From the IMG/VR virus record IMGVR_UViG_3300035670_000132, positions 14,513-78,512 of that record: DNA of 64,000 nucleotides; one strand, written 5' to 3'. Both the position numbers and the translations under genes were made by a program. This document shows, piece by piece, positions 1 through 64,000 of this stretch. The notes beneath the pieces are model-generated. The model was not told the DNA's origin, searched no databases, and saw only the letters and a program-made list of their open reading frames with translations. The stretch comes from a virus. Each line of letters opens with the position of its first letter. The stretch's first letter is position 1.

Positions 1-1021
1 TTCTCAGAAAACTATCGTCGATTCTGCTCAAGAAGTTTCTGATGAAATCAAATCATTGACATATCGTGTCACTATGCAGACACAAAACAAGTATGTGACA
101 CCAGTTATTGATCTTGAGCGAGTTCAGACGATTGTATATAATAATGCAATCAACTATGACACATTTATCTCTCTTGATGGATTAGTTTCTTACTCATCAG
201 GAGCAAACACAGTAACTGGCATTGGAACAAGTTTTACTCTTGATCTAGATACTGGCGAATATGTCAAGTTCGGAGATCAGTATCGTCAGATTCTATCAAT
301 ATCAAGCAATACTTCGTTGACTGTCGCGACTGATTTCTCTGTCAGTGCGTCAAATGTTGCATACACATCTTCAAACGAAGAGAATCCAGACGGACCTTAT
401 GCGTCTTTGTCAAGATATATCACTCGCAGAGTCGAACTAGCTGACGGATTCGAAGCTAATGATCTAGTAGTTTACTTGGATGTCAATCGCCCAGTCGGAA
501 CTGACGTCAAAGTCTATTACAAGATTTTGAATGACTCTGATAGCGACTCATTTGATACTAAGTTCTATCAAGAAATGAGCCTTGAAGGTCAGCGCTTATT
601 CAACGATGATCAGTCTAAGTATGTTGCAGAGAAATATGTTGTTCCTAACAGCATCAAGTCTGGTGGATCAAATCTACTATCTGGAACAGTAGATATAAGC
701 ACTTCATCAACTACTGTGACTGGAACATCAACACGATTCTTAGAACAACTTAGAATTGGAGACACAATTCGTGTAGATTCAGATTATCGTGTCGTTACTG
801 CAATCGCAAATAATACTTCATTGACTGTTGATAGTAATTTCAGCGTAACTGCATTAGACAAAGAAATGTATAAGATGCTTTATAACGCAATTGTTTATAC
901 TACTCCAGATAATCGCACATATTCGGGATATAAATACTTTGCGATAAAGATCGTGTTCTTGTCTAACAATGTCGCTGTAGCGCCGAGAGTGAAAAAATTG
1001 AAAGCATTAGCATTGACATAA
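1..1021 (+). CDS. C-terminal part of a large virion structural/baseplate protein (5'-truncated; DUF4815-like position)
   Basis: Frame is open from position 2. C-terminus (SRYITRRVEL...DLVVYLDVNRP...VKVYYK...FAIKIVF...PRVKKLKALAL) resembles large T4-like cyanophage virion proteins. Contains two copies of a small VTG..T.F...L..G domain. Confidence 0.65.
   Translation, partial: SQKTIVDSAQEVSDEIKSLTYRVTMQTQNKYVTPVIDLERVQTIVYNNAINYDTFISLDGLVSYSSGANTVTGIGTSFTLDLDTGEYVKFGDQYRQILSISSNTSLTVATDFSVSASNVAYTSSNEENPDGPYASLSRYITRRVELADGFEANDLVVYLDVNRPVGTDVKVYYKILNDSDSDSFDTKFYQEMSLEGQRLFNDDQSKYVAEKYVVPNSIKSGGSNLLSGTVDISTSSTTVTGTSTRFLEQLRIGDTIRVDSDYRVVTAIANNTSLTVDSNFSVTALDKEMYKMLYNAIVYTTPDNRTYSGYKYFAIKIVFLSNNVAVAPRVKKLKALALT
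929..936 (+). promoter_or_regulatory. T4-type late promoter TATAAATA (gene-internal, upstream of fibre genes)
   Basis: Exact gp55 consensus ~90 nt upstream of the next ORF. Confidence 0.45.
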
Positions 1022-1025
1022 TACC

Positions 1026-1265
1026 ATGCAATCAAGCGTAAAACTGAAAGAAACAAAGAACGGTTTATCTGAAAGAGATTTACACTCAAAAGCGATACTG
1101 AACACGGATAACTCATTACTACTCAAGTATAAAATTCAGAAAAGTAGACAGATGAACGTTCAGAACAATTCGACTGAAATTGAGAGATTGAAATCAGAAT
1201 TTCAATCTCTCAAGAGTGAAATCTCAGAAATCAAACAAATTCTTCTTCAAATAGCAAGCAGGTAA
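1026..1265 (+). CDS. Small coiled-coil hypothetical protein
   Basis: 79 aa; RDLHSKAILNTD motif plus heptad C-terminus, typical of the ORF following the large virion protein in T4-like phages. Confidence 0.7.
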   Translation: MQSSVKLKETKNGLSERDLHSKAILNTDNSLLLKYKIQKSRQMNVQNNSTEIERLKSEFQSLKSEISEIKQILLQIASR

Positions 1266-1271
1266 TAAGAT

Positions 1272-4200
1272 ATGCCAATAATCAATGTTGAGTTAGCTAA
1301 CACATTCAATGAATTCAGAAACACGACTAACGAAGTTATCGCTAGAGTAAATGAATTTGAGAGTGGTATTGCTACGGCAAATATCAATCTTGTCAATGCA
1401 AATACAATAGTAACTAATTCTGAGGTTCAGTCTAACGTATTCACGACAAGTGCAAATACTCACAGCTTGACACTTAGCACAAACAGTGGCGCAAATACTG
1501 GTTATATTTTGATTGAGCCAAACGACAATGGAAACGTTGTCATCGTCGCTAACGGAACTGGCACACTTTTTCTTGACACATCAACAGTGGTTGCTGGTAA
1601 TAGTTTTATTGACACAACTATTACGTCCAACGGCGCACAAGATTTGATTCTCAGCACAAACACTGGAACAAACTCTGGATTCATTCGCATCTACGATGGC
1701 GCAAATGGAAACGTTGTAGTAGAAACTAACGGCACTGGTGATGTTCAACTTAACGCAGATACTCTTCGTGTTGGTGATCTAAACTCAGATTCTACTATCA
1801 CAACTAGAGGAACTGGCGACATCATCATCAATACGAACGAGGGCACAAACACGGGCTTTATTCGCATTTACGATGGCGCTGATGGTCACATCGTTGTAGA
1901 GCCAAACGGCGCTGGCGATGTTCAACTCAACACAGACACTGTTCGTATTGGATCTAGCAACGAAGACGTTGTTGTCACGACAAATGGAACTGGCGACATC
2001 ACAATTAGCACTAACTCTGGCACTAACTCTGGCACAATAAAAATATTCGACGGCGCTAGTGGAAACGTTGACGTAACACCAAGTGGCACAGGTAGAACTA
2101 ATGTAAAGAATGTCACTACTGGAAATCAAATTATTTCTACTGTAGCGACTGGTACTGCACCACTATCAGTAGCGTCTACAACTGCTGTAACTAATCTAAA
2201 TGCAGACAAGGTTGACGGCATAGATGTTGCAACACCATCAGCCGCGGGCGGTATTGTCTATGCGTCAACAACTTCAGAGCTTTCAACTTCTGCTGCCGGC
2301 ACTGCTGGTCAAGCAGTCATTTCTGGCGGAACTGGTGCGCCAACATTCCAATCAGTTTCAACGTCGAACGGAGCGTCAACGATTGTAGCCCGTGACGCTA
2401 ACGGTGACTTTGCATCACGTAACGTTACTGTATCAAATATTATTGGTAATGGTTCTCAACTAACAAACTTGAATGGATCCAACGTAGCTACTGGAACTGT
2501 TCCTAACGCAAGAACAACTGGCTCATCAGCTAACGGAGCATCAACTCTAGTTCTTCGCGACGCAACTGGATCATTTGCTGCAAACGTTGTCACAGCGACT
2601 ACTATTGCAGCAAGCGGATTTGCTGGAGACGGTTCTGGTCTAAACAGCCTAAACGCATCAAATATTGCAACGGGAACAATAGAAAACGCAAGAACAACTG
2701 CTTCATCATCTAACGGAGCATCAACTCTAGTTCTTCGCGATGCAACTGGATCATTCGCAGCAAACGTTGTCAGTGCAGTAAACGTAGCTACTACAGAATT
2801 TTCTACTACTAATGCTAGCGCGACAAATCTAACTGCAACTAATATTTCTGGCAGTGGCGCAGGCATAACTAGCTTGAATGGTTCTAATATAGCATCAGGA
2901 ACAGTGCCTAATGCTAGAACAACAGGAACAGCAGCTAACAGCCCAAACACTCTAGTTCTAAGAGATTCTGCTGGATCTTTCAACGCAAACGTTGGAGCAT
3001 TCAATACAGTCACTGGTGTCGGCTCTGGTCTAACGTCACTGAATGCTTCAAGCATAACTTTGGGCACAATATCTAACGATAAAACTACAGCCAACACTCA
3101 GAATAGTTCTAGTACAATAGTTCTTCGTGATGCTAATGGATCATTTTCTGCAAATGTCATAACATCACAATACATTTCTGCTAACGGAGCATTACTGAGT
3201 TCTCTAAATGCGTCTAGTATTAGTTTTGGCACGATACCAAATAGTGTAACAACGGCTAACACATCAAACAGTGCGAGTACAATTGTTCTTCGCGATACTA
3301 ACGGCGACTTTAGTTCACGAAGAATTACATCAACTATTGCATCGGGAACATCTCCATTCGTAGTAACTTCTACAACTGTTGTTTCAAACTTGAACGCAGA
3401 CAAGGTTGACGGAAAAGATGTAGGCACACTCTCTGCTGCTGGTGGTATTGTTTACGCATCATCTACTACAGCACTAGCTGGAACTGCTGCTGGCACTGCT
3501 GGACAAGCTGTTATCTCTGGTGGAGCAAGTGCGCCAACATTTCAGACAGTCGCTTCTGCAAACGGAGCTTCAACAATTGTAGCTCGTGATGCAGATGGAT
3601 CATTCAGTGCTAATGTCGGCAATTTCAATGTTCTAACTATTTCAACTGGCATTGGTGGAGATGGATCAGCATTATCAAATTTGAATGCTGCTAACATTAC
3701 AATAGGAACAATCGAAAATACAAGAACGACTGGGTCTTCATCTAACGGAGCTAACACTCTAGTTCTTCGCGATGCTAACGGCGATTTTAGCGCACGTAGA
3801 ATTACATCAACGATTGCATCGGGAACATCTCCATTTGTCGTCACATCAACTACTGCTGTCACTAATTTGAACGCAGACTTACTTGATGGTCAACACGGTT
3901 CTTACTATCTAGACTGGACAAACACAACAAACAAACCAGATCCTGTCGTTACTGTAACTTTGACTGGAGATGTTGCTGGAAGTGCAAACACTACACTAAC
4001 CGATCTTGCGAGTGGTACAATTTCTATTGCGACGACAATTCAAGCGAATTCTGTGGCTTTGGGAACAGACACAACTGGAAATTACGTTGCAACAATTGCA
4101 GCAGCAACGCCAGGATCACAATCTGGAACTTCTGGTCTAACAATATCAGCAACTGCCGGTGAAGGCACAGCAGCAACTATTGCTCACGCAGACACATCAA

Positions 4201-5936
4201 CTCAAGCGTCAGTAAACAACTCTAATGGAAATGTAATTCAAGACATCACACTTGATGGATTTGGTCACATTACTGCACTGGCTTCTGTTGACTTAGATGC
4301 AAGATATCTTTCATTCAAGACGTTAGAGGTCACAGACACAAATTCTGGCTATGCTTGGTCAAGCACAGGAAACGTTGTTGCTGATCTATATGATGACAGA
4401 CTTGTATTTGTTGATGGCGATGGCGTTGATATCTCAGCAGACGCGACTAATGATGCTATATTGATTCAGCACACAGATACATCAACGTTGAATGGTGCAC
4501 AAGGCGGAAATGGTATTGCATCTATCACTGTTGACGGATTTGGTCACGTAACTGCCGTAGGAACAGCAACTTACTTGACTTCACAGTCTAGTGACTTTGG
4601 CAACGTCAAGATCGACAATACAGACACAGAATACACTTGGGTAACAACTGACGGAACTACAGTAGCAGCAGATACAACGGCTGACACGTTGACACTTGTA
4701 GCACGACAAACGGCTAGCGTTTCTGGTATTGTTCTTCACGCGAACACGGGTCTAGACGCAATCGCAATCTCACACGGAGACACTTCTACTCTCACTGGCG
4801 CACAAGGCAGTGCTGGAATAGCATCTATCACCGTTGATGGAATGGGTCACGTAACAGCAGTTTCAACTGCAACTTACTTGACTTCACAGTCAACAGATTT
4901 CAAGACAATCACTGTCTCGGACACAAACTCAGGCTACACTTGGACAACTACTGGAAGCGCAGTCGCAGAAGCTGTCGGAGACACTCTAACTATCGTTGAC
5001 GGCGACGGTGTTGACATTTCTGTTGATGCAACTAATGACGCAATTCTGATTCAGCATACAGACACATCAACTCAAGCGTCAGTAAACAACTCCAACGGAA
5101 CTGTAATTCAAGACATCACGCTTGATGGATTTGGTCACATTACTGCACTGGCTTCTGTTGATTTAGACGCAAGATATCTCGCATTCAGAACAATTGAAGT
5201 CACAGACACCAACTCAGGCTACACTTGGTCAACCACTGGAAGTGCAGTCGCTGATGCATATAATGATACACTAAAGATAGTTGATGGCGACGGTGTTGAT
5301 ATCTCAGCAGACGCAACTAATGATTCAATTCTGATTCAGCACACTGACACATCGACACTAAACGGAGCGCAAGGCGGAAATGGTATTGCATCTATCACTG
5401 TTGACGGTTTTGGCCATGTAACAGCAGTTTCAACTGCAACTTATTTGACTGCTGAAGCAGACACACTACAGACTGTCACTAATAGAGGCGCAACGACAAC
5501 TGTTGCAGTTTCAATCACAAATACAACTGCATCAACTTCAACAACAACTGGTGCGCTAAAAGTTTCTGGTGGTGTTGGTATTGCTGGCGCACTAAACGCG
5601 ACAAGCAAATCATTCATTATTGATCACCCAACTAAGCCAGGAATGCTATTGCGTTACGGCTCTCTAGAAGGTCCAGAGCTAGGTGTCTACGTTCGCGGCA
5701 AGTCTAAAGAATCTGTGATCAAACTTCCTGACTACTGGACTGATCTAGTTCACGAAGACACAATCACTGTGAATCTAACTCCAATCGGATCGCATCAGCA
5801 ACTCTTCGTATCTAAAGTAGAAAACAACGAAGTTCATGTTGAGTCTTCTTCTAGAGAAATGAACTATTTTTACACAATCTTTGCTGAGCGTAAAGACGTT
5901 GACAAGCTAGTTGTAGAGTATGCTGACGAGGAGTGA
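1272..5936 (+). CDS. Long tail fibre protein, repeat-rich, with C-terminal chaperone-like domain
   Basis: 1554 aa, T/S/G/A/N-rich. N-terminal NTFNEFR..TN attachment motif; repeated LNADxxDG, STLVLRDAxGxF and ITVDGFGHVTA units; C-terminal KSFIIDHP...LEGPE...LPDYW domain. Confidence 0.85.
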   Translation: MPIINVELANTFNEFRNTTNEVIARVNEFESGIATANINLVNANTIVTNSEVQSNVFTTSANTHSLTLSTNSGANTGYILIEPNDNGNVVIVANGTGTLFLDTSTVVAGNSFIDTTITSNGAQDLILSTNTGTNSGFIRIYDGANGNVVVETNGTGDVQLNADTLRVGDLNSDSTITTRGTGDIIINTNEGTNTGFIRIYDGADGHIVVEPNGAGDVQLNTDTVRIGSSNEDVVVTTNGTGDITISTNSGTNSGTIKIFDGASGNVDVTPSGTGRTNVKNVTTGNQIISTVATGTAPLSVASTTAVTNLNADKVDGIDVATPSAAGGIVYASTTSELSTSAAGTAGQAVISGGTGAPTFQSVSTSNGASTIVARDANGDFASRNVTVSNIIGNGSQLTNLNGSNVATGTVPNARTTGSSANGASTLVLRDATGSFAANVVTATTIAASGFAGDGSGLNSLNASNIATGTIENARTTASSSNGASTLVLRDATGSFAANVVSAVNVATTEFSTTNASATNLTATNISGSGAGITSLNGSNIASGTVPNARTTGTAANSPNTLVLRDSAGSFNANVGAFNTVTGVGSGLTSLNASSITLGTISNDKTTANTQNSSSTIVLRDANGSFSANVITSQYISANGALLSSLNASSISFGTIPNSVTTANTSNSASTIVLRDTNGDFSSRRITSTIASGTSPFVVTSTTVVSNLNADKVDGKDVGTLSAAGGIVYASSTTALAGTAAGTAGQAVISGGASAPTFQTVASANGASTIVARDADGSFSANVGNFNVLTISTGIGGDGSALSNLNAANITIGTIENTRTTGSSSNGANTLVLRDANGDFSARRITSTIASGTSPFVVTSTTAVTNLNADLLDGQHGSYYLDWTNTTNKPDPVVTVTLTGDVAGSANTTLTDLASGTISIATTIQANSVALGTDTTGNYVATIAAATPGSQSGTSGLTISATAGEGTAATIAHADTSTQASVNNSNGNVIQDITLDGFGHITALASVDLDARYLSFKTLEVTDTNSGYAWSSTGNVVADLYDDRLVFVDGDGVDISADATNDAILIQHTDTSTLNGAQGGNGIASITVDGFGHVTAVGTATYLTSQSSDFGNVKIDNTDTEYTWVTTDGTTVAADTTADTLTLVARQTASVSGIVLHANTGLDAIAISHGDTSTLTGAQGSAGIASITVDGMGHVTAVSTATYLTSQSTDFKTITVSDTNSGYTWTTTGSAVAEAVGDTLTIVDGDGVDISVDATNDAILIQHTDTSTQASVNNSNGTVIQDITLDGFGHITALASVDLDARYLAFRTIEVTDTNSGYTWSTTGSAVADAYNDTLKIVDGDGVDISADATNDSILIQHTDTSTLNGAQGGNGIASITVDGFGHVTAVSTATYLTAEADTLQTVTNRGATTTVAVSITNTTASTSTTTGALKVSGGVGIAGALNATSKSFIIDHPTKPGMLLRYGSLEGPELGVYVRGKSKESVIKLPDYWTDLVHEDTITVNLTPIGSHQQLFVSKVENNEVHVESSSREMNYFYTIFAERKDVDKLVVEYADEE
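2505..2772 (+). repeat. Near-identical ~88-nt direct repeats (2505-2592 and 2685-2772) in the tail fibre
   Basis: aacgcaagaacaactg...taacggagcatcaactctagttcttcgcga.gcaactggatcatt.gc.gcaaacgttgtca occurs twice, 180 nt apart. Confidence 0.85.
4191..5450 (+). repeat. Internal duplication in the tail fibre (~4191-4580 vs ~5061-5450)
   Basis: gacacatcaactcaagcgtcagtaaacaactc...ggatttggtcacattactgcactggcttctgttga... repeated 870 nt apart with mostly synonymous differences. Confidence 0.85.
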
Positions 5937-5939
5937 TGC

Positions 5940-7313
5940 GTGGGCATTTATTATAATGCCCAGTCGATAACGTCTGGGCTTGTATCTTACGTAGACGCTG
6001 GTAACTACAAGTCCGTAAAGGGAAGACGAAATATTCTTAGCTGGGATAGCTGGACTGCTGGCTCTGGCAGCGCAACTGGCTACTCTCAGAACGGACTGAC
6101 TACTGAAAATACTAGACTAGCAGACACTGATCCTTGGGGTCAAACAAATATAGTTTGGGGATCTTATCCTTCAGGCGACGGAAATGCTGACGGTGGATGG
6201 AACACTTCTTGGTATAACATTGACCGAGAAAAACTCTACAGATTCAGCGTCTGGGTAAGAAGAACTAGCAGTACAACTGGCGGCACTTTTTATCTTGGCA
6301 TGTATGATAACGTTGGCTCTGTCGTCATGAGCACTGGCTCAGTCAATACAAACGCATATTGGGACTGTAGAAACATCTCCTGGATGACTCAGAATCAATG
6401 GTATCTTGTCGTTGGTCATGTATATCCTCACACAACAACTTACACGGGAAGACATCCAGACACAGGCGTATATACTGTTGATGGCGGAAGATTCGGCGAT
6501 ATTGGCGGATGCAATATCGGCAGTGGAGATATAAAATGGAATCCAGCCGCAACTCAAACTATACATAGAACTTATCACTACTATTGCGGCGACAGCACTA
6601 GCAGATTGCAATTCTATCAACCTAGAATTGATTTGTGTGACGGAACTGAACCAACAATAGATGATCTTCTAGACAATATTGGATCTAAAGCACTTGATAT
6701 TGTCAGATCAAATAAACATTATCAATTTTATAATGCGCCTAAAGTCAACGCTAGCGGATACTTTGAATTTGATGGCTCTACTACATACGTCAACAGCATA
6801 TACGAAGACACTGATCTAGACGGAGATCCCATATTCACTGTAGACATGTGGATCAAAAGAACTGCATCGTTCAGTAGCGCTGGTTATTGGGGACTTGCAG
6901 GAGACGTTGCTCTTCAAGGAATAAATGGATATACACATCCAACAACCGCAAATAAAATATCCATTGATCTTTGGGGAACTGCAACTTTCCACACGAACGT
7001 TGACTATCCACTAAATCAATGGGTGCACGTTGTCTGGAGAAAAAAGTCATCTAATTTCAACGTGAATTCAGTCTCAATCTTTATCAATGGCGTAGAGTAT
7101 ACCGGCGCAGGTCTTACTGTAGTCAGAGGAAGTGATCACACGCCAAACTTGACGACATCGACAAAGGGAATAACTTTAGGCAGATTATCTCCTTCTTCAA
7201 ACAGCTACTATGCTCCAGGTCATGTAGCTAATGCAAAGTTCTATGCTCGATCTTTGTCAGATGTTGAGATTTTGCAAAACTTCAGCGCACAACGCGGCAG
7301 ATTTGGAGTCTAA
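5940..7313 (+). CDS. LamG/concanavalin A-like lectin domain virion protein (paralog 1)
   Basis: GLVSYVDAGNYKS N-terminus; NQWVHVV; FYARSLSDVEILQNFSAQRGRFGV C-terminus; GTG start. Confidence 0.8.
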   Translation: MGIYYNAQSITSGLVSYVDAGNYKSVKGRRNILSWDSWTAGSGSATGYSQNGLTTENTRLADTDPWGQTNIVWGSYPSGDGNADGGWNTSWYNIDREKLYRFSVWVRRTSSTTGGTFYLGMYDNVGSVVMSTGSVNTNAYWDCRNISWMTQNQWYLVVGHVYPHTTTYTGRHPDTGVYTVDGGRFGDIGGCNIGSGDIKWNPAATQTIHRTYHYYCGDSTSRLQFYQPRIDLCDGTEPTIDDLLDNIGSKALDIVRSNKHYQFYNAPKVNASGYFEFDGSTTYVNSIYEDTDLDGDPIFTVDMWIKRTASFSSAGYWGLAGDVALQGINGYTHPTTANKISIDLWGTATFHTNVDYPLNQWVHVVWRKKSSNFNVNSVSIFINGVEYTGAGLTVVRGSDHTPNLTTSTKGITLGRLSPSSNSYYAPGHVANAKFYARSLSDVEILQNFSAQRGRFGV

Positions 7314-7319
7314 CGCATC

Positions 7320-8501
7320 ATGAGTGTTCTCCATTCGCCAAGTCTAGTATTGAACGATCTCGTGTTGTATTATGACAAATACAACATTGCGAATTCTTGG
7401 ATAGGCAGACCAACGACGAATTTGTTGTCGTCAACGCTAGCGACATTCTCATCAACCTCTGGATGGTTTACAGGAGACGTTCCTGGTCCAGTTTACAGAA
7501 GAATTTTAGTTGGTCAAGGATATCGTGGCAGAAACGCAGTAATGATCCAAAAAGGAACAGCAGCGTCTGGTGGATATTTTCAAGTTGAGACTACATTTCC
7601 TGAAGCTGTAGTTGGCGGAACGACATACACTGCACAGATAAAGTATAAAAGACAAGACTCAAGCACAGCATTTTTGATAGGCGATTGGGGTGGTCCTGAT
7701 GGAAATAATGCCAATTGGACAACGATATACGATGGTCAACTTGACACAGAATGGAGACTTCGCGTTGTTCAAAGACTATACACAAACTCAGCGAGTGCTG
7801 GATTCACGTTTGGTGTAAACAGCACAACTGCTGGAAAATGGTTGATTTTCTCAGACTTTCAATTAGAAAATAGCACAGTCTCTTCTGCATTCACAGTCGG
7901 CACAAGAAGCAATACTCAATCAATTTTAGATTTGACACAAAACAATTTGATCACTTCTAATGCATTGACTTACGCTACGCCGAATACGTTCAGTTTTAGT
8001 GGATCAAGTTATCTAAGTGTTCCATTCAACGCGACAAAATTCAATTTCAATAGTGAACAGACAATCATTATTTGGATGAAAAACGAAGCGTCTGTTGCTG
8101 CTAGAAGAAATCCATACAATCAAGCGTATGGTGGCGGTGGAACTATAACTCACGAGAGCAATACCAACTTGAACTATTATTATGGAACAAATGGTGGAAA
8201 TAGCACACCATATACAAGTCATGGATCTCCGTTCAGCGTAGTGGATGGCGAAACTGCTATGGTTGCAATAACTAGAGATCCAGCGAACACAAAGTGGTAT
8301 AAGAACGGCGTTCTTTCTGGAACTCGTGCAAATCCTTACGGCGCATCTGTAGTTACTGGAACTAGTCCAATTCTAATAGGCACTGGATATACTACAGGAT
8401 TTATAGGTAACTTAGATTCAGTCATGGTGTATACTCGCGCACTCAGTGAATATGAGATTCTTCAAACTTTTGCTGCAACAAGAAACAGATACGGGCTATA
8501 A
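7320..8501 (+). CDS. LamG/ConA-like lectin domain virion protein (paralog 2)
   Basis: LVLYYDKYN..SW.GRPTTN; VYTRALSEYEILQTFAATRNRYGL. Confidence 0.8.
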   Translation: MSVLHSPSLVLNDLVLYYDKYNIANSWIGRPTTNLLSSTLATFSSTSGWFTGDVPGPVYRRILVGQGYRGRNAVMIQKGTAASGGYFQVETTFPEAVVGGTTYTAQIKYKRQDSSTAFLIGDWGGPDGNNANWTTIYDGQLDTEWRLRVVQRLYTNSASAGFTFGVNSTTAGKWLIFSDFQLENSTVSSAFTVGTRSNTQSILDLTQNNLITSNALTYATPNTFSFSGSSYLSVPFNATKFNFNSEQTIIIWMKNEASVAARRNPYNQAYGGGGTITHESNTNLNYYYGTNGGNSTPYTSHGSPFSVVDGETAMVAITRDPANTKWYKNGVLSGTRANPYGASVVTGTSPILIGTGYTTGFIGNLDSVMVYTRALSEYEILQTFAATRNRYGL

Positions 8502-8503
8502 CC

Positions 8504-9655
8504 ATGGCAGTAAACTTCAATCCAGCAATAGTCACTAATGGTCTAACGTTTGCATTTGATATGGGTAACACCAAGAAGTCTTGGTTCGGCGCGCCTACAA
8601 CAAATCTAGCTAAAAACAGTGACGAATCAATTGACTGGAGCATAGGAAATCTAATTGCATCAGTCTCTCGCAGCACAGTAACTGCTAATGAAGTATACAG
8701 AATAACATCTACAACTGCTGGCGCATTTAGATTTTATTTCAACTTAGCTAAGTTAGTCAACGGGCAAACTTACATGTTGTCTTTCAAGTATAGATTCATT
8801 TCTCAAAATGCATCTCAGAGTTTTTACTTGACTGACTGGAACGACACATCAATCATCACGACAACTACTGACTTGGGAGACGGCGTATTCTATCACACCG
8901 GCGTAGGTTCTCGCGCAACATATGACAGCACATATAGATTCATGGATGGCTACATTTCAGCTAGCACAATCGTAGAAATATGGGACTTTCAGTTAGAGCA
9001 ATCTTCAATTGCAACTCCATACACTAAGTATCAGAGAACAAATACTCAGTCTATTGTTGATATGACTAGTAGCACAACAGTGACAGTTTCTGATTTGCTG
9101 TATCTGTCAGACAATACATTTGAGTTTGACGGTAATGCAAGATTGTATGGAACATTATCTAATTCTGCTGCTGAACTTGAATACTCTAGGTTAATTTGGA
9201 TAACTCCAACAGTATCAAGCGGAGATATGAAAAGTGCATTTTTGAACAGTATAGGAAATAATAGCGATAAAGCGGTCGGAATAGAAAATGGATACGCTGC
9301 GTTTCATCAATATACAAATTCGAACGGTGCTGGAACTACTGGCGATTATTCTGTTAGAGGTGCCACACCAATTTCTTTATATAATACTTACATGATATGC
9401 GCAACTGTAGATAGAAACGTAAGCGTAAATAATATCAAAGTGTATTTGAATGGTAATTTAGACGCAACCGCATCAAGATCGATTGGAGTATCAAATAGTG
9501 ACAGTATAATAATTGGAGGTCCAGCGTCAGACTCTTATTCTGGATCTAGAATGTTCTACGGATCTATATACTGCGGATTTCACTACAATAGAGTATTATC
9601 AGATTTGGAAGTAATGCAAAATTTCAGTGCCCTTAGAGCACGATTTGGAGTCTAA
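8504..9655 (+). CDS. LamG/ConA-like lectin domain virion protein (paralog 3)
   Basis: NPAIVTNGLTFAFDMGNTKKSW; YLNG; YNRVLSDLEVMQNFSALRARFGV. Confidence 0.8.
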   Translation: MAVNFNPAIVTNGLTFAFDMGNTKKSWFGAPTTNLAKNSDESIDWSIGNLIASVSRSTVTANEVYRITSTTAGAFRFYFNLAKLVNGQTYMLSFKYRFISQNASQSFYLTDWNDTSIITTTTDLGDGVFYHTGVGSRATYDSTYRFMDGYISASTIVEIWDFQLEQSSIATPYTKYQRTNTQSIVDMTSSTTVTVSDLLYLSDNTFEFDGNARLYGTLSNSAAELEYSRLIWITPTVSSGDMKSAFLNSIGNNSDKAVGIENGYAAFHQYTNSNGAGTTGDYSVRGATPISLYNTYMICATVDRNVSVNNIKVYLNGNLDATASRSIGVSNSDSIIIGGPASDSYSGSRMFYGSIYCGFHYNRVLSDLEVMQNFSALRARFGV

Positions 9656-9659
9656 TCAT

Positions 9660-10847
9660 ATGTCAATAAATCATTCTCCTAAAATAGTAACTGATGAATT
9701 GCTGTTTTATTACGATCAAGAAAATACTCGCAGGTCGTGGTACGGAAAGCCAACTGAGAATCTGCTATCGCTAGCTGGATCAGATCCATCAATTGAGAGG
9801 AGTGGAACTTCTTATCCTTATTACAGTGTCAATATAGATTCGTTCGTCAAAGCTCGTTGGTCTCCAACTAACAATAAACTATCAATGTCATTTGAAGGAA
9901 AGCGTGATTATGTTCAAGGAGGAACTGGCGGTGGTGGTGATGGATATCCAAGCATGTATATCTACTTCAGCGATTGGACCTGGTCTAGTTCATTTGGCAC
10001 ATCAAACTATGAATGGACACAAGCAACACAAAATAACATAACTATGCCAGATCCAACTGGCAAAACTGTATATTTTGCAATATATCACATGAACTCTGGA
10101 AATCCAGGAAGAAGTTATAGCAGAAATCATCAAGTTGAATTTGGAGAGTTTGCAACTCCATTCATCAACGGAACTAGAACTTCAACAAACGCACTGCTAG
10201 ATTTGACTGCACAGAATACGATCACAATGACGCAACTGACTTACACTTCAGATGGTAAGTTTTCTTTCGGTGGTCAAGGCGAAAATGACGGCAGCCCAAC
10301 TGGAGATTATATCACAATCCCAACTGCATTGACTAGCACTAGCCCATCAGTCAAGTCAAATGGATGCACGTACTCATGGTGGAGCAAAATAACAGCAGCG
10401 CAGCCTTTTGGTCAGTGTATTCTCTTCGGCTCTGGCACTATTGCTCACGTTGAATTCAAGAATGAAGGCACTACAAGTCCATACTTCAGAACAGAAGCAG
10501 CGGTAGAGAATGGAAAGAGTTTTGGATCAGGCACAATCCCAGGCGGATCTCTTGTCGGCAGATGGGCTAACTTCACGATTGTGTTCGCGAACAATGAAGC
10601 TGGTCGACCAGTTCGCTGGTACCACAACGGCGAACTCTTTCACACAGGATCAATGACTGGAGGAACATCACCAGACACTGAGTATTTCTACTTCAGCAAT
10701 ATTGGTAGATCGACAGGAACAGCAGAATTTTTATACTCAAACAGTTTTTATGGAGAGATTCCAGTATTTCAAATATATAATAGATCACTAACCGAACAAG
10801 AAGTGCTTCAGAACTTCAATGCACTGAGAGGAAGATTCTCACTATGA
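9660..10847 (+). CDS. LamG/ConA-like lectin domain virion protein (paralog 4)
   Basis: Start moved to ATG 9660 (MSINHSPKIVTDEL) by alignment with paralogs; YNRSLTEQEVLQNFNALRGRFSL. Confidence 0.8.
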   Translation: MSINHSPKIVTDELLFYYDQENTRRSWYGKPTENLLSLAGSDPSIERSGTSYPYYSVNIDSFVKARWSPTNNKLSMSFEGKRDYVQGGTGGGGDGYPSMYIYFSDWTWSSSFGTSNYEWTQATQNNITMPDPTGKTVYFAIYHMNSGNPGRSYSRNHQVEFGEFATPFINGTRTSTNALLDLTAQNTITMTQLTYTSDGKFSFGGQGENDGSPTGDYITIPTALTSTSPSVKSNGCTYSWWSKITAAQPFGQCILFGSGTIAHVEFKNEGTTSPYFRTEAAVENGKSFGSGTIPGGSLVGRWANFTIVFANNEAGRPVRWYHNGELFHTGSMTGGTSPDTEYFYFSNIGRSTGTAEFLYSNSFYGEIPVFQIYNRSLTEQEVLQNFNALRGRFSL

Positions 10848-11440
10848 TTACAACTTTCAGATTTGATAATTCAGACTTCACTGAATATGCCAACATGATT
10901 ATGAATTTCAAGTCTCACTACACTGAGATGATGGCGACAGATTTGCAGAGAACTGGAACTAGTTTTCCGAAATCATTTCGCTGCGTGAACCTGCTGAACA
11001 TTGAAAGCTGTGGTCAGATGGCTCTATTTTTCACGAGACTCTTCACGCAGACTTACGTAGAACGTCACGGGCTTTTAGTGTCTCACGCAGCATATTACGG
11101 CAAACAAGGCTTTATTGACTGGCACACAAATGCAAACACTCCCTATTGGAACGCAGTTTGCACATTCAGCGCTAACGGTAATGGATTCTTTGAATATAAA
11201 GTTGACGATCAAGTTGTACATATGCAAGATCCAGTTGGCTGGTCAGTAAAGAAATCACGATGGGGTCAGCCTCCAGTCTGGCACAGAGCAGTATCAAACG
11301 ACAGTGACAGAATAACTATCACATTCTCTTCAGAAGAAGAGAACAGAATAGACGCATTCTTATCTGGGCTAAACAATATTGATGTTGTCGTTGAAGAAGA
11401 ATTGCATCCGTTCTTGAATCAAGCTCCACCAATAATGTAA
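10844..11440 (+). CDS. Putative 2OG-Fe(II)-type (DSBH) oxygenase
   Basis: GFIDWHTN...WHRAV...RITITF matches the Hx(D/N)...H...R layout of double-stranded beta-helix dioxygenases. Confidence 0.6.
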   Translation: MITTFRFDNSDFTEYANMIMNFKSHYTEMMATDLQRTGTSFPKSFRCVNLLNIESCGQMALFFTRLFTQTYVERHGLLVSHAAYYGKQGFIDWHTNANTPYWNAVCTFSANGNGFFEYKVDDQVVHMQDPVGWSVKKSRWGQPPVWHRAVSNDSDRITITFSSEEENRIDAFLSGLNNIDVVVEEELHPFLNQAPPIM

Positions 11441-11447
11441 CAAAAAA

Positions 11448-12575
11448 ATGGGAATCTACTACAATCCTCGCCCAGTCAACGCTGGGTTGATTTTTGCGTA
11501 TGATATGCAGAATACGATGAAATCGTGGAAAGGTATGCCCGTAACCAATGTCGTTACTAATTGGGATTTGGATCTTGGTTGGAGCAAAAGCTATTGCACT
11601 TCAATTCAGTGGAATGATTATGAGCCTCCAGCTGGAATATATTCTCCAGTCGTTTCTTTTATAGACGCAGATTCAAACGGAAATGGATACTGGTATTCAT
11701 ACGGAAATTATGCTCCACAAGATCCTAGCACAACATATTCAATATCAGTTTATGCGAGAACTGTCGGTGCACCTTGGTCAATTAGAGCATATACAGCAGA
11801 CAACGCAGAAGTTGGAAGACAATATACAGAATCAATAACTGTTCCAGGCGATGGATCTTGGTATAGGTTAGAATTTGTGCCTATAACTACTCCGTCAAAC
11901 ACTCAATCAGATTCTCTTAGCTTTCAATTTACAGTAATTCCAGCGGGACAAAGATGTTGGCTTTGTGCGCCGCAGATGACTGCAACTGGATTTCATGTTC
12001 CATATGTTGCCGGCACTCGCTCAGCAACTCAAGCTATACTAGATTTCACTAATAATCGTACAATAACTGCTAGCGATTTGACATACAATAATGACAATAC
12101 ATTCACATTTGATGGCACAAATGACGTCATACTCACAGATTTTCCTGCACAGACGCTACAGACATCAACACTAGAAGCTGTTGTATATGACACTAAAAAT
12201 AATGGAGCTTATCGCTCAATTATTCAAATAAATACTAACACAGATGATGCGTTGTATATCAATCCATCAAACAATTTGCAGTTCTGGCCAGCGACAGCAT
12301 CTTCGCTTCAAGTTCCAGCAAATCAGTGGAACTATGTCTGCGCAGCATATAATGGATCATCAATTCTTTACTGCGTGAATGGTGAGTTTCAAGAAATTGC
12401 TGGAGCATCACTAGACTTCACAAACTATCAATTTCTGAGAATTGGTGGTCATAGCACAGGTGACGGCGAAAGATTCAAGGGGCAAATACCTATAGCTAGA
12501 GTATATAACAGAGCATTGACAAGATCAGAAATGTTGCAAAATTATAGTGCATTTAGAGGAAGATTTGGCATATGA
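11448..12575 (+). CDS. LamG/ConA-like lectin domain virion protein (paralog 5)
   Basis: MGIYYNP...GLIFAYDMQNTMKSW; FDGTND; NQWNYV; YNRALTRSEMLQNYSAFRGRFGI. Confidence 0.8.
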   Translation: MGIYYNPRPVNAGLIFAYDMQNTMKSWKGMPVTNVVTNWDLDLGWSKSYCTSIQWNDYEPPAGIYSPVVSFIDADSNGNGYWYSYGNYAPQDPSTTYSISVYARTVGAPWSIRAYTADNAEVGRQYTESITVPGDGSWYRLEFVPITTPSNTQSDSLSFQFTVIPAGQRCWLCAPQMTATGFHVPYVAGTRSATQAILDFTNNRTITASDLTYNNDNTFTFDGTNDVILTDFPAQTLQTSTLEAVVYDTKNNGAYRSIIQINTNTDDALYINPSNNLQFWPATASSLQVPANQWNYVCAAYNGSSILYCVNGEFQEIAGASLDFTNYQFLRIGGHSTGDGERFKGQIPIARVYNRALTRSEMLQNYSAFRGRFGI

Positions 12576-13099
12576 GTTTACAAATTGGACCTAAGTGGAA
12601 TATAACAGATGCTTTGAGATTCACACCAACTGGCAAGCATCCTCGACTTCATATCATGGCTGAATCTGGCTCATTTGAAGCTACTGATCAAAACAGAAGC
12701 GTTCGTGTTCGTGCTAATGGCGTTGACTTGTTGAACAGTTCATCGCCCAGGTCGTATAGACTGACACAACTTCGCATCGTCAACGGCGACTGGACTCTAG
12801 TCGCATCAAACGGCTACGATGTCTACGGAAGCACGGTAGATGCACAAGCTGCTGCTGATTTCATAGACACATTTCAAGTCGGCGACTTACTCATCAGCAA
12901 TACTTGGGACGAACCATACAACAATAGTGGATATTTTACAACAAAATTCAGAGACAACTTCTACTCAAACGTATTGTCATTCACTAGAGACTTTAGAGAT
13001 ATGCATATACTCATCGCCGTGAAGGGTAGAGGATTGATATACGAACAACATAGACGAAGATATTCAAATTCAATTCATTTTTCGGGTTGGATTTACTAA
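12572..13099 (+). CDS. Putative ILEI/PANDER (GG-type lectin) domain protein
   Basis: RSY.L...YDVYGS...AAADFIDTFQVGDLLISNTWDEP...FRD..ILIAVKG follows the ILEI domain pattern as recalled. Confidence 0.55.
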   Translation: MSLQIGPKWNITDALRFTPTGKHPRLHIMAESGSFEATDQNRSVRVRANGVDLLNSSSPRSYRLTQLRIVNGDWTLVASNGYDVYGSTVDAQAAADFIDTFQVGDLLISNTWDEPYNNSGYFTTKFRDNFYSNVLSFTRDFRDMHILIAVKGRGLIYEQHRRRYSNSIHFSGWIY

Positions 13100-13112
13100 C
13101 AAGGGAACAATC

Positions 13113-14321
13113 ATGGGTGTTTTTTCTGGTCCAGAAATAGAAAACGATCAACTAATTCTGTGTGTAGACGCAGCGAATTCAAAAAGCTGGAGCTATAACG
13201 TTCATCCTAAGCCAATTGACATTGGTGCTTGGTGGACCGCATCTAGCAATAGTACAGTAACCAGAGATTTGACATTCACTGCGACGACACAATCGCCAGC
13301 GGGTGGTGTTCCTATAAAAATGATAGTTTCTGGTACAGATCCCTATATAACGTCAACGCAAGTTTATCTTGCGCCGGCAGCAGATGGTCAGACATGGACT
13401 ATCAGCGTTTATGCCAAATCAAGTGTCGCTACTACAGGCGAGCTTTTTATTTTGGGATTGAATTCTTCCAATACATACGTTGAAGCGCCATCTGGCACAA
13501 TAAACATAACTAATAATTGGCAAAGATTCTCTTACACATACACATTCACAAATGGAACTATAGCTGGAATAGCAATCAGACTAGATGGACCAAACAGCGG
13601 TTTCGGCACAGATGGAGTGACTGCGCCAACAATTTGGTGGGATGGTCTTCAAGTAGAGCGCAACTCTTCAGCAACTGCATTCAATCCAGTAACTAATGCA
13701 TCAGGAAACAAAGTTCTTGATGTGAGCCCGAATGACTACACAGCGTCTTTCGTCGGCTCAACATCACACAACAACACTGGAGCAAAATCATTCGATACTA
13801 ATGCAACAGCAGTGACTCAGAACAATAACATTGCTATTCCTACAATCACTTTTGCTGATGCGTCTTCATATTCACTTGATTTTTGGGTAAAAATTCGCTC
13901 TAGCGCTCCGTCAACGTTTCATAGTTTGACTGGAAACAACGCAACAGCGCCATGGGTTATTCTTTACACAAACGACACTACAGGCGCAAGTTGGTTCATG
14001 AGATTCAGAAACGCATCATCAACATATCAAGATTTTTCGAACGTCACTAACTGGAACATCCAATCAAATTGGGCTAATGTTACACTCACAATTTCAAATT
14101 CTAGAGTTTGTAGTTTCTATTTGAATGGTATCTTTAGACAATCAATAACACTTGCAACTTCTGCTTTAGATGCGGTCACTATTGGTGGTGGATATTCTTC
14201 GGCAGGAAACTACTATCCGTTCCAGGGCAGCATAGGTCTCGCTAAGTTCTACACACAGACGCTGACTGCTGACGAAGTGAGAAAACATTTCACTGCTAAT
14301 CGTTCTAGATTTTCAGTTTGA
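13113..14321 (+). CDS. LamG/ConA-like lectin domain virion protein (paralog 6)
   Basis: GPEIENDQLILCVDAANSKSW; CBM-like insert (ITNNWQRFSYT); FYTQTLTADEVRKHFTANRSRFSV. Confidence 0.8.
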   Translation: MGVFSGPEIENDQLILCVDAANSKSWSYNVHPKPIDIGAWWTASSNSTVTRDLTFTATTQSPAGGVPIKMIVSGTDPYITSTQVYLAPAADGQTWTISVYAKSSVATTGELFILGLNSSNTYVEAPSGTINITNNWQRFSYTYTFTNGTIAGIAIRLDGPNSGFGTDGVTAPTIWWDGLQVERNSSATAFNPVTNASGNKVLDVSPNDYTASFVGSTSHNNTGAKSFDTNATAVTQNNNIAIPTITFADASSYSLDFWVKIRSSAPSTFHSLTGNNATAPWVILYTNDTTGASWFMRFRNASSTYQDFSNVTNWNIQSNWANVTLTISNSRVCSFYLNGIFRQSITLATSALDAVTIGGGYSSAGNYYPFQGSIGLAKFYTQTLTADEVRKHFTANRSRFSV

Positions 14322-14365
14322 TAAATAGCTGAAGTTATAAAAACAATAAAAGGAACTGAAGAGTC

Positions 14366-15742
14366 ATGGCATACACAGACAAGAATCTAGTTATTACGCC
14401 TAACGTAGGCTCTGCGGGTGAAGATCCAACAATCACATTCAGTGGCGCCGATAGCACTCTCGGCGCACAATCACTTCAAGCGAGAATCTATCCAACATCA
14501 AACGGAACACTCTCATTCGAAGGCTCGGCTGGTCAGTTATTCAGCATAACAAACAGTTTGACTGGCACGATTTACTCAGTCAACGATGTATCTGGAATTC
14601 CAAGCATTGAAGTCTTCGACACAGGCGTAATTCGTCTCGCTCAGTACAGTGGAAGAGTTCTCATCGGTAATATCTCCGATAACGGCGTCGATACTCTTCA
14701 ATTTGATCAAAATAGTAGTATACTATTTCAAAACATCAACGTAGCTAGTCAATTGACATCAAGTGTATCGACGGGAACTGCACCGTTCGTTGTCACATCA
14801 ACTACTGCTGTCACTAACTTGAATGCAGACTTGGTTGATGGAATTCAAGGAGCATCTCTGCTAAGAAGTGACGCTTCTGATACATATTCTGGAGGTATTT
14901 TAACTGTATCAAATGACGCTGGAATAGACGTAACAAATACAGGACAAATCAACGGACTACAAATATATCAGCCCACCGTCAACGCTGACGCTTTAATGTC
15001 TTTTCATATCTCTGGCGATTACGCAGTACATTTCGGCTTAGACGGAGAAACTAATGATCTAACAGTTGGCGGCTGGTCAAAAGGTGCTAACAAGTACAGA
15101 GTTTGGCACGCTGGAAATGATGGAGCATCTTCTGGTCTAGACGCTGACTTACTAGATGGTCAACATGGTTCATATTATACAACAGCGGGAAATCTTTCTG
15201 GAACAATACCTTCAGCGGTATTAGGCAATTCTACATTATACGTAGGAACTACAGCAATTGCACTCAATAGAAGTTCAGCTTCTCTATCTCTCACTGGAGT
15301 TAATATAGATGGATCTGCTGGCACATTTACTAGCACATCACAGAACTCAAGATTCAATTCTATAGGAGTTAATACTGCTGCTTCAGGAACAGCAGGTGAA
15401 ATTAGAGCTACAAATAACATCACAGCATATTTTTCTTCTGATAGAAAATTTAAAGAAAACGTTAAAGACGTTACAGATGCGACTGAGATTGTTTCTGCAA
15501 TAGGAGCAAAAACATTTGATTGGACTGATAGTTATATACAAGAACATGGAGGCGCTGACGGATATTTTGTTACAAAAAATGATTTTGGTGTAATTGCTCA
15601 AGATGTACAAGCAGTATTTCCGATGGCAGTAAGAACTCGCGAAGACGGATCACTTGCAGTTGATTACGGAAAACTAGCAATTTTAGCATTCGCTGCAATT
15701 AAGGAACTTGCTGAAAGAATTAAAAAATTGGAAAATAAATAA
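14366..15742 (+). CDS. Tail fibre protein with C-terminal peptidase S74 intramolecular chaperone
   Basis: LNADLVDG / LDADLLDG motifs; SSDRKFKENV, GVIAQDVQAVFP, VDYGKL and terminal coiled coil. Confidence 0.85.
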   Translation: MAYTDKNLVITPNVGSAGEDPTITFSGADSTLGAQSLQARIYPTSNGTLSFEGSAGQLFSITNSLTGTIYSVNDVSGIPSIEVFDTGVIRLAQYSGRVLIGNISDNGVDTLQFDQNSSILFQNINVASQLTSSVSTGTAPFVVTSTTAVTNLNADLVDGIQGASLLRSDASDTYSGGILTVSNDAGIDVTNTGQINGLQIYQPTVNADALMSFHISGDYAVHFGLDGETNDLTVGGWSKGANKYRVWHAGNDGASSGLDADLLDGQHGSYYTTAGNLSGTIPSAVLGNSTLYVGTTAIALNRSSASLSLTGVNIDGSAGTFTSTSQNSRFNSIGVNTAASGTAGEIRATNNITAYFSSDRKFKENVKDVTDATEIVSAIGAKTFDWTDSYIQEHGGADGYFVTKNDFGVIAQDVQAVFPMAVRTREDGSLAVDYGKLAILAFAAIKELAERIKKLENK

Positions 15743-15755
15743 AAAGGAAATTTAA

Positions 15756-18413
15756 ATGGCATTAAATCTATCAGGTCCGATTAGCATAGGAGGTCCTACA
15801 AGTGGTCAATCTATTAATTTAGAACTAGAAAAATCAGAAACTGCTACATCTAGTTTAAATGATGTAGATTTTAGATCATTAGCTAATGTTTTATCGGGTC
15901 CTATTAGTTTATCTGATTTTTACGGAAAAATTTATTTAAAGTATTTTATTTACTCTGCATCATCTGATGTCGGTGGAGGTAGTATACTTAAAGATTCCAA
16001 AGACGGAATTATTATTTTAAGATCACAAGGTGCAATGAGAATTTCAAAAACGGGTAATAGGTCTTGGTCTAAAACATATAATACATCGACAAAGGGTATC
16101 ACTCAAAGTCCTTCAAATCCTGACATAATTTTTATTGTAACCAGTGGCGGTAACAGTTCCAATGAAAATGGAGTATTAAGAATAGATGCATTAACTGGTA
16201 ATGCAATTTGGCATAAAAGGATAGAACCTTTTAACAGTGACAACCTTAAAGATAGTATAGTGTGTGACAATAATTATGTTTACGTAATATGTAGAGGAAA
16301 CGGATTAACAATAATAAAACTAGATTATTCAGGAAATTTCGTATCTAGTTATAATTTAACAATACCTAGTGTTGGATGGACGGGAGGTGCAGCATTTGAT
16401 CCTACATTTTCTAATATTTATATAGCAGGAAGAGAACAACCTTTCTACACAGGATTGTTATGTAAATATTCTCTATCGAGTAATGCTGTACAGTGGATAA
16501 AAAGAACACCCACTTATTCGGAATTCTCTGCCGTATACGCATCATCTACTCAAATATTAGCAGGAGGAATGCACGACTCATCGACAGGAAATCGTGGATT
16601 TCTTGTAAGTTTTGATGTTAATGGAAATATTATATGGCAAAAAGGCATGGGAGGTACACAGGCTGCTATAACAGGAATAACTATGGACGACTCTGGAAAT
16701 ATATGGTGTGCAGGCACAAATAAATTTTCCGGAAATCAAGCCGGCATAATTTTCAAATTAAATTCAAACGGTGATTACTTAGCCCAGCGTGAAATTGCAA
16801 TCGATCCAGTACAATCCTTTACGGGAGCAAAAATTACATCATTACGATTAGTCGGCAATAATTTATTTTTTGGTGGATCGTTTTTTGTGCCAAATCAAAC
16901 TTCTCAAGTATTTGCAATGGTTGGACTTTTACCTTCCGACTTAACTTTAACAGGCGAATATTTTAATAATAGTATTTCTATATATTCTCCTTATCTTGCT
17001 AATTATGCATATGCTACTGTAAATCTGCCTCAAGCAGCCACAACATATTCTTTAACTGATGTTAGCTTTAGCATCACAACTGATTCAATTTCTTTCTCAA
17101 ATCTTATAATAGTTGAAAATAATATTTCTGCTGGAACAGAATATAAAGCGTTTCCCTCTCCGCATTGGACATTAAAAGTGGGATCCAATAATAATTATTG
17201 TCGTCAGATTACAGTTGATATATTCAATAATATATATGCTTTAATTAAGTCGACCTATATATTAACACTTTCAAAATATACACAAGAAGGTGATTTAGTT
17301 TGGACTAGAAATATTTCAAATAATTTTTCTCAAGTAGGATCATTAGGAGCAGTAAAAACAGATAGCTCGGGAAACATTTATATTGCCGGATCGTTTGGAA
17401 ATCAAGGATATATTGCAAAATTTGATTCGTCTGGAAATATTCAATGGGCAAAACATAATAGCCCTCAGAATGTAAACAGTTATCATAATATGGCGATAGA
17501 TTCATCTGCAAATTTATATACGGTCGGAACAACAACTAATTATCCGGGATTTGAAAATATACTTTTAGTGAAATATGATTCGTCTGGTAATCTATTATGG
17601 GCAAAATATGTGGCTACACTTCAAGGTGAATCAGATAATGGATATGGTGTTGATGTTGATGCTTCTGGAAATATTTATGTTTCAGGATCAATACGTGTGT
17701 CTACGTTTGATACCGGACAATTTAGTATTTTAAAATTAGATTCTAACGGAGCACTTTTATGGGGTAAATTCCTTGGTTTAACTACAGGAACTAATTTGGA
17801 TTATGCAAGAGGATGTATAGTAAATTCTTCAGGAGTGTATGTTGCAGGTTATAGTTTTTCAGAAGGATCATCTGTACCTGTAATGGTTTTAGTAAAGTAT
17901 GACACATCTGGTACTTTGCAATGGAAAAAAAAGTTAGATGATGGTAATACTAGTAATAGTAAATATTTTTTTAATATTGTCTATGATAGAAATTTTAATA
18001 TCTATGTTATTGGATATACTGTAAATTCAGGTGTATATTCAAATAATATTGCAAAATTTGATACATCCGGAAATTTAATTTGGCACAGGAGGTTATCACA
18101 TGGTGCTACATATGAATTTTCTGAAGCTATAGCTGTTAATTATTCTGATGTATTTATTGGAGGAACAGCCGGCAATGCTGCTATGATAGCTAGATTACCT
18201 AATGACGGATTTTTAACAGGAACATACAATAATGGTGTAAGTTATACTAATATTGAGGGTTCATTTACTTTAAGTGATGCAACTATAACTGAAACTAGTG
18301 CATCAATTAGCATATCAAATGCATCTTCAATTGTTAATAATGATGCTATAAATTCATACAATATTACAACTACAGCTCTTCCTTCGGTGACAAAAACATT
18401 ATTGACAGCATAA
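15756..18413 (+). CDS. Putative fibre-tip adhesin with two beta-propeller (SBBP-like) repeat regions
   Basis: N-terminal MALNLSGPISIGG...ISLSDFYGK fibre-docking motif; many D.SGN.Y..G / KYDSSGNLLW repeats; markedly AT-rich. Confidence 0.7.
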   Translation: MALNLSGPISIGGPTSGQSINLELEKSETATSSLNDVDFRSLANVLSGPISLSDFYGKIYLKYFIYSASSDVGGGSILKDSKDGIIILRSQGAMRISKTGNRSWSKTYNTSTKGITQSPSNPDIIFIVTSGGNSSNENGVLRIDALTGNAIWHKRIEPFNSDNLKDSIVCDNNYVYVICRGNGLTIIKLDYSGNFVSSYNLTIPSVGWTGGAAFDPTFSNIYIAGREQPFYTGLLCKYSLSSNAVQWIKRTPTYSEFSAVYASSTQILAGGMHDSSTGNRGFLVSFDVNGNIIWQKGMGGTQAAITGITMDDSGNIWCAGTNKFSGNQAGIIFKLNSNGDYLAQREIAIDPVQSFTGAKITSLRLVGNNLFFGGSFFVPNQTSQVFAMVGLLPSDLTLTGEYFNNSISIYSPYLANYAYATVNLPQAATTYSLTDVSFSITTDSISFSNLIIVENNISAGTEYKAFPSPHWTLKVGSNNNYCRQITVDIFNNIYALIKSTYILTLSKYTQEGDLVWTRNISNNFSQVGSLGAVKTDSSGNIYIAGSFGNQGYIAKFDSSGNIQWAKHNSPQNVNSYHNMAIDSSANLYTVGTTTNYPGFENILLVKYDSSGNLLWAKYVATLQGESDNGYGVDVDASGNIYVSGSIRVSTFDTGQFSILKLDSNGALLWGKFLGLTTGTNLDYARGCIVNSSGVYVAGYSFSEGSSVPVMVLVKYDTSGTLQWKKKLDDGNTSNSKYFFNIVYDRNFNIYVIGYTVNSGVYSNNIAKFDTSGNLIWHRRLSHGATYEFSEAIAVNYSDVFIGGTAGNAAMIARLPNDGFLTGTYNNGVSYTNIEGSFTLSDATITETSASISISNASSIVNNDAINSYNITTTALPSVTKTLLTA

Positions 18414-18414
18414 T

Positions 18415-19347
18415 ATGAAACAACTTAACAAAATAAATATAGATTTAAATTTACAACCATCACCAAAAGACGCAAGAGACTTCTTAGCGTCTGTAAACTA
18501 TAGTGACAAAGAGTTTCTTCCTGCGCATGTTGACTTGTTGCCAGACGTTGAAGAAGTAGAGAATCAGTATCAGACTGGTTCATGCACAGCAAACGCAGCA
18601 GCAACAGCACTTGAAATCACATATAAACGCGCAGGAAAGAGCAAAGACTTCTCTAGACTCTACAATTATTGGTACTCTAGAGCTATCGGAAACATCTCTG
18701 GCGACAAAGGCGCTTATCCTCGCGATGTATGCAAAGCTCTAAACAAGCATGGTATTTGCTTAGAGTCTACTTGGGAATTCGACATCGAGAAAAATCTGAA
18801 CGTAGAGCCTTCTATAGATGCGCAAGAGGAAGCAAAACAGTATCCTGTGCATGAGTATGCGAGACTAGATGATGACAGAGATATCGTTGTTGAAATCAAA
18901 AAAGCTGTAGCTGCTGGTATTCCAGTGATGACATCGATCAAAGTGTCTAAAGGATTCAATTCTCTCGGATTGAACTGGAAAGAACACGATTGGGATCCAG
19001 AGCAAGAGCCAATTGGAGCGCATCAAGTCGTCATTATCGGCTACGATGACAAAGCTCAAAGATTTCTAGCACAAAACTCATGGGGAAATCGATGGGCAGA
19101 CGGCGGATTCTTTGGCATTCCATACACTAGAATAGGAACTGACTACTACGTCAAATCGACATCTTCATATGAGTATTGGATTTTGACTAAACTTGATGTT
19201 CCTTACGTTGACGCTGATGGAACAGAGACAGATCCATACAACATTATAGAAATTGAACGCAGCAAGAGTGAGCAGACAAAGAATTTACTCTTCGCTGTTA
19301 TTTTTGGAAGCATTTTCGCATTCATTATGATGATGTTGACTCGATAG
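18415..19347 (+). CDS. Papain-like (C1) cysteine peptidase with C-terminal transmembrane helix
   Basis: QYQTGSCTANA (Gln/Cys), GAHQVVIIGYDD (His), QNSWGNRWADGG (Asn); hydrophobic tail LLFAVIFGSIFAFIMMML. Confidence 0.85.
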   Translation: MKQLNKINIDLNLQPSPKDARDFLASVNYSDKEFLPAHVDLLPDVEEVENQYQTGSCTANAAATALEITYKRAGKSKDFSRLYNYWYSRAIGNISGDKGAYPRDVCKALNKHGICLESTWEFDIEKNLNVEPSIDAQEEAKQYPVHEYARLDDDRDIVVEIKKAVAAGIPVMTSIKVSKGFNSLGLNWKEHDWDPEQEPIGAHQVVIIGYDDKAQRFLAQNSWGNRWADGGFFGIPYTRIGTDYYVKSTSSYEYWILTKLDVPYVDADGTETDPYNIIEIERSKSEQTKNLLFAVIFGSIFAFIMMMLTR

Positions 19348-19354
19348 AAAACTG

Positions 19355-19400
19355 GAAGATTCCTTGTTGTATAAATAGAGAAAAACAACAAGGAATCTTC
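19355..19400 (+). promoter_or_regulatory. Late promoter TATAAATA (19370-19377) inside a perfect 16-bp inverted repeat that covers the gp13 RBS
   Basis: gaagattccttgttgt (19355-19370) and acaacaaggaatcttc (19385-19400); ATG at 19403. Confidence 0.85.
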
Positions 19401-19402
19401 AC

Positions 19403-20149
19403 ATGGCAAGAATCACAACCCGCGAAGAGTTCAAGCAACACATTCTTAGAAATCTCGGTGCTCCGCTACTAGAAATCAACGTATCTGATGATCAGATAGA
19501 TGATGCTGTAGATGAATCGCTGCAATACTACTACGATTATCACTTTGATGGCACAGAAAAAGTCTACTTAGCACATCAAGTGACTGAGCAAGATATCGCG
19601 AATAGATATCTCACGATTCCAGAAAATATGATCAGTGTCATCAACATCTTTGACATTGGCACTAGCATCTCATCGTCTAACAATCTATTTAACATTAGAT
19701 ATCAACTTGCATTGAATGACTTGTTTGCATTTAATACTGGACCATTTGCTTCGTATTACATGACGCTACAGAACGTAGCACTTGCTGAAGAGCTATTTGT
19801 TGGTAAGCAAGCAATTAGATTCAATCGTCACACAAACAAGCTCTACATTGATATGGCATGGAATGAAAAAACTCCTGCTGGCGATTACATCATTGTTGAA
19901 GGCTATCAAATTGTAGATCCAGAAACTTATCCAGACGTATGGGAAGATCGCTGGCTCAAGCGCTATGCGACAGCTATGCTGAAACAGCAATGGGGAACTA
20001 ATCTCAAGAAGTTCGAGGGCATCGCTATGCCAGGCGGTGTCACATTCAACGGACAGAAAATATATGACGAAGCTGCTGCTGAACTTGAAAAGTTGGAAGC
20101 CGAGATGATTAGCAGTTACAGTCTTCCAGTTTCTGATATGATGGGATAA
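19403..20149 (+). CDS. gp13: Neck protein gp13
   Basis: LGAPLLEINVSDDQIDD, YHFDG, KQQWGTNLKKFEG..MPGGVTFNG; synteny. Confidence 0.93.
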   Translation: MARITTREEFKQHILRNLGAPLLEINVSDDQIDDAVDESLQYYYDYHFDGTEKVYLAHQVTEQDIANRYLTIPENMISVINIFDIGTSISSSNNLFNIRYQLALNDLFAFNTGPFASYYMTLQNVALAEELFVGKQAIRFNRHTNKLYIDMAWNEKTPAGDYIIVEGYQIVDPETYPDVWEDRWLKRYATAMLKQQWGTNLKKFEGIAMPGGVTFNGQKIYDEAAAELEKLEAEMISSYSLPVSDMMG

Positions 20150-20151
20150 AC

Positions 20152-20964
20152 GTGGCACGAAATCGGTTTTTCAATCAATACACTCCTGTCAAACAGGAGC
20201 AATCGCTTGTAGAGGATTTGATCATTGAATCGATCAAAATCTACGGCGTAGATGCGTATTATTTGCCTAGAACGCATGTCAACTTAGACAGACTGTTCGG
20301 TGAAGATGCGTCAATGAGATTTGACGACGCATTAGAAATGGAAATGTATGTCAAATCATACGAAGGCTTTCAAGGTCAAGAGGACTTTCTCTCGAAGTTT
20401 GGTCTTCAAATTGACGAACAAATCACATTCGTTGTAGCTCAGAAGCGATTCAATCAAGCGTTGAAGCAATGCTTGATGACTGAATACAATTACAATTTAG
20501 TTACTCAAGAAGGCGACGAGATTCTTCAAGAATCGACGTATGACTATGAGAGCATCATCAGACCACGAGAAGGTGATTTGATTTGGTTTCCAATGGCTGG
20601 ATACATGTATGAAGTCAAGTTCACAGAGAACATAGAGAACTTCTTTCAGCTAGGCAAGCTCTACACATATGAACTTCGTTGCGAACGTTACGAATATTCA
20701 AGCGAGAAACTAGACACTGGCATCGCAGACATCGACAACGTAGAAGAGACTTTCAGTCAATCTTCAGAGTTTGTTGCAAAAGTATCATCTGAAGATGGAA
20801 CAATTCTTCTTCTAGAAGAAGGCAGTTATCTCGTTCTTGATGAGAACAACATTCAACGACAAGACGTCACAGCAGACAATGAATACATTCAGTCTAAGAT
20901 AAACGAAGACGACATTCTAGATTTCTCAGAGAGAAATCCATTCTCAGCAGTTGGAGCATACTAA
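20152..20964 (+). CDS. gp14: Neck protein gp14
   Basis: EQSLVEDLIIESIKIYG, FLSKFGLQI, RPREGDLIWFP, FFQLGK, DFSERNPF. Confidence 0.93.
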   Translation: MARNRFFNQYTPVKQEQSLVEDLIIESIKIYGVDAYYLPRTHVNLDRLFGEDASMRFDDALEMEMYVKSYEGFQGQEDFLSKFGLQIDEQITFVVAQKRFNQALKQCLMTEYNYNLVTQEGDEILQESTYDYESIIRPREGDLIWFPMAGYMYEVKFTENIENFFQLGKLYTYELRCERYEYSSEKLDTGIADIDNVEETFSQSSEFVAKVSSEDGTILLLEEGSYLVLDENNIQRQDVTADNEYIQSKINEDDILDFSERNPFSAVGAY

Positions 20965-20967
20965 ACC

Positions 20968-21693
20968 ATGTTTGGTCACGATTTCTATCACGGCTCAGTC
21001 AGACGTTATGTTATAATGTTTGGCAATCTATTCAACGAAATGCAGATCGGCAGATTTGACGAGAACGGAACACGAATCGACACGTTGAATGTGCCCATCT
21101 CATATGGTCCTAAACAGCGTTTCATTGAACGTGTGCTAGCTGATCCAACGCTGAATAGAGCAGTATCGACAACTTTGCCGAGAATCGCTTTCTCAATGGC
21201 AAGTATGAACTATGCACCAATGAGAAAGTTGAATAGTACACTGAAGTTCAAGAACAATCTAGTGCTACCATCTGCTAGTGGGCAGACAACGTATGCTCCA
21301 GTGCCATATGACTTCAACTTCACACTGTCTATTCTAGTCAAAAACGCAGAAGACGGAACTCAATTGATTGAAAAGATTCTTCCGTTCTTCACGCCAGACT
21401 ACACAGTGACAATGAGAGTGCTACCACAGTTATCGGTGACAATGGATGTTCCAATCGAACTCATCGCGATAACTTCAGACGACAGTTATGAGGGCGACTT
21501 CGACACATCTCGCAGAGTTCTCACTTGGGACCTTCAATTCATTGTCAAAGGCTACTTGTGGGGTCCAGTTACAACATCTAAGTATATCACAGAAGCTGAG
21601 ATCAAGCTATTCGACGGCCTTGACGCTGAAGATGAGTATTGGATAGCAAAAACAACAGCAAATACAGCAGGAACATTTCTAACTGAAAAGTGA
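20968..21693 (+). CDS. gp15: Tail sheath stabiliser/terminator gp15
   Basis: MFGHDFYH, VPISYGPKQRF, TLPRIAF, PVPY, EKILPFFTP. Confidence 0.93.
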   Translation: MFGHDFYHGSVRRYVIMFGNLFNEMQIGRFDENGTRIDTLNVPISYGPKQRFIERVLADPTLNRAVSTTLPRIAFSMASMNYAPMRKLNSTLKFKNNLVLPSASGQTTYAPVPYDFNFTLSILVKNAEDGTQLIEKILPFFTPDYTVTMRVLPQLSVTMDVPIELIAITSDDSYEGDFDTSRRVLTWDLQFIVKGYLWGPVTTSKYITEAEIKLFDGLDAEDEYWIAKTTANTAGTFLTEK

Positions 21694-21699
21694 TAATGC

Positions 21700-22128
21700 A
21701 TGAAAAAAACTATTGATGAAAAATTAAATGCAGTTTTTGACATTGTTCCTAACGTGATCAATGAGCAAAGCGAATCAAACATAGTTGAGACTTCTCAACA
21801 AAAGCAATCGACAGAAGAAGACGCTAACGTTGATGAAGACTATGAATACGCGAGAAACAATCTTCGCGGTTTGATTGAGAATGGCAAGATCGCAATGGAA
21901 AACATCATCTTCTTAGCGAAAGAAGGCGAATCGCCTCGCGCATACGAAGTTGTTGGTCAATTGATCAAAACTCTAGCAGACACTAACAAAGACTTACTTG
22001 AACTAGGCAAAAAAGCTCGCGAAGCTAAAGGCAAAGACAAAGCAGAGCAGCAACAGCCACAGAACGTAACTAATGCACTTTTTGTTGGAAGCACAGCGGA
22101 GCTACAAAAAATGATCAAAGGTAAGTAA
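21700..22128 (+). CDS. gp16: Terminase small subunit gp16
   Basis: DYEYARNNL, ESPRAYEV, NALFVGSTAELQKM. Confidence 0.92.
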   Translation: MKKTIDEKLNAVFDIVPNVINEQSESNIVETSQQKQSTEEDANVDEDYEYARNNLRGLIENGKIAMENIIFLAKEGESPRAYEVVGQLIKTLADTNKDLLELGKKAREAKGKDKAEQQQPQNVTNALFVGSTAELQKMIKGK

Positions 22129-23765
22129 TGCCAGTAAAAAGCTATCTTGGCAATCCTAATCTAAAAGCTGCTGGTGTTCAGATTGGTTTCACAAAAGAGC
22201 AGCTAGAAGAGTATCTGAAGTGCGCTGAAGATCCAGTCTACTTCATCAACAATTACTGTAAAATTGTCACGCTAGATCATGGTTTGCAGCCGTTCACACT
22301 GTATCCTTGTCAGGTCAATAAAGTCAAAGTCATTCATGAGAATCGTAAAGTCATTCTCATGGAAGGTCGTCAGCAAGGCAAGACAACAACATCAGCAGCA
22401 TATATTCTCTGGTACACAATCTTTCAAGAGAGCAAGACTGTAGCGATTCTAGCTAACAAAGCGCCTGCTGCTAGAGAAGTTTTGTATCGCTATCAGTTGA
22501 TGTATGAGAATCTTCCTATGTGGATGCAACAAGGTGTCACGACATGGAACAAAGGTGACATCGCACTAGAGAACGGATCAATCGTCTTTACAGCCGCAAC
22601 ATCAGCATCTGGTATTCGCGGCAAGTCTGTAAACTTGCTTTACGTTGACGAGACTGCGATTATTCCAAACAACATCGCAGAGCAGTTCTTCACTTCAGTC
22701 TATCCAACAATCTCTGCTGGTGAAACGACAAAGATTCTTCTGTCATCTACGCCACTTGGATACAATCATTTCTGGAAGTTCTGGAACGATGCAAAGAACG
22801 GTAGAAACGGCTTCATAACACTATTCATACCGTATTGGGAGATTCCTGGTCGCGACGAGAAGTGGGCTGAAGAGCAACGCAAGCTACTGGGCGATCTCAA
22901 GTATAATCAAGAAGTCTTATGTAACTTCTTGGGATCAAGTCTAACGCTAGTCAATGCTGATACGATTGCACAGTTGTCACCAATGCCACCAATTTACAGC
23001 AAAGATGGTCTCGATGTGTTTGAAGCTCCAGACAAGACACACTCTTATGTGATCGTAGCAGACACCGCTAAGGGCGTAGGCGGCGACTACTCTGCATTTT
23101 CAGTTGTTGATGTTACGTCAGTCCCATATAGAATGATAGCAAAGTATCGTGACAATCAAGTAAGTCCGATGCTCTATCCGTCAATTATTCAAAAAGTGGG
23201 CAAAGAATATAATGATGCTTATGTCATGCTTGAGATAAATTCTTCCGAACAAGTAGCACATATTCTACACGACGAATATGAATATGAGAACATCATTTAT
23301 GTGACTAGAAACACTAAGAACGGTCAGATAGTTTCTGGTGGCTTTGGCGGTGGCAAAACTCAGCTAGGAGTAAACACAGACAAAAAAGTCAAGCGCATTG
23401 GATGTTTCAACTTCAAGACTTTGATGGAAGAAAAGAAGTTGTTTGTTCCTGACGCAGACACAATTGCAGAGATTTCGACTTTCATTGAACGAAAAAATTC
23501 ATATGAAGCTGACGAAGGATATCACGATGACCTAGTGATGACGCTTGTTCTATTTTCGTGGCTGACGACAAATCCATACTTCAAAGAATTGTCTAATGTC
23601 AATCTAAGACAAATTATCTACGAAAAACGCATGCAAGCGATTGAAGATGAACTAACACCGTTCGGTTTTATAAATACCGGAAGTGAAGACGAAATTGAAA
23701 TAGACGGTTCAGGTCAAGTTTGGAGCAAACAATCCAACGCTCAAGAATTTGATTTTTATAAATAA
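22128..23765 (+). CDS. gp17: Terminase large subunit gp17
   Basis: YLGNPNLK, GRQQGKTT Walker A, LLYVDE Walker B, SSTPLG, GYHDDLVM nuclease motif. Confidence 0.96.
   Translation: MPVKSYLGNPNLKAAGVQIGFTKEQLEEYLKCAEDPVYFINNYCKIVTLDHGLQPFTLYPCQVNKVKVIHENRKVILMEGRQQGKTTTSAAYILWYTIFQESKTVAILANKAPAAREVLYRYQLMYENLPMWMQQGVTTWNKGDIALENGSIVFTAATSASGIRGKSVNLLYVDETAIIPNNIAEQFFTSVYPTISAGETTKILLSSTPLGYNHFWKFWNDAKNGRNGFITLFIPYWEIPGRDEKWAEEQRKLLGDLKYNQEVLCNFLGSSLTLVNADTIAQLSPMPPIYSKDGLDVFEAPDKTHSYVIVADTAKGVGGDYSAFSVVDVTSVPYRMIAKYRDNQVSPMLYPSIIQKVGKEYNDAYVMLEINSSEQVAHILHDEYEYENIIYVTRNTKNGQIVSGGFGGGKTQLGVNTDKKVKRIGCFNFKTLMEEKKLFVPDADTIAEISTFIERKNSYEADEGYHDDLVMTLVLFSWLTTNPYFKELSNVNLRQIIYEKRMQAIEDELTPFGFINTGSEDEIEIDGSGQVWSKQSNAQEFDFYK
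23757..23764 (+). promoter_or_regulatory. Late promoter TATAAATA upstream of gp18
   Basis: Exact consensus; AAGGAG RBS before the 23833 start. Confidence 0.8.
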
Positions 23766-23832
23766 TTGCACGTAAGAGTAAAAAATGATAATGAGTGAAG
23801 ACACTAAATTCTTATAAACAAGGAGAAAAAAC

Positions 23833-25752
23833 ATGGCAGTAAATCTACTTTCACCAGGCGTGAAGATCACAGAAGCTGATCTAGTCACAACAGTTCCAGC
23901 TGCTGGTCCTGTCGTTGGCGCTTCAGTTGGTGATTTTCGCTGGGGTCCAATCAACGCACCAACTCTAGTTTCTAGCGAAGCTGATCTAGTAGCTAAGTTC
24001 GGTAAGCCAGACGGAACAACAATCGTTGACTTTCTAGTCGCAGCAAACTTCCTATCTTATTCTGGCGCAGAATACGTAGTTCGCGCAGCAAATACAGACG
24101 CAGCACTAAACGCAACAGCAGAAGCAACAACAGGTTCTGGCACAGCAGGAACTGGTCTTCTAGTTGAAAATGATGACGTTTATGACGCAGAAGTCGCTGA
24201 TGGTTCAGCAGACGTTGGTCCATGGATCGCTAAGTATGCTGGCTCACTAGGAAACTCACTAAAAGTTTCAGTTTGCCCAAGCGCAGCCGCATGGTCCAAA
24301 ACACTAACAGGCACATGGGACGTAACAGTAGCATCTAACACAGCAACATCAACAGCGGGCGCTGCTGACGATGAACTAGCTGTTGGCGATACAGTTGTTA
24401 TTGGCGGAAATACACTAGTTGTTGCTAGCGTAACTGATGCAAATACAATCGTTTTCACATCAGATGCAACAGAAAACGTAACTGGCGGAACAGCAAACGC
24501 AGAATGGGCATACACAGACTTGTTTGATGCTGCACCAGGAACATCACTTTCAGCAGAACTAAAAGGCGCTTCAGCAGACGAAATGCACATCGTCGTTATT
24601 GACGAAGATGGTCTATTCTCTGGCACAAAGGGAACAGTTCTAGAAAAGTTTGCTGGCGTTTCAAAGGGCTCTGACGCACGTAGCACAGACGGCGCTTCTA
24701 ACTATTACAAAGATGTCATCAATGTTCGTTCAAAGCATATTCGTTGGGCAGATCACGACGACATGGGTTCCAATTGGGGAACAGCACTAGTTAGCTCTGC
24801 TGGCGTTTCTACTGCATACACAGAAACAGCAAGTCGTCCTGGTACATACAGCCTATCAGGTGGTTTAGACGCTGCACCAACAGCAGGCAACAAGCAAGCT
24901 GGATTCGCTCTTCTAAACAACAAAGAAACATACGGCGACGTAACTGTTCTAATTGCTGGCGTAGCTAATACAGCTACAGTCAACGCAATGATCGCAATTG
25001 CTGAGTATCGCAAAGACTTGATGGTCACATTCTCACCAGAGTTTGATGACGTAGTAAACAATGCTGGCGGCGAGACTGACGCAGTAAATACATTTGCAAA
25101 TACAATTACACGCAGCAACTACGCTATCATGGACTCTGGCTGGAAGTATCAGTATAACAAGTATGCTGACAACTACGTTTGGGTTCCACTAAACGCTGAC
25201 GTTGCTGGATGCTTGGCAAGAGTTGATCAAGAGCGTGCATCATGGTTCTCACCAGCTGGCTATGCACAAGGTCGTATTCTAAATGCAGTCAAGCTAGCAT
25301 GGAATCCAGACCAAAACGCTCGTGACGCACTCTACAAGAATGCAGTAAACCCAGTCATCAATCAGCCAGGTCGCGGCACAATCTTGTTCGGCGACAAGAC
25401 ATTCACAACAAGACCAGGTTCATTCAGCAGAATCAATGTTCGTCGTCTATTCATCACTCTAGAAAAGAGCATCGGCGCACTAGCTGCTGATCTACTATTC
25501 GAACAGAATGATGACGCAACAAGAGCTGGCTTTGTGAATACAGTTGAGCCATATCTACGCAGCGTCGTCGCTCAGCGTGGTATTGCACAATTCGTTGTAG
25601 TTTGCAATGAGACAAATAACCCAGAAGATATCGTAAATGCTAACTCATTTGTCGCAGACATCTATGTTAGACCAGTATCTTCAATCAACTTCATTCAGTT
25701 GAACTTCGTCTCAGTAGCAGGTGCAGCACAATTCGCAGCGATCGGCGGCTAA
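23833..25752 (+). CDS. gp18: Tail sheath protein gp18
   Basis: LLSPGVKITEADL, FRWGP, WFSPAG, GDKT, RINVRRLF, SINFIQLNF. Confidence 0.96.
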   Translation: MAVNLLSPGVKITEADLVTTVPAAGPVVGASVGDFRWGPINAPTLVSSEADLVAKFGKPDGTTIVDFLVAANFLSYSGAEYVVRAANTDAALNATAEATTGSGTAGTGLLVENDDVYDAEVADGSADVGPWIAKYAGSLGNSLKVSVCPSAAAWSKTLTGTWDVTVASNTATSTAGAADDELAVGDTVVIGGNTLVVASVTDANTIVFTSDATENVTGGTANAEWAYTDLFDAAPGTSLSAELKGASADEMHIVVIDEDGLFSGTKGTVLEKFAGVSKGSDARSTDGASNYYKDVINVRSKHIRWADHDDMGSNWGTALVSSAGVSTAYTETASRPGTYSLSGGLDAAPTAGNKQAGFALLNNKETYGDVTVLIAGVANTATVNAMIAIAEYRKDLMVTFSPEFDDVVNNAGGETDAVNTFANTITRSNYAIMDSGWKYQYNKYADNYVWVPLNADVAGCLARVDQERASWFSPAGYAQGRILNAVKLAWNPDQNARDALYKNAVNPVINQPGRGTILFGDKTFTTRPGSFSRINVRRLFITLEKSIGALAADLLFEQNDDATRAGFVNTVEPYLRSVVAQRGIAQFVVVCNETNNPEDIVNANSFVADIYVRPVSSINFIQLNFVSVAGAAQFAAIGG

Positions 25753-25773
25753 TTCTGGCATAGTTCGGTAAAA

Positions 25774-25804
25774 TGAGTGAGAGTGTTATTAGCACTCTCA
25801 CTCA
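25774..25804 (+). other. Intergenic stem-loop between gp18 and gp19
   Basis: tgagtgagagtgt-tatta-gcactctcactca, 13-bp stem, no U-tract. Confidence 0.6.
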
Positions 25805-25825
25805 AACAACTAAAAGGAGAAAAAT

Positions 25826-26359
25826 ATGTCATTTAGCGTAAACGATCTAAGAACGGCAATGGGTTTGGGCGTTCGTCCAAATCTATTCAGAGTCACATTT
25901 GCGACTGGTTTTGTGGGAGCACAGAACAGCCAAGCATCAGTTTTAGTGAAGTCGGCAGCACTACCAGGAGACACAATCGGAATGATTGAAGTTCCACACA
26001 TGGGTGGTCGCAGACTAAAAGTTGCTGGTGATCGCACATTTGCTGACTGGACAATGACTGTTCTAAACGATAAAGACTATACTGTGAGAAAAGCACTAGA
26101 AACTTATCAAAATAAGTTTGTTGACATTGACTACACAAAGACAACGGTTGGAACAAGAATTGCTAACGGTGCTCCAGCAGCATTGACAGTCATTACAGTT
26201 GAGCAGCTAGACACAAACGGAAGTGCAACACTAAGAACTTATAAGTTGAATAACTGTTTCGTAACCGAAATTTCAGCAATTGATCTTTCATACGATAGCA
26301 GCGACGCAATTGAAGAGTACACAGTGAACTGGACTTATGATTACTTCACAGTATCTTAA
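25826..26359 (+). CDS. gp19: Tail tube protein gp19 (copy 1)
   Basis: RPNLFRV, KSAALPG, GRRLKVAGDRTFADWTMTVLND, IDLSYD...IEEYTV. Confidence 0.9.
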   Translation: MSFSVNDLRTAMGLGVRPNLFRVTFATGFVGAQNSQASVLVKSAALPGDTIGMIEVPHMGGRRLKVAGDRTFADWTMTVLNDKDYTVRKALETYQNKFVDIDYTKTTVGTRIANGAPAALTVITVEQLDTNGSATLRTYKLNNCFVTEISAIDLSYDSSDAIEEYTVNWTYDYFTVS

Positions 26360-26362
26360 TAC

Positions 26363-26370
26363 TATAAATA
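26363..26370 (+). promoter_or_regulatory. Late promoter TATAAATA for the second gp19
   Basis: Exact consensus followed by AGGAGG RBS. Confidence 0.8.
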
Positions 26371-26389
26371 ATACATAAGGAGGTTCAAA

Positions 26390-26926
26390 ATGGCTATCTC
26401 AACAATTACAGCAATCACTTCTCAACTAAAGTCTGGTGCGCGCCCAAATCTATTTAATGTTGCAGTGACAGCTCCGGGTGGCGCAACTTCAACAACATTG
26501 CCAACAAATGCTAGTTTGCTCTGCAAAGCAGGTCAAGCTCCAGCATACACAATTGGCATGATTGAAGTTCCATTCAGAGGAAGAAGAATCAAGCTACCGG
26601 GTGATCGCACATTCGCAGAATGGACTGCGACATTCATCGTCGATGAAGGATACAAAGTAAGAAAATACTTTGAAGAGTGGGCAAACTTTGTCAAAGCAAG
26701 AGACTTCACTTCTGGCGCAAACAGAACAGTCGCTGGAAACAACGTTGGCTACTACGGCACTATTGACGTCATTCAACTAAGTGACGACAATAAAGCAGTG
26801 AGAACATATTCTTTGAAAGATGTGTTCCCAACAGACGTAGCTCAGATTGATGTCTCTTATGACACGACTGATGCTATCATGGAATTCAGTGTCACTTTCC
26901 AGTATCACTACTTCACAGTAAAGTAA
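26390..26926 (+). CDS. gp19: Tail tube protein gp19 (copy 2)
   Basis: GARPNLF, IEVPFRGRRIKLPGDRTFAEW, FPTDVAQIDVSYD...EFSVTFQY. Confidence 0.9.
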   Translation: MAISTITAITSQLKSGARPNLFNVAVTAPGGATSTTLPTNASLLCKAGQAPAYTIGMIEVPFRGRRIKLPGDRTFAEWTATFIVDEGYKVRKYFEEWANFVKARDFTSGANRTVAGNNVGYYGTIDVIQLSDDNKAVRTYSLKDVFPTDVAQIDVSYDTTDAIMEFSVTFQYHYFTVK

Positions 26927-26974
26927 ATTGAAGTATTTCGCAACGACTAAATAGTTGCGTAATAGTTTTCAACA

Positions 26975-27005
26975 AAAAGGGGCTATTACGCCCCTTTTCT
27001 TTTTT
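26975..27005 (+). terminator. Rho-independent terminator-like hairpin
   Basis: aaaaggggc-tattac-gcccctttt followed by a T-run. Confidence 0.75.
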
Positions 27006-27022
27006 GTCAACAAGGACTTCAC

Positions 27023-28684
27023 ATGGCTATTCGTTTATTTGGTTACAAGATCGGCAAAGACGACACAGAAAAAGATGATCTAAAATCTTTCGTTCCTCCA
27101 GCAGATGACGAAGGCGCTGTGTCAGTCATGGGCGGCGGCGTCTACGGAACATACGTTGATCTTGAAGGTCAGATTAGAAACGACGCAGAACTAATCAAAA
27201 AATACAGAGAGATGTCTCAGCAAGCTGAATGCGATGCAGCAATTGACGATATTGTCAATGAAGCAATCGTATATCAAGAAGATGACTATCCTGTGCAGAT
27301 CAATCTTGAAAAGCTAGAGCAGCCAGAATCTATCAAAAAGAAAATTAGTGATGAGTATTACTATCTACTAAAGCTGTTGGACTTCAATAATCAGAGTTAT
27401 GACATTTTCCGTCGCTGGTACGTTGATGGAAGACTATTCTATCACATGATGATTGATGACAAAACACCAAGAGCTGGATTGAAAGAGATTCGTTACGTTG
27501 ATCCAAGAAAGATCAGAAAAGTAAGAGAGATCAATAAGAGCAAGCCTCCAGTTGGAACTGGTGCACAGTCACTAGAGAATATTCAACAGAAACCGCTTGA
27601 ATATTATGTGTTTTCAGAACAAGGATTCGCAAGAGACAATTCGCAAGGATTGAAAATTTCTCCAGACGCAATTTGCTATGTTCACTCTGGCATCACAGAC
27701 AAAGACGGTAAAGTCATCGTATCTCATTTGCATAAAGCAATCAAGCCGATGAATCAATTGAGAATGCTTGAAGATGCGACAGTCATTTACAGATTGTCTA
27801 GAGCACCTGAGAGAAGAATTTTCTACATTGACGTTGGTAACTTGCCAAAGATCAAAGCTGAACAGTATCTTCGTGACATCATGCAAAAGTACAAGAACAA
27901 GCTAGTTTACGATGCGCAGACTGGTGAAATTCGTGATGATCGCAGATTTCAGACTATGCTTGAAGATTTCTGGCTACCTCGTCGCGAAGGTGGAAAAGGA
28001 ACAGAGATCACGACACTTCCAGCTGGCCAGAACTTAGGCGAAATTGAAGACGTTCTTTACTTCCAGAAGAAGCTATACAAGGCGCTAAATGTTCCAGTTT
28101 CACGTTTAGAATCAGACACCGGGTTCTCTCTTGGTCGATCATCAGAAATCACTCGCGACGAATTGAAGTTCACTAAGTTCGTTCAAAGACTTAGACTTAG
28201 ATTCTCACACTTGTTTGACAGACTTCTTGAGACACAACTTCTGCTAAAGGGAATTTGCACTCGCCAAGAATGGCAACAGATGCGCGAACAAATCAACTAC
28301 GATTTCGTCGGTGATCAATACTTCAGTGAGTTCAAAGAAGCTGAGATCATGAAAGAGCGCATCGCGATTCTTACAGACATTGATCAGTTCGTTGGCAAGT
28401 ATATCTCACGTAACTTTGTTCGCACTAAAATTTTGCGTCAAACTGAAGATGACATCAAGCAAATTGATCAAGAGATGAAAGAAGAGTTGCCACTTGAAGA
28501 AGCTGATGCTGAAGCTGAAGCAGCAAATCAAATGCCACCTCCGCCACCTCCACCTCCAGCAGCTAAGATCGTGATTCAGAAAGAAGAACTTCGCGACGTA
28601 GATGACACAGATCAAAAAGAGCTAGCGAAGTCGATGACAAAGTTTTTTGATGTGTTGACTGAAGAAACGAAGAATGACAAGTAA
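27023..28684 (+). CDS. gp20: Portal protein gp20
   Basis: [62 protein letters not shown]. Confidence 0.97.
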
Positions 28685-29792
28685 GATATTAGATGACGCT
28701 ATCAATTTAGCAACGTCAATAGCGTATACTAAACGCGAGATTGGCAAGCTAAGAGATGTCATCGAAGAGCTAAAAACTACTCAGCAAGACAAGCTGATTG
28801 TTGAGTACGTTGAAGGTCCTCGTGGTGAGCAAGGACCTCGTGGCATGCCTGGCTTGAGAGGCGACACAGGAGAACGAGGTCTTATTGGCGAACAAGGACC
28901 ACAAGGCGAACAAGGTATTCAGGGAATTCAAGGCGAACAAGGTATTCAAGGACCAGTAGGTCCACAAGGCGAACAAGGCATTCAAGGCGAACGCGGAGAA
29001 AAGGGCGAAAAAGGTGACAAAGGCGACACTGGAGAACGCGGCGAAAAAGGCGACAAAGGAGAGAAGGGTGATCCTGGCATTCAGGGTCCTGTTGGCGCTG
29101 TCGGTCCTAAAGGCGAGAAGGGTGACAAGGGCGACAAAGGCGAGAAGGGCGACACTGGAGCACAAGGAAAACAAGGCGCTAAAGGTTCTAAAGGCGACAA
29201 GGGTGACAAAGGTGATCAAGGACCTATGGGACCGGCTGGTCTTCCTGGCACGAAAGGTGACACGGGCGAAGTAGGGCCACAAGGTCCAGCTGGCGTAAAC
29301 GGCAAAGACGGCAAGACTCCAGATGTCAAGCCGTTCATCGAGCAGATCAGCGAACACTACAAGAAACTTCAGTCTGCATTGATCACTAAAGTGAACATGG
29401 CTATCACTAATCTTGGTGGTGGCGGTGGCAGCGGCGGTGGTTCTGTCAACATTCTTGACAACGATGACGTCGAATTCGCTCAACTGTCTTCAGTCTCAAA
29501 CAACGCAATTCTAATATTTGACTCAACTAAGAAGAAGTTCATTGTTCGCGATCTAGTAGAGTTCATAAATAGTGTACAAACAGGAGTAGAAGTGCAGTAC
29601 AACAAACTCATTGATGTATCTGGCGATTACACTTACATTGGTGAAGCAGTACCAGGCACATCTCAATCAGCATCAACTTGGCGCATCAAGCGTGTAGAGC
29701 AAATAGGACCAGACTACAACATTCTATGGGCAAGTGGCTCAGCAGAATTTGATAAAGTCTGGAACGATAGAACAACTTATACTTACTTCTAA
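28674..29792 (+). CDS. Collagen-like (Gly-X-Y) protein with globular C-terminal domain
   Basis: Long uninterrupted GXY run ([12 protein letters not shown]); N-terminal coiled coil; C-terminal YIGEA.PG...WRIKR...WASG...FDKVW.DR domain. Confidence 0.88.
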
Positions 29793-29800
29793 GGATTATC

Positions 29801-30223
29801 ATGATAAAGATAGCAGGTCTATGGGAACTAGGATGGAACACACCCATAAAAGAAGTAGAACAGTGGGAGTTTCCTCTTCGTGATTACGGCGTAGATGAAT
29901 TCATTATGAGTCCAGTATCTGGAATTTCAAATAATGCGGTAAAAGAAGTTCCTGATATGGAGGCATTTTTAATAGATCAGAGGTCGCAAGGCTATTCAAT
30001 TGTATTCGTTGATGAAAATGCGCCAGCTACGCTATCAGAATTTGATCATCCAGTTGACAATGTTGTATATGTTTTTGGAAAAGCGTCTCTAAGTCCCATG
30101 ATAGCTTTTAGTAAGCCAGAAGACAAATCTATAAAAATACCAACCAAGAGCAACTTAGGACTACTTTGGCCACATCAAGTTGCTGTGCTAATACTAAATG
30201 ACAGATTTGTGAAAGGTCTATAA
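29801..30223 (+). CDS. SPOUT (SpoU/TrmH-like) fold protein, possibly degenerate
   Basis: LSEFDHP.NVVYVFG...D.SIKIP...L...VAVLILNDR resembles the SPOUT trefoil-knot motifs, but lacks the canonical G.E..G and SLN. Confidence 0.5.
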   Translation: MIKIAGLWELGWNTPIKEVEQWEFPLRDYGVDEFIMSPVSGISNNAVKEVPDMEAFLIDQRSQGYSIVFVDENAPATLSEFDHPVDNVVYVFGKASLSPMIAFSKPEDKSIKIPTKSNLGLLWPHQVAVLILNDRFVKGL

Positions 30224-31885
30224 ATGGCTGTAATTATAACAGACCATAGAACGGTTATAAATGAAGCCGATTCGACAACTGGATGGACTGGCGTAAACTC
30301 GTTGTTTACGTCTAACCCAGATCCTGTTGAATCAACAGGTTGTTTAGGTAGTGTGATTTCAACAACTACTTCTGATGTTTATTTCACAATCACTGCTACA
30401 GATTATTCAGACGACATTATCTACATATGGACAAGACCATTCGGTACAATGGATACATTGACTAACGGTGGAATTGGCGTTTATCTGAGTGACGGAACTA
30501 ATAGCGTTTCTTTTCACATTGCAGGAAGCGACTCGTCTTCTTTTAGATATAACGAGGGTCCAGTTGAATGGCAATGTGTAGCTATAGATACAACAGCTTT
30601 ACCAACTTTATTGACTAATAGAGGCGGAACTCCAGCTAACTTGAACTTGGCATCAATCACTAGAGTAGGAATAACATACAAAACTCTACAAAAAGCTCTC
30701 GGTGGCGTATCTAACTGCTTCACCGACATTATGAGATACTTTACTCCTGGCGCAAATGATAACTGCGCAATTACTGTATCTGGCGGAACTAGCGTAGATC
30801 CGGGCAACTTTCTTCAATTAGCTCTCGCAGATAGAGGCACGGGAGATTTACAAGCATACGGAGTATTTCACAGACTTGCGACTAGCTCATACGGTATTCA
30901 AGCTCCTATACGATTTGGCGATACTGGCACAGGATCAAGTTGGTTCGAAGATTTCAATTCGACTGTAGTTTTCGAAGCTAGAGATTTCGCAACTACTAGA
31001 TATAAAATTTTTATCACCGACAACGGAGTAGGCACAACAACTTTCAAATTAGGAAATAAAGTAGGAACAGGAACAACATCAACAGGATCAGACGGATGTA
31101 ATATTATCGTTCCTTCTGGCGTTGGTGCAGAATTTGACAGCCAAACAAATACTAATGTAACTGACGTTTTCTTGTATGGATCATTCTTCTCTGGATTCAC
31201 GAACGGATTCAAGATGAGAACAAGTCAAGAATTTATAGATTCGACATTGACTTTATCGGGAACATTCTCTCCTAAAGGCGCATTAGTATATAACAGCACA
31301 GTTTCATCACCATCAGCGAACGTTGGAATGATTATTGATTCTCCGAGTGAAGTTTCTAATGTAGTGAACTCTTTATTTTCTGGTTGCAATAACGCAATTG
31401 AAATCACTGCGGCTGGAGAATATGATTTTGATAATCTAACATTCATTGGCAATACGTATGACATATTGAATTCTTCAACTGGAACAGTTACTATCAATGC
31501 TCTCAATGGAACAAATGTATCTACTTTCATAAACACGAACGGTGGATCTACAGTAATCAATAATGCAAAGACATTTACAATAACTAACGTAGCCGCAAAT
31601 ACTGAAATTAGAATTCTCAGACAGTCGGACTTAGTTGAACTTGCTGGCGCTGAAGATGTGGGCAATACAACACCAGGAACATTCAATACAGTCATAGCAA
31701 CAGATCCAGTAAACTCAGGAAGATATACAGTTAGTTACACATATTCTTATTCAGCAGATATCGACGTATTTGTTGTAGCGCATAGCTTGTCTTTCCAGTG
31801 GTTGAGATCAAAAGCAACACTTTCAGACACTAATTCATCATTGCAAATATCTCAATTGTCAGATAGACAATATCAGAATCCATAA
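30224..31885 (+). CDS. Hypothetical virion-associated protein (beta-rich, possible beta-helix segment)
   Basis: 553 aa, T/S/G-rich; NNAIEIT..GEYDFDNLTF.GNTYDI.N segment; ends in YQNP. Confidence 0.7.
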   Translation: MAVIITDHRTVINEADSTTGWTGVNSLFTSNPDPVESTGCLGSVISTTTSDVYFTITATDYSDDIIYIWTRPFGTMDTLTNGGIGVYLSDGTNSVSFHIAGSDSSSFRYNEGPVEWQCVAIDTTALPTLLTNRGGTPANLNLASITRVGITYKTLQKALGGVSNCFTDIMRYFTPGANDNCAITVSGGTSVDPGNFLQLALADRGTGDLQAYGVFHRLATSSYGIQAPIRFGDTGTGSSWFEDFNSTVVFEARDFATTRYKIFITDNGVGTTTFKLGNKVGTGTTSTGSDGCNIIVPSGVGAEFDSQTNTNVTDVFLYGSFFSGFTNGFKMRTSQEFIDSTLTLSGTFSPKGALVYNSTVSSPSANVGMIIDSPSEVSNVVNSLFSGCNNAIEITAAGEYDFDNLTFIGNTYDILNSSTGTVTINALNGTNVSTFINTNGGSTVINNAKTFTITNVAANTEIRILRQSDLVELAGAEDVGNTTPGTFNTVIATDPVNSGRYTVSYTYSYSADIDVFVVAHSLSFQWLRSKATLSDTNSSLQISQLSDRQYQNP

Positions 31886-31944
31886 AAGCATAAATAGTAA
31901 ATAGTCTCGCGGGCTAAAATAAAAACAAAAAGGAGAACAGAGCC

Positions 31945-33531
31945 ATGGCACAGTTTTTATCAGCAAACGTAATTTCAGATCCAGACTTCTTGTCTGCGTC
32001 TATTAAATTGTCAACAGAAACAAGAACAGCAGGAGATGAAGTATTCATCGACACAACAACTAAAAAAATCAGTCTTCACGTTGACGGAGCACTTGAGATT
32101 CACGGAGTAACTCTCAAGTGCTTGTATTCATTCTTGAAAGAAGAATGGAAAAGCAACGCTAACTTGATTCAGTTCCCATTCCCAATGACTCCAATTACTG
32201 ACGAACAGTTTGAATTTTTCAACGGTTGGAATCTAGCGAACACAGATATTGAATCCGCTAATACTGGAGGACTTGTTCTTTATACTCCAGAGCTAATTCG
32301 TACTGGTGGATGGGCTGTAAAGAGCTACAATCCAGCAACAGATACAAACGGCAACGACACCGAGCGTTGGGCATCAGTCATTTCACTAGGATCACTCGGC
32401 GAAACTGACCAAGTCTACTATCAACAGACAGATACAGTTACTTCACTAGCTACAACAGCGAATTTCAAATTGACTGGCGCAGTCAATCAAGCTGTTCAAT
32501 ACTATAGCGACACAAACGGAGATGGAACAGCAGACTATGATTATAGTTCTTATCTAAGACTATTCGTTCGCGAGTGGGCTAAGACTTATGCATCTTCAGC
32601 ACTAACTGACATCGGTGTTACATCACTAAACTATCAAGCGTATCGTTTCCCACTAACAAACAGTGCAGACTCAAAGATTACTGGTATTACTGGTCTGACA
32701 GAAGCTGACGCAAACGGCGCTGCTGCTCCATACAATAACATGAGCATCACATGGTATACTGTTGGTCAAGAGTTTACTGGATTCACGGCAGCATCTTCTA
32801 ACGCCGGTTCAGCATTCTTCGAAGTTATCATTGACGCTGACGTAGGAAGCACTCAAGATCCAAACCCAAGTGCTGAACAAATCTACGCATTTATTCAAGC
32901 TAAATTGAGACTAGAAACAAACATCAACTTCGGTGATGGAAACAATGGAACAACAACAGACGTCAAGTTAGGTAAAATTGTTCCAGAAAAACTACGCTTC
33001 GTCGGTGATGATTTGTTCACTCTAGGTCAAACTTCGCTATCAGAAGGTGTCTACATTGACAACTATCGTGTAACTGATAAAAACAGACTACACTTCTGGG
33101 GTTACGAAACATCAACTGGTGGAACAGAATACACAAACATTCAGTTCCCATTCGCCGCTGCATTGACAATCAACTTCGGTGAAAACTTGCAGACAGATAA
33201 TGCGGCTGAATATTGGGTCTTCTTCACAAACGATGACGCTGGATCTAATTTGGGAAGAGATTTCGGAACAGCAAATGCTATTATCGTTCAGACAAATACA
33301 CTGACTGATATGCAAGGCGCTGCGAACGTTGTGTCTGTAACACTAGAATATGATTATGATGGAAATATTCAACGCGGCGCAGGATCAAACAATACTCCAG
33401 TTCCAATCACTGTTGTTGCTATCGGTCTAGATAAAGCTCAGTATGTTAAGTCAACAACTACAATTTTGAGAACTGTTACTAACTCAGTATCTCTAGTTTC
33501 TCCTCTAGAAAGAAACTACGCAAACCCATAA
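31945..33531 (+). CDS. Hypothetical virion-associated protein
   Basis: 528 aa; AAGGAG RBS; CATAAATA late-like motif upstream; ends in RNYANP. Confidence 0.75.
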   Translation: MAQFLSANVISDPDFLSASIKLSTETRTAGDEVFIDTTTKKISLHVDGALEIHGVTLKCLYSFLKEEWKSNANLIQFPFPMTPITDEQFEFFNGWNLANTDIESANTGGLVLYTPELIRTGGWAVKSYNPATDTNGNDTERWASVISLGSLGETDQVYYQQTDTVTSLATTANFKLTGAVNQAVQYYSDTNGDGTADYDYSSYLRLFVREWAKTYASSALTDIGVTSLNYQAYRFPLTNSADSKITGITGLTEADANGAAAPYNNMSITWYTVGQEFTGFTAASSNAGSAFFEVIIDADVGSTQDPNPSAEQIYAFIQAKLRLETNINFGDGNNGTTTDVKLGKIVPEKLRFVGDDLFTLGQTSLSEGVYIDNYRVTDKNRLHFWGYETSTGGTEYTNIQFPFAAALTINFGENLQTDNAAEYWVFFTNDDAGSNLGRDFGTANAIIVQTNTLTDMQGAANVVSVTLEYDYDGNIQRGAGSNNTPVPITVVAIGLDKAQYVKSTTTILRTVTNSVSLVSPLERNYANP

Positions 33532-33558
33532 TATTATTTTTGATCAGGAGATTATGAC

Positions 33559-34083
33559 ATGAAATATGCAAGAGCTGATGTGAGATACAATTGTTTCCTT
33601 GTGAGTAAGGGCAAAGCTCCTAAAAACAAGGAAATAATTGAACAAGTTGAAAATCAAATGGGTAATTATGCATGGGGTGAATTTACTGATAAGTGGGACG
33701 TATACGTAACAAATAATCAGATAAAGGTTGTTCCGTGCATAAAAGACATAGGCAAAGTTGCTGAAATTTGTTCTTATAAGTATGTTGCAGCAAAGAATAA
33801 TATTGAAATGGAAAAACTAAACGATGAAGAAGAAGCAATTATAGAAATGATTGAGTCTCAGTTTTTAGATGGCAAAATGACATGGAAAAACTACAGACAA
33901 TCATGGGGCGTAACTTGGAATCAAGAACGAAATCGCGTAGAAACTTACTTGATGAATTTGCCAGAATCGCAAATAAAAGTGACTGAAGAAATGATTCAAA
34001 AAGTTCTTGATCGCGGCACTGCGGCTTCTGAAACTTTGCTATCAGAAGTAAAGATCAAATTCAAAGACACTAAAAAAGAGTAA
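33559..34083 (+). CDS. Hypothetical protein
   Basis: 174 aa; AGGAG RBS; internal repeat IIE.VE.Q....W..F...W.V. Confidence 0.7.
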   Translation: MKYARADVRYNCFLVSKGKAPKNKEIIEQVENQMGNYAWGEFTDKWDVYVTNNQIKVVPCIKDIGKVAEICSYKYVAAKNNIEMEKLNDEEEAIIEMIESQFLDGKMTWKNYRQSWGVTWNQERNRVETYLMNLPESQIKVTEEMIQKVLDRGTAASETLLSEVKIKFKDTKKE

Positions 34084-34089
34084 AAACAC

Positions 34090-36585
34090 ATGGCTGGAGA
34101 ACGTAATTATCTAAGAATTCCACCAGATAGCACTGGTAAGCGCGTTCGCTTAGTTCACGGCGCACAGATATCATACACTGGAAAAACTAATGGATACACA
34201 TGGAAACTAGATAGAGAAGATTATTCTTTTGGCGCTGGTTGGAAATTTCACGTTCACAGCGTGTATGAATCCACGATAACATCTGGCTTACTTGATGTTA
34301 GTTATAGTAGGGATGAACTATACGCCGGTACTACACCAACAGTTGGTGACACTATTCTTGATCCTGATACAGGAGCAGCGATTGCCACAGTATCAGCAGC
34401 AGTGGACTTATGGAACAACGCTACTAACATCGTTGGATATGAAAATCCAGAATTTGGTCTTAACGTAGATGACACTGGTTCTGCTAATGTAAGATTCGCA
34501 GAAGGATTGCCGCAGTTAGATGCTTTTGGCAAATTAAGAACAAGCGGCGTTACTATTCTAGGTGATTATGTATTCTCTGACAACCCATTAGTTCAAGACT
34601 TCACACAGACAAAGTGGGGGTTAGGTGTTTCAGGAGCAATTGATCCAGTTCGTAAAGGACTATTAGTAACAACTCCAGGATCAGTCACTGCAACCGGTTT
34701 AGACAGTCAATCTACTGCGTATAGATTTACTTATACATCAAATACGTATCATCATTACTTTCCTGGATTCTCACACTTAATTATGATGACTGTTGCTCTC
34801 AATAACGAGGGCGAAGATGGAGTCATGCGCGAGTGGGGCTACATGGATGATGACAACGGCTACTTTTTCCGTTCAAGTAGAGCACCTACACCCGGTACGA
34901 ATGAACTAACTCTAGAATTTGTTATTCGTTCTTCAGCAACTGGGTCTCTTACAGAAACAGTCATTGGTCGAAATGAAACCAAATACTACGTCAATGGTGT
35001 CTTATCAAGCACAACAGGGTCTATTTGGAATGGTGATCTAGTTGACGGTACTGATAATAGTGGAAAAAATTTACGATTAGTAGATGATAACATTTATTGG
35101 ATCGATATTCAGTGGCTGGGTGCTGGTCGAGTAAGATTTGGAACATACCATAAAGGTCAGCGTGTCGTTATACATGAACACTACAATGACACTAACAATG
35201 GATTCCCACACTCACAGACTGGCTCATTGCCAATAAGAATTAATCAATACTGTATTCCTGGAGTAGCAGTAGCAAATTCAGCATCAATGAGAGTCTGGTG
35301 CGCTGCTGTTAGCACAGAGGCAAATATTGACTTAACTGCAAGAGGTTCAGGTGATCTTGAATCATTTGAAGTTGAATTCAGTTATGACAACATTAATGAC
35401 TGGAAGGGACTATCTGAACCTGTTTCTGGCAAGCAAGACAGAGTTGGCGTAATGAAGACTGGCGTAACAACTACTGGCACCGCAATGACAGTGCCAAATG
35501 TTACTGGAATTAAGCCGGGATTTAGAGTTCACATTACAGCACAGAATGGTGGATCTGGTGTAATCTCAATGGACAATATTGTTACTGTGCTGGAGATCAC
35601 TAACTCAACCACTATAAAGTTAAATAAAGCACCTGATGTCAACCTAACAGGTGAAGAGACAGTAATGTTCCACTTAAACGTGGATCATGAGTATCACTTA
35701 ATTGGTATACTTGCACCAGTAATCAATAGAGGACCACAGACATCAGTAAAGAATCGCACACTGTATCTGCCCAAGTTACTACAAACTATGGCATATCATA
35801 AGAATACAGGTGCCGATGGTTTCTGCGAACTTGAAATTTACGTTCAGCCAATTATCTCTGGTAATAATGTTGCTATTACAAGAGCGAGAACAAACAGTGA
35901 TGCTCTTCTAAAACTAGTTGACGAAAATAATGGTTATGGTGGTGTTATGTCATATGAAAATGACGGCAGAGCAAATTATTTCGGTGGCGGTTTCCATAAC
36001 TCAATTACGTTTGTTAAGGGTCATTCAGAGTCAACATCTCTATCTGACCAGTATGCTAACTTCCAAAGTGGTGCGTTCAAGTTACCAGCAGACAATGGTG
36101 GAAATAACAGATGCCCAGTTTTGAGAGTGTATCAGTCACCAGCAGCAGGCGTGCCAACTGTAATACAGATCAATACTCCACCTACTGGAGTAAACTTTAC
36201 AAGACATCGTGAGAATAATACTTCATTAACGTTTGAAAACATTCCAGGTGCTATAGGTAGTGATGCAACTTATGGTATAAATGGCAAGTCATTCTACGTT
36301 CGTCACTTAGACTTGGATAAACTTGAATTATACCAAGATGAACTATTCCAAACACCATTTGATACGTCTGGTTTAAGCAACGTTTCTAATACACCAAATG
36401 CCGTCACAGATGGTGGATATACTTGGAATGCCACTGGTGGATTTATTATCTCTGGATACGGTGATAGCTTATACTTTGCTGTAGTAGCAAAGCCAATTGG
36501 ACCTAGCGCAAACTCAACATTTGTCAGCACAAATGGTCCATTAGTTGTTCATTTCAAGTTAACATGGAATGAGATAATTCAGTAA
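34090..36585 (+). CDS. Large hypothetical virion-associated protein
   Basis: 831 aa; DAFGKLRTS and IYWIDIQWLGAGRVRFG motifs; elevated TTAA content. Confidence 0.7.
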   Translation: MAGERNYLRIPPDSTGKRVRLVHGAQISYTGKTNGYTWKLDREDYSFGAGWKFHVHSVYESTITSGLLDVSYSRDELYAGTTPTVGDTILDPDTGAAIATVSAAVDLWNNATNIVGYENPEFGLNVDDTGSANVRFAEGLPQLDAFGKLRTSGVTILGDYVFSDNPLVQDFTQTKWGLGVSGAIDPVRKGLLVTTPGSVTATGLDSQSTAYRFTYTSNTYHHYFPGFSHLIMMTVALNNEGEDGVMREWGYMDDDNGYFFRSSRAPTPGTNELTLEFVIRSSATGSLTETVIGRNETKYYVNGVLSSTTGSIWNGDLVDGTDNSGKNLRLVDDNIYWIDIQWLGAGRVRFGTYHKGQRVVIHEHYNDTNNGFPHSQTGSLPIRINQYCIPGVAVANSASMRVWCAAVSTEANIDLTARGSGDLESFEVEFSYDNINDWKGLSEPVSGKQDRVGVMKTGVTTTGTAMTVPNVTGIKPGFRVHITAQNGGSGVISMDNIVTVLEITNSTTIKLNKAPDVNLTGEETVMFHLNVDHEYHLIGILAPVINRGPQTSVKNRTLYLPKLLQTMAYHKNTGADGFCELEIYVQPIISGNNVAITRARTNSDALLKLVDENNGYGGVMSYENDGRANYFGGGFHNSITFVKGHSESTSLSDQYANFQSGAFKLPADNGGNNRCPVLRVYQSPAAGVPTVIQINTPPTGVNFTRHRENNTSLTFENIPGAIGSDATYGINGKSFYVRHLDLDKLELYQDELFQTPFDTSGLSNVSNTPNAVTDGGYTWNATGGFIISGYGDSLYFAVVAKPIGPSANSTFVSTNGPLVVHFKLTWNEIIQ

Positions 36586-36586
36586 T

Positions 36587-37225
36587 ATGTCTTGGGCTGC
36601 ACTCAACTACGGCTTTTGGGAATTCTGGGAATCATATGATCCAGCTAATGGATTTTATGGTTCTCAGAAAGTAACTTTTGATGGAGAAAATAAGCTGATA
36701 TACATAAATCCAGGGGAAACAAACGTTTTTGTGAAAGACGACATTTACTCTGGATGGAAAGAGTGGGTTCAAGTTCGCGAAAACGCTAAGTTCTTAGATG
36801 CTATCAGAACAACGGGTGGAGATCCAGTGGGCGGTGGACTGTTCTCTGGCGACATCTACTTCATGATCAATGGATGGAAAATTGTAATTCAGAGTCAAGT
36901 CACTGTCACTGGAATCATATACGATGAGACACCTGGAGTGTCTCCGTTCATTGTTCAGCCTGGCGGTGGTGTCATCAACGTCGTGAGTAACCTCGCATAC
37001 GCATACAGTCAAACTTCTGGCTCTACACCACCAACTGTACAAGAGATCAGACAAGAGATGGATTCTAACTCAACTAAACTTAGCTCTATTGATACTAAAG
37101 TCAATACATTGCCAACAGCGGAACAGATCAGAACTGAAATTGATACGAATTCTACGAAGTTGCAAGAAATTTCAACGAAGCAAGATCAAGCTCTCACGAA
37201 GGGAGACTTCATTGCACTTCAATAA
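36587..37225 (+). CDS. Hypothetical protein with C-terminal repeated helix
   Basis: 212 aa; PT..EIR.E.D.NSTKL occurs twice; N-domain resembles that of 31945..33531. Confidence 0.7.
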   Translation: MSWAALNYGFWEFWESYDPANGFYGSQKVTFDGENKLIYINPGETNVFVKDDIYSGWKEWVQVRENAKFLDAIRTTGGDPVGGGLFSGDIYFMINGWKIVIQSQVTVTGIIYDETPGVSPFIVQPGGGVINVVSNLAYAYSQTSGSTPPTVQEIRQEMDSNSTKLSSIDTKVNTLPTAEQIRTEIDTNSTKLQEISTKQDQALTKGDFIALQ

Positions 37226-37233
37226 TCGTTTTT

Positions 37234-37241
37234 TATAAATA
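37234..37241 (+). promoter_or_regulatory. Late promoter TATAAATA
   Basis: Exact consensus overlapping AGGAG RBS. Confidence 0.75.
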
Positions 37242-37250
37242 GGAGATATT

Positions 37251-37460
37251 ATGTCAGATACAGCATTACATGCAATCAAATCTGCACTTGACAACAACGC
37301 AGCAGAATTTAAAGACGCAATTGTAGATATGTTAGGCACTAAAGTGCAATCAGCTCTACAGTTACAAAAAACAAAATATGCAAATTCATATTTCTCGGAT
37401 GAAGTAGCATCTGAAGAAGATGAAGAACAAGAGGACCAAGAAGGAACTACAGATGATTAA
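37251..37460 (+). CDS. Small acidic protein, probable prohead core gp67-like
   Basis: 69 aa with acidic tail; position between gp20 and gp21. Confidence 0.55.
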   Translation: MSDTALHAIKSALDNNAAEFKDAIVDMLGTKVQSALQLQKTKYANSYFSDEVASEEDEEQEDQEGTTDD

Positions 37461-37698
37461 GTTCAAAGAGTTTTTGGAGATTGAAATCTCTGAAGCTGAT
37501 TTTTCAAAAGCGCAAACAACATCAACTAAGAATGCACACGCATTAATCAAAGAAAAGATGAAAAACGAAGATCATCAAGATGCTTTGATGTCTTTGTATG
37601 ATGATTTAAATGAAGAGAATCAGCAGTTGTTTGAAGAAATGCTTGAAGCTGACATTGAAAAGTTGCTTGAATTTGCACTATCACGAATCGGAGAGTAA
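37453..37698 (+). CDS. Small acidic hypothetical protein (prohead region)
   Basis: MIKFKEFL start after AAGGA; LYDDLNEENQQLF. Confidence 0.6.
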   Translation: MIKFKEFLEIEISEADFSKAQTTSTKNAHALIKEKMKNEDHQDALMSLYDDLNEENQQLFEEMLEADIEKLLEFALSRIGE

Positions 37699-37704
37699 TG
37701 AATC

Positions 37705-38166
37705 ATGGCTGACACAGTAACAACGCAAGTTTTGAAAGATCATGCAAGAGGATATGCAGTCAAGTTCACTAACTTTTCTGACGGAACAGGCGAATCAAAT
37801 GTAGTCAAAATTGATGCGTCAACACTAACAGCAGCCAATGACGACGGATCAGAGAGATTGTCTATCACTAAACTTTTCTGGTCTATTGGTTCTGGAACAA
37901 GCGCAACAATGTCACCAAGAATCACGCTAAAGTGGTTCGGAGCAGCAGCAAATACAACAATTGTCACATTGACTGGTTCTGGATTCTGGGACTTAACAAG
38001 CGCTGGTCAAGCACCACTAACAAATAATGCTACAAATCCTAATGGCGACATTCTACTTTCTACTGAAGGTTTCACTGCAAACGCAGCATACACTCTCATC
38101 GTAGAAGGTCACAAAACTGCTGGCTACACTAGCAGAGAAACAACAGACGATGGCGTCTCGCCATAA
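37705..38166 (+). CDS. Conserved hypothetical virion protein
   Basis: MADTVTTQ...KFTNFSDGTGESNVVKIDAS...GDILLST; lies just upstream of gp21. Confidence 0.7.
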   Translation: MADTVTTQVLKDHARGYAVKFTNFSDGTGESNVVKIDASTLTAANDDGSERLSITKLFWSIGSGTSATMSPRITLKWFGAAANTTIVTLTGSGFWDLTSAGQAPLTNNATNPNGDILLSTEGFTANAAYTLIVEGHKTAGYTSRETTDDGVSP

Positions 38167-38188
38167 TACATTGCGGAGAACAACTAAC

Positions 38189-38839
38189 ATGAGACTAATC
38201 ACAGAAGTCAACGAAGAGATCAAGTTCATTACTGAAGCTAGAGAAGACGGCAAGAAAAGTCTCTACATTGAAGGCGTTTACATGCAATCAGAGCGTCCAA
38301 ACAGAAATGGACGCATGTATCGCTTTGAAACTCTAAACAGAGAAGCACAAAGATATATCACTGAATACGTGCAAAAAGGTCGCGCATTCGGTGAACTTGG
38401 TCATCCACAAGGACCAACAATCAATCTAGAGCGTTCAGCTATTTTGATCAAAGACCTTCGTGCAGAAGGAACAGACTTCTATGGTAAGTCTAAAGTTCTA
38501 GACACACCTTACGGAAACATCGTAAAGAATCTAATCGACGAAGGCGCAACACTCGGCGTGTCTACCCGTGGAATGGGAAGTCTAAAAGAAGGCAAAGATG
38601 GAGTAAAGATCGTAGATGACGATTTCTATCTTGCGACTGCCGCCGATGTTGTAGCAGATCCTTCTGCACCAGATGCATTTGTTCGTGGAATTATGGAAAA
38701 TAAAGAGTGGGTCAATATCAACGGAGTCTGGACAGAACGACATATTGACGTAGCAAAAGCACTGATCAAAAAGACGTCTTCTAAAAATCTTGAAGAAGCG
38801 AAGATTAGAGTGTTTGAATCTTTCATCAAACAACTATAA
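38189..38839 (+). CDS. gp21: Prohead protease gp21
   Basis: MRLITE, NRNGRMY, GELGHP, LGVSTRGMGSL, DVVADPSAPDAFV. Confidence 0.95.
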   Translation: MRLITEVNEEIKFITEAREDGKKSLYIEGVYMQSERPNRNGRMYRFETLNREAQRYITEYVQKGRAFGELGHPQGPTINLERSAILIKDLRAEGTDFYGKSKVLDTPYGNIVKNLIDEGATLGVSTRGMGSLKEGKDGVKIVDDDFYLATAADVVADPSAPDAFVRGIMENKEWVNINGVWTERHIDVAKALIKKTSSKNLEEAKIRVFESFIKQL

Positions 38840-38849
38840 TTTTCCAAGT

Positions 38850-38857
38850 TATAAATA
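38850..38857 (+). promoter_or_regulatory. Late promoter TATAAATA upstream of gp22
   Basis: Exact consensus. Confidence 0.8.
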
Positions 38858-38891
38858 CATAACACTGACTCACACAAAAAGGAGAACTCCC

Positions 38892-39659
38892 ATGGGCATT
38901 GAAGAAAAACAAACAGAAGTTCTAGACGAGAAGAAAGTCGGTCTTTCAGAAGACGTAGATACTCTTTTCGCAGGTGAAGAACTATCTGAAGAATTCAAAA
39001 ACAAAGCAAAAGCAATTTTTGAAGCAGCAGTAGCAGCAAAGATTGAAGAGCAGACAGCATCACTAGAAGAGCAGTTCAATCAGAAACTAGAAGAGCAAAC
39101 AACTCAGTTTGCAGAATCACTAGTTGACAAGATCGATGAATATCTAGAGTATGTTGTTGAGAATTGGATGGAAGAAAATAAAGTCGCTATCGAAAAAGCT
39201 CTAAAGGTTGAGATGGCAGAAGACTTTATGGTTGGTCTAAAGAATCTATTCACCGAGCACTACATTGATCTTCCAGAAGAGAAGGTTGACGTAATCGAAG
39301 GCTACGAAGAACAAATGACTCGCATTAAGCGCGAACTTGATGAAGCAATTGCAGCTAAAGCAGAACTGGCAGAATCTGTAGTTGAATTCAAAAAAGAAAA
39401 GATTGCACAAGAAGTTTCAGAGGGTCTCTCTGAAGTTCAATCTGCAAAATTGAAGTCCCTAGCTGAGCACATTGAATTTGTATCAGAAGAGGACTACACA
39501 GAGAAACTTCAACTTACAAAGAAGAAGTATTTTGATGTAAAGGAAGAAGAGACCGTTTCTGAGTCTAAGGGTCTTGATTCTGTAGAAAATCTGGATGAAG
39601 CATTCTCACCTGTTATGAGTCGCTATGTTCAGAACCTTTCCAGAATTGTGAAAAAATAA
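38892..39659 (+). CDS. gp22: Prohead scaffold/core protein gp22
   Basis: LSEEFKNKAKAIFEAAV, YLEYVVENWMEEN, GLKNLFTEHYID; start at ATG after AGGAG. Confidence 0.93.
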   Translation: MGIEEKQTEVLDEKKVGLSEDVDTLFAGEELSEEFKNKAKAIFEAAVAAKIEEQTASLEEQFNQKLEEQTTQFAESLVDKIDEYLEYVVENWMEENKVAIEKALKVEMAEDFMVGLKNLFTEHYIDLPEEKVDVIEGYEEQMTRIKRELDEAIAAKAELAESVVEFKKEKIAQEVSEGLSEVQSAKLKSLAEHIEFVSEEDYTEKLQLTKKKYFDVKEEETVSESKGLDSVENLDEAFSPVMSRYVQNLSRIVKK

Positions 39660-39664
39660 CTTTT

Positions 39665-39672
39665 TATAAATA
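39665..39672 (+). promoter_or_regulatory. Late promoter TATAAATA upstream of gp23
   Basis: Exact consensus. Confidence 0.85.
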
Positions 39673-39712
39673 ACAACAGAGTTTCCAAAATACTCAACAA
39701 GGAGAAAAACTT

Positions 39713-41056
39713 ATGTCACAAATCGAATCACTAGTAAAGAAATGGGCTCCAATCATTGAACATGCTGATCTACCAGCAATCAAGGACGCTCATCGCAAGG
39801 CAGTAACAGCACAGCTATTGGAAAACCAAGAGCTAGACCTTCGTGTCAATACTTCTGGCGGATATCAAGCACCAACAAGTTTGCTATCAGAAGCAGCACC
39901 AACAAATAACTTCGGTGCATCTTCTTCAACAGCAGGCACAGGTGGTATCGACACATACGATCCAATTCTAATCAGCCTAGTTCGTCGCGCAATGCCAAAT
40001 TTGATCGCTTACGATCTATGCGGCGTTCAGCCAATGAACGGACCAACAGGTCTAATCTTCGCAATGCGTTCTAACTACAGACAGCAGCGCGGAACAGAAG
40101 CTCTATTCAACGAAGCTAATACAGCATTCTCTGGAACAAACAACACTAACTCATTCGGCCAGTCACAAACTGGTGCATCTCCAGTTGTCGCTGACGTAGC
40201 TAACAACTACACATACGGCACAGGCATGTCAACAGCGCAAGCTGAAGCACTAGGCGATGATGCTAATAACCAGTTCCAAGAAATGGCATTCCAGATCGAC
40301 AAGATTGCCGTAACAGCTAAGAGCCGCGCTCTAAAGGCTGAGTACACAATGGAACTAGCACAAGACTTGAAGGCTATCCACGGTCTAGACGCAGAGCAAG
40401 AGCTAGCAAACATTCTATCTACAGAAATTCTAGCTGAAATCAACCGCGAAGTTATCCGTACAATCAACGCAACAGCATCCGCTGGCGCACAAGAGAACGT
40501 TGCAACACTAGGCACATTCGACCTAGACGTTGACGCTAACGGTCGCTGGTCAGTTGAGAAGTTCAAGGGCTTGATGTTCCAACTAGAGCGTGAGTCTAAT
40601 GCACTAGCTAAGGCAACACGTCGTGGCAAGGGCAACGTCATGATTTGCTCATCTGATGTCGCATCCGCACTACAGATGGCAGGTGTTCTAGACTATACTC
40701 CAGCTCTAGCAAATAACCTACAAGTTGACGACACTGGCAACACATTCGCTGGCGTTCTAAACGGTCGCATCAAGGTCTACATCGACCCATACTTCGCAGC
40801 ATCATCTGGCATTCACTACGCTACAATGGGCTACAAGGGCACATCAGCATTCGACGCTGGCTTGTTCTACTGCCCATACGTTCCACTACAGATGGTTCGT
40901 GCAGTTGGTCAGGATACATTCCAGCCAAAGATCGCGTTCAAGACACGTTATGGCATGGTTGCAAACCCATTTGCAACATCTGCTGCTGACGGCGTTGTTG
41001 CATTCGCGAACAAAAATATCTATTACAGAAAGTTTGCAATTGCAAATCTAATGTAA
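39713..41056 (+). CDS. gp23: Major capsid protein gp23
   Basis: KWAPII, LVRRAMPNLIAYDLCGVQPMNGPTGLIFAMR, SRALKAEYTMELAQDLKAIHGLDAE, FQPKIAFKTRYG. Confidence 0.98.
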   Translation: MSQIESLVKKWAPIIEHADLPAIKDAHRKAVTAQLLENQELDLRVNTSGGYQAPTSLLSEAAPTNNFGASSSTAGTGGIDTYDPILISLVRRAMPNLIAYDLCGVQPMNGPTGLIFAMRSNYRQQRGTEALFNEANTAFSGTNNTNSFGQSQTGASPVVADVANNYTYGTGMSTAQAEALGDDANNQFQEMAFQIDKIAVTAKSRALKAEYTMELAQDLKAIHGLDAEQELANILSTEILAEINREVIRTINATASAGAQENVATLGTFDLDVDANGRWSVEKFKGLMFQLERESNALAKATRRGKGNVMICSSDVASALQMAGVLDYTPALANNLQVDDTGNTFAGVLNGRIKVYIDPYFAASSGIHYATMGYKGTSAFDAGLFYCPYVPLQMVRAVGQDTFQPKIAFKTRYGMVANPFATSAADGVVAFANKNIYYRKFAIANLM

Positions 41057-41087
41057 TTTATTGAGCCGACGAAGATCGGACTTTCAG

Positions 41088-41113
41088 AGGGGCTCTTCGG
41101 AGCCCCTTTTTTT
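41088..41113 (+). terminator. Rho-independent terminator after gp23
   Basis: aggggctc-TTCG-gagcccct followed by a T-run. Confidence 0.92.
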
Positions 41114-41154
41114 GTCACATAAATAGTGCATAAGACACATAAGGCTCGATTAAT

Positions 41155-41661
41155 ATGACACCAAATCCATCAAATAGAAGTTTTCTGTCAAACAACAAAT
41201 ATGAGTTAGTTATCAATAGACTACCTAACGTTGTTTTCTTTTTGCAGGCATTGAATCTGCCTAACATCACGCTGTCAAATGTGATCACACCAACTCCTTT
41301 TGTTGAATTGAAGAAGCCTGGCAATCAATTGCGCTATGAAGACTTGACTGTCAATTATATTCTTGATGAAGACATGCAAGCATGGTTCGAGATATACAAC
41401 TGGATGATGGGTCTTGCTAATCCAGAGACGACAAACAAGACAGGCACACTCACAAAAACACCAGGTAAAGTGAACAGTATAACTTCTGATATGTCTATTC
41501 TGATCAAGACTAATGCGAACAACTCAAATATAAAAGTAACTTTCTATGATGCATTCCCTACTGATCTAGGCGGTGTTCAATTGACGTCTACTGAAGGGCA
41601 AGATTTTCTCACTTCTACAATCACATTCACATATAATTATTATAAAGTAGAGAAGATTTGA
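41155..41661 (+). CDS. gp3: Tail completion/tube terminator gp3-like
   Basis: NRSFLSNNKY, LPNVVFF.Q..NLP, YEDLTVNYILDEDM, FYDAFPTDL; synteny after gp23. Confidence 0.85.
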   Translation: MTPNPSNRSFLSNNKYELVINRLPNVVFFLQALNLPNITLSNVITPTPFVELKKPGNQLRYEDLTVNYILDEDMQAWFEIYNWMMGLANPETTNKTGTLTKTPGKVNSITSDMSILIKTNANNSNIKVTFYDAFPTDLGGVQLTSTEGQDFLTSTITFTYNYYKVEKI

Positions 41662-41686
41662 CATAATCTTCATTATCTGATATAAT
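41658..41686 (+). promoter_or_regulatory. Sigma70-type early promoter
   Basis: TTGACA-N17-TATAAT perfect consensus upstream of uvsY. Confidence 0.85.
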
Positions 41687-41713
41687 GATTTATTTTACGT
41701 AATGAGGTTTGTA

Positions 41714-42151
41714 ATGACACTTGACCAGATCATTGAAGAGTGGAGAAAAGATTCTAGCATTGATTCCACTGAGTTAGGCAAAGAGTCACTGAAGATTCCT
41801 CAACTTCATAGCAAATACATGAAGCTGTATTTTGAAGAACGGCAAAAGATGCGAGGTCACGAATTCAAGAAGAAAGAGATTGTTCTGAAGAAATACGAAT
41901 ATTTCAACGGAAGAATGTCTAGAGAAGAACTTGAAGATGCTGGTTGGGAGCCATTTGTCAAGAAGTTGATGAAGAATGAAGTTGATATGTATATCGACTC
42001 AGACTCAGATATCATCAATATCAACATGCGTATTACTGCGCAATCAGAAAAGATTGATTTCTTAGAAGAAGTCTTGAAGAATCTCAATCAAAGAAACTAT
42101 CAAATACGCAACGCCATTGAATGGCAAAAATTCACAAATGGCGTCAACTGA
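41714..42151 (+). CDS. uvsY: Recombination mediator UvsY
   Basis: ESLKIPQLHSKY, RNYQIRNAIEWQKF; synteny. Confidence 0.88.
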   Translation: MTLDQIIEEWRKDSSIDSTELGKESLKIPQLHSKYMKLYFEERQKMRGHEFKKKEIVLKKYEYFNGRMSREELEDAGWEPFVKKLMKNEVDMYIDSDSDIININMRITAQSEKIDFLEEVLKNLNQRNYQIRNAIEWQKFTNGVN

Positions 42152-43598
42152 CATAGTAATTCAAAAAGTCAATGAAGTCTATATTAGACTTCTATGCGAC
42201 GCTGGGCTAGCAATGGAACTAAGTGAATTCTTTACGTTTTACATACCAAACTATAAATTTATGCCGGCATTCAAAAACAAAATTTGGGACGGCAAGATTC
42301 GCTTGTTCAACACTCAGAACAGAACTCTCTACACTGGGCTAATGTCTTATGTTGAGAAGTTCTGTAAAGAGCGTGACTATACGTATGAATGTGAAGATGA
42401 ACTTTTAGTAGCTGATGAACTGTCACTTGATGAAGCGCAAACGTTCGTAGATACGCTAGGCATACCATTTCAACCTAGAGAGTATCAACTAAAAGCATTC
42501 ACACATGCTATCAGAAATAGACGTGGTTTGTTACTCTCACCAACAGCATCTGGAAAGTCACTGATCATCTACTTGATCACTCGATATGTTGAAAGTAAGA
42601 CACTTATCATTGTTCCTACAATATCACTAGTAGCTCAGCTATTCAAAGACTTTGAAGACTATGGGTTTGATAGCAACGAAAATGTACACAAAATCATTGC
42701 AGGAGCAACGAAGACTACTGATAAGCAAATTGTAATTTCAACATGGCAATCTATCTACAAGATGCCGCGCGAATGGTTTCAGCAATTCTCTCTCGTGATT
42801 GGTGACGAAGCACACTTATTCAAAGCTCAGTCACTCACATCAATTCTCGTCAATATGATTGACTGCAAATACAGATTCGGTCTCACCGGCACACTTGACG
42901 GCACACAGACACACAGATTAGTTCTCGAAGGCTTGTTCGGCAAAGTCAAGCAAATCACGACAACAAAAGACTTGATAGATGCTGGCAATCTAGCAAAGTT
43001 CAAGATCAAAGCACTGTTGCTAAAATATGACGAAGATACGTGCAAGCATGTAAAATCTATGAAGTATCAAGACGAGATCGACTTTCTAGTCACACATCAA
43101 GCTCGGAACAAGTTCATCAAAAACTTAGCTCTCAGTCTCAAAGGCAACACACTTGTTCTGTTCCAACTAGTAGAAAAGCATGGCGAAGTTCTACATCGCA
43201 TGATCAGTGAAGCTACGGCTGAAGATCGGCAAGTGTTCTTCATTCATGGTGGCGTAGACATTGACTCGCGAGAAGATGTGCGTCGCATCACAGAAGAGGA
43301 AAAAGATGCTATAATTATAGCATCGTTTGGTACGTTTTCTACTGGAATAAATATCCGTAATCTACACAATGTGATTTTTGCTTCACCGAGCAAGAGCAAG
43401 ATCAGAACCTTACAGTCTATTGGTCGTGGGCTAAGACTTGGCAAAGATAAAGAAATCGCTACGCTGTATGATATAGCGGACGATTTGACTCATAAATCGC
43501 ACAAGAACTTCACTCTTGATCACTTTATGGAACGTATGAAAATCTATAACGAAGAGAAGTTTGACTACAAGATTTACACAATCAATTTGAAGGGATAA
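42138..43598 (+). CDS. uvsW: SF2 helicase UvsW
   Basis: WDGKIRLF, SPTASGKS, GDEAH, GLTGT, QSIGRGLR. Confidence 0.95.
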   Translation: MASTDIVIQKVNEVYIRLLCDAGLAMELSEFFTFYIPNYKFMPAFKNKIWDGKIRLFNTQNRTLYTGLMSYVEKFCKERDYTYECEDELLVADELSLDEAQTFVDTLGIPFQPREYQLKAFTHAIRNRRGLLLSPTASGKSLIIYLITRYVESKTLIIVPTISLVAQLFKDFEDYGFDSNENVHKIIAGATKTTDKQIVISTWQSIYKMPREWFQQFSLVIGDEAHLFKAQSLTSILVNMIDCKYRFGLTGTLDGTQTHRLVLEGLFGKVKQITTTKDLIDAGNLAKFKIKALLLKYDEDTCKHVKSMKYQDEIDFLVTHQARNKFIKNLALSLKGNTLVLFQLVEKHGEVLHRMISEATAEDRQVFFIHGGVDIDSREDVRRITEEEKDAIIIASFGTFSTGINIRNLHNVIFASPSKSKIRTLQSIGRGLRLGKDKEIATLYDIADDLTHKSHKNFTLDHFMERMKIYNEEKFDYKIYTINLKG

Positions 43599-43602
43599 AT
43601 AT

Positions 43603-44013
43603 ATGCATCAACCAATAGATTCAAGTGAAGTTGAGAAAGCTATTGCAGTTCTCAAAGTATCAAGTGGTGAACACATTATCGCAGTAATTCAAAATGAGAC
43701 TAATAGTTTTTTAGATTTGATGCATCCATATCGAATTTGGACTTCAATGACTCAATCTGGTAATATCAGTATGACTATCGTCAAATGGGACATCTCTGTT
43801 GATGAGACTCATCCAATCAGAGTGTTCAAGTCTAATTTGATTTCTTGTGCTAAGCCAAACAATATTATGATATCAAACTACAAAGAAGCATTGACTAGTG
43901 TCTACGAAGAAGATGATGAAGAGTCTTCTACTGAAGAAGACTTAGATAAGATCGAATCAGCACTCAGTGAGATGATTCAACAATCATCTAAGAAAGATAC
44001 TAAATTACACTAA
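43603..44013 (+). CDS. Conserved hypothetical protein between uvsW and gp55
   Basis: VLKVSSGEHIIA (KLxxGExI type) start; synteny. Confidence 0.7.
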   Translation: MHQPIDSSEVEKAIAVLKVSSGEHIIAVIQNETNSFLDLMHPYRIWTSMTQSGNISMTIVKWDISVDETHPIRVFKSNLISCAKPNNIMISNYKEALTSVYEEDDEESSTEEDLDKIESALSEMIQQSSKKDTKLH

Positions 44014-44036
44014 CCCTTTGAAGAGCCTACACAGCA

Positions 44037-44065
44037 ACTGTATCACTGTGTCAAGTCAAAGTCAA
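44037..44065 (-). promoter_or_regulatory. Candidate antisense sigma70 promoter
   Basis: On the minus strand TTGACT-N17-TACAGT (with TGn), in the intergenic region before gp55. Confidence 0.5.
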
Positions 44066-44090
44066 GCAAAACCATGAAGAAAGTGAACAC

Positions 44091-44687
44091 ATGCCAGAAT
44101 TAAAAGCAAAATCAAACCACTACGTAGACAATCAGACATTCCTAGCTCAGATGACTGAGTATAGAAAGACTGTCATTGAAGCAAAGGAAAAAGGCGTCGA
44201 GAAGCCTAGAGTTCCGAACTATATTGGTTTGTGTCTTTTCAAGATCGCAACACACTTGGCAAGAAAGCCCAACTTCGCAAACTACTCATTCAAAGAGGAC
44301 ATGATCTCTGACGGAGTAGAAAACTGTCTCATGTATATTGACAACTTCAATCCAGAGCGATCAACGAATCCGTTTGCATATTTTACGCAGATCATCTACT
44401 ATGCGTTCCTACGGCGCATTCAGAAAGAAAAAAAGCAGATGTATGTGAAGTACAAATCGATGGAAAACGAGATCGTCACAACATTGACTGACTCAAACGC
44501 AGATGATATAATCACACAGAATATCAACGGAATGATTCACGATGCATATGCTGAAGAGTTCATCCGTGATTTCATTGAAGCGTTTGAAACGAATGAACGT
44601 AAGAAGTCTTCTGGTAAGAAGAAAAAGGTTGGTCTAATCAAATTCATGGAGGATGATGATGCAACACCAATTCCAGCAGAAAGCTGA
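44091..44687 (+). CDS. gp55: Late transcription sigma factor gp55
   Basis: HYVDNQTF, EDMISDGVENCLMYIDNFNPE..TNPFAYFTQIIYYAFLRRIQKEKKQ. Confidence 0.96.
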   Translation: MPELKAKSNHYVDNQTFLAQMTEYRKTVIEAKEKGVEKPRVPNYIGLCLFKIATHLARKPNFANYSFKEDMISDGVENCLMYIDNFNPERSTNPFAYFTQIIYYAFLRRIQKEKKQMYVKYKSMENEIVTTLTDSNADDIITQNINGMIHDAYAEEFIRDFIEAFETNERKKSSGKKKKVGLIKFMEDDDATPIPAES

Positions 44688-44910
44688 AGAAGAGTCTGAC
44701 ATTGAAGTGAACACTCCTGTGCCGGTTCAACTTGAGAACTGGCTCAAAGTAGTAGCGAATAAGAAATCAAATTATGTGATGAAGAGTAACGCTATTATGC
44801 ATTTGACAAACATCAGGAATTTGATTGATTATACACTTGGTCATGAAAGGAAAAGCAATGAAACTATGTCTTCTCGGCGACACTCACTTCGGAGCGAGAA
44901 ACGATTCTAA
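44653..44910 (+). CDS. Small hypothetical protein overlapping gp55 and gp47
   Basis: GGAGG just upstream of tandem ATGs; fills the gp55-gp47 gap. Confidence 0.45.
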   Translation: MMMQHQFQQKAEEESDIEVNTPVPVQLENWLKVVANKKSNYVMKSNAIMHLTNIRNLIDYTLGHERKSNETMSSRRHSLRSEKRF

Positions 44911-45925
44911 GCACTTTCATGAATACTTTGAAGAGTTCTATTGCACACTATTTGATTTCTTAATCAAAGAAGACGTAAAGCACATTATTCAGCTAGGTGA
45001 TCTATTTGATCGGCGCAAGTATGTCAACTTCTATACTCTAGCTGAGTCTAAGCGATATTTCTTTGATAAACTCAAAGAGTTCAATATTGAACTACATGCA
45101 CTGATTGGCAATCACGACATCTTCTGGAAACACAGTCTAGACGTAAACTCACCTGAGCTTTTGCTGACGTCATATGACAATGTGCATATTTACAATAAAG
45201 CGCAAACTATTCATTTTGATGGGTTAGCGATTGATGTGATTCCTTGGATGTGTAATGACAATACTGAAGAGATCATGAAGTTTGTTGAGAAGTCTGTCTC
45301 ACCAATCTGTGTTGGTCATTTTGAACTAGTTGGTTTTCCTATGATGAAGGGTGTAGAAAGTCATGAAGGTGTTGAGTCTAAATTTCTTGATCGATATGAT
45401 CACGTTTATAGTGGGCACTATCACACTCGCTCTACTATTGGCAATGTCACGTATACCGGCACACCCTATGAGCTTGTTTGGAGTGACTATAAAGACGCAA
45501 AGGGTGTCTATCTTCTAGATACGCAGACGATGAAGGCTGAGTTCATTCAAAACAATAACCGGATGTTCTTCAAATTGCTGTATGATGACTCAAAGTCATC
45601 TATGGAAGATGTTCTGAAAACAGACTATAGCAGATTCAAAGACAAGTATGTAAAGATCGTTGTGCTGAATAAACAGAATCCATATATGTTTGACAAGATG
45701 CTTGATGAGATTTTCAAAGTTTCGCCGATCGATGTTTCAATCGTTGAAGATTTTACTGAGTTGAACACTAGCGGTGAAGACGTTGACGTCGATCAAGCTG
45801 AAGACACATTGACATCACTATATAATTTTATTGATCAACAATCACTTCAAGTAGAGTCTCCTAGACTGAAGAATATTATGCATGAGTTATACTTGGAAGC
45901 ATTGTCATCGGAGAACGTTGAATGA
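44858..45925 (+). CDS. gp47: Recombination endonuclease gp47 (Mre11-like)
   Basis: GDTHFG, LGDLFDRR, GNHD, GHFE, SGHYH metallophosphoesterase motifs. Confidence 0.95.
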   Translation: MKLCLLGDTHFGARNDSKHFHEYFEEFYCTLFDFLIKEDVKHIIQLGDLFDRRKYVNFYTLAESKRYFFDKLKEFNIELHALIGNHDIFWKHSLDVNSPELLLTSYDNVHIYNKAQTIHFDGLAIDVIPWMCNDNTEEIMKFVEKSVSPICVGHFELVGFPMMKGVESHEGVESKFLDRYDHVYSGHYHTRSTIGNVTYTGTPYELVWSDYKDAKGVYLLDTQTMKAEFIQNNNRMFFKLLYDDSKSSMEDVLKTDYSRFKDKYVKIVVLNKQNPYMFDKMLDEIFKVSPIDVSIVEDFTELNTSGEDVDVDQAEDTLTSLYNFIDQQSLQVESPRLKNIMHELYLEALSSENVE

Positions 45926-47634
45926 TTTTGTTTAAAACTGTTAAATGGCGCAATTTTCTATCAACAGGAAACGTCTTCACTGAGATGAATCTGTCTGATG
46001 AGTCTGCGACACTTGTTGTCGGATCAAATGGATCTGGCAAGTCTACTATGCTTGACGCAATCTGTTTTGGTCTGTTTGGCAAGCCATTTCGTAATGTGAA
46101 TAAACCACAACTCCTGAACTCGATCAATCAGAAAGACTGCATTGTTGAAGTTGAGTTTGATATTGGCAATAAGTCATATCGTGTTGTGCGTGGCATCAAA
46201 CCAAACATATTTGAAATATATTGCAACGGAGCATTGTTGTCACAGAACGCAGCAACGAAGGACTATCAAGAGCAACTAGAGAAGTTCATTCTCAAACTGA
46301 ACTTCAAGTCATTCACTCAGATTGTTATTCTTGGTTCAGCATCGTTCACGCCGTTCATGCAGTTGACTGCTAACGACAGGCGTATGATCATTGAAGATTT
46401 GCTAGACATTCAGATTTTCTCTAGAATGAATAGTGTTCTGAAAGAAAAATACGCTAAGCTGAAAGATGATCTAGCTGAAGCTAAAAGAAAGCATGAGTCT
46501 GCTAAAGACAAGCATGATATTCTTGTTGAGCATATTGCAAAGCTAGTCAAAGGCAACAAAGACAGAATTCAACAAAAGAAAGATGTTCTGCAAAAAGAAA
46601 CTGCATTGATTGCATCATATGAGTTGCAGATTGAAACGCTGAGTGCTGAGATCGATGTGCTGAGAGACAAAACGAAGGAGCAGAGTTCTATCAAGAATAA
46701 GCTCCAACGATATGACAATCTTGAAGCTAATTTAAACAAGACGCTAAAGAAAGTGTCTGATGATCTCACGTTGTATAATGAGACTGAAGAGTGTCCGGTG
46801 TGTAAGCAAGGCATTCCGCATGAACACAAAAAAGTTTTGATCAGCGAAAGAGAATCTAAGCTAAAAGATGTGGAAAATGCAATCAATGACTTGAACAAGA
46901 AGTATAACGATGAATTTGACAGGCTAAAAGAGATCAATCGTCTTTTGACAAAGATAGACGAAAAGTCAAAAGAATGCACTAATCTTTCCAGAAATCTTGC
47001 TGCATCATACAAGTACATCAGTTCTCTACAAGATGAGATTGATGAAATGCAAAAGCCACAAGAAGACATCACAGAGATTGAGACTAAAGTTGATGACTTG
47101 CGCCACGAGATGAATGTTGCTATAATGAGTGAAAAGTCATTGACTGGCGATAAGCACTATCTTGATGTTGCGACGAATCTGCTGAAAGACACTGGCATCA
47201 AAACAAAAATCGTCAGACAGTATATTCCAGTGATCAATAAGTTTGTGAACAAGTATCTTTCAGCGATGGATTTCTTCGTCAACTTCACGCTCGATGAATC
47301 ATTCAAAGAGACAATCAAATCAAGACATCGCGATGACTTTTCTTATGGTTCATTTTCTGAAGGCGAGAAGCAACGAATTGACATGGCCCTTCTACTGACT
47401 TGGAGAGCAGTCGCTAAGCTGAAGAATTCATCAAATACGAATTTGCTGATTCTAGATGAAGTGTTTGACTCAAGCCTAGATACTAACGGAACTGAAGACT
47501 TGATGAAAATTCTTGGCTTACTAGAAAGCACGAATCTATTTGTCATCTCGCATAAGGGTGACATCTTACAAGACAGATTCAGAAACGTGATTAGATTTGA
47601 AAAGGTAAATAATTTCTCAAGGATGGTAAAATGA
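45922..47634 (+). CDS. gp46: Recombination ATPase gp46 (Rad50-like)
   Basis: GSNGSGKST, CPVC zinc hook, FSEGEK signature, LILDE. Confidence 0.96.
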   Translation: MILFKTVKWRNFLSTGNVFTEMNLSDESATLVVGSNGSGKSTMLDAICFGLFGKPFRNVNKPQLLNSINQKDCIVEVEFDIGNKSYRVVRGIKPNIFEIYCNGALLSQNAATKDYQEQLEKFILKLNFKSFTQIVILGSASFTPFMQLTANDRRMIIEDLLDIQIFSRMNSVLKEKYAKLKDDLAEAKRKHESAKDKHDILVEHIAKLVKGNKDRIQQKKDVLQKETALIASYELQIETLSAEIDVLRDKTKEQSSIKNKLQRYDNLEANLNKTLKKVSDDLTLYNETEECPVCKQGIPHEHKKVLISERESKLKDVENAINDLNKKYNDEFDRLKEINRLLTKIDEKSKECTNLSRNLAASYKYISSLQDEIDEMQKPQEDITEIETKVDDLRHEMNVAIMSEKSLTGDKHYLDVATNLLKDTGIKTKIVRQYIPVINKFVNKYLSAMDFFVNFTLDESFKETIKSRHRDDFSYGSFSEGEKQRIDMALLLTWRAVAKLKNSSNTNLLILDEVFDSSLDTNGTEDLMKILGLLESTNLFVISHKGDILQDRFRNVIRFEKVNNFSRMVK

Positions 47635-48158
47635 ATGATTTGATTTTAGTGCCAGAAACGAATGATATTCTGAAACGAACTACTGTGCCGTTTGATTTTC
47701 AGAATCCGCCGATTGATCCTAGAGTTCTCTCTGCGCAGCTACATGAATGCATGGTGAAGAACAAGGGTCTTGGTCTGTCTGCACCGCAAGTCGGTTTGCA
47801 CTATAAAGTCTTCGCTATTCGTGTGAGCGATACGGATCCATTTGTGATGTTCAATCCAAAGATCGTCAACGTGTCCGACAAAGAAGTGAGCATGAAAGAA
47901 GGCTGTCTTAGTTTTCCTTTGTTGTTCATGAACGTGAAGAGACCCGACTCAGTGCGAATTCGATATCAAAACTGGAACGGTGAAACGGAGACGAAGCAAT
48001 TCATTGGAATGACTGCACGAATTGTTCTCCATGAAATGGATCACATGGACGGCATCACGTTTCTGAATCGCGCATCATCGTTTGAGCTACAGAGAGCTAC
48101 ACGTAAGCGCGGCATTCTGAAGCGTAAGACTACAGCGAAACAAAAAACGACAAACTGA
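47631..48158 (+). CDS. def: Peptide deformylase
   Basis: GLGLSAPQVG, EGCLS, HEMDHMDG motifs. Confidence 0.94.
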   Translation: MNDLILVPETNDILKRTTVPFDFQNPPIDPRVLSAQLHECMVKNKGLGLSAPQVGLHYKVFAIRVSDTDPFVMFNPKIVNVSDKEVSMKEGCLSFPLLFMNVKRPDSVRIRYQNWNGETETKQFIGMTARIVLHEMDHMDGITFLNRASSFELQRATRKRGILKRKTTAKQKTTN

Positions 48159-48167
48159 TTCGCTACA

Positions 48168-48650
48168 ATGAAACAGAAGCATATAGACGCATTCATGAAG
48201 ACTGCTGAGGTCTTTGCCGACTTGAGCACTGCGAAACGCAAGAAAGTTGGTGCGATTATCGTCAAAGACAATCGCATCATCTCTATCGGCTACAATGGCA
48301 CACCTAGCGGATGGGACAACAACTGCGAAGACAAGATTTATACTTCGCCGTGGCAATCTGAATTCGATGACATCGAGAACGAGACGTATACGCTGAAGAC
48401 AAAGCCAGAAGTAATACATGCAGAACAAAATTGTTTGGCGAAATTAGCCAAGTCAACTGAGAGCGGAGACGGAAGTTCCATGTTTGTGACTTGCGCTCCA
48501 TGCATGGAGTGTGCTAAAATGATCGCTCAGTCTGGAATAAAAAACGTCTACTATCGTGAAGCGTATCGCTCAACTGACGGTGTAGATTTCCTACATAAGT
48601 GTAATGTACATGTTGAAAAGGTGACTATCGATGGCAACAAAACAGAGTAA
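48168..48650 (+). CDS. cd: dCMP deaminase
   Basis: GYNGTPSG, HAEQN, PCMEC. Confidence 0.9.
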   Translation: MKQKHIDAFMKTAEVFADLSTAKRKKVGAIIVKDNRIISIGYNGTPSGWDNNCEDKIYTSPWQSEFDDIENETYTLKTKPEVIHAEQNCLAKLAKSTESGDGSSMFVTCAPCMECAKMIAQSGIKNVYYREAYRSTDGVDFLHKCNVHVEKVTIDGNKTE

Positions 48651-49002
48651 GAACAAAGTTCTCACTGAAGAGTCTACGAAGTATGAGAGTCTGATTGGAT
48701 ACAAAGAAAAGACTGGCGAACCAGCTTCAGTTCTAGACTTTATGGATCTAGATGAGTCTGAGCGACTTTCTGCTGAACAGCGAGACGATGTTGAGTGGAA
48801 AAAGCATTGGGTTGGCATGCCAGAGTTTGTGCAAGAAGACAATCCAGCATACAAAAAACTGATTGTGTCTTTTCGTAATAAAGAAGATTATGAGGAGTTT
48901 GCAAAACTCATTGGTCAGCCGTTGACTGAGAAAACAAAGACCATCTGGCATCCAAGGCTAGATCGCGAAGCTAACTCTCTTCTACGATGGGTAGTTGAAT
49001 GA
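48631..49002 (+). CDS. Hypothetical protein, partner of GREB1/TAGT-like glycosyltransferases
   Basis: W.GMPEF.QED...LIVSFRNKEDYEEFAKLIGQPLTEKTKTIWHP; translationally coupled to the next genes. Confidence 0.65.
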   Translation: MATKQSKNKVLTEESTKYESLIGYKEKTGEPASVLDFMDLDESERLSAEQRDDVEWKKHWVGMPEFVQEDNPAYKKLIVSFRNKEDYEEFAKLIGQPLTEKTKTIWHPRLDREANSLLRWVVE

Positions 49003-49790
49003 ATCTTTTGACAGACAAAAAGTGGAATCTATTCGAAGAGTTTTTGTCTGACTATTCTTCTCTGTTCGACATCGATAAGAATAAGTCAAAAGAGCTTCTA
49101 AGAAGCGGTGAATTGTTTACTCGATTGACTGACTTTTGGTACGAAAAGCTGCACCAAAACGATCTAAATTCTGCATATAAAGTGTATGATGACGAATACT
49201 ATTTCGTTGACATTTTCAATTGCTATGTCACTTACAGTCGTGAATACATCAAGAGAATTCTAAAGAGTAAAGCATATGACGATCTCAAATCAATCGAATC
49301 ATATGTTGACATTGGATGCGGCTTGAGCTATAGTACGTGTGCATTGAAGCAAATTTTTCCTAACGCTAAAGCGTATGCGATAAACATCAAAGACACTAAG
49401 CAATGGAAATTCTGCGAGATGATGGGCAAGCGATATGATTTCACTTTGCTAGAATCTGTTGATGATATCAAGCATGACGTTGATCTTGTTTTTGCATCAG
49501 AATATTTTGAGCATATTGTAGATCCATGCGCACACTTTGATTATATTGTGCGGTCGATCAAACCAGAGTGGTTTTTGATTGCTAATGCATTCAACACTCA
49601 CTCGATCGGTCATTATGAAACTTATGATCATAATGACGAGAAGATTGATCAGTCTAAAATCGGAAACATCTTCAATAAGCACATAAGAAGCTCTGGATAC
49701 AAAGACATCAATTATTCGTTATGGAATCAAAAGCCTAAAGTGTGGAAGAAAAACGAAACGAAACCAACCTTGATGAGTTTTATAGAATGA
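48999..49790 (+). CDS. Class I SAM-dependent methyltransferase
   Basis: YVDIGCGLSYST (motif I); DLVFASEYFEHI. Confidence 0.8.
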   Translation: MNLLTDKKWNLFEEFLSDYSSLFDIDKNKSKELLRSGELFTRLTDFWYEKLHQNDLNSAYKVYDDEYYFVDIFNCYVTYSREYIKRILKSKAYDDLKSIESYVDIGCGLSYSTCALKQIFPNAKAYAINIKDTKQWKFCEMMGKRYDFTLLESVDDIKHDVDLVFASEYFEHIVDPCAHFDYIVRSIKPEWFLIANAFNTHSIGHYETYDHNDEKIDQSKIGNIFNKHIRSSGYKDINYSLWNQKPKVWKKNETKPTLMSFIE

Positions 49791-50695
49791 CACTAATCAA
49801 TCCAAAAAATCCAGTCTACATCATTTCTAAGGGTCGTGCAGACTCTATGTTCACTTCGCGATCACTGGCGCGCATGAAAGTGCCGCACTATATCATGATT
49901 GAGCCACAAGATGAGAGTGCGTATGAGCAAGCACTAGACAACTTCAAGATTCGTGATTATGTGACTTTGTTGATTGCTCCGTTCTCTAATCACGGTGACG
50001 GTCCTGGTCGCGCACGCAATCTATGTTGGGATCATGCAATCGAGATTGGTGCAGAAAAGCATTGGGTTTGTGACGACAACATCTCAGACTTCTATCGCTT
50101 GCACAAAAACATGCGTATTCGTGTAGAGTCTGGTGCAATCTTCAAAGCTGCTGAAGACTTTATCGATCGGTTTGAGAACGTGCCGATCTCAGGCTTCCAG
50201 TATCGATTTTTCATTGCGCCAAACTCTAAGTATCCGCCATATGTGAAGAACACTCGCATTTACTCTACGCTACTGATCTCTAATGACTGCAAGCATCGCT
50301 GGCGTGGACGATACAATGAAGACACCGATATTTGCTTACGTGTACTCAAAGACGGTGACTGCACGATACAATTCAATTCATTCCTACAAGGCAAAGCAGC
50401 AACGCAGACAGTCAAAGGCGGCAACACGGCTGAGTTCTACCACGCTGAAGGCACTCAAGACAAGAGCAAATGGCGAGACGGAATGCTGAATCCTGAAGGT
50501 ACAATCAACAAATCTCAGATGCTTGTTGACTTGCATCCAGACGTATCCAGAGTCGTTTGGCGATACGGACGCTGGCATCACTATGTTGATTATTCACCGT
50601 TCAAGAAAAACGAACTTCGATTGAAACCAGATGCTAAGATTCCGTCAGGAATAAACAACTACGGCATGCGACTTGAAACAAATTTTAAAGGATAA
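49787..50695 (+). CDS. GREB1-like / TET-associated (TAGT) glycosyltransferase
   Basis: PVYIISKGRAD, GRARN..WDHA, HWVCDDNI, WRGRYNEDTDICLRVLKDG, TQTVKGGNT. Confidence 0.78.
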   Translation: MTLINPKNPVYIISKGRADSMFTSRSLARMKVPHYIMIEPQDESAYEQALDNFKIRDYVTLLIAPFSNHGDGPGRARNLCWDHAIEIGAEKHWVCDDNISDFYRLHKNMRIRVESGAIFKAAEDFIDRFENVPISGFQYRFFIAPNSKYPPYVKNTRIYSTLLISNDCKHRWRGRYNEDTDICLRVLKDGDCTIQFNSFLQGKAATQTVKGGNTAEFYHAEGTQDKSKWRDGMLNPEGTINKSQMLVDLHPDVSRVVWRYGRWHHYVDYSPFKKNELRLKPDAKIPSGINNYGMRLETNFKG

Positions 50696-50698
50696 AAA

Positions 50699-51319
50699 GT
50701 GCATTTATACAGTGAAAATGGTAGTCATCTTGGATGGTTTGACAAGGACACTGCAATCCGCGTCACGAAAGGCCTTGAGCATGTTGTTTATGCGATGGCT
50801 TGTTGTGAAGAGAAGCCAGACAATAAGATTCTGCCTTGCTTTGTTAAAGGAACTGTTTACATTGGAATGTCAACTGGAAAACAATTCGACAAGAAAAACA
50901 AAAAGTATCCTGGCAGTGTTCAAATGAATTCTACAAAAAGAATGTTTAAGCATAATGAACATATGTACAATCCAAAAACAATGGATAAGAAATATCGATT
51001 GTTTCACGAAACATATGAGCTTTTTCACGATCGTAATCCAGATTTGCCAAATCCAAATCTTAAAATTTGGTATAGTTTCTCTATTCCAAATAAAGACATG
51101 AAAGAAATCTTAATGAAATCATTTCTTCACATGGTAGAAGATGAATTCATTTATTTCTACATCAAGGAATTTGACATGGTTCCTATTATGAATCTTGATC
51201 ATAAGTTAGCCACAGACTTTGAACTGAACAACACCAATTTCGTCGACCGTAGAATTCCAAACACAATTTCACATGCAGTAATGCGCGGAAATCGACTTAC
51301 CGAGTTTATTGCAGCATAA
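50699..51319 (+). CDS. Divergent GIY-YIG-like nuclease (possible free-standing homing endonuclease)
   Basis: VVY...VYIGMS...KRMFKH pattern; AT-rich with several TTAA. Confidence 0.5.
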   Translation: MHLYSENGSHLGWFDKDTAIRVTKGLEHVVYAMACCEEKPDNKILPCFVKGTVYIGMSTGKQFDKKNKKYPGSVQMNSTKRMFKHNEHMYNPKTMDKKYRLFHETYELFHDRNPDLPNPNLKIWYSFSIPNKDMKEILMKSFLHMVEDEFIYFYIKEFDMVPIMNLDHKLATDFELNNTNFVDRRIPNTISHAVMRGNRLTEFIAA

Positions 51320-51344
51320 TCTGACTAATCCACTCAACTACCTC

Positions 51345-51372
51345 TTGACCTCGTCCATCACTGTGTTATTAT
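51345..51372 (+). promoter_or_regulatory. Sigma70-type early promoter
   Basis: TTGACC-N16-TATTAT with extended -10 TGn. Confidence 0.7.
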
Positions 51373-51397
51373 TACTCCTGTGATGAGCGAGGTACTG

Positions 51398-51535
51398 ATG
51401 AATCAAGACACGATCCCTGCTGATGAATGGAATGCCGCTTTCGACGACATTCCTGTCGAAGAGACTCAAGCGTACCAAGACTGGCTAGCTCGGTTTGAGT
51501 ACGAACACTTTTCATCCTGCGAATTTGACATCTGA
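51398..51535 (+). CDS. Small acidic early protein (45 aa, not in ORF track)
   Basis: GAGGT RBS; MNQDTIPADEWNAAFDDIPVEETQAYQDWLARFEYEHFSSCEFDI*. Confidence 0.65.
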   Translation: MNQDTIPADEWNAAFDDIPVEETQAYQDWLARFEYEHFSSCEFDI

Positions 51536-51545
51536 GAGGTTCACC

Positions 51546-51974
51546 ATGGGTCAGACTACTACTCTCCACACTATTTACGGTGTTTCCAAGGCCAAGACCG
51601 ACAAAGCGGTGCTTGTTGAAATCGAAGACAACGGCAGCGTCAAGCAGTCTTGGATGCCGCTCTCCGTCGTCGCAGTGAAGTTCATCGGCAAAAATTTTCA
51701 AGTCAAGGTGAGCGTTCCTGGTTGGTTCTTCCGCAAGATTGACTGGAAGGCTCCTCAGCCTTTCACTCCCAAGACTAAGCCCGCTGCACCTAAGAATCCT
51801 TACATCGGTTCTGACGTTGGCAACATGCTGGAAGAACAGATGATTCTGTCAGAACAGATTGACGCCTACCAAGAAGGCGCATTCGGTGAAGGTCTTGAAC
51901 AGGATCGCATCATGCAAGACCTGTCTCGTCGAATTGAAATGATTCGGGAAGCTGTTGCAATCGCGCAACAGTGA
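51546..51974 (+). CDS. Hypothetical early protein
   Basis: GAGGT RBS before ATG 51546; KTDKAVLV...SWMPLS SH3-like N-terminal segment. Confidence 0.7.
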   Translation: MGQTTTLHTIYGVSKAKTDKAVLVEIEDNGSVKQSWMPLSVVAVKFIGKNFQVKVSVPGWFFRKIDWKAPQPFTPKTKPAAPKNPYIGSDVGNMLEEQMILSEQIDAYQEGAFGEGLEQDRIMQDLSRRIEMIREAVAIAQQ

Positions 51975-51976
51975 TG

Positions 51977-52005
51977 TTGACATGTGACTGGTTCTAGATT
52001 AGAAT
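51977..52005 (+). promoter_or_regulatory. Sigma70-type early promoter
   Basis: TTGACA-N17-TAGAAT. Confidence 0.8.
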
Positions 52006-52028
52006 TAGTTCACTAACTCGGAGAACGT

Positions 52029-54260
52029 ATGTCACTTCAGAACACGAAAACGATCCTTGCGAAGCTACTCGCCACTGAAAACATCAGTGTAGAATTCCGT
52101 AACGTACCGACTGCGTATTTTGATATGAAGAATCGCTTGATGGTTCTTCCTCAGTGGAAAGATATCACGCCTGAGCTTTATGACTTGCTCGGTGGTCACG
52201 AAGTCGGTCACGCGCTGAACACTCCTGCTGAGGGCTGGCACACGGCAGTCACCGAGAATGTGAGTGCAAATTTCAAGACATTCCTGAATGTCGTCGAAGA
52301 TGCCCGCATCGAGCGTAAGATCAAGGAGCGGTTCCCCGGCATTCGCAAGTCCTTTCTGAAGGGCTACGCTGAACTGGTGTCTCGTGACTTCTTCGGCATC
52401 AAGGATCGCGATGTCAATGCGATGATGCTGATTGATCGGATCAACATCCACTTCAAGCTCGGCAATCTTGCTTGCGTCAAGTTCAAGAACGAAAAAGAAG
52501 AAGAGTTCGTTGCTCGAATTGAATCGGCTGAGACTTGGAACGACGTTTACGAAATCTCTAAGGACCTCTTTGCTTACTGCAAGGAAGAACTAGAAGAGAT
52601 GAAGAAGCAGCGTCAGGAGATGATGTCGAAGATGTTCTCTCAAGGCGAAGAAGAGGATGGCGACGGCGCTGAAGGCGAGTCTGTAATGTCTGACGACGCT
52701 GAAGAGTCTGACGGCGACGCCTCTGGCTCTGGCGAAGAATCTGACGAAGACTTTGACTCCGACTCGGAAGGCGAACAGTCTGCTGCTGACGACGAAGATT
52801 CTGACGACGATTCCGATGCTGGTGATCCGGTGTCTCGTGGCGGTGGTCAAGGCTACACCCACGATCCTATCGGCGATCTTCCTGATGAGCCTGTGTCAGT
52901 AACCGACAAGAATTTTCAAGAGAAGGTCAAGACACTCTCTGACGACAAGCTGGCGATTACTGGAAACATTCCTTCAATGAACAAGATTGACCTGTCTTCG
53001 CGGGTTGTGTCTTGGAAGAATCTCTCTGGCAAGTTCTTCGCGAAGAATGAACACTACAAGCCTGACCTGCTTGCGAAGTTCGAAGCCAAGAACAAGGCAG
53101 CTATCAACTACCTTGTCAAGGAATTCGAGATGCGCAAGAAAGCCGCCGAGCTAAAGCGAGTCTCCATTTCTGAGACTGGTATCATTGACACCAATCTCCT
53201 GCATGCTTACAAGTATACGGACAGCATCTTCCGCAAGATGGCTACTGTTGCTGAAGGCAAGAATCACGGGCTTGTCGCGATGGTTGACTGGTCTGGTTCA
53301 ATGGCCAACAATCTGTCTGGCACGATTGAACAGATGTTGATACTGACTATGTTCTGTAAGAAAGTCAACATTCCGTTCGAAGTTCTGGTGTTCTCTACCG
53401 AATACAATCAAGAGCACGGCGACTTTGTAACCCAACACGACAAAAACTCCCTAGACACTCGCGGCGTGATGTCTCTGCTGAATATTCTTTCCAACAAGAT
53501 GTCATCGGCTGCGTTTCGTTCAATGGCTATCGAGCTACTTAATGTTGCACACTACTACAATACTCGCACCGGCGTCACATACTGGACATCTCGTGTTGCG
53601 ATTCAATCGAGTATGACGGCTGAGTGTTCTCTCGGTGGCACTCCGCTGAACCTTGCGATCATCGCATTGTCCAAATACGTCAATGACTTCAAGAAAGCTA
53701 ACAAGTTGGAGGTTGTAAACACTGCGATCATCTCTGACGGTGAAGACTCTTCTAACATGTTCTTGATCAATACTGAAGACTACAATCGAGGTCTCTATCC
53801 TTCGAACTACAAAAAGAATTCTTATGTATTCGATCCTGACACCAAGCAGACTTTCAAGATCGTGCGAAGCATCACCGACACTCTGCTGGAGATTCTGAAG
53901 GCGCGCACTGGTTGTAATCTGCTTGGATTCTTTATCGTAGACAACAAGCGTGGCAGGTTTCATAATGAGATTTATCGGCTCAGCCCGATGGACTCGATTA
54001 ACATTGATGCGACGTTCGCTAAGTTCCGTAATGATGGTGTGTTCACTGTCAGGGGCTGCGGCTACGATGAGTTCTACCTGATCCCTGGTGGTGACAATCT
54101 TGAAGCCAACGACGATTCCCTGGACGATATCCTGAAGGCGAAGAAGGACGATTCTGGTAAAATCTCCACTCGCAAGCTGAAGAGTGCCTTCATGTCTCTT
54201 AACCAAAATCGACTGAACTCTCGGATCCTATTGAAAAAATTTATTGAGCAAACCACGTAA
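52029..54260 (+). CDS. CobT-like protein: HEXXH metallopeptidase-like domain + acidic linker + VWA domain
   Basis: GHEVGHALNTP, NVVEDARIER, D/E-rich linker, VDWSGSM MIDAS, GGTPL, ISDGE. Confidence 0.88.
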   Translation: MSLQNTKTILAKLLATENISVEFRNVPTAYFDMKNRLMVLPQWKDITPELYDLLGGHEVGHALNTPAEGWHTAVTENVSANFKTFLNVVEDARIERKIKERFPGIRKSFLKGYAELVSRDFFGIKDRDVNAMMLIDRINIHFKLGNLACVKFKNEKEEEFVARIESAETWNDVYEISKDLFAYCKEELEEMKKQRQEMMSKMFSQGEEEDGDGAEGESVMSDDAEESDGDASGSGEESDEDFDSDSEGEQSAADDEDSDDDSDAGDPVSRGGGQGYTHDPIGDLPDEPVSVTDKNFQEKVKTLSDDKLAITGNIPSMNKIDLSSRVVSWKNLSGKFFAKNEHYKPDLLAKFEAKNKAAINYLVKEFEMRKKAAELKRVSISETGIIDTNLLHAYKYTDSIFRKMATVAEGKNHGLVAMVDWSGSMANNLSGTIEQMLILTMFCKKVNIPFEVLVFSTEYNQEHGDFVTQHDKNSLDTRGVMSLLNILSNKMSSAAFRSMAIELLNVAHYYNTRTGVTYWTSRVAIQSSMTAECSLGGTPLNLAIIALSKYVNDFKKANKLEVVNTAIISDGEDSSNMFLINTEDYNRGLYPSNYKKNSYVFDPDTKQTFKIVRSITDTLLEILKARTGCNLLGFFIVDNKRGRFHNEIYRLSPMDSINIDATFAKFRNDGVFTVRGCGYDEFYLIPGGDNLEANDDSLDDILKAKKDDSGKISTRKLKSAFMSLNQNRLNSRILLKKFIEQTT

Positions 54261-54319
54261 ATCGAAACTTTTTGATGTATACTGTATCCATTGATGAACA
54301 AAACTGAAAGGAAACTCAA

Positions 54320-55480
54320 GTGACTACTAAGGCTCAAAAGATGACGTTCCTGTCCACTGCGTATGCTCGATTCGGCGAGGTTGCTACTCGCCAGCAACTG
54401 ATTTCGCTAGAACAGGAACTCGGTGAGTCTCACGCCTGGACTCGCTACGCTCAGTACAGTGCGGGTCGCGGCAAATATCGCCTTCCCATTGAAAAGCTGA
54501 CCGAGGTTGCTGCATTGACTGCTGTTCCTAAGCCTGTAGAATCTGTAGTTGTTCCCATGACTCAAGCGTCTAAGGCTGCGGCTAAGATCGCAACCGTAGC
54601 CCGATACACTGAAAACGCGGTGGTTCCGCAGAAAGATCCTCTGTTCGTTGAATTCGGCTTCTTCTCCAAAATGAAGATGCTGCTGAAGTCGATGCAGTTC
54701 TATCCAGTTTTTGTGTCTGGCTTGTCTGGCAACGGCAAAACCATGATGGTAGAACAAGCATGCGCTGATCTTGGCCGTGAATACCTCCGCGTCAACATCT
54801 CGTCTGAGACTGGTGAAGATGACCTGATCGGTGGCTTCCGTCTAGTTGATGGCGAGACTCGCTGGTATGATGGTCCTGTGATTCAAGCGATGAAGGCTGG
54901 CGCAGTTCTCTGCCTCGATGAAATCGACCGCGGTACTAACAAGCTAATGTGTCTGCAAGCTATCCTTGAAGGCAAGCCCTACCTGATCAAGAAGACTGGC
55001 GAGTACGTTGAGCCTAAGTCGGGTTTCAACATTGTCGCGACTGCTAACACCAAGGGTAAGGGCGATGATTCTGGCCGATTCATGGCTGCGATGATTCTTG
55101 ATGATGCGTTCCTTGAGCGTTTCCCGATCACCGTTGAGCAAGAATATCCTGACGTAAAGATCGAGACCAAGATTCTAGCCCGTGTCTTTGACAGTCTTGG
55201 CATCAAGGACAATACGTTCGCCGAGAATCTCGTCAAGTGGGCTGACATCATTCGCAAGACCTTCCAAGAAGGTGCGATTGACGAAATCATCGCCACTCGC
55301 CGTCTAGTACACATCGCTAAGGCTTACAAAATCTTCGGTGATCGCACCGCCGCGATTGAATACTGTATCAACCGATTCGACGGTGAAACCAAGACTGCGT
55401 TCTTGGATCTGTACAGCAAGATTGACGCTGGCGAAGAAAAGCCCGCCGACAAGGCCGCTGAAGAATCCCCCGCGATCTAA
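54320..55480 (+). CDS. CobS/MoxR-like AAA+ ATPase
   Basis: GLSGNGKT, LCLDEIDRG, ATANTKGKG, LDDAFLERF, ATRRLVHI. Confidence 0.9.
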   Translation: MTTKAQKMTFLSTAYARFGEVATRQQLISLEQELGESHAWTRYAQYSAGRGKYRLPIEKLTEVAALTAVPKPVESVVVPMTQASKAAAKIATVARYTENAVVPQKDPLFVEFGFFSKMKMLLKSMQFYPVFVSGLSGNGKTMMVEQACADLGREYLRVNISSETGEDDLIGGFRLVDGETRWYDGPVIQAMKAGAVLCLDEIDRGTNKLMCLQAILEGKPYLIKKTGEYVEPKSGFNIVATANTKGKGDDSGRFMAAMILDDAFLERFPITVEQEYPDVKIETKILARVFDSLGIKDNTFAENLVKWADIIRKTFQEGAIDEIIATRRLVHIAKAYKIFGDRTAAIEYCINRFDGETKTAFLDLYSKIDAGEEKPADKAAEESPAI

Positions 55481-55509
55481 ATAGTTTTCTCCTTGGCATC
55501 CGTGCCTTT

Positions 55510-55534
55510 AAGCCCTAGAAATAGGGCTTTTTTT
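55510..55534 (+). terminator. Rho-independent terminator
   Basis: aagcccta-gaaa-tagggctt followed by a T-run. Confidence 0.88.
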
Positions 55535-55574
55535 CATATATAATATATCACCAACAACATCATGGAGTGCATGA

Positions 55575-56414
55575 ATGGAAATTGAAATTGATCTTGAAAA
55601 ACTACGTCAGAAAAAGCTGTTCGTAGCAACGCCAATGTATGGCGGTCAGTGTCATGGATCTTACACAAAAGCTGTAGCCGATCTAATGACTGTCTGCACA
55701 AAATATGGAATTGATGCAAAGCTATTCTTTATTTTCAACGAATCTCTAATTACTCGCGCACGAAACTATCTTGCAGATGAGTTTATTCGCAGCGACTTTG
55801 ATTATCTCATGTTCATTGATAGTGATATTCATTTTGATGCGACTGACGTTCTCACGATGATGCACTATGCGGCTAACAATGAGAATATGGAAGTTCTCTG
55901 CGGTCCTTATCCAAAGAAGACTATCGCATGGGAAAAGATCAAAGCAGCAGTGGACAAGGGCTTCGCAGACAATAATCCTGGAGTGCTCGAAGAGTTCGTT
56001 GGAGACTACGTTTTCAATCCCGTAGATGGAATCAAGGAGATGCGAATTGATGAGCCGGTGCAAGTCAAGGAAGGCGGCACTGGATTCATGCTAGTTCAGC
56101 GCCCAGCATTCGCCAAGATGGATGCTGCATATCCAGAGCTACTTTATCGCCCAGACCACTTGCGAACAAAGAACTTCGACGGCGCCCGTGAGATCATGGC
56201 TTACTTCGACACGGTGATCGATCCAGTTTCGAAGCGATATCTTTCTGAAGACTACATGTTCTGTCAGTGGGCAAGGAATGCTGGATCTCAGGTCTGGATG
56301 CTACCATGGATCAAGCTAAAACACGCTGGAAGCTATATTTTCGGTGGATCACTAGCAGCCATTGCAGCGGCTGGAGTTTCTCCCACCAGCGATTCTAGAG
56401 CAGTCAAGCGATAA
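55575..56414 (+). CDS. GT-A fold (GT2-like) glycosyltransferase
   Basis: FVATPMYGG, ESLITRARN, FIDSDI (DxD), GTGFML, LSEDYMFC. Confidence 0.8.
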   Translation: MEIEIDLEKLRQKKLFVATPMYGGQCHGSYTKAVADLMTVCTKYGIDAKLFFIFNESLITRARNYLADEFIRSDFDYLMFIDSDIHFDATDVLTMMHYAANNENMEVLCGPYPKKTIAWEKIKAAVDKGFADNNPGVLEEFVGDYVFNPVDGIKEMRIDEPVQVKEGGTGFMLVQRPAFAKMDAAYPELLYRPDHLRTKNFDGAREIMAYFDTVIDPVSKRYLSEDYMFCQWARNAGSQVWMLPWIKLKHAGSYIFGGSLAAIAAAGVSPTSDSRAVKR

Positions 56415-56432
56415 ATGAAAGAGGAATATATT

Positions 56433-56861
56433 ATGCAAAGTGAATTGCCAAAAACATTATCTCAAACTTTTGATAATATGGGAGCATCACATTATAACGG
56501 ATGGAATGATAGTATGTTAACGACATCGAGTTTGAATCAAGGCCTTTTAGGATCAATTACTCAAACTGCAACAATCAAACCAGTCAACTACAAATATCAT
56601 GAAGATGAAATTCTAGATGAGCTGAAGCGATATATTGACAGCACATATAGTCAACACTATTCAACTAACAAGTATCAAGCGACTGAGTTTATTATTGATG
56701 GCGGGCATGGCGAAGGCTTTTGCATCGGCAATATCATGAAGTATGCTCAGCGCTACGGAAAGAAAAACGGCAAGAATAAACAAGACTTGCTAAAGGTACT
56801 TCACTATGCTATAATCATGCTTCACATTCACAATGAATCTGAAAGGAAAATTACAAAATGA
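56433..56861 (+). CDS. DUF3310-like protein (nucleotide kinase/nucleotide-modification associated)
   Basis: YSQHY, GFCIGNIMKYAQRYGKKNG..KQDLLKVLHYA. Confidence 0.75.
   Translation: MQSELPKTLSQTFDNMGASHYNGWNDSMLTTSSLNQGLLGSITQTATIKPVNYKYHEDEILDELKRYIDSTYSQHYSTNKYQATEFIIDGGHGEGFCIGNIMKYAQRYGKKNGKNKQDLLKVLHYAIIMLHIHNESERKITK
56787..56815 (+). promoter_or_regulatory. Gene-internal sigma70-type promoter for gp45
   Basis: TTGCTA-N17-TATAAT with TGn. Confidence 0.55.
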
Positions 56862-57526
56862 AATTAAGTGAATCAACTCTGACTTACTTGAAGAACTTCT
56901 CATCAATCAATTCTGGCATTGTCATTCAGTCTGGCAATACTATTCGCACAATTTCAAAGCAGCAAAACATCCTTGCTAAAGCTGAAGTTGTCGAAACGTT
57001 TGACGACAAGATTGCAATCTATGACTTGAATCGATTTCTTGCTTTGTTGAGTTCTCTTCAATCTCCAGAAATTGACATTGTGCCTGATCAGAAGTGCATC
57101 AATGTTCTGTCTGGTCAAACCAAGGCTGTCTATCGCCTCTCCGATGAATCTCTCGTCGTGACTGCACCAGCAAAAGACTTGAAAGTCACTGGCGAAGTAA
57201 AGTTCTTACTAACGAAAGACACGATGAACCAGATTGCAAAGATGGCTGGTGTGCTTGGTCTTCCTAACGTATGCGTTCGCGGCGATCGGTCTAAAGTCAC
57301 TCTAAACGCGGTTGATGTCAAGAATCAAGACTCTGACATCTTCAGCATTGAAGTCGGCACTACAAAGTCTGAATTTGAAATGATCTTCTCTACGGAGAAT
57401 TTCAAGATGATTCCTGGTGACTACAACGTAGAGATTTCATCTAAAGGCATCTCTCACTTCAAGCACACGAAAGAGCCTATCGAATATTGGATCGCTATCG
57501 AATCTGGTTCGACTTTCACCGAGTAA
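56858..57526 (+). CDS. gp45: Sliding clamp gp45
   Basis: MKLSESTL..LKNFSSINSGI, AIYDLNRFL, ENFKMIPGDY.VEIS, YWIAIE. Confidence 0.95.
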   Translation: MKLSESTLTYLKNFSSINSGIVIQSGNTIRTISKQQNILAKAEVVETFDDKIAIYDLNRFLALLSSLQSPEIDIVPDQKCINVLSGQTKAVYRLSDESLVVTAPAKDLKVTGEVKFLLTKDTMNQIAKMAGVLGLPNVCVRGDRSKVTLNAVDVKNQDSDIFSIEVGTTKSEFEMIFSTENFKMIPGDYNVEISSKGISHFKHTKEPIEYWIAIESGSTFTE

Positions 57527-57551
57527 ATTGAAAAAGGAGCATTACTACATC

Positions 57552-57821
57552 ATGACGACAAATTCTGGAATTGTAATCCCATCATCTCCAGCAGACAGGC
57601 AAGCGATCAAGAATGCTCTCCAAGAAATCTCAAACTCGCTCACTCGCATCGAGGGTGAGCGAGACTTGATCAAAGATATCTTGCAGACAGTTCAAGACAA
57701 TCAGAACATTCCTAAGAAGTATGTTCGCAAGCTAGCCAAGATTTTTCATAAGCAAAACTACACTGAAGTTCAACAAGAACAAGAAGACATTGATTCATTG
57801 TACGAGACTGTTGCACAATAA
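57552..57821 (+). CDS. dsbA: Phage dsDNA-binding protein, DsbA-like
   Basis: LQEISNSLTRIEGERDLIKDI...RKLAKIFHKQN...E..SLYE. Confidence 0.7.
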   Translation: MTTNSGIVIPSSPADRQAIKNALQEISNSLTRIEGERDLIKDILQTVQDNQNIPKKYVRKLAKIFHKQNYTEVQQEQEDIDSLYETVAQ

Positions 57822-57839
57822 CACGATATCTGTTATAGT
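57811..57839 (+). promoter_or_regulatory. Sigma70-type promoter upstream of gp44
   Basis: TTGCAC-N17-TATAGT with TGn. Confidence 0.55.
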
Positions 57840-57887
57840 GCTATTGTGATGTTATCTGCTTTGCAGATTTTTATTATGGAGTAATCA

Positions 57888-58826
57888 ATGCTACAAGAAT
57901 TCCTCTGGGTAGAAAAGTATCGACCAAAAGCGGTGCAAGACACTATCCTTCCTGATGACTTGAAGCAAACGTTTCAGACGTTTGTCGATAACAAAGAAAT
58001 CCCTAATCTGATCTTGTCTGGCGGTCCTGGTGTTGGTAAGACTACCATCGCTAGGGCTATGCTAGAAGAGATCGACTGTTCATATATTGTCATCAACGGT
58101 TCTATGAACGGCAACATTGACACGCTGCGCAACGAAATCAAAAACTTTGCGTCAACTGTCTCATTCAAAGGCGGTAGAAAGTATGTCATCCTTGATGAAG
58201 CTGATTATCTCAATCCTCAATCTACGCAACCTGCGCTGCGTAATTTTATGGAAGAGTTTTCTGCTAATTGTGGTTTTATTCTTACTTGTAACTTTGTCAA
58301 CCGAATCATCGCTCCATTACATTCTCGATGTTCCGTCATACAGTTCAAGATAAGCAAGAATGATAAGCCGAAGCTAGCTTCGGCGTTCTTCAAGCGAGTC
58401 GTGGGCATTCTCAAGACTGAAAATGTAGATGCTGATTCTAAAGTAGTTGCAGAATTTGTAACTAAACACTTTCCTGACTGGCGCAGAGTGCTGAATGAAC
58501 TTCAGCGCTACTCTGCGACTGGCAAGATTGACGTCGGCATTCTGTCTCGCATCGGTGACGTATCAATCAAATCGTTGATTGATTCCTTGAGTGGTAAAGA
58601 TTTCTCCACAATGCGCAAGTGGGTTGCTGAAAATCTCGATTCAGATCCAACTGCAATCTTCAGGTCATTGTTCGATAACATGATAGAATTCGTTCAGCCG
58701 CAGTCAGTTCCAGAGCTAGTTGTGCTGCTTGGTGAGTATCAATACAAGTCTGCTTTCGTTGCTGATCAAGAGATCAATCTAGTTGCTTTCTTGACTGAAG
58801 TAATGGCATCTTGCGAATTCAAGTGA
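57888..58826 (+). CDS. gp44: Clamp loader large subunit gp44
   Basis: LWVEKYRP, GGPGVGKTT, ILDEADYL, PLHSRC, FPDWRR. Confidence 0.96.
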   Translation: MLQEFLWVEKYRPKAVQDTILPDDLKQTFQTFVDNKEIPNLILSGGPGVGKTTIARAMLEEIDCSYIVINGSMNGNIDTLRNEIKNFASTVSFKGGRKYVILDEADYLNPQSTQPALRNFMEEFSANCGFILTCNFVNRIIAPLHSRCSVIQFKISKNDKPKLASAFFKRVVGILKTENVDADSKVVAEFVTKHFPDWRRVLNELQRYSATGKIDVGILSRIGDVSIKSLIDSLSGKDFSTMRKWVAENLDSDPTAIFRSLFDNMIEFVQPQSVPELVVLLGEYQYKSAFVADQEINLVAFLTEVMASCEFK

Positions 58827-58845
58827 TTTTAGGAGAAATATTGAT

Positions 58846-59316
58846 ATGATTTCATTAGATCAGAAAAAAGTAATGATGGGCAATCTCGGTGAGCGCATTG
58901 TTTCCGATGTGCTTCGTGAACAAGGATATGATGTTCAATTGTCATACGATCCATTCGACAACAAAAAAGATTTCACTGTAAATGGCGCTTCAGTAGAAGT
59001 AAAGACACAAGTTCCATTTTATTCAAGAAATTCATTCTCTGTGAATATAACTCAGCGAAAAAAATTAAGCACTGTCGATTTTATCGTGTTCATTGCTGTA
59101 CCGTCACAAGCGTTGACTAAAGTGACAAAAACGAATTATGACGGTAAAATTTATGCAGCTAAATCAAGTGAATTGCTGGTAAAAAACTACACTACTCGCG
59201 ACGGCCGACAAATGATCTTAATTCCGATTAATCAAGAGGCAATGCTGCATTGCCATACTATTACTGATATCAATACGTTAAATCATCTAAGAAATTTAAC
59301 TTCCAGTAAGGCATGA
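58846..59316 (+). CDS. PD-(D/E)XK-fold nuclease-like protein inserted between gp44 and gp62
   Basis: GNLGE.IV...KDFTV...VEVKTQ motif; AT-rich with several TTAA. Confidence 0.6.
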   Translation: MISLDQKKVMMGNLGERIVSDVLREQGYDVQLSYDPFDNKKDFTVNGASVEVKTQVPFYSRNSFSVNITQRKKLSTVDFIVFIAVPSQALTKVTKTNYDGKIYAAKSSELLVKNYTTRDGRQMILIPINQEAMLHCHTITDINTLNHLRNLTSSKA

Positions 59317-59732
59317 CTCCGTTCGATCACATCAAAGCGATTACTGAGACTAAGACAAACACAGTCTTAGGAACAGACAACGATGAATTGGCTCAAAAGT
59401 CTTATGAGCCGTTCGTCGTCAATCGCGGCCTCTCACTCTTCATTGATACTATTCTTCATGCGAACGAGATGAATCGTTTGAATCATCTCGACAAAGTTCC
59501 TCAATTCTCTTATTTGCTAAATAGCATCAGACCTAGAAAGCGATATGCAAAATGGGTGAAGAAGTCGTCAATGGACAAAGAAAAACTCATTGCGACATGC
59601 TACAACGTAAGTCTCAGCAAAGCAAAAGAGTATGCGAAGATACTAACTTCTGACCAAGTTGAGACTATGGCACAACTATTACAAAAAAATGAAGTGAGTA
59701 TCAAGGAGAAATCAAATGGAAGTAAGCATTGA
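59313..59732 (+). CDS. gp62: Clamp loader small subunit gp62
   Basis: PFDHIKAI, YEPFVVNRGLS...ANEMN, YLLNSIRPRKRYAKW. Confidence 0.92.
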   Translation: MTPFDHIKAITETKTNTVLGTDNDELAQKSYEPFVVNRGLSLFIDTILHANEMNRLNHLDKVPQFSYLLNSIRPRKRYAKWVKKSSMDKEKLIATCYNVSLSKAKEYAKILTSDQVETMAQLLQKNEVSIKEKSNGSKH

Positions 59733-60123
59733 AAGCCTATTGGAGGTCAGACTAAAACAAGAAGATGATTTTCTAAAAGTTAGAGAGACACTAACTCGCA
59801 TCGGTGTAGCATCACGCAAAGAGAAAAAACTCTATCAGTCTTGCCACATTCTTCATAAGCGAGGCAAGTATTATATCGTCCACTTCAAAGAGTTGTTCGC
59901 ACTTGACGGAAAGCCAACAGACTTTGACGACAGCGACAAGGGACGAAGAAACTCAATCGCTAATCTATTAGCAGAGTGGGGACTGATTGAGATTGTCGTG
60001 CCAGCTCAAGTGATTGAGCCAAAAGCGCCGATGTCTCAGATTAAGATCATTTCGTATTCTGACAAAAACAACTGGGAACTAATCACCAAATACAATATTG
60101 GTGTAAAGAAGAAACGAGATTGA
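59716..60123 (+). CDS. regA: Translational repressor RegA
   Basis: DDFLKVRETLTRIGVAS, LYQSCHILHKRGKYYIVHFKELFALDG, KYNIG. Confidence 0.96.
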   Translation: MEVSIESLLEVRLKQEDDFLKVRETLTRIGVASRKEKKLYQSCHILHKRGKYYIVHFKELFALDGKPTDFDDSDKGRRNSIANLLAEWGLIEIVVPAQVIEPKAPMSQIKIISYSDKNNWELITKYNIGVKKKRD

Positions 60124-60126
60124 TAC

Positions 60127-60155
60127 TTGACATCGTGATAGAAATTTGATACAAT
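60127..60155 (+). promoter_or_regulatory. Sigma70-type early promoter
   Basis: TTGACA-N17-TACAAT with TGn. Confidence 0.8.
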
Positions 60156-60211
60156 TTTGATCGAGACAAGTTCTCAAGCACATATTATTTTTAACTGAAA
60201 GGACTATAAAC

Positions 60212-60439
60212 ATGGCATTCGTAACATCATCAAAGACTCAAAAAGAAATTCTTCTATCGTATCTTCGAGGAACATCGCGTGTTCTGAGTGCATCTCAAGC
60301 ACTTTCTATGTTTGGAGTTAAAAATCTTAGCGCAAGAATGAGCGAACTACGCCGATCTGGATATACTGTTCGCTTATCAAAAAATAAGAGCGGAAAAACT
60401 ACATATTCCATTTTTGATCAAGCAGACGTCAAAAAGTAA
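60212..60439 (+). CDS. Small winged helix-turn-helix protein
   Basis: QKEILLSYL...LSASQA..FGVKNLSARMSELRRSGY. Confidence 0.75.
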   Translation: MAFVTSSKTQKEILLSYLRGTSRVLSASQALSMFGVKNLSARMSELRRSGYTVRLSKNKSGKTTYSIFDQADVKK

Positions 60440-60447
60440 TATAAATA
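60440..60447 (+). promoter_or_regulatory. Late promoter TATAAATA ahead of the hsp20 leader
   Basis: Exact consensus. Confidence 0.75.
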
Positions 60448-60451
60448 CACA

Positions 60452-60680
60452 TATCTCACTCGGGATGGGAACGTAAGATTAGCCGGCACAACGATATGGT
60501 GCCCCTGTACTTCGGTAAGCAGGACTAATTCATCCCCTACCTTGGGAACGTTTGTCGCTACGATAAAAGGCGTCAACTGGCGGCTGCTGCCAGGATTGTA
60601 TTCAACGCCAAGGATATGATCAAGTGAGCACCTTACGCCTTTTGGGTAAGGAATCAACATCACTCGCTTAATAAAGGAGA
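60452..60680 (+). ncRNA. Candidate structured cis-regulatory RNA (tandem two-unit leader) upstream of hsp20
   Basis: GC-richer 230-nt noncoding stretch with nested stems gggatg/catccc, ggcac/gtgcc, cctg/cagg, ccttgg/ccaagg, ctggc/gccag, ccttac/gtaagg; repeated TGGGAACGT and ACGATA. Confidence 0.6.
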
Positions 60681-60687
60681 AACTATT

Positions 60688-61164
60688 ATGACACATCTAT
60701 CTGTATTCGGTCCAGGATTCAAGGAATTTGACAAGTATTTTGTCGGCTTTGAGGACCAATTCAATCGCCTATCTAAGATGCATGACGATCTAACGAAGGG
60801 CATTCCTAACTATCCTCCATACAATATCAAGAAGACTGGCGAAAACACATACGCCATCGAGCTTGCTGTTGCTGGCTTTGGTAAGCAGGACATCGAGATT
60901 GAACTAGAAGATGGCAAGCTAGTCGTGAAGGGTTCAACATCAGACAACACTGACGAGAACTATCTATTCAAAGGCATCGCAAATCGCGCATTCACTCGCG
61001 CATTCGCATTGAATGATCAAATCGAAGTCAAAGACGCAGAAATGATCAATGGCATGCTCAAAATTTTCTTAGAGCGTATCATTCCAGAGCATAAGAAGCC
61101 AAAGAAGATTGCAGTCAAAGAGAAAGCTGAGAAGACTTCTTCTAAGCAATATTTGACTGAATAA
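60688..61164 (+). CDS. hsp20: Small heat shock protein Hsp20 (IbpA-like)
   Basis: NYPPYNI, IELAVAGF, GIANRAFTRAF, NGMLKI.LERIIPEHKKPKKI. Confidence 0.95.
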   Translation: MTHLSVFGPGFKEFDKYFVGFEDQFNRLSKMHDDLTKGIPNYPPYNIKKTGENTYAIELAVAGFGKQDIEIELEDGKLVVKGSTSDNTDENYLFKGIANRAFTRAFALNDQIEVKDAEMINGMLKIFLERIIPEHKKPKKIAVKEKAEKTSSKQYLTE

Positions 61165-61166
61165 TC

Positions 61167-61280
61167 ATGTTAGCATTCATCAAAGACGTATTCAGCGCTT
61201 TACTTCATTACTCAAGAGAGTATAATGATTATAAAGATGAGCAACTGAAAAAAATTGGTTATATCGAGCGTTGGTACTGA
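61167..61280 (+). CDS. Small hypothetical protein (37 aa, not in ORF track)
   Basis: MLAFIKDVFSALLHYSREYNDYKDEQLKKIGYIERWY*; fills the gap between hsp20 and the terminator. Confidence 0.45.
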   Translation: MLAFIKDVFSALLHYSREYNDYKDEQLKKIGYIERWY

Positions 61281-61287
61281 AGCATTC

Positions 61288-61308
61288 TGGGGGCGCAAGC
61301 CCCCATTT
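61288..61308 (+). terminator. Terminator-like hairpin
   Basis: tgggggc-gcaa-gccccca followed by ttt. Confidence 0.7.
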
Positions 61309-61326
61309 AGTTTATGAAGGAACATC

Positions 61327-61698
61327 ATGAATCCATTTATTGATCAAGCTACATTTATGACATCATGTGATCAAACTATCGGATTGAACAATCCATCTCA
61401 GTTTGCACTGTATAACAAACTCATTGAAGAAGAAGTTGATGAGCTATTTGCTGCGACTCGCGACAATGATCGAGTTGAGCAATTAGACGCATTGATTGAC
61501 ATTCTCGTCGTCACGATTGGAGCGCTTCACAGTATGGGCGTAGATCCACAAGCCGCGTGGAGAGAAGTCATGTCTACTAACTTCGCGAAGATTGATCCAG
61601 TCACGGGAAAAGTTCGCAAGCGTGAAGATGGTAAAGTTCTAAAGCCAGAGGGCTGGAAAGCACCAAACCTAAAACAATTCATTTTTGGAGCAGTATAA
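61327..61698 (+). CDS. MazG-like / PRA-PH NTP pyrophosphohydrolase
   Basis: LIEEEVDEL, EQLDALIDI, NFAK, REDGKVLKP.GW. Confidence 0.85.
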   Translation: MNPFIDQATFMTSCDQTIGLNNPSQFALYNKLIEEEVDELFAATRDNDRVEQLDALIDILVVTIGALHSMGVDPQAAWREVMSTNFAKIDPVTGKVRKREDGKVLKPEGWKAPNLKQFIFGAV

Positions 61699-61702
61699 TA
61701 TC

Positions 61703-62002
61703 ATGGCAAAAATCCAACTACTAAGAACTCTCGTCGGAGAAGACATCGTTGCTGAAATTCTCAGCGAAGACGGTTCTACACTGACAGTGAAGAATCCATG
61801 TCAAATCGCACTCGTGATGATGGAGAACGGTCAGCCCAATCTAAACATTCAGCGCATGTTGACTTTCTCTCCAGCGACTGAGGTTGCGATGAACAAGTCA
61901 TTGCTTCTATACATCACAGAGGTTGACCCGAAGATTGAAGCCAAGTATAATGAGATATTTGGCAATATCATCGTAGCTCAACCTAGGATCTTCACTGGAT
62001 GA
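61703..62002 (+). CDS. Conserved hypothetical protein upstream of gp43
   Basis: LLRTLVGEDIVAE...VKNP; GGAG RBS; synteny. Confidence 0.72.
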   Translation: MAKIQLLRTLVGEDIVAEILSEDGSTLTVKNPCQIALVMMENGQPNLNIQRMLTFSPATEVAMNKSLLLYITEVDPKIEAKYNEIFGNIIVAQPRIFTG

Positions 62003-64000
62003 AATTTTACACGCACTTTGCAAGAAAAGGTAAGTTTGTACTTGAACGCGGCTACAATAACGGCAAGCGTTTTCAGCGCCGTGTTGAGTACAAGCCTACG
62101 CTATATGTTCCGTCTAAGGACAATCGCGAAACTGAATTTCGCACTCTACTAGGAGAAGCTGTTCATGCTATGAATTTCGATAGCATGAATGAAGCAGCCG
62201 ACTTCATGAGCAACTATGAAGATGTTGACAACTTCAAGATTTACGGCTCTACAAACTTCCCATACATTTACATTCATGGGCAATATCCAGATGGTGTCGA
62301 GTATGACACCGACTTGTTGAAGATTATCAACATTGACATCGAGGTCGGCTCTGAGAACGGCTTTCCTGAGCCATCAAAAGCTACAGAACCAATCACTGCG
62401 ATCACAATGAAAGTCGATGGACATTATCATGTCATTGGCTGCGGCGAGTATGTAAACACTCGCAAAGATGTAACATATTCAAAGTGCGACGATGAGCGTC
62501 AGCTAATCATGAAGTTTCTCGAATTGTGGGAACTTTTTGATGCTGACATCATCACTGGTTGGAACGTGCAGTTCTTCGATATTCCATATCTACACAATCG
62601 CATCGTTAGACTGTTGGGTGAGAATACAGTAACACGATTGTCTCCTTGGAAAATGATCACTTCGCGAACCACAAAAGTGAACAATCGTGAGCAGACTGTT
62701 TATGAATTGCTTGGCATCGTTGTTCTAGACTATCTTGAGCTATACAAGAAGTTTACGTATTCGCAACAAGAAAACTATCGTCTAGACACAATCGCTAACG
62801 TAGAACTTGGCGAGAACAAGCTAGACTACTCAGAGTTCGAAAACTTGCACCAATTGTATCGACTAGACTATCAAAAATTCATTGACTATAACATCAAAGA
62901 CGTTGATCTAGTTGACAGACTTGAAGATAAGATGAAACTAATTGAAATGGTGTTAGCACTCGCATATGACGCTAAAGTGAATTTGAATGACGTTTTCACT
63001 CAAGTTCGGATGTGGGACACGCTAACTCACAATCATCTGATGGGCAGAAACATCGTTGTTCCTCAGAAAAAGCACTCATCGAAAGACGATGCATACGAAG
63101 GTGCGTATGTCAAAGAGCCTAAGCCGGGCATGTATCATTACGTTGCATCATTCGATTTGAATAGTCTGTATCCACATTTGATCATGCAATACAACATCAG
63201 CCCAGATACTATTGTCGATGCATTGCATACGCATGTGACAATTGATTCTTTGCTGAACAGAGAATTTGTGAACGACACCGAATATTGCATGGCAGCTAAC
63301 GGACACTACTTTCGTAAAGACAAGCAAGGCTTTCTGCCAGAAATGATGCAGACAATGTATGATGATCGATCAAAGTATAAGAAGCTAATGCTTGAATGGC
63401 AGAAGAAGAAAGAAGTCGCAAAGACTGCTGATGAAAAGTATGAGTGTGAAAAGAAGATTTCAAAATACAAGAATCTTCAGATGGCTAAGAAAGTTCAGCT
63501 AAACTCTGCTTATGGTGCGCTAGGCAATCAATACTTCCGCTTCTATGACTTGCGACAAGCTGAAGCGATCACTTTGTCTGGGCAGCTATCCATTCGTTGG
63601 ATTGAAGCTAAGATGAACGCATACATGAACAAAGTTCTGAAGACAGACTCTGTTGATTACATCATCGCATCAGACACAGATTCAATCTATCTGCATCTCG
63701 GTCCATTGGTCGAAAAAGTCTACGGCACTGATGTAGACAAGATGAATCAAGTTCAAATCATCGACTTTATGGATAAAGTCTGCGACGGCAAGATCCAAGA
63801 AGTCATCGATAATTCATATCAAGACTTAGCAGATTACATGAACGCATATGCGCAGAAGATGCAAATGAAGCGTGAAGTCTTAGCCGACAAGGGTATCTGG
63901 ACAGCAAAGAAGCGATACATCCTGAACGTCTATGACAGCGAAGGTGTTCGCTACGCTGAGCCTAAACTCAAAGTGATGGGTCTAGAAATCGTAAAGTCTT
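61999..64000 (+). CDS. gp43: Family B DNA polymerase gp43 (3'-truncated; not in ORF track)
   Basis: MKFYT start at 61999; exonuclease IDIEV and ITGWNV..FDIPY; motif A SFDLNSLYP; motif B KKVQLNSAYG; motif C ASDTDS; KKRY. Confidence 0.96.
   Translation, partial: MKFYTHFARKGKFVLERGYNNGKRFQRRVEYKPTLYVPSKDNRETEFRTLLGEAVHAMNFDSMNEAADFMSNYEDVDNFKIYGSTNFPYIYIHGQYPDGVEYDTDLLKIINIDIEVGSENGFPEPSKATEPITAITMKVDGHYHVIGCGEYVNTRKDVTYSKCDDERQLIMKFLELWELFDADIITGWNVQFFDIPYLHNRIVRLLGENTVTRLSPWKMITSRTTKVNNREQTVYELLGIVVLDYLELYKKFTYSQQENYRLDTIANVELGENKLDYSEFENLHQLYRLDYQKFIDYNIKDVDLVDRLEDKMKLIEMVLALAYDAKVNLNDVFTQVRMWDTLTHNHLMGRNIVVPQKKHSSKDDAYEGAYVKEPKPGMYHYVASFDLNSLYPHLIMQYNISPDTIVDALHTHVTIDSLLNREFVNDTEYCMAANGHYFRKDKQGFLPEMMQTMYDDRSKYKKLMLEWQKKKEVAKTADEKYECEKKISKYKNLQMAKKVQLNSAYGALGNQYFRFYDLRQAEAITLSGQLSIRWIEAKMNAYMNKVLKTDSVDYIIASDTDSIYLHLGPLVEKVYGTDVDKMNQVQIIDFMDKVCDGKIQEVIDNSYQDLADYMNAYAQKMQMKREVLADKGIWTAKKRYILNVYDSEGVRYAEPKLKVMGLEIVKS

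Follow-up and report, generated by a model that had tools for sequence, protein, structure and literature searches.

TTAA, outside TTAA-rich islands, and other restriction-type palindromes are depleted in an uncultured T4-like phage

The tetranucleotide TTAA has been removed silently, by synonymous change, from nearly all genes in a 64-kb stretch (the window) of the 78.5-kb phage contig IMGVR_UViG_3300035670_000132, and most of its remaining copies sit in a few islands. The pattern is one of broad Type II restriction-site avoidance, rather than a loss of A/T-only words linked to cytosine modification. It is probably best explained by a T4-like myophage lineage under long selection against Type II palindromes, the TTAA-rich islands being mostly segments from unpurged relatives. 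As such it is an ordinary though clean case of restriction-site avoidance, to which no new mechanism is added.

Results

Distribution of TTAA in the window

The contig comes from a metagenome assembly and is ~43% complete, the other 57% of the genome lying outside it; megablast searches of GenBank phages with 15-kb and 5-kb pieces cut from the window returned no match. The window was divided as follows, all features being on the + strand and the backbone genes named by family or Pfam matches.

1-14899, +: TTAA-purged backbone; baseplate end, 1554-aa protein, LamG-like paralogues and N-terminal third of tail fiber gene 14366-15742
14900-18445, +: island A; C-terminal two thirds of the tail fiber gene (S74 chaperone domain) and an 885-aa SBBP beta-propeller gene (15756-18413)
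18446-34459, +: TTAA-purged backbone; C1 peptidase, neck genes, terminase, sheath, tube, portal and part of a variable late module
34460-36559, +: island B1; body of gene 34090-36585 (831-aa virion protein), which lies centrally in a widely conserved trio
37251-37698, +: island B2; two small genes of the prohead core region (37251-37460 and 37420-37698)
37699-50684, +: TTAA-purged backbone; prohead core, major head protein, UvsY, UvsW, gp47/46 and peptide deformylase, together with dCMP deaminase, a small partner protein, a class I methyltransferase and a TAGT glycosyltransferase
50685-51110, +: island C; 206-aa gene 50699-51319
51111-64000, +: TTAA-purged backbone except island D; CobT/CobS-like block, gp45, gp44, gp62, RegA, Hsp20, MazG-like protein and DNA polymerase
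58846-59316, +: island D; 156-aa gene for a predicted PD-(D/E)XK-fold nuclease, inserted between gp44 and gp62

An earlier note, made by eye, had described TTAA as scarce in resident genes and clustered elsewhere, and counting bore this out at matching positions. There are 98 sites in the window, 70 of which are carried by ~7.5 kb. Only two fall in 1-14,899 (at 1750 and 9191) and three in 19.4-23.8 kb, and the clusters comprise 42 in 14,900-18,445, 14 in 34,460-36,559, four in 37,309-37,606, five in 50,685-51,110 and five in 59,065-59,296. Islands were placed with a two-state HMM run on TTAA "opportunities" (realized or unrealized). Opportunities were realized at 41/72 in 14,900-18,445, 18/52 in 34,460-37,606 and 5/6 in 50,685-51,110, and at 2-5% outside the HMM islands (7/266 in 18446-34459; 7/290 in 37699-50684; 12/242 in 51111-64000, with island D holding 5 of the 12). 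Genes 1272-14321 contain two TTAA against 45.6 expected.

Synonymous escape from TTAA

Expected counts were obtained by shuffling synonymous codons within each gene, which preserves the protein and the codon usage of that gene. For the backbone set (n = 68 genes), 40 TTAA were observed against 301 expected (O/E 0.13, z -21), so the deficit survives codon-usage correction; the island set (n = 7) had 67 against 63 (O/E 1.06). The claimed switch from NTT to NTC codons ahead of AA was equally apparent, as NTT made up 0.06 of NTT+NTC before AA, 0.28-0.36 before AG, AC or AT and 0.60 elsewhere, with a value of 0.58 inside islands. Likewise, TTA accounted for 2.8% of leucine codons before A versus 12.9% before other bases.

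Other depleted palindromes

TTAA, GGCC and GTAC are the three 4-bp palindromes with the lowest O/E, at 17 observed versus 93 expected for GGCC (0.18) and 58 versus 195 for GTAC (0.30) under the same shuffle in the backbone. Seven 6-bp palindromes (CTGCAG, AGATCT, AAGCTT, ACGCGT, GAGCTC, AGTACT and CTTAAG) have 0 copies in 78.5 kb, with ~0 observed jointly against 150 expected and backbone expectations of ~9-33 apiece for the first five. Several Type IIP-like short palindromes are thus under-represented together after correction for composition and codons, and no equal depletion was found among non-palindromic words of matching base content, the remaining low 4-mers being Shine-Dalgarno-like. 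The earlier note had overlooked how strongly GTAC, GGCC and many 6-bp palindromes are depleted. It listed CTAG, GATC, AATT, TCGA and CGCG as common, and all of these are except TCGA, which is mildly low (0.60).

Could the phage be avoiding an enzyme of its own? If the 57% of the genome outside the contig encoded a nuclease that cuts TTAA, the lineage would be immune through site absence, and the low completeness of the contig leaves room for such a gene. We nevertheless consider this unlikely, as the ~70 island TTAA and 28 elsewhere would be self-cut, the purge falls short of an O/E of 0 (the target word is not wholly absent), and ten other palindromes are likewise purged. Furthermore, no R-M-like pair was found in the 78.5-kb contig or a 24-kb sister, and the sole nuclease found (P0052) sits within a TTAA-rich island.

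Less likely still is the rationale that had been offered for the TTAA purge, in which cytosine hypermodification shields C-containing sites and only A/T-only sites need to be removed by mutation. A TAGT-family glycosyltransferase is indeed encoded at 49742-50695 (PF20691, E 1.4e-42), and MseI cuts fully glucosyl-hmC T4 DNA (PMC7653180), which makes TTAA enzymes a real threat to C-modified phages. However, C or G is present in the majority of purged words (GGCC, GTAC, CTGCAG, AGATCT, AAGCTT, GAGCTC, ACGCGT, GTCGAC and CAGCTG), which are purged as strongly as TTAA, whereas the remaining A/T-only palindromes are near normal (AATT 0.82, ATAT 0.92, TATA 0.78). The 43%-complete contig also gave no match to PF12851 (Tet_JBP) or PF00303 (thymidylate-synthase-like hydroxymethylase), although the PF12851 control was matchless as well. 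The methyltransferase at 48999-49790 fails as a DNA C5-cytosine methyltransferase, matching class I models only (Methyltransf_11/31, weakly), and the sister has an HNH gene in its place. To correct the earlier rationale, the TAGT cluster at 48.6-50.7 kb does not spare C-containing sites from purging in this lineage.

Lineage distribution of the avoidance

Comparison with about 250 IMG/VR relatives (>200 loci) revealed that avoidance is nested. GGCC and the seven 6-bp palindromes are purged across a wide clade, the TTAA purge is restricted to a small subclade (the window phage, G001, L001, L002 and L177-L179), and GTAC is purged mainly in the window phage. When TTAA was scored in orthologous core genes of ~120 relatives, O/E was mostly 0.5-1.2 versus 0.13 in the window phage, and comparably low values were found only in L001 (0.17), L002 (0.25) and the unrelated L099 (0.00); G001, L177, L178 and L179 are further TTAA-poor sisters. 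The window phage and G001 share 53% of 4-fold sites (saturation = 30%) and both are purged, so selection persisted past their split, and the purge has been kept through ~1 synonymous substitution per site since then. G001 mirrors the overall pattern, with its TTAA sites located in non-homologous DNA and in an insert within uvsW. The proposal of long-term selection against a host TTAA nuclease therefore holds as regards a restriction-type fit, the deficit being codon-corrected, lineage-specific and kept past the sister split; the host enzyme itself is the part that we infer.

A context-specific mutation bias (e.g., T to C inside TTAA) acting without selection, with islands as simply younger DNA, appears very improbable. 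TCAA/TTGA, one transition away from TTAA, are the most over-represented 4-mers (O/E 1.46), as such a bias would predict, but synonymous escape under selection would yield an equal excess. Moreover, the bias would need separate origins for TTAA, GTAC, GGCC and seven 6-mers, all restriction-type palindromes, in nested lineages.

Origin of the TTAA-rich islands

The earlier note had taken the TTAA-rich islands to be recent imports. Independent compositional or phylogenetic signs support import for the tail fiber island and the nuclease gene at 58,846 and do so moderately for 34.5-37.6 kb, but not for 50.7-51.1 kb; by this reading the imports would be recent.

Import of the tail fiber island is well supported. 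TTAA and GTAC O/E are both ~1 in island A, its GC3 (0.16) is the contig minimum, and codon usage switches within the tail fiber gene. Homologues of this gene in other phages begin at ~residue 150, forming a mosaic junction: 12 IMG/VR loci match it only from residues ~137-153 on, or from 324-458, with unrelated flanks. Homologues of the island occur in phages with a TTAA O/E of ~1.0. No close relatives of the 885-aa beta-propeller protein were found in IMG/VR, and JGI metagenomes gave a single match at 26% identity.

Import of the nuclease gene between gp44 and gp62 is also well supported. Island D (TTAA 5 vs 3.9 expected) has its best homologue, at 56% identity, in the same slot of the TTAA-normal L176, and in three TTAA-poor sisters (L177-L179) the slot is empty, gp44 abutting gp62. 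A single-sequence IMG/VR search with the protein found nothing, and homologues surfaced only through the gp44 flanks. Across 50 homologues E16, D42, E51 and K53 are invariant and D38 is nearly so. The AlphaFold model (pLDDT 94) had top Foldseek matches that are all PD-(D/E)XK enzymes (NhoI, Eco15I-N, DpnI, I-Ssp6803I and Hjc; TM 0.40-0.47). Judging from the conserved E...D...ExK residues and the modeled restriction-endonuclease-like fold, the gene is a predicted member of the PD-(D/E)XK nuclease superfamily.

For 34.5-37.6 kb import is moderately supported. Island B1 has 14 TTAA versus 15.2 expected and three GTAC versus 9.2 expected, and the TTA share of leucine in contexts unable to form TTAA is 0.40 versus 0.13 in the backbone. 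The GC3 of its virion-protein gene is ordinary (0.29), and all homologues are <=58% identical and on GTAC-normal contigs. Island B2 has five TTAA versus 4.3 expected, and its counterpart in the sister realizes 0/20 opportunities; the adjacent gene (37705-38166) is 83% identical to that of L022 versus 70% to that of the sister. Island C, with four TTAA in its gene versus 4.0 expected, has no sign of import because the gene occupies the same place in the sister contig, where its single known homologue lies (66% identical). Pfam and PHROG searches with its protein (P0053) were negative, and Atlas pointed only weakly to GIY_YIG_2.

That the islands are assembly chimeras, joining reads of co-occurring TTAA-normal relatives, is highly doubtful: the record is a metagenome assembly and the islands occupy hypervariable slots, but TTAA-normal relatives are <=~80% identical in protein, making long shared k-mers unlikely, the island proteins are recorded from three contigs each (with an identical 614-aa fragment of g15756 on a separate 9.1-kb contig), and the sister contig independently repeats the pattern.

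TTAA density as a measure of residence time

The further suggestion that TTAA density acts as a residence clock failed, since only two states were found. Residual backbone TTAA are not over-dispersed (p 0.34), and backbone genes fit a single Poisson rate with none intermediate, so a graded clock offers no calibration and was rejected. A candidate intermediate is the CobST-like block (GTAC 7/11, GGCC 5/12), whose excess is not significant. The islands themselves are still short of 6-mers (2 vs 14.4 expected) and GGCC (2 vs 6), which places their donors inside the wider clade. Mean log-likelihood under backbone codon usage fails to separate the islands (z -1.0 to +2.2), and GC3 and TTA usage outside TTAA contexts separate them better.

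The islands do differ from one another in the words they lack, island A being TTAA-normal and GTAC-normal and island B1 TTAA-normal and GTAC-purged. Tentatively, segments may carry a multi-word "restriction fingerprint", in nested layers, of the lineage, and hence of the host enzyme repertoire, in which they were last long resident; GGCC and the seven 6-mers would form the oldest of these layers. If true, such fingerprints could let imports into uncultured phages be put in order and traced to donor lineages independently of host data.

Discussion

Under selection against Type II palindromes, this uncultured T4-like myophage lineage would have lost short palindromes of the restriction kind synonymously, with NTT|AA becoming NTC|AA and TTA|A being replaced by other leucine codons. 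The purge would be layered, GGCC and the seven 6-bp palindromes belonging to the wide clade, TTAA to the small subclade and GTAC mainly to the window phage. Segments acquired by recombination from relatives in which TTAA was not purged would keep the word at its neutral rate and thereby form islands. Such imports would be the tail fiber/beta-propeller cassette and the free-standing nuclease gene, together with, probably, alleles at 34.5-37.7 kb. Host restriction enzymes (MseI-, RsaI-, HaeIII-, PstI-type and others) are the likely selective agent. As the ~70 island TTAA would still expose the phage to a TTAA enzyme, selection would have to operate on individual sites or within only a fraction of the hosts. 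A search for hosts in GTDB contigs returned only mis-binned phage contigs in MAGs of unrelated taxa (Aquiluna, Luteolibacter, Bacteroides and Pirellulales), which are uninformative on the host. The lineage offers an unusually clean natural case in which the imprint of restriction pressure on a phage genome can be followed for each word and each lineage. It also shows that exchanged modules, such as genes for receptor binding or mobile nucleases, can be picked out by the words they lack or keep in metagenomic phage contigs of no known host.

Modular exchange of distal tail fiber parts is known from T4-like phages. Island A resembles it, with a resident N-terminal attachment part, a distal part and next gene common to unrelated phages, and a junction inside the gene; it differs in that the junction is revealed by a restriction-word boundary and that the downstream gene encodes an SBBP beta-propeller. 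In T4, free-standing homing-type endonuclease genes (seg/mob) sit between conserved genes. Similarly, island D is a small gene of predicted nuclease fold that some relatives have and others lack, placed between conserved genes that normally adjoin, although the predicted nuclease lies outside the seg/mob sequence families. I-Ssp6803I (PDB 2ost) is a PD-(D/E)XK homing enzyme, to which the island D model has modest fold similarity (TM ~0.45).

Horizontally acquired DNA is said to undergo amelioration, reportedly as set out by Lawrence and Ochman in 1997. As in amelioration, foreign segments here would hold a donor signature until recipient pressures erase it, but the signature is a selected set of missing words instead of GC or codon drift, and only purged and unpurged states were found.

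Virulent phages commonly avoid orthodox Type II sites, according to the survey of Rusinov et al. (2018, PMC6286503). Like the phages surveyed there, the window phage is of non-temperate type, and short Type II-like palindromes are strongly under-represented in it through silent change. Beyond the matters covered by that survey, the avoidance described here is nested across a clade and broken by unpurged islands.

Depletion of TTAA and other palindromes in the phage backbone

The source IMG/VR record (78,512 bases, of which the window covers 14,513-78,512; 43% completeness by CheckV) is a contig of a T4-like myophage with a GC content of 41% and nearly all genes on the + strand. Family matches cover structural and tail proteins (tail fibre, sheath, major head protein), replication and recombination proteins (UvsY, UvsW, gp46/47, gp45, gp44, gp62, DNA polymerase), and peptide deformylase, dCMP deaminase, a TAGT-family glycosyltransferase, CobT/CobS-like proteins, RegA, Hsp20 and a MazG-like protein. 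The sole minus-strand ORF (60418-60696) has no family match and by far the worst codon-usage fit of the contig (z -4.4), and is probably not a real gene. No close DNA-level relative was found among GenBank phages; the major head protein is 70%, 66%, 64% and 63% identical to those of its nearest cultured relatives, phages of Stenotrophomonas, OM43, Pelagibacter and cyanobacteria, respectively.

The window contains 98 TTAA sites, distributed exactly as an earlier note had placed them, i.e., scarce outside a few islands. Expected counts came from reshuffling synonymous codons gene by gene, so that protein sequences and per-gene codon usage stay unchanged. With codon usage controlled in this way the deficit persisted, as the 68 TTAA-purged backbone genes of the contig carry 40 sites against 301 expected (observed/expected, O/E, 0.13; z -21), and the seven island genes carry 67 against 63 expected. 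The codon switch ahead of AA described in the same note was confirmed: NTT makes up 60% of NTY codons overall and 28-36% before AG, AC or AT, but 6% before AA (58% before AA within islands). A two-state HMM run over the 1,415 codon pairs able to spell TTAA returned islands at 14,900-18,445, 34,460-37,606 and 50,685-51,110, with one more at the contig start, and 35-83% of TTAA opportunities were realised in islands versus 2-5% outside. Backbone genes of low GC are purged as well, so AT-richness is not the cause. The most over-represented 4-mer in backbone genes is TCAA/TTGA (O/E 1.46); this word and the likewise high ATCAA, GATCAA and CATCAA are products of the switch from NTT to NTC ahead of AA. 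Shine-Dalgarno-like words (AGGT, GAGG, AGGA) are low in backbone genes, as expected within genes.

TTAA is one of several missing words. GTAC (58 observed/195 expected), GGCC (17/93), GTCGAC (1/17) and CAGCTG (5/30) are also depleted in the backbone, and seven palindromes do not occur at all in 78.5 kb: CTGCAG (backbone expectation ~33), AGATCT (~28), AGTACT (~22), AAGCTT (~21), CTTAAG (~12), ACGCGT (~10) and GAGCTC (~9). A/T-only palindromes other than TTAA are near normal (O/E 0.82 for AATT, 0.92 for ATAT, 0.78 for TATA). Overall, the pattern is a broad avoidance of Type IIP-type words, mostly containing C or G. The proposal that modified cytosine shields C-containing sites and leaves A/T-only sites to be purged therefore falls, and this rationale for the TTAA purge should be dropped. 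The 48.6-50.7 kb cluster includes the TAGT glycosyltransferase and a methyltransferase that matches general class I models only, and neither a Tet_JBP nor a thymidylate-synthase-like gene appears among the matches of this 43% complete contig. MseI cuts even glucosyl-hmC T4 DNA (PMC7653180). In the sister contig (G001, locus L174), a 200-aa HNH_3 endonuclease gene (L174:8486-9088) takes the place of the class I methyltransferase (window 48999-49790), so the methyltransferase is a swappable part of a partner-methyltransferase-TAGT module.

TTAA islands and their origin

The TTAA-carrying stretches and one compositionally atypical block are as follows.

14,900-18,445: island A, tail-fibre cassette
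34090 (gene start): island B1, central member of a widely conserved gene trio
37,251-37,698: island B2
50699 (gene start): island C
51380-55480: CobT/CobS-like block
58,846-59,316: island D, gene for a 156-aa protein with a predicted PD-(D/E)XK fold

Junctions of the islands fall near 14.82, 18.45, 34.1-34.5, 36.6, 37.25, 37.7, 50.69, 58.84 and 59.32 kb. The earlier reading of the islands as imports is well supported for A and D and moderately for B1 and B2, but not for C. In relatives, the whole stretch from the baseplate genes to gene 19403 is just ~3 kb long and unrelated. The fibre gene is matched in 12 other phage loci, solely from about residue 150 onwards, and in four of these the similarity takes in the beginning of the following gene as well; the loci have unrelated flanks, a TTAA O/E of ~1.0 and the six-base palindromes present. 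In contexts unable to form TTAA, the TTA share of leucine codons is 0.12 in the N-terminal part of the fibre gene (backbone, 0.13), 0.31 in its C-terminal part and 0.56 in gene 15756, where GC3 (0.16) is lower than anywhere else in the contig. The last gene of the cassette encodes an 885-aa beta-propeller protein of SBBP/PQQ type, whose nearest homologues (26-33% identical) are Bacteroidota/Ignavibacteria-type secreted repeat proteins. Next comes a gene for a papain-family (C1) peptidase (both within 15756-19347), and such a combination is unusual in a receptor-binding module.

Insertion is also well supported for island D. The slot between gp44 and gp62 is occupied in 48 of 75 relatives by inserts of 390-1160 bases, and is empty in three TTAA-poor sisters (L177-L179), where gp44 directly adjoins gp62. 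In 27 of these 48 the slot holds a very divergent PD-(D/E)XK homologue (26-56% identical), with the flanking gp44 74-82% identical. The pattern resembles a family of mobile nucleases tied to this slot, with ~250 representative sequences.

For island B2, 4 of 9 TTAA opportunities are realised in the window versus 0 of 20 in the sister, and the adjacent gene is 83% identical to the TTAA-normal locus L022 versus 70% to the sister, which suggests allele replacement. The B1 gene is TTAA-neutral, yet GTAC-poor (3 vs 9.2 expected), and its TTA usage is 0.40 versus 0.11-0.13 in the backbone and its own neighbours (p 1e-5). The matching place in the sister holds a different 881-aa gene, also TTAA-neutral. 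Against import of gene 34090, it is part of the widely conserved trio, and because its homologues are all at most 58% identical, no donor can be named. Island C, where numbers are small, gave no signs of import, its sole known homologue occupying the corresponding position in the sister. Pooled over all islands, the absent six-base palindromes (2 vs 14.4 expected) and GGCC (2 vs 6) remain scarce, which places the donors within the same wide clade.

The same principle recurs independently in the sister contig, whose TTAA is spread over 5 kb of non-homologous DNA, an insert of ~890 bases inside uvsW and one variable gene. The uvsW insert (L174:488-1379) carries a 234-aa ORF with 29% GC, 3-4 TTAA and no Pfam match, and is possibly a mobile element of the intron or intein type.

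TTAA density had also been put forward as a residence clock. Residual backbone TTAA is consistent with a single Poisson rate (p 0.34) and islands have an O/E of ~1, so just two states can be read, with no gradation. The CobT/CobS-like block, common to window and sister, has atypical codon usage (GC3 0.54-0.59 vs 0.37 elsewhere) and is mostly TTAA-purged (TTAA 3/13, GTAC 7/11, GGCC 5/12, observed/expected; excess not significant); it may be an older, incompletely purged import.

Lineage distribution and proposed selective agent

About 250 related IMG/VR loci, all metagenomic fragments, were gathered via terminase, major head protein, gp44 and island genes. Under the identical null, TTAA O/E in orthologous core genes is mostly 0.5-1.2 among relatives, but 0.17 in L001 and 0.25 in L002, the closest two (terminase 90% identical). 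Further TTAA-poor sisters are G001 (24 kb), L177, L178 and L179 (L002, G001 and L179 all stem from metagenome IMG 3300045999), and an unrelated locus, L099, has no TTAA site against 21 expected (O/E 0.00). L156 and L133 have a TTAA O/E of ~0.4. The seven palindromes are missing from nearly all loci with at least 75% terminase identity and found in more distant ones; GGCC is scarce in almost all relatives, and GTAC in this phage and scattered lineages (L109, 1 vs 44 expected) but not in G001. Lineage-specific 4-mer purges seem common in this environmental T4-like clade. At conserved residues, 53% of 4-fold sites are identical between the window and G001 (saturation expectation, 30%). Both lines are still purged after ~1 synonymous substitution per site, indicating that the pressure went on after they split.

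The selective agent would be host Type II restriction enzymes acting on the phage lineage. Such restriction is known to leave nested palindrome losses that differ from lineage to lineage (PMC6286503). A TTAA-cutting nuclease encoded by the lineage itself could lie in the 57% of the genome that is unseen, but is improbable given the ~70 TTAA sites in islands, the incomplete purge and the lack of a nuclease/methylase-like gene pair in the contig or G001. A context-specific mutation bias as the source of TTAA loss, or assembly chimerism as the source of the islands, is less likely. We consider it likely that this phage shows restriction-site avoidance, in a strong and well-resolved form, interrupted by recombinant islands that were not purged.

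Follow-up and report, generated by a model that had tools for sequence, protein, structure and literature searches.

The DNA analysed here (the window, 64,000 nucleotides in length) comes from an IMG/VR virus record of 78.5 kb, of which it covers 64 kb, and its source is a T4-like myovirus, the DNA polymerase of which is ~55% identical to its cyanomyovirus counterparts. The gene order around the region of interest comprises clamp loader subunits, regA, a 75-aa winged-helix ORF (60212–60439), a leader gap of ~240–248 nt and hsp20, which is followed on its 3′ side by a 37-aa ORF, a MazG-like gene and gp43. A T4-type late promoter, TATAAATA, is read from the sequence at 60440–60447, at the start of the gap; like hsp20 and all the leader features described below, it lies on the plus strand. 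The hsp20 gene (60688–61164) encodes a 158-aa small heat-shock protein of the IbpA type (Pfam HSP20, E = 8.6e-18) having 43% identity to Salmonella IbpA. Residues R100, Y42 and R104 of the phage protein align with R93, Y34 and R97 of IbpA, and the position of IbpA K98 is occupied by Ala; equivalents of the three aligned residues are also present in relatives (alignments of 9 and 8 sequences), while IbpB does not have them.

A preliminary description of this gap had depicted two consecutive aptamer-like units of similar architecture, each built of nested hairpins around two kept motifs, followed by a segment with two possible pairing partners, one of them next to the ribosome-binding site of hsp20. 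The elements on which it was founded are all in place: GGGAACGT at 60467–74 and 60544–51, ACGATA at 60491–96 and 60560–65, the hairpins GGCAC/GTGCC (60485–60503), CCTG/CAGG (60504–23), CGC/GCG (within 60554–74) and CTGGC/GCCAG (60577–93), as well as AAGTGAG (60622–28), CTCACT (60455–60) and CTCGCTT (60663–69), the latter adjoining AAGGAG (60674–79). When folded as a single sequence the region is marginally better than its shuffles (z = −1.72), so that the sequence alone proves little, and the support comes from homologues. Indeed, structure and covariation were found in the hsp20 leaders of related phages, and the proposal of a conserved, structured, cis-acting hsp20 leader 3′ of a late promoter is borne out by covariation in homologue alignments of 67 and 112 sequences. 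The observation is thus confirmed, and the interpretation that had been attached to it is partly supported, as detailed below.

Cultured phages yielded no blastn match to the leader. In IMG/VR, 592 relatives were gathered via Hsp20, and two motif scans added several hundred loci. These leaders follow a common modular plan, in which the late promoter is followed by GGGAUGGGA, by one to five structured modules, by a hairpin that contains a bulged G and is topped by GCC...GGG, by an A/U-rich linker, and finally by ACUCGCUU, a loop of 3–6 nt, (A)AGGAG and the start codon. The spacing from the late promoter to the invariant 5′ element is 11–14 nt in 91 of the 123 relatives having the TAAATA motif. 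The modules of the 5′ domain are interchangeable across leaders: hairpin/pseudoknot units of the type seen in the window occur in 119 distinct leaders and a single H-type pseudoknot of free sequence in 91, and in sister leaders the same position is taken by pseudoknots of unrelated sequence having no conserved loop bases. Three other studies, of marine, lagoon and crustacean metagenomes, provided contigs with near-identical leaders (5–8 differences), which indicates that the architecture of the leader is not an assembly artefact, and several of these differences shift towards the family consensus. An IMG/VR search for the same tandem order, that is the double pseudoknot and then the CUACCUU hairpin, returned chance matches only; in spite of this, the near-identical contigs from other runs indicate that the order is real.

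The 3′ third of the leader is, as shown by its anatomy and homology, a ROSE-like module made up of two hairpins. Hairpin I (60631–60651) has the form CCUUAC-G-CC UUUU GG-GUAAGG with a bulged G, and in an alignment of 112 non-redundant sequences it shows compensatory changes at five of its seven pairs, with 97.6% of cells paired and a covariation score reached by none of 500 shuffles. Hairpin II (60662–60679, loop AAUA) pairs the anti-SD CUCGCUU (60663–69) with the SD AAGGAG (60674–79) and leaves G60666 unpaired, so that the element masking the ribosome-binding site that had been suspected earlier does exist. Its pairing is kept in 95.8% of the cells of the same alignment, a figure to be read knowing that the motif itself served as bait; cultured phage leaders, none of which had acted as bait, show the pairing too, and the window contains the hairpin II pattern a single time where chance would give 0.01 occurrences. 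The U(U/C)GCU motif paired with the SD is a hallmark of ROSE-like thermometers (PMC3669281).

Comparison with Rfam 15 is in agreement with this assignment at a sub-threshold level. Nothing in the window reaches a gathering score, and the sole match at E≤10 is to ROSE_3, a module that the preliminary description had missed (60629–60693, spanning hairpin I; 16.6 bits, E = 0.66, below the gathering score of 43); in relatives the ROSE_3 scores are 30.9, 30.0 and 22.5 bits. A covariance model of hairpins I and II (R2) scores 56.5 bits at 60619–60697 of the window, which is one of its 112 training rows and hence not an independent test. On the independent hsp20 leaders of Mosig, Melnitz, P-RSM1, S-CRM01 and P-RSM4 it scores 35–40 bits, and on the Salmonella ibpB leader 18.4 bits (E ~9e-4). 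Five cultured Kyanoviridae phages have the two-hairpin module ahead of hsp20, and in cultured phages it comes directly after the late promoter, without the upstream domain; we therefore take the two-hairpin leader to be the ancestral core and the 5′ domain to be an accessory of this uncultured lineage. A role of the penultimate hairpin in intrinsic termination or attenuation was also considered and rejected, the mean stem energy being just −6.8 kcal/mol and the linker that follows it in the window not being U-rich.

Folding predictions bear on how the SD might be released. In nearest-neighbour models, which miss non-canonical ROSE pairs, the unpaired probability of the SD goes from 0.05 at 10°C to 0.13 at 42°C, and from 0.19 to 0.33 when the AAGUGAG segment (60622–60628) is included. 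The higher exposure with that segment speaks for a lineage-specific three-way switch, in which AAGUGAG would pair either with the 5′ CUCACU or with the anti-SD CUCGCUU, the latter pairing freeing the SD. Both pairings exist, the one with CUCGCUU is present in the minimum free energy fold of the whole leader, and the segments are unchanged in the near-identical contigs, although these are too similar to be informative. The duplex of −7.5 kcal/mol is, however, at the level of chance for this leader (z = −0.3 versus shuffles), complementarity to the anti-SD is slightly depleted across 183 family leaders (mean z of +0.57), and CUCACU belongs to the conserved tract of the 5′ hairpin. The chance-level duplex and the lack of enrichment in the family lead us to reject the switch as a conserved mechanism, and as a peculiarity of this lineage we consider it quite improbable.

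A distinct type of organization is found upstream, in the 5′ domain. It opens with the 5′ element (60453–60471), a pyrimidine tract AUCUC followed by the invariant GGGAUGGGAA (60462–71), which is predicted to form a 5′-terminal hairpin. Nearly all extended leaders carry GGGAUGGGA, including those retrieved without it as bait, and in two relatives (L014 and L038) it is replaced by GAGAUGGGA. A YCCC/UCUC tract is always found upstream at variable spacing, and UGGGA is the part most often paired in folds of 124 contexts, so that the support for this element consists of conserved complementarity and not of strict covariation. A tiny ORF starting from the AUG within GGGAUGGGA was discarded, as it has no SD and its frame and length are, by eye, not conserved.

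The following module (60472–60523) is a double pseudoknot. Within it, CGU (60472–74) pairs with the loop sequence ACG (60491–93) of the hairpin GGCAC/GUGCC (60485–89 with 60499–60503), and GCC (60482–84) pairs with GGU (60514–16) in the loop of the next hairpin, the stem of which is CCUG/CAGG (60504–07 with 60520–23). In the alignment of 67 core sequences, which includes the window, 98.3% of cells are paired as compared to 79% in shuffles; the hairpin 60485–60503 shows compensatory changes at all five pairs, and one pair of the 60504–23 stem varies between U-A, A-U and C-G. The GCY:RGU pseudoknot has a pair that alternates between U-A (37 sequences) and C-G (29), a single exception aside, and in long variants the stem homologous to CGU:ACG appears as CGUG/CACG (18), CGGG/CCCG (6) and CGAG/CUCG (4). 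Here a hairpin loop thus pairs with a flanking strand and the pairing covaries, as in the classical H-type pseudoknot, and it is on the GCY:RGU and CGNG/CNCG covariation that we make this call; unit 1 is a well-supported double pseudoknot. These results modify the nested drawing in several respects, as the family fold is pseudoknotted: the motifs GGGAACGU and ACGAUA, which had been described as kept in both units, contain in CGU and ACG the two strands of a pseudoknot stem, and what had been drawn as a plain UUCG hairpin has a loop that pairs with GCC upstream.

Between the two pseudoknot modules lies a hairpin (60533–60547) with the stem UCCC/GGGA and the conserved loop CUACCUU. A homologous hairpin with the loop (CU)ACCUUA is present in all leaders of the B and C types, and its stem cells are 93.5% paired, with changes that are mostly one-sided. 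We examined whether the CUACCUU loop could kiss the GUAAG loop or the SD and dismissed this arrangement, since there is no consistent complementarity and the bases of the GUAAG loop covary with another partner. Module 2 (60549–60574) is a second pseudoknot, in which CGU (60549–51) pairs with the loop ACG (60560–62) above a GUCGC/GCGUC stem (60554–58 with 60570–74) having a U-U mismatch. Among 41 aligned sequences (A4) its pseudoknot stem is 96.9% paired and varies as CCGU/ACGG, CUGU/ACAG and UCGU/ACGA, while the module as a whole is 93% paired, with few double changes and weak covariation. In the near-identical contigs, A60548U adds a fourth pseudoknot pair and UC60555–56AU restores the family stem GAUGC/GCGUC.

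The repeated motifs do therefore mark paralogous structural modules with differing stems, and the internal covariation that had been noticed between them is real; what it reflects is two paralogous H-type pseudoknots and not a pair of nested aptamers. The similarity of architecture is also less extensive than had been drawn. A covariance model of the unit 1 core (R1), for which the window is among the 67 source sequences, matches the window at 60470–60525 only (55.8 bits) and has no match in unit 2, which lacks the second half of unit 1 and shares with it only the first pseudoknot.

These observations are relevant for the view, put forward in the preliminary description, that the leader is a tandem riboswitch in which each unit is a ligand aptamer controlling access to the ribosome-binding site. 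Two paralogous modules with conserved, unpaired-looking bases (GGGAACGU, ACGAUA and GUAAG) would fit such a device, as would the likeness of these compact H-type pseudoknots, with their A-rich third loops, to riboswitches of the small pseudoknot kind. Indeed, the preQ1-I and SAM-II riboswitches are built from two short stems, a first loop of 1–3 nt and an A-rich third loop, and have the same topology as the phage modules. The phage modules differ from them in having no Rfam match, no conserved ligand-pocket bases in their variable forms and no coupled expression platform. In fact, no Rfam riboswitch was retrieved at E≤10 in the window, where the suggested likeness to cobalamin riboswitches thus found no match, or at E≤5 in 18 relatives, and the conserved bases CGU, ACG and GUAAG are themselves strands or loops of the pseudoknots. 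Moreover, free-sequence pseudoknots replace the units in sister leaders, the whole domain is missing in cultured relatives, neither the anti-SD nor the SD has an alternative partner that is conserved, and the second unit is incomplete. A ligand-binding role for the two units is in our view hardly probable at all.

Two further features of the 5′ domain are restricted to this lineage. Where relatives have two further pseudoknots, the window has a 7-bp hairpin, CUGGCGG/CUGCCAG (60577–60593), for which no homologues were found in IMG/VR beyond the near-identical contigs. The other feature is a set of candidate closing helices, GGGAUG/CAUCCC (60462–67 with 60531–36) and GAUUAG/CUAAUU (60477–82 with 60525–30) in unit 1 and CCTTGG/CCAAGG in unit 2. 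In a nested model they yield −52 kcal/mol versus −34 kcal/mol for a fold in the style of the family, pseudoknots being ignored in this comparison. These helices were not found in other family members, and their formation would be at the expense of the conserved 5′ hairpin and the hairpin 60533–47; the sole change that affects them in the near-identical contigs is C60531U, which turns a G-C into a G-U pair.

The distribution of the pseudoknot chain was analyzed beyond the hsp20 leaders of close relatives. The chain is abundant, being present in hundreds of IMG/VR contigs, and its upstream part matches no family in Rfam 15. A 22-base-specific pattern searched over 185,579 prokaryotic genomes gave 52 matches, of which a single one is true and lies on a 1.2-kb contig assigned to a Chitinophagia MAG; the others were rejected as chance matches in GC-rich DNA. 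The family is thus essentially phage-only. The first gene 3′ of the leader in relatives is hsp20, or a ~75-aa phasin-like ORF and then hsp20, or rarely a rubredoxin-like ORF. One metatranscriptome contig (X20, corresponding to 60386–60502 of a relative) was set aside as proof of expression, as it shows neither a transcript start nor expression of the leader.

Some of these arrangements could mean that the chain is a separate RNA, for instance a stable species released by processing or the 3′ terminus of a transcript from upstream, which happens to stand beside a ROSE leader. In locus L008 a second late promoter separates the pseudoknot chain from the ROSE module, which implies that the two can be uncoupled; in L003 a hairpin-plus-pseudoknot module precedes another ORF and is ~450 nt away from hsp20 on the upstream side; and in the window a scan flagged the hairpin 60577–93 as terminator-like, with the tail GAUUGUAUUC. 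That tail is a poor one, however, and in the window and most relatives the chain extends from the late promoter to the ROSE module uninterrupted by a further promoter, which makes a separate RNA highly improbable.

Taken together, we favour, with a probability of roughly 0.6, the reading that the leader combines a ROSE-like thermometer with an accessory 5′ domain that acts as a stabilizer or insulator. At low temperature hairpin II would mask the ribosome-binding site, and warming would melt this weak and imperfect hairpin and allow translation of Hsp20, a thermal response that we infer by analogy with characterized ROSE-like elements. The accessory domain (60453–60593), composed of the GGGAUGGGA hairpin, the double H-type pseudoknot, the CUACCUU hairpin, the second H-type pseudoknot and the lineage-specific hairpin, may protect the late message from decay that depends on the 5′ end, and may also keep the anti-SD from pairing elsewhere, as a folding insulator. 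This putative role is suggested by the fact that the domain begins at the predicted 5′ end, consists of interchangeable modules of free sequence and is dispensable in cultured relatives. Hairpins of the ompA type are 5′ stabilizer structures of bacterial and phage mRNAs, and they likewise place a stable structure a few nucleotides from the (here predicted) 5′ end, the phage domain being far more elaborate and more conserved in sequence. The same stabilizer or insulator role has been proposed for the upstream stem-loops of the ibpA leader (bioRxiv 10.1101/2020.04.20.050740). Against the combined thermometer and stabilizer stand the ROSE_3 score below the gathering threshold, the limited opening of the SD predicted between 10 and 42°C, the presence of the same leader before a phasin-like or rubredoxin-like ORF in some relatives, and the L008 promoter by which its two parts can be uncoupled.

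The conserved loop bases of the modules are accounted for by the pseudoknot strands together with the A-rich third loops. The invariance of GGGAUGGGA and of the CUACCUU loop, on the other hand, goes beyond what would be required of a generic roadblock and hints that there is a specific partner. One candidate for such a partner is Hsp20 itself, the leader being an operator to which free phage Hsp20 oligomers bind so as to repress translation, with relief by aggregating proteins. There is a precedent in IbpA, which represses itself via its 5′ UTR and requires for this the stem-loops of the UTR and Arg93, with contributions of Tyr34 and of the basic residues 97 and 98 (bioRxiv 10.1101/2020.04.20.050740; PMC10474464). 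The Hsp20 of the window keeps R100, Y42 and R104, as IbpB does not, and its specific contacts could be the invariant GGGAUGGGA and CUACCUU loops; an operator of this kind would report chaperone demand as well as temperature, and is compatible with a thermometer. Nevertheless, the equivalent of K98 is Ala, and many relatives do not have hsp20 as the first gene after the leader. A correlation between the Arg93 equivalent and the upstream domain was also sought and abandoned, as the Arg is present in all phage Hsp20s checked and does not discriminate; being equally conserved in cultured phages with minimal leaders, it does not explain the upstream domain. We consider autoregulation by Hsp20 rather unlikely. 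A more specific and clearly unlikely version is that the GGGAUGGGA hairpin and the pseudoknot chain form a docking platform for phage Hsp20 (Arg100 corresponding to Arg93 of IbpA), so that the leader would sense both temperature and free chaperone; if true, this would be a virus-encoded aggregation sensor, working during virion assembly through a new RNA recognition fold.

The thermometer with an accessory 5′ domain can be compared with characterized leaders. Like the Pseudomonas ibpA ROSE_3 element (RF02523; PMC3669281) and that of enterobacterial ibpB, the phage leader is located in the 5′ UTR of an IbpA-type sHsp gene, has a 3′ hairpin in which U(U/C)GCU (here within CUCGCUU) pairs imperfectly with the SD around an unpaired G and leaves the AUG free, and has an upstream hairpin with the GCC...GGG top. 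It differs from them in scoring below the Rfam gathering threshold, in being preceded by a T4-type late promoter instead of a sigma-32 promoter and by ~140 nt of pseudoknotted modules, and in that its thermal behaviour is a predicted one. The E. coli ibpA operator (Miwa et al.; Cheng et al., PMC10474464) is likewise a structured ROSE-type leader, whose protein has the Arg93 and Tyr34 that are kept in the phage Hsp20; it contains simple stem-loops where the phage leader has pseudoknots, the phage equivalent of K98 is Ala, and the operator role of the phage leader is putative. A pseudoknot in the T4 gene 32 leader serves as a translational operator (PMC3014915; PMC10690425) and provides a further parallel, as it is also a 5′-proximal H-type pseudoknot in the mRNA of a T4-like phage with an A/U-rich stretch after the pseudoknot and ahead of the ribosome-binding site, although the gene is another one and the hsp20 leader has several pseudoknots plus a ROSE hairpin.

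The leader is thus of the ROSE type found at sHsp genes but has a new architecture, and its 5′ domain falls outside all described families. The parts of the pseudoknot chain are small and modular, and some of them may be among the ~8,500 candidates for structured viral RNAs that a 2023 catalogue lists from IMG/VR (PMC10690425). In the searchable literature we found no description of ROSE-type RNA thermometers in phages, whereas the cultured cyanophages that were examined, as well as the pelagiphage and the Methylophilales phage, have the module ahead of hsp20. If it works as it does in bacteria, T4-like aquatic phages would gate a chaperone by temperature in late infection.

The ROSE-like module consists of two hairpins, of which the second masks the ribosome binding site. 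All five cultured Kyanoviridae phages examined (Mosig of Pelagibacter, Melnitz of Methylophilales and the cyanophages P-RSM1, S-CRM01 and P-RSM4; loci L460-L464) carry a minimal leader made of these two hairpins about 60-85 nt upstream of hsp20, scoring 35-40 bits with R2, the covariance model of the two hairpins. In each of the five a TATAAATA-like motif immediately precedes this leader. A literature search returned no description of a thermometer on a phage hsp20.

The gene that follows the leader varies among the related loci. In about half of them (L010, L014, L018, L022, L049, L068 and others) an ORF of ~75 aa with phasin-like composition (M..AID..Q..K..F.K.FV) is placed between leader and hsp20, an arrangement absent from the window. 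At L087, L181, L196 and L159 the same ROSE-like leader is followed by a rubredoxin-like ORF of 47-48 aa with two CxxC motifs; in L087 (about 1869-2114) two leaders occur in tandem, ~170 nt apart.

Within the window, a near-consensus sigma-70-type promoter at 60127-60155 (TTGACA, 17 nt, TACAAT, with TG; 11/12 matches) lies upstream of a 75-aa winged-helix ORF (60212-60439). It has the look of a promoter used early or by the host polymerase, and is located immediately 5' of the late hsp20 unit. Directly 3' of hsp20 comes a 37-aa ORF (within 61167-61305), after which a strong hairpin resembling an intrinsic terminator (7 bp, 6 GC, U-rich tail; 61288-61305) probably marks the end of the hsp20 transcript. 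A simple scan also flags as terminator-like a lineage-specific hairpin inside the leader (60577-60603; CUGGCGG/CUGCCAG, tail GAUUGUAUUC), which could attenuate the leader, although its tail is poor.

Two relatives bear on how the upstream modules relate to the thermometer. In L008 (1251-1500) a second late promoter, GTATAAATAG, intervenes between the pseudoknot chain and the ROSE-like module, and in L003 a hairpin-plus-pseudoknot module (1049-1092) is located ~450 nt 5' of hsp20, ahead of another ORF. The upstream modules can therefore occur uncoupled from the thermometer.
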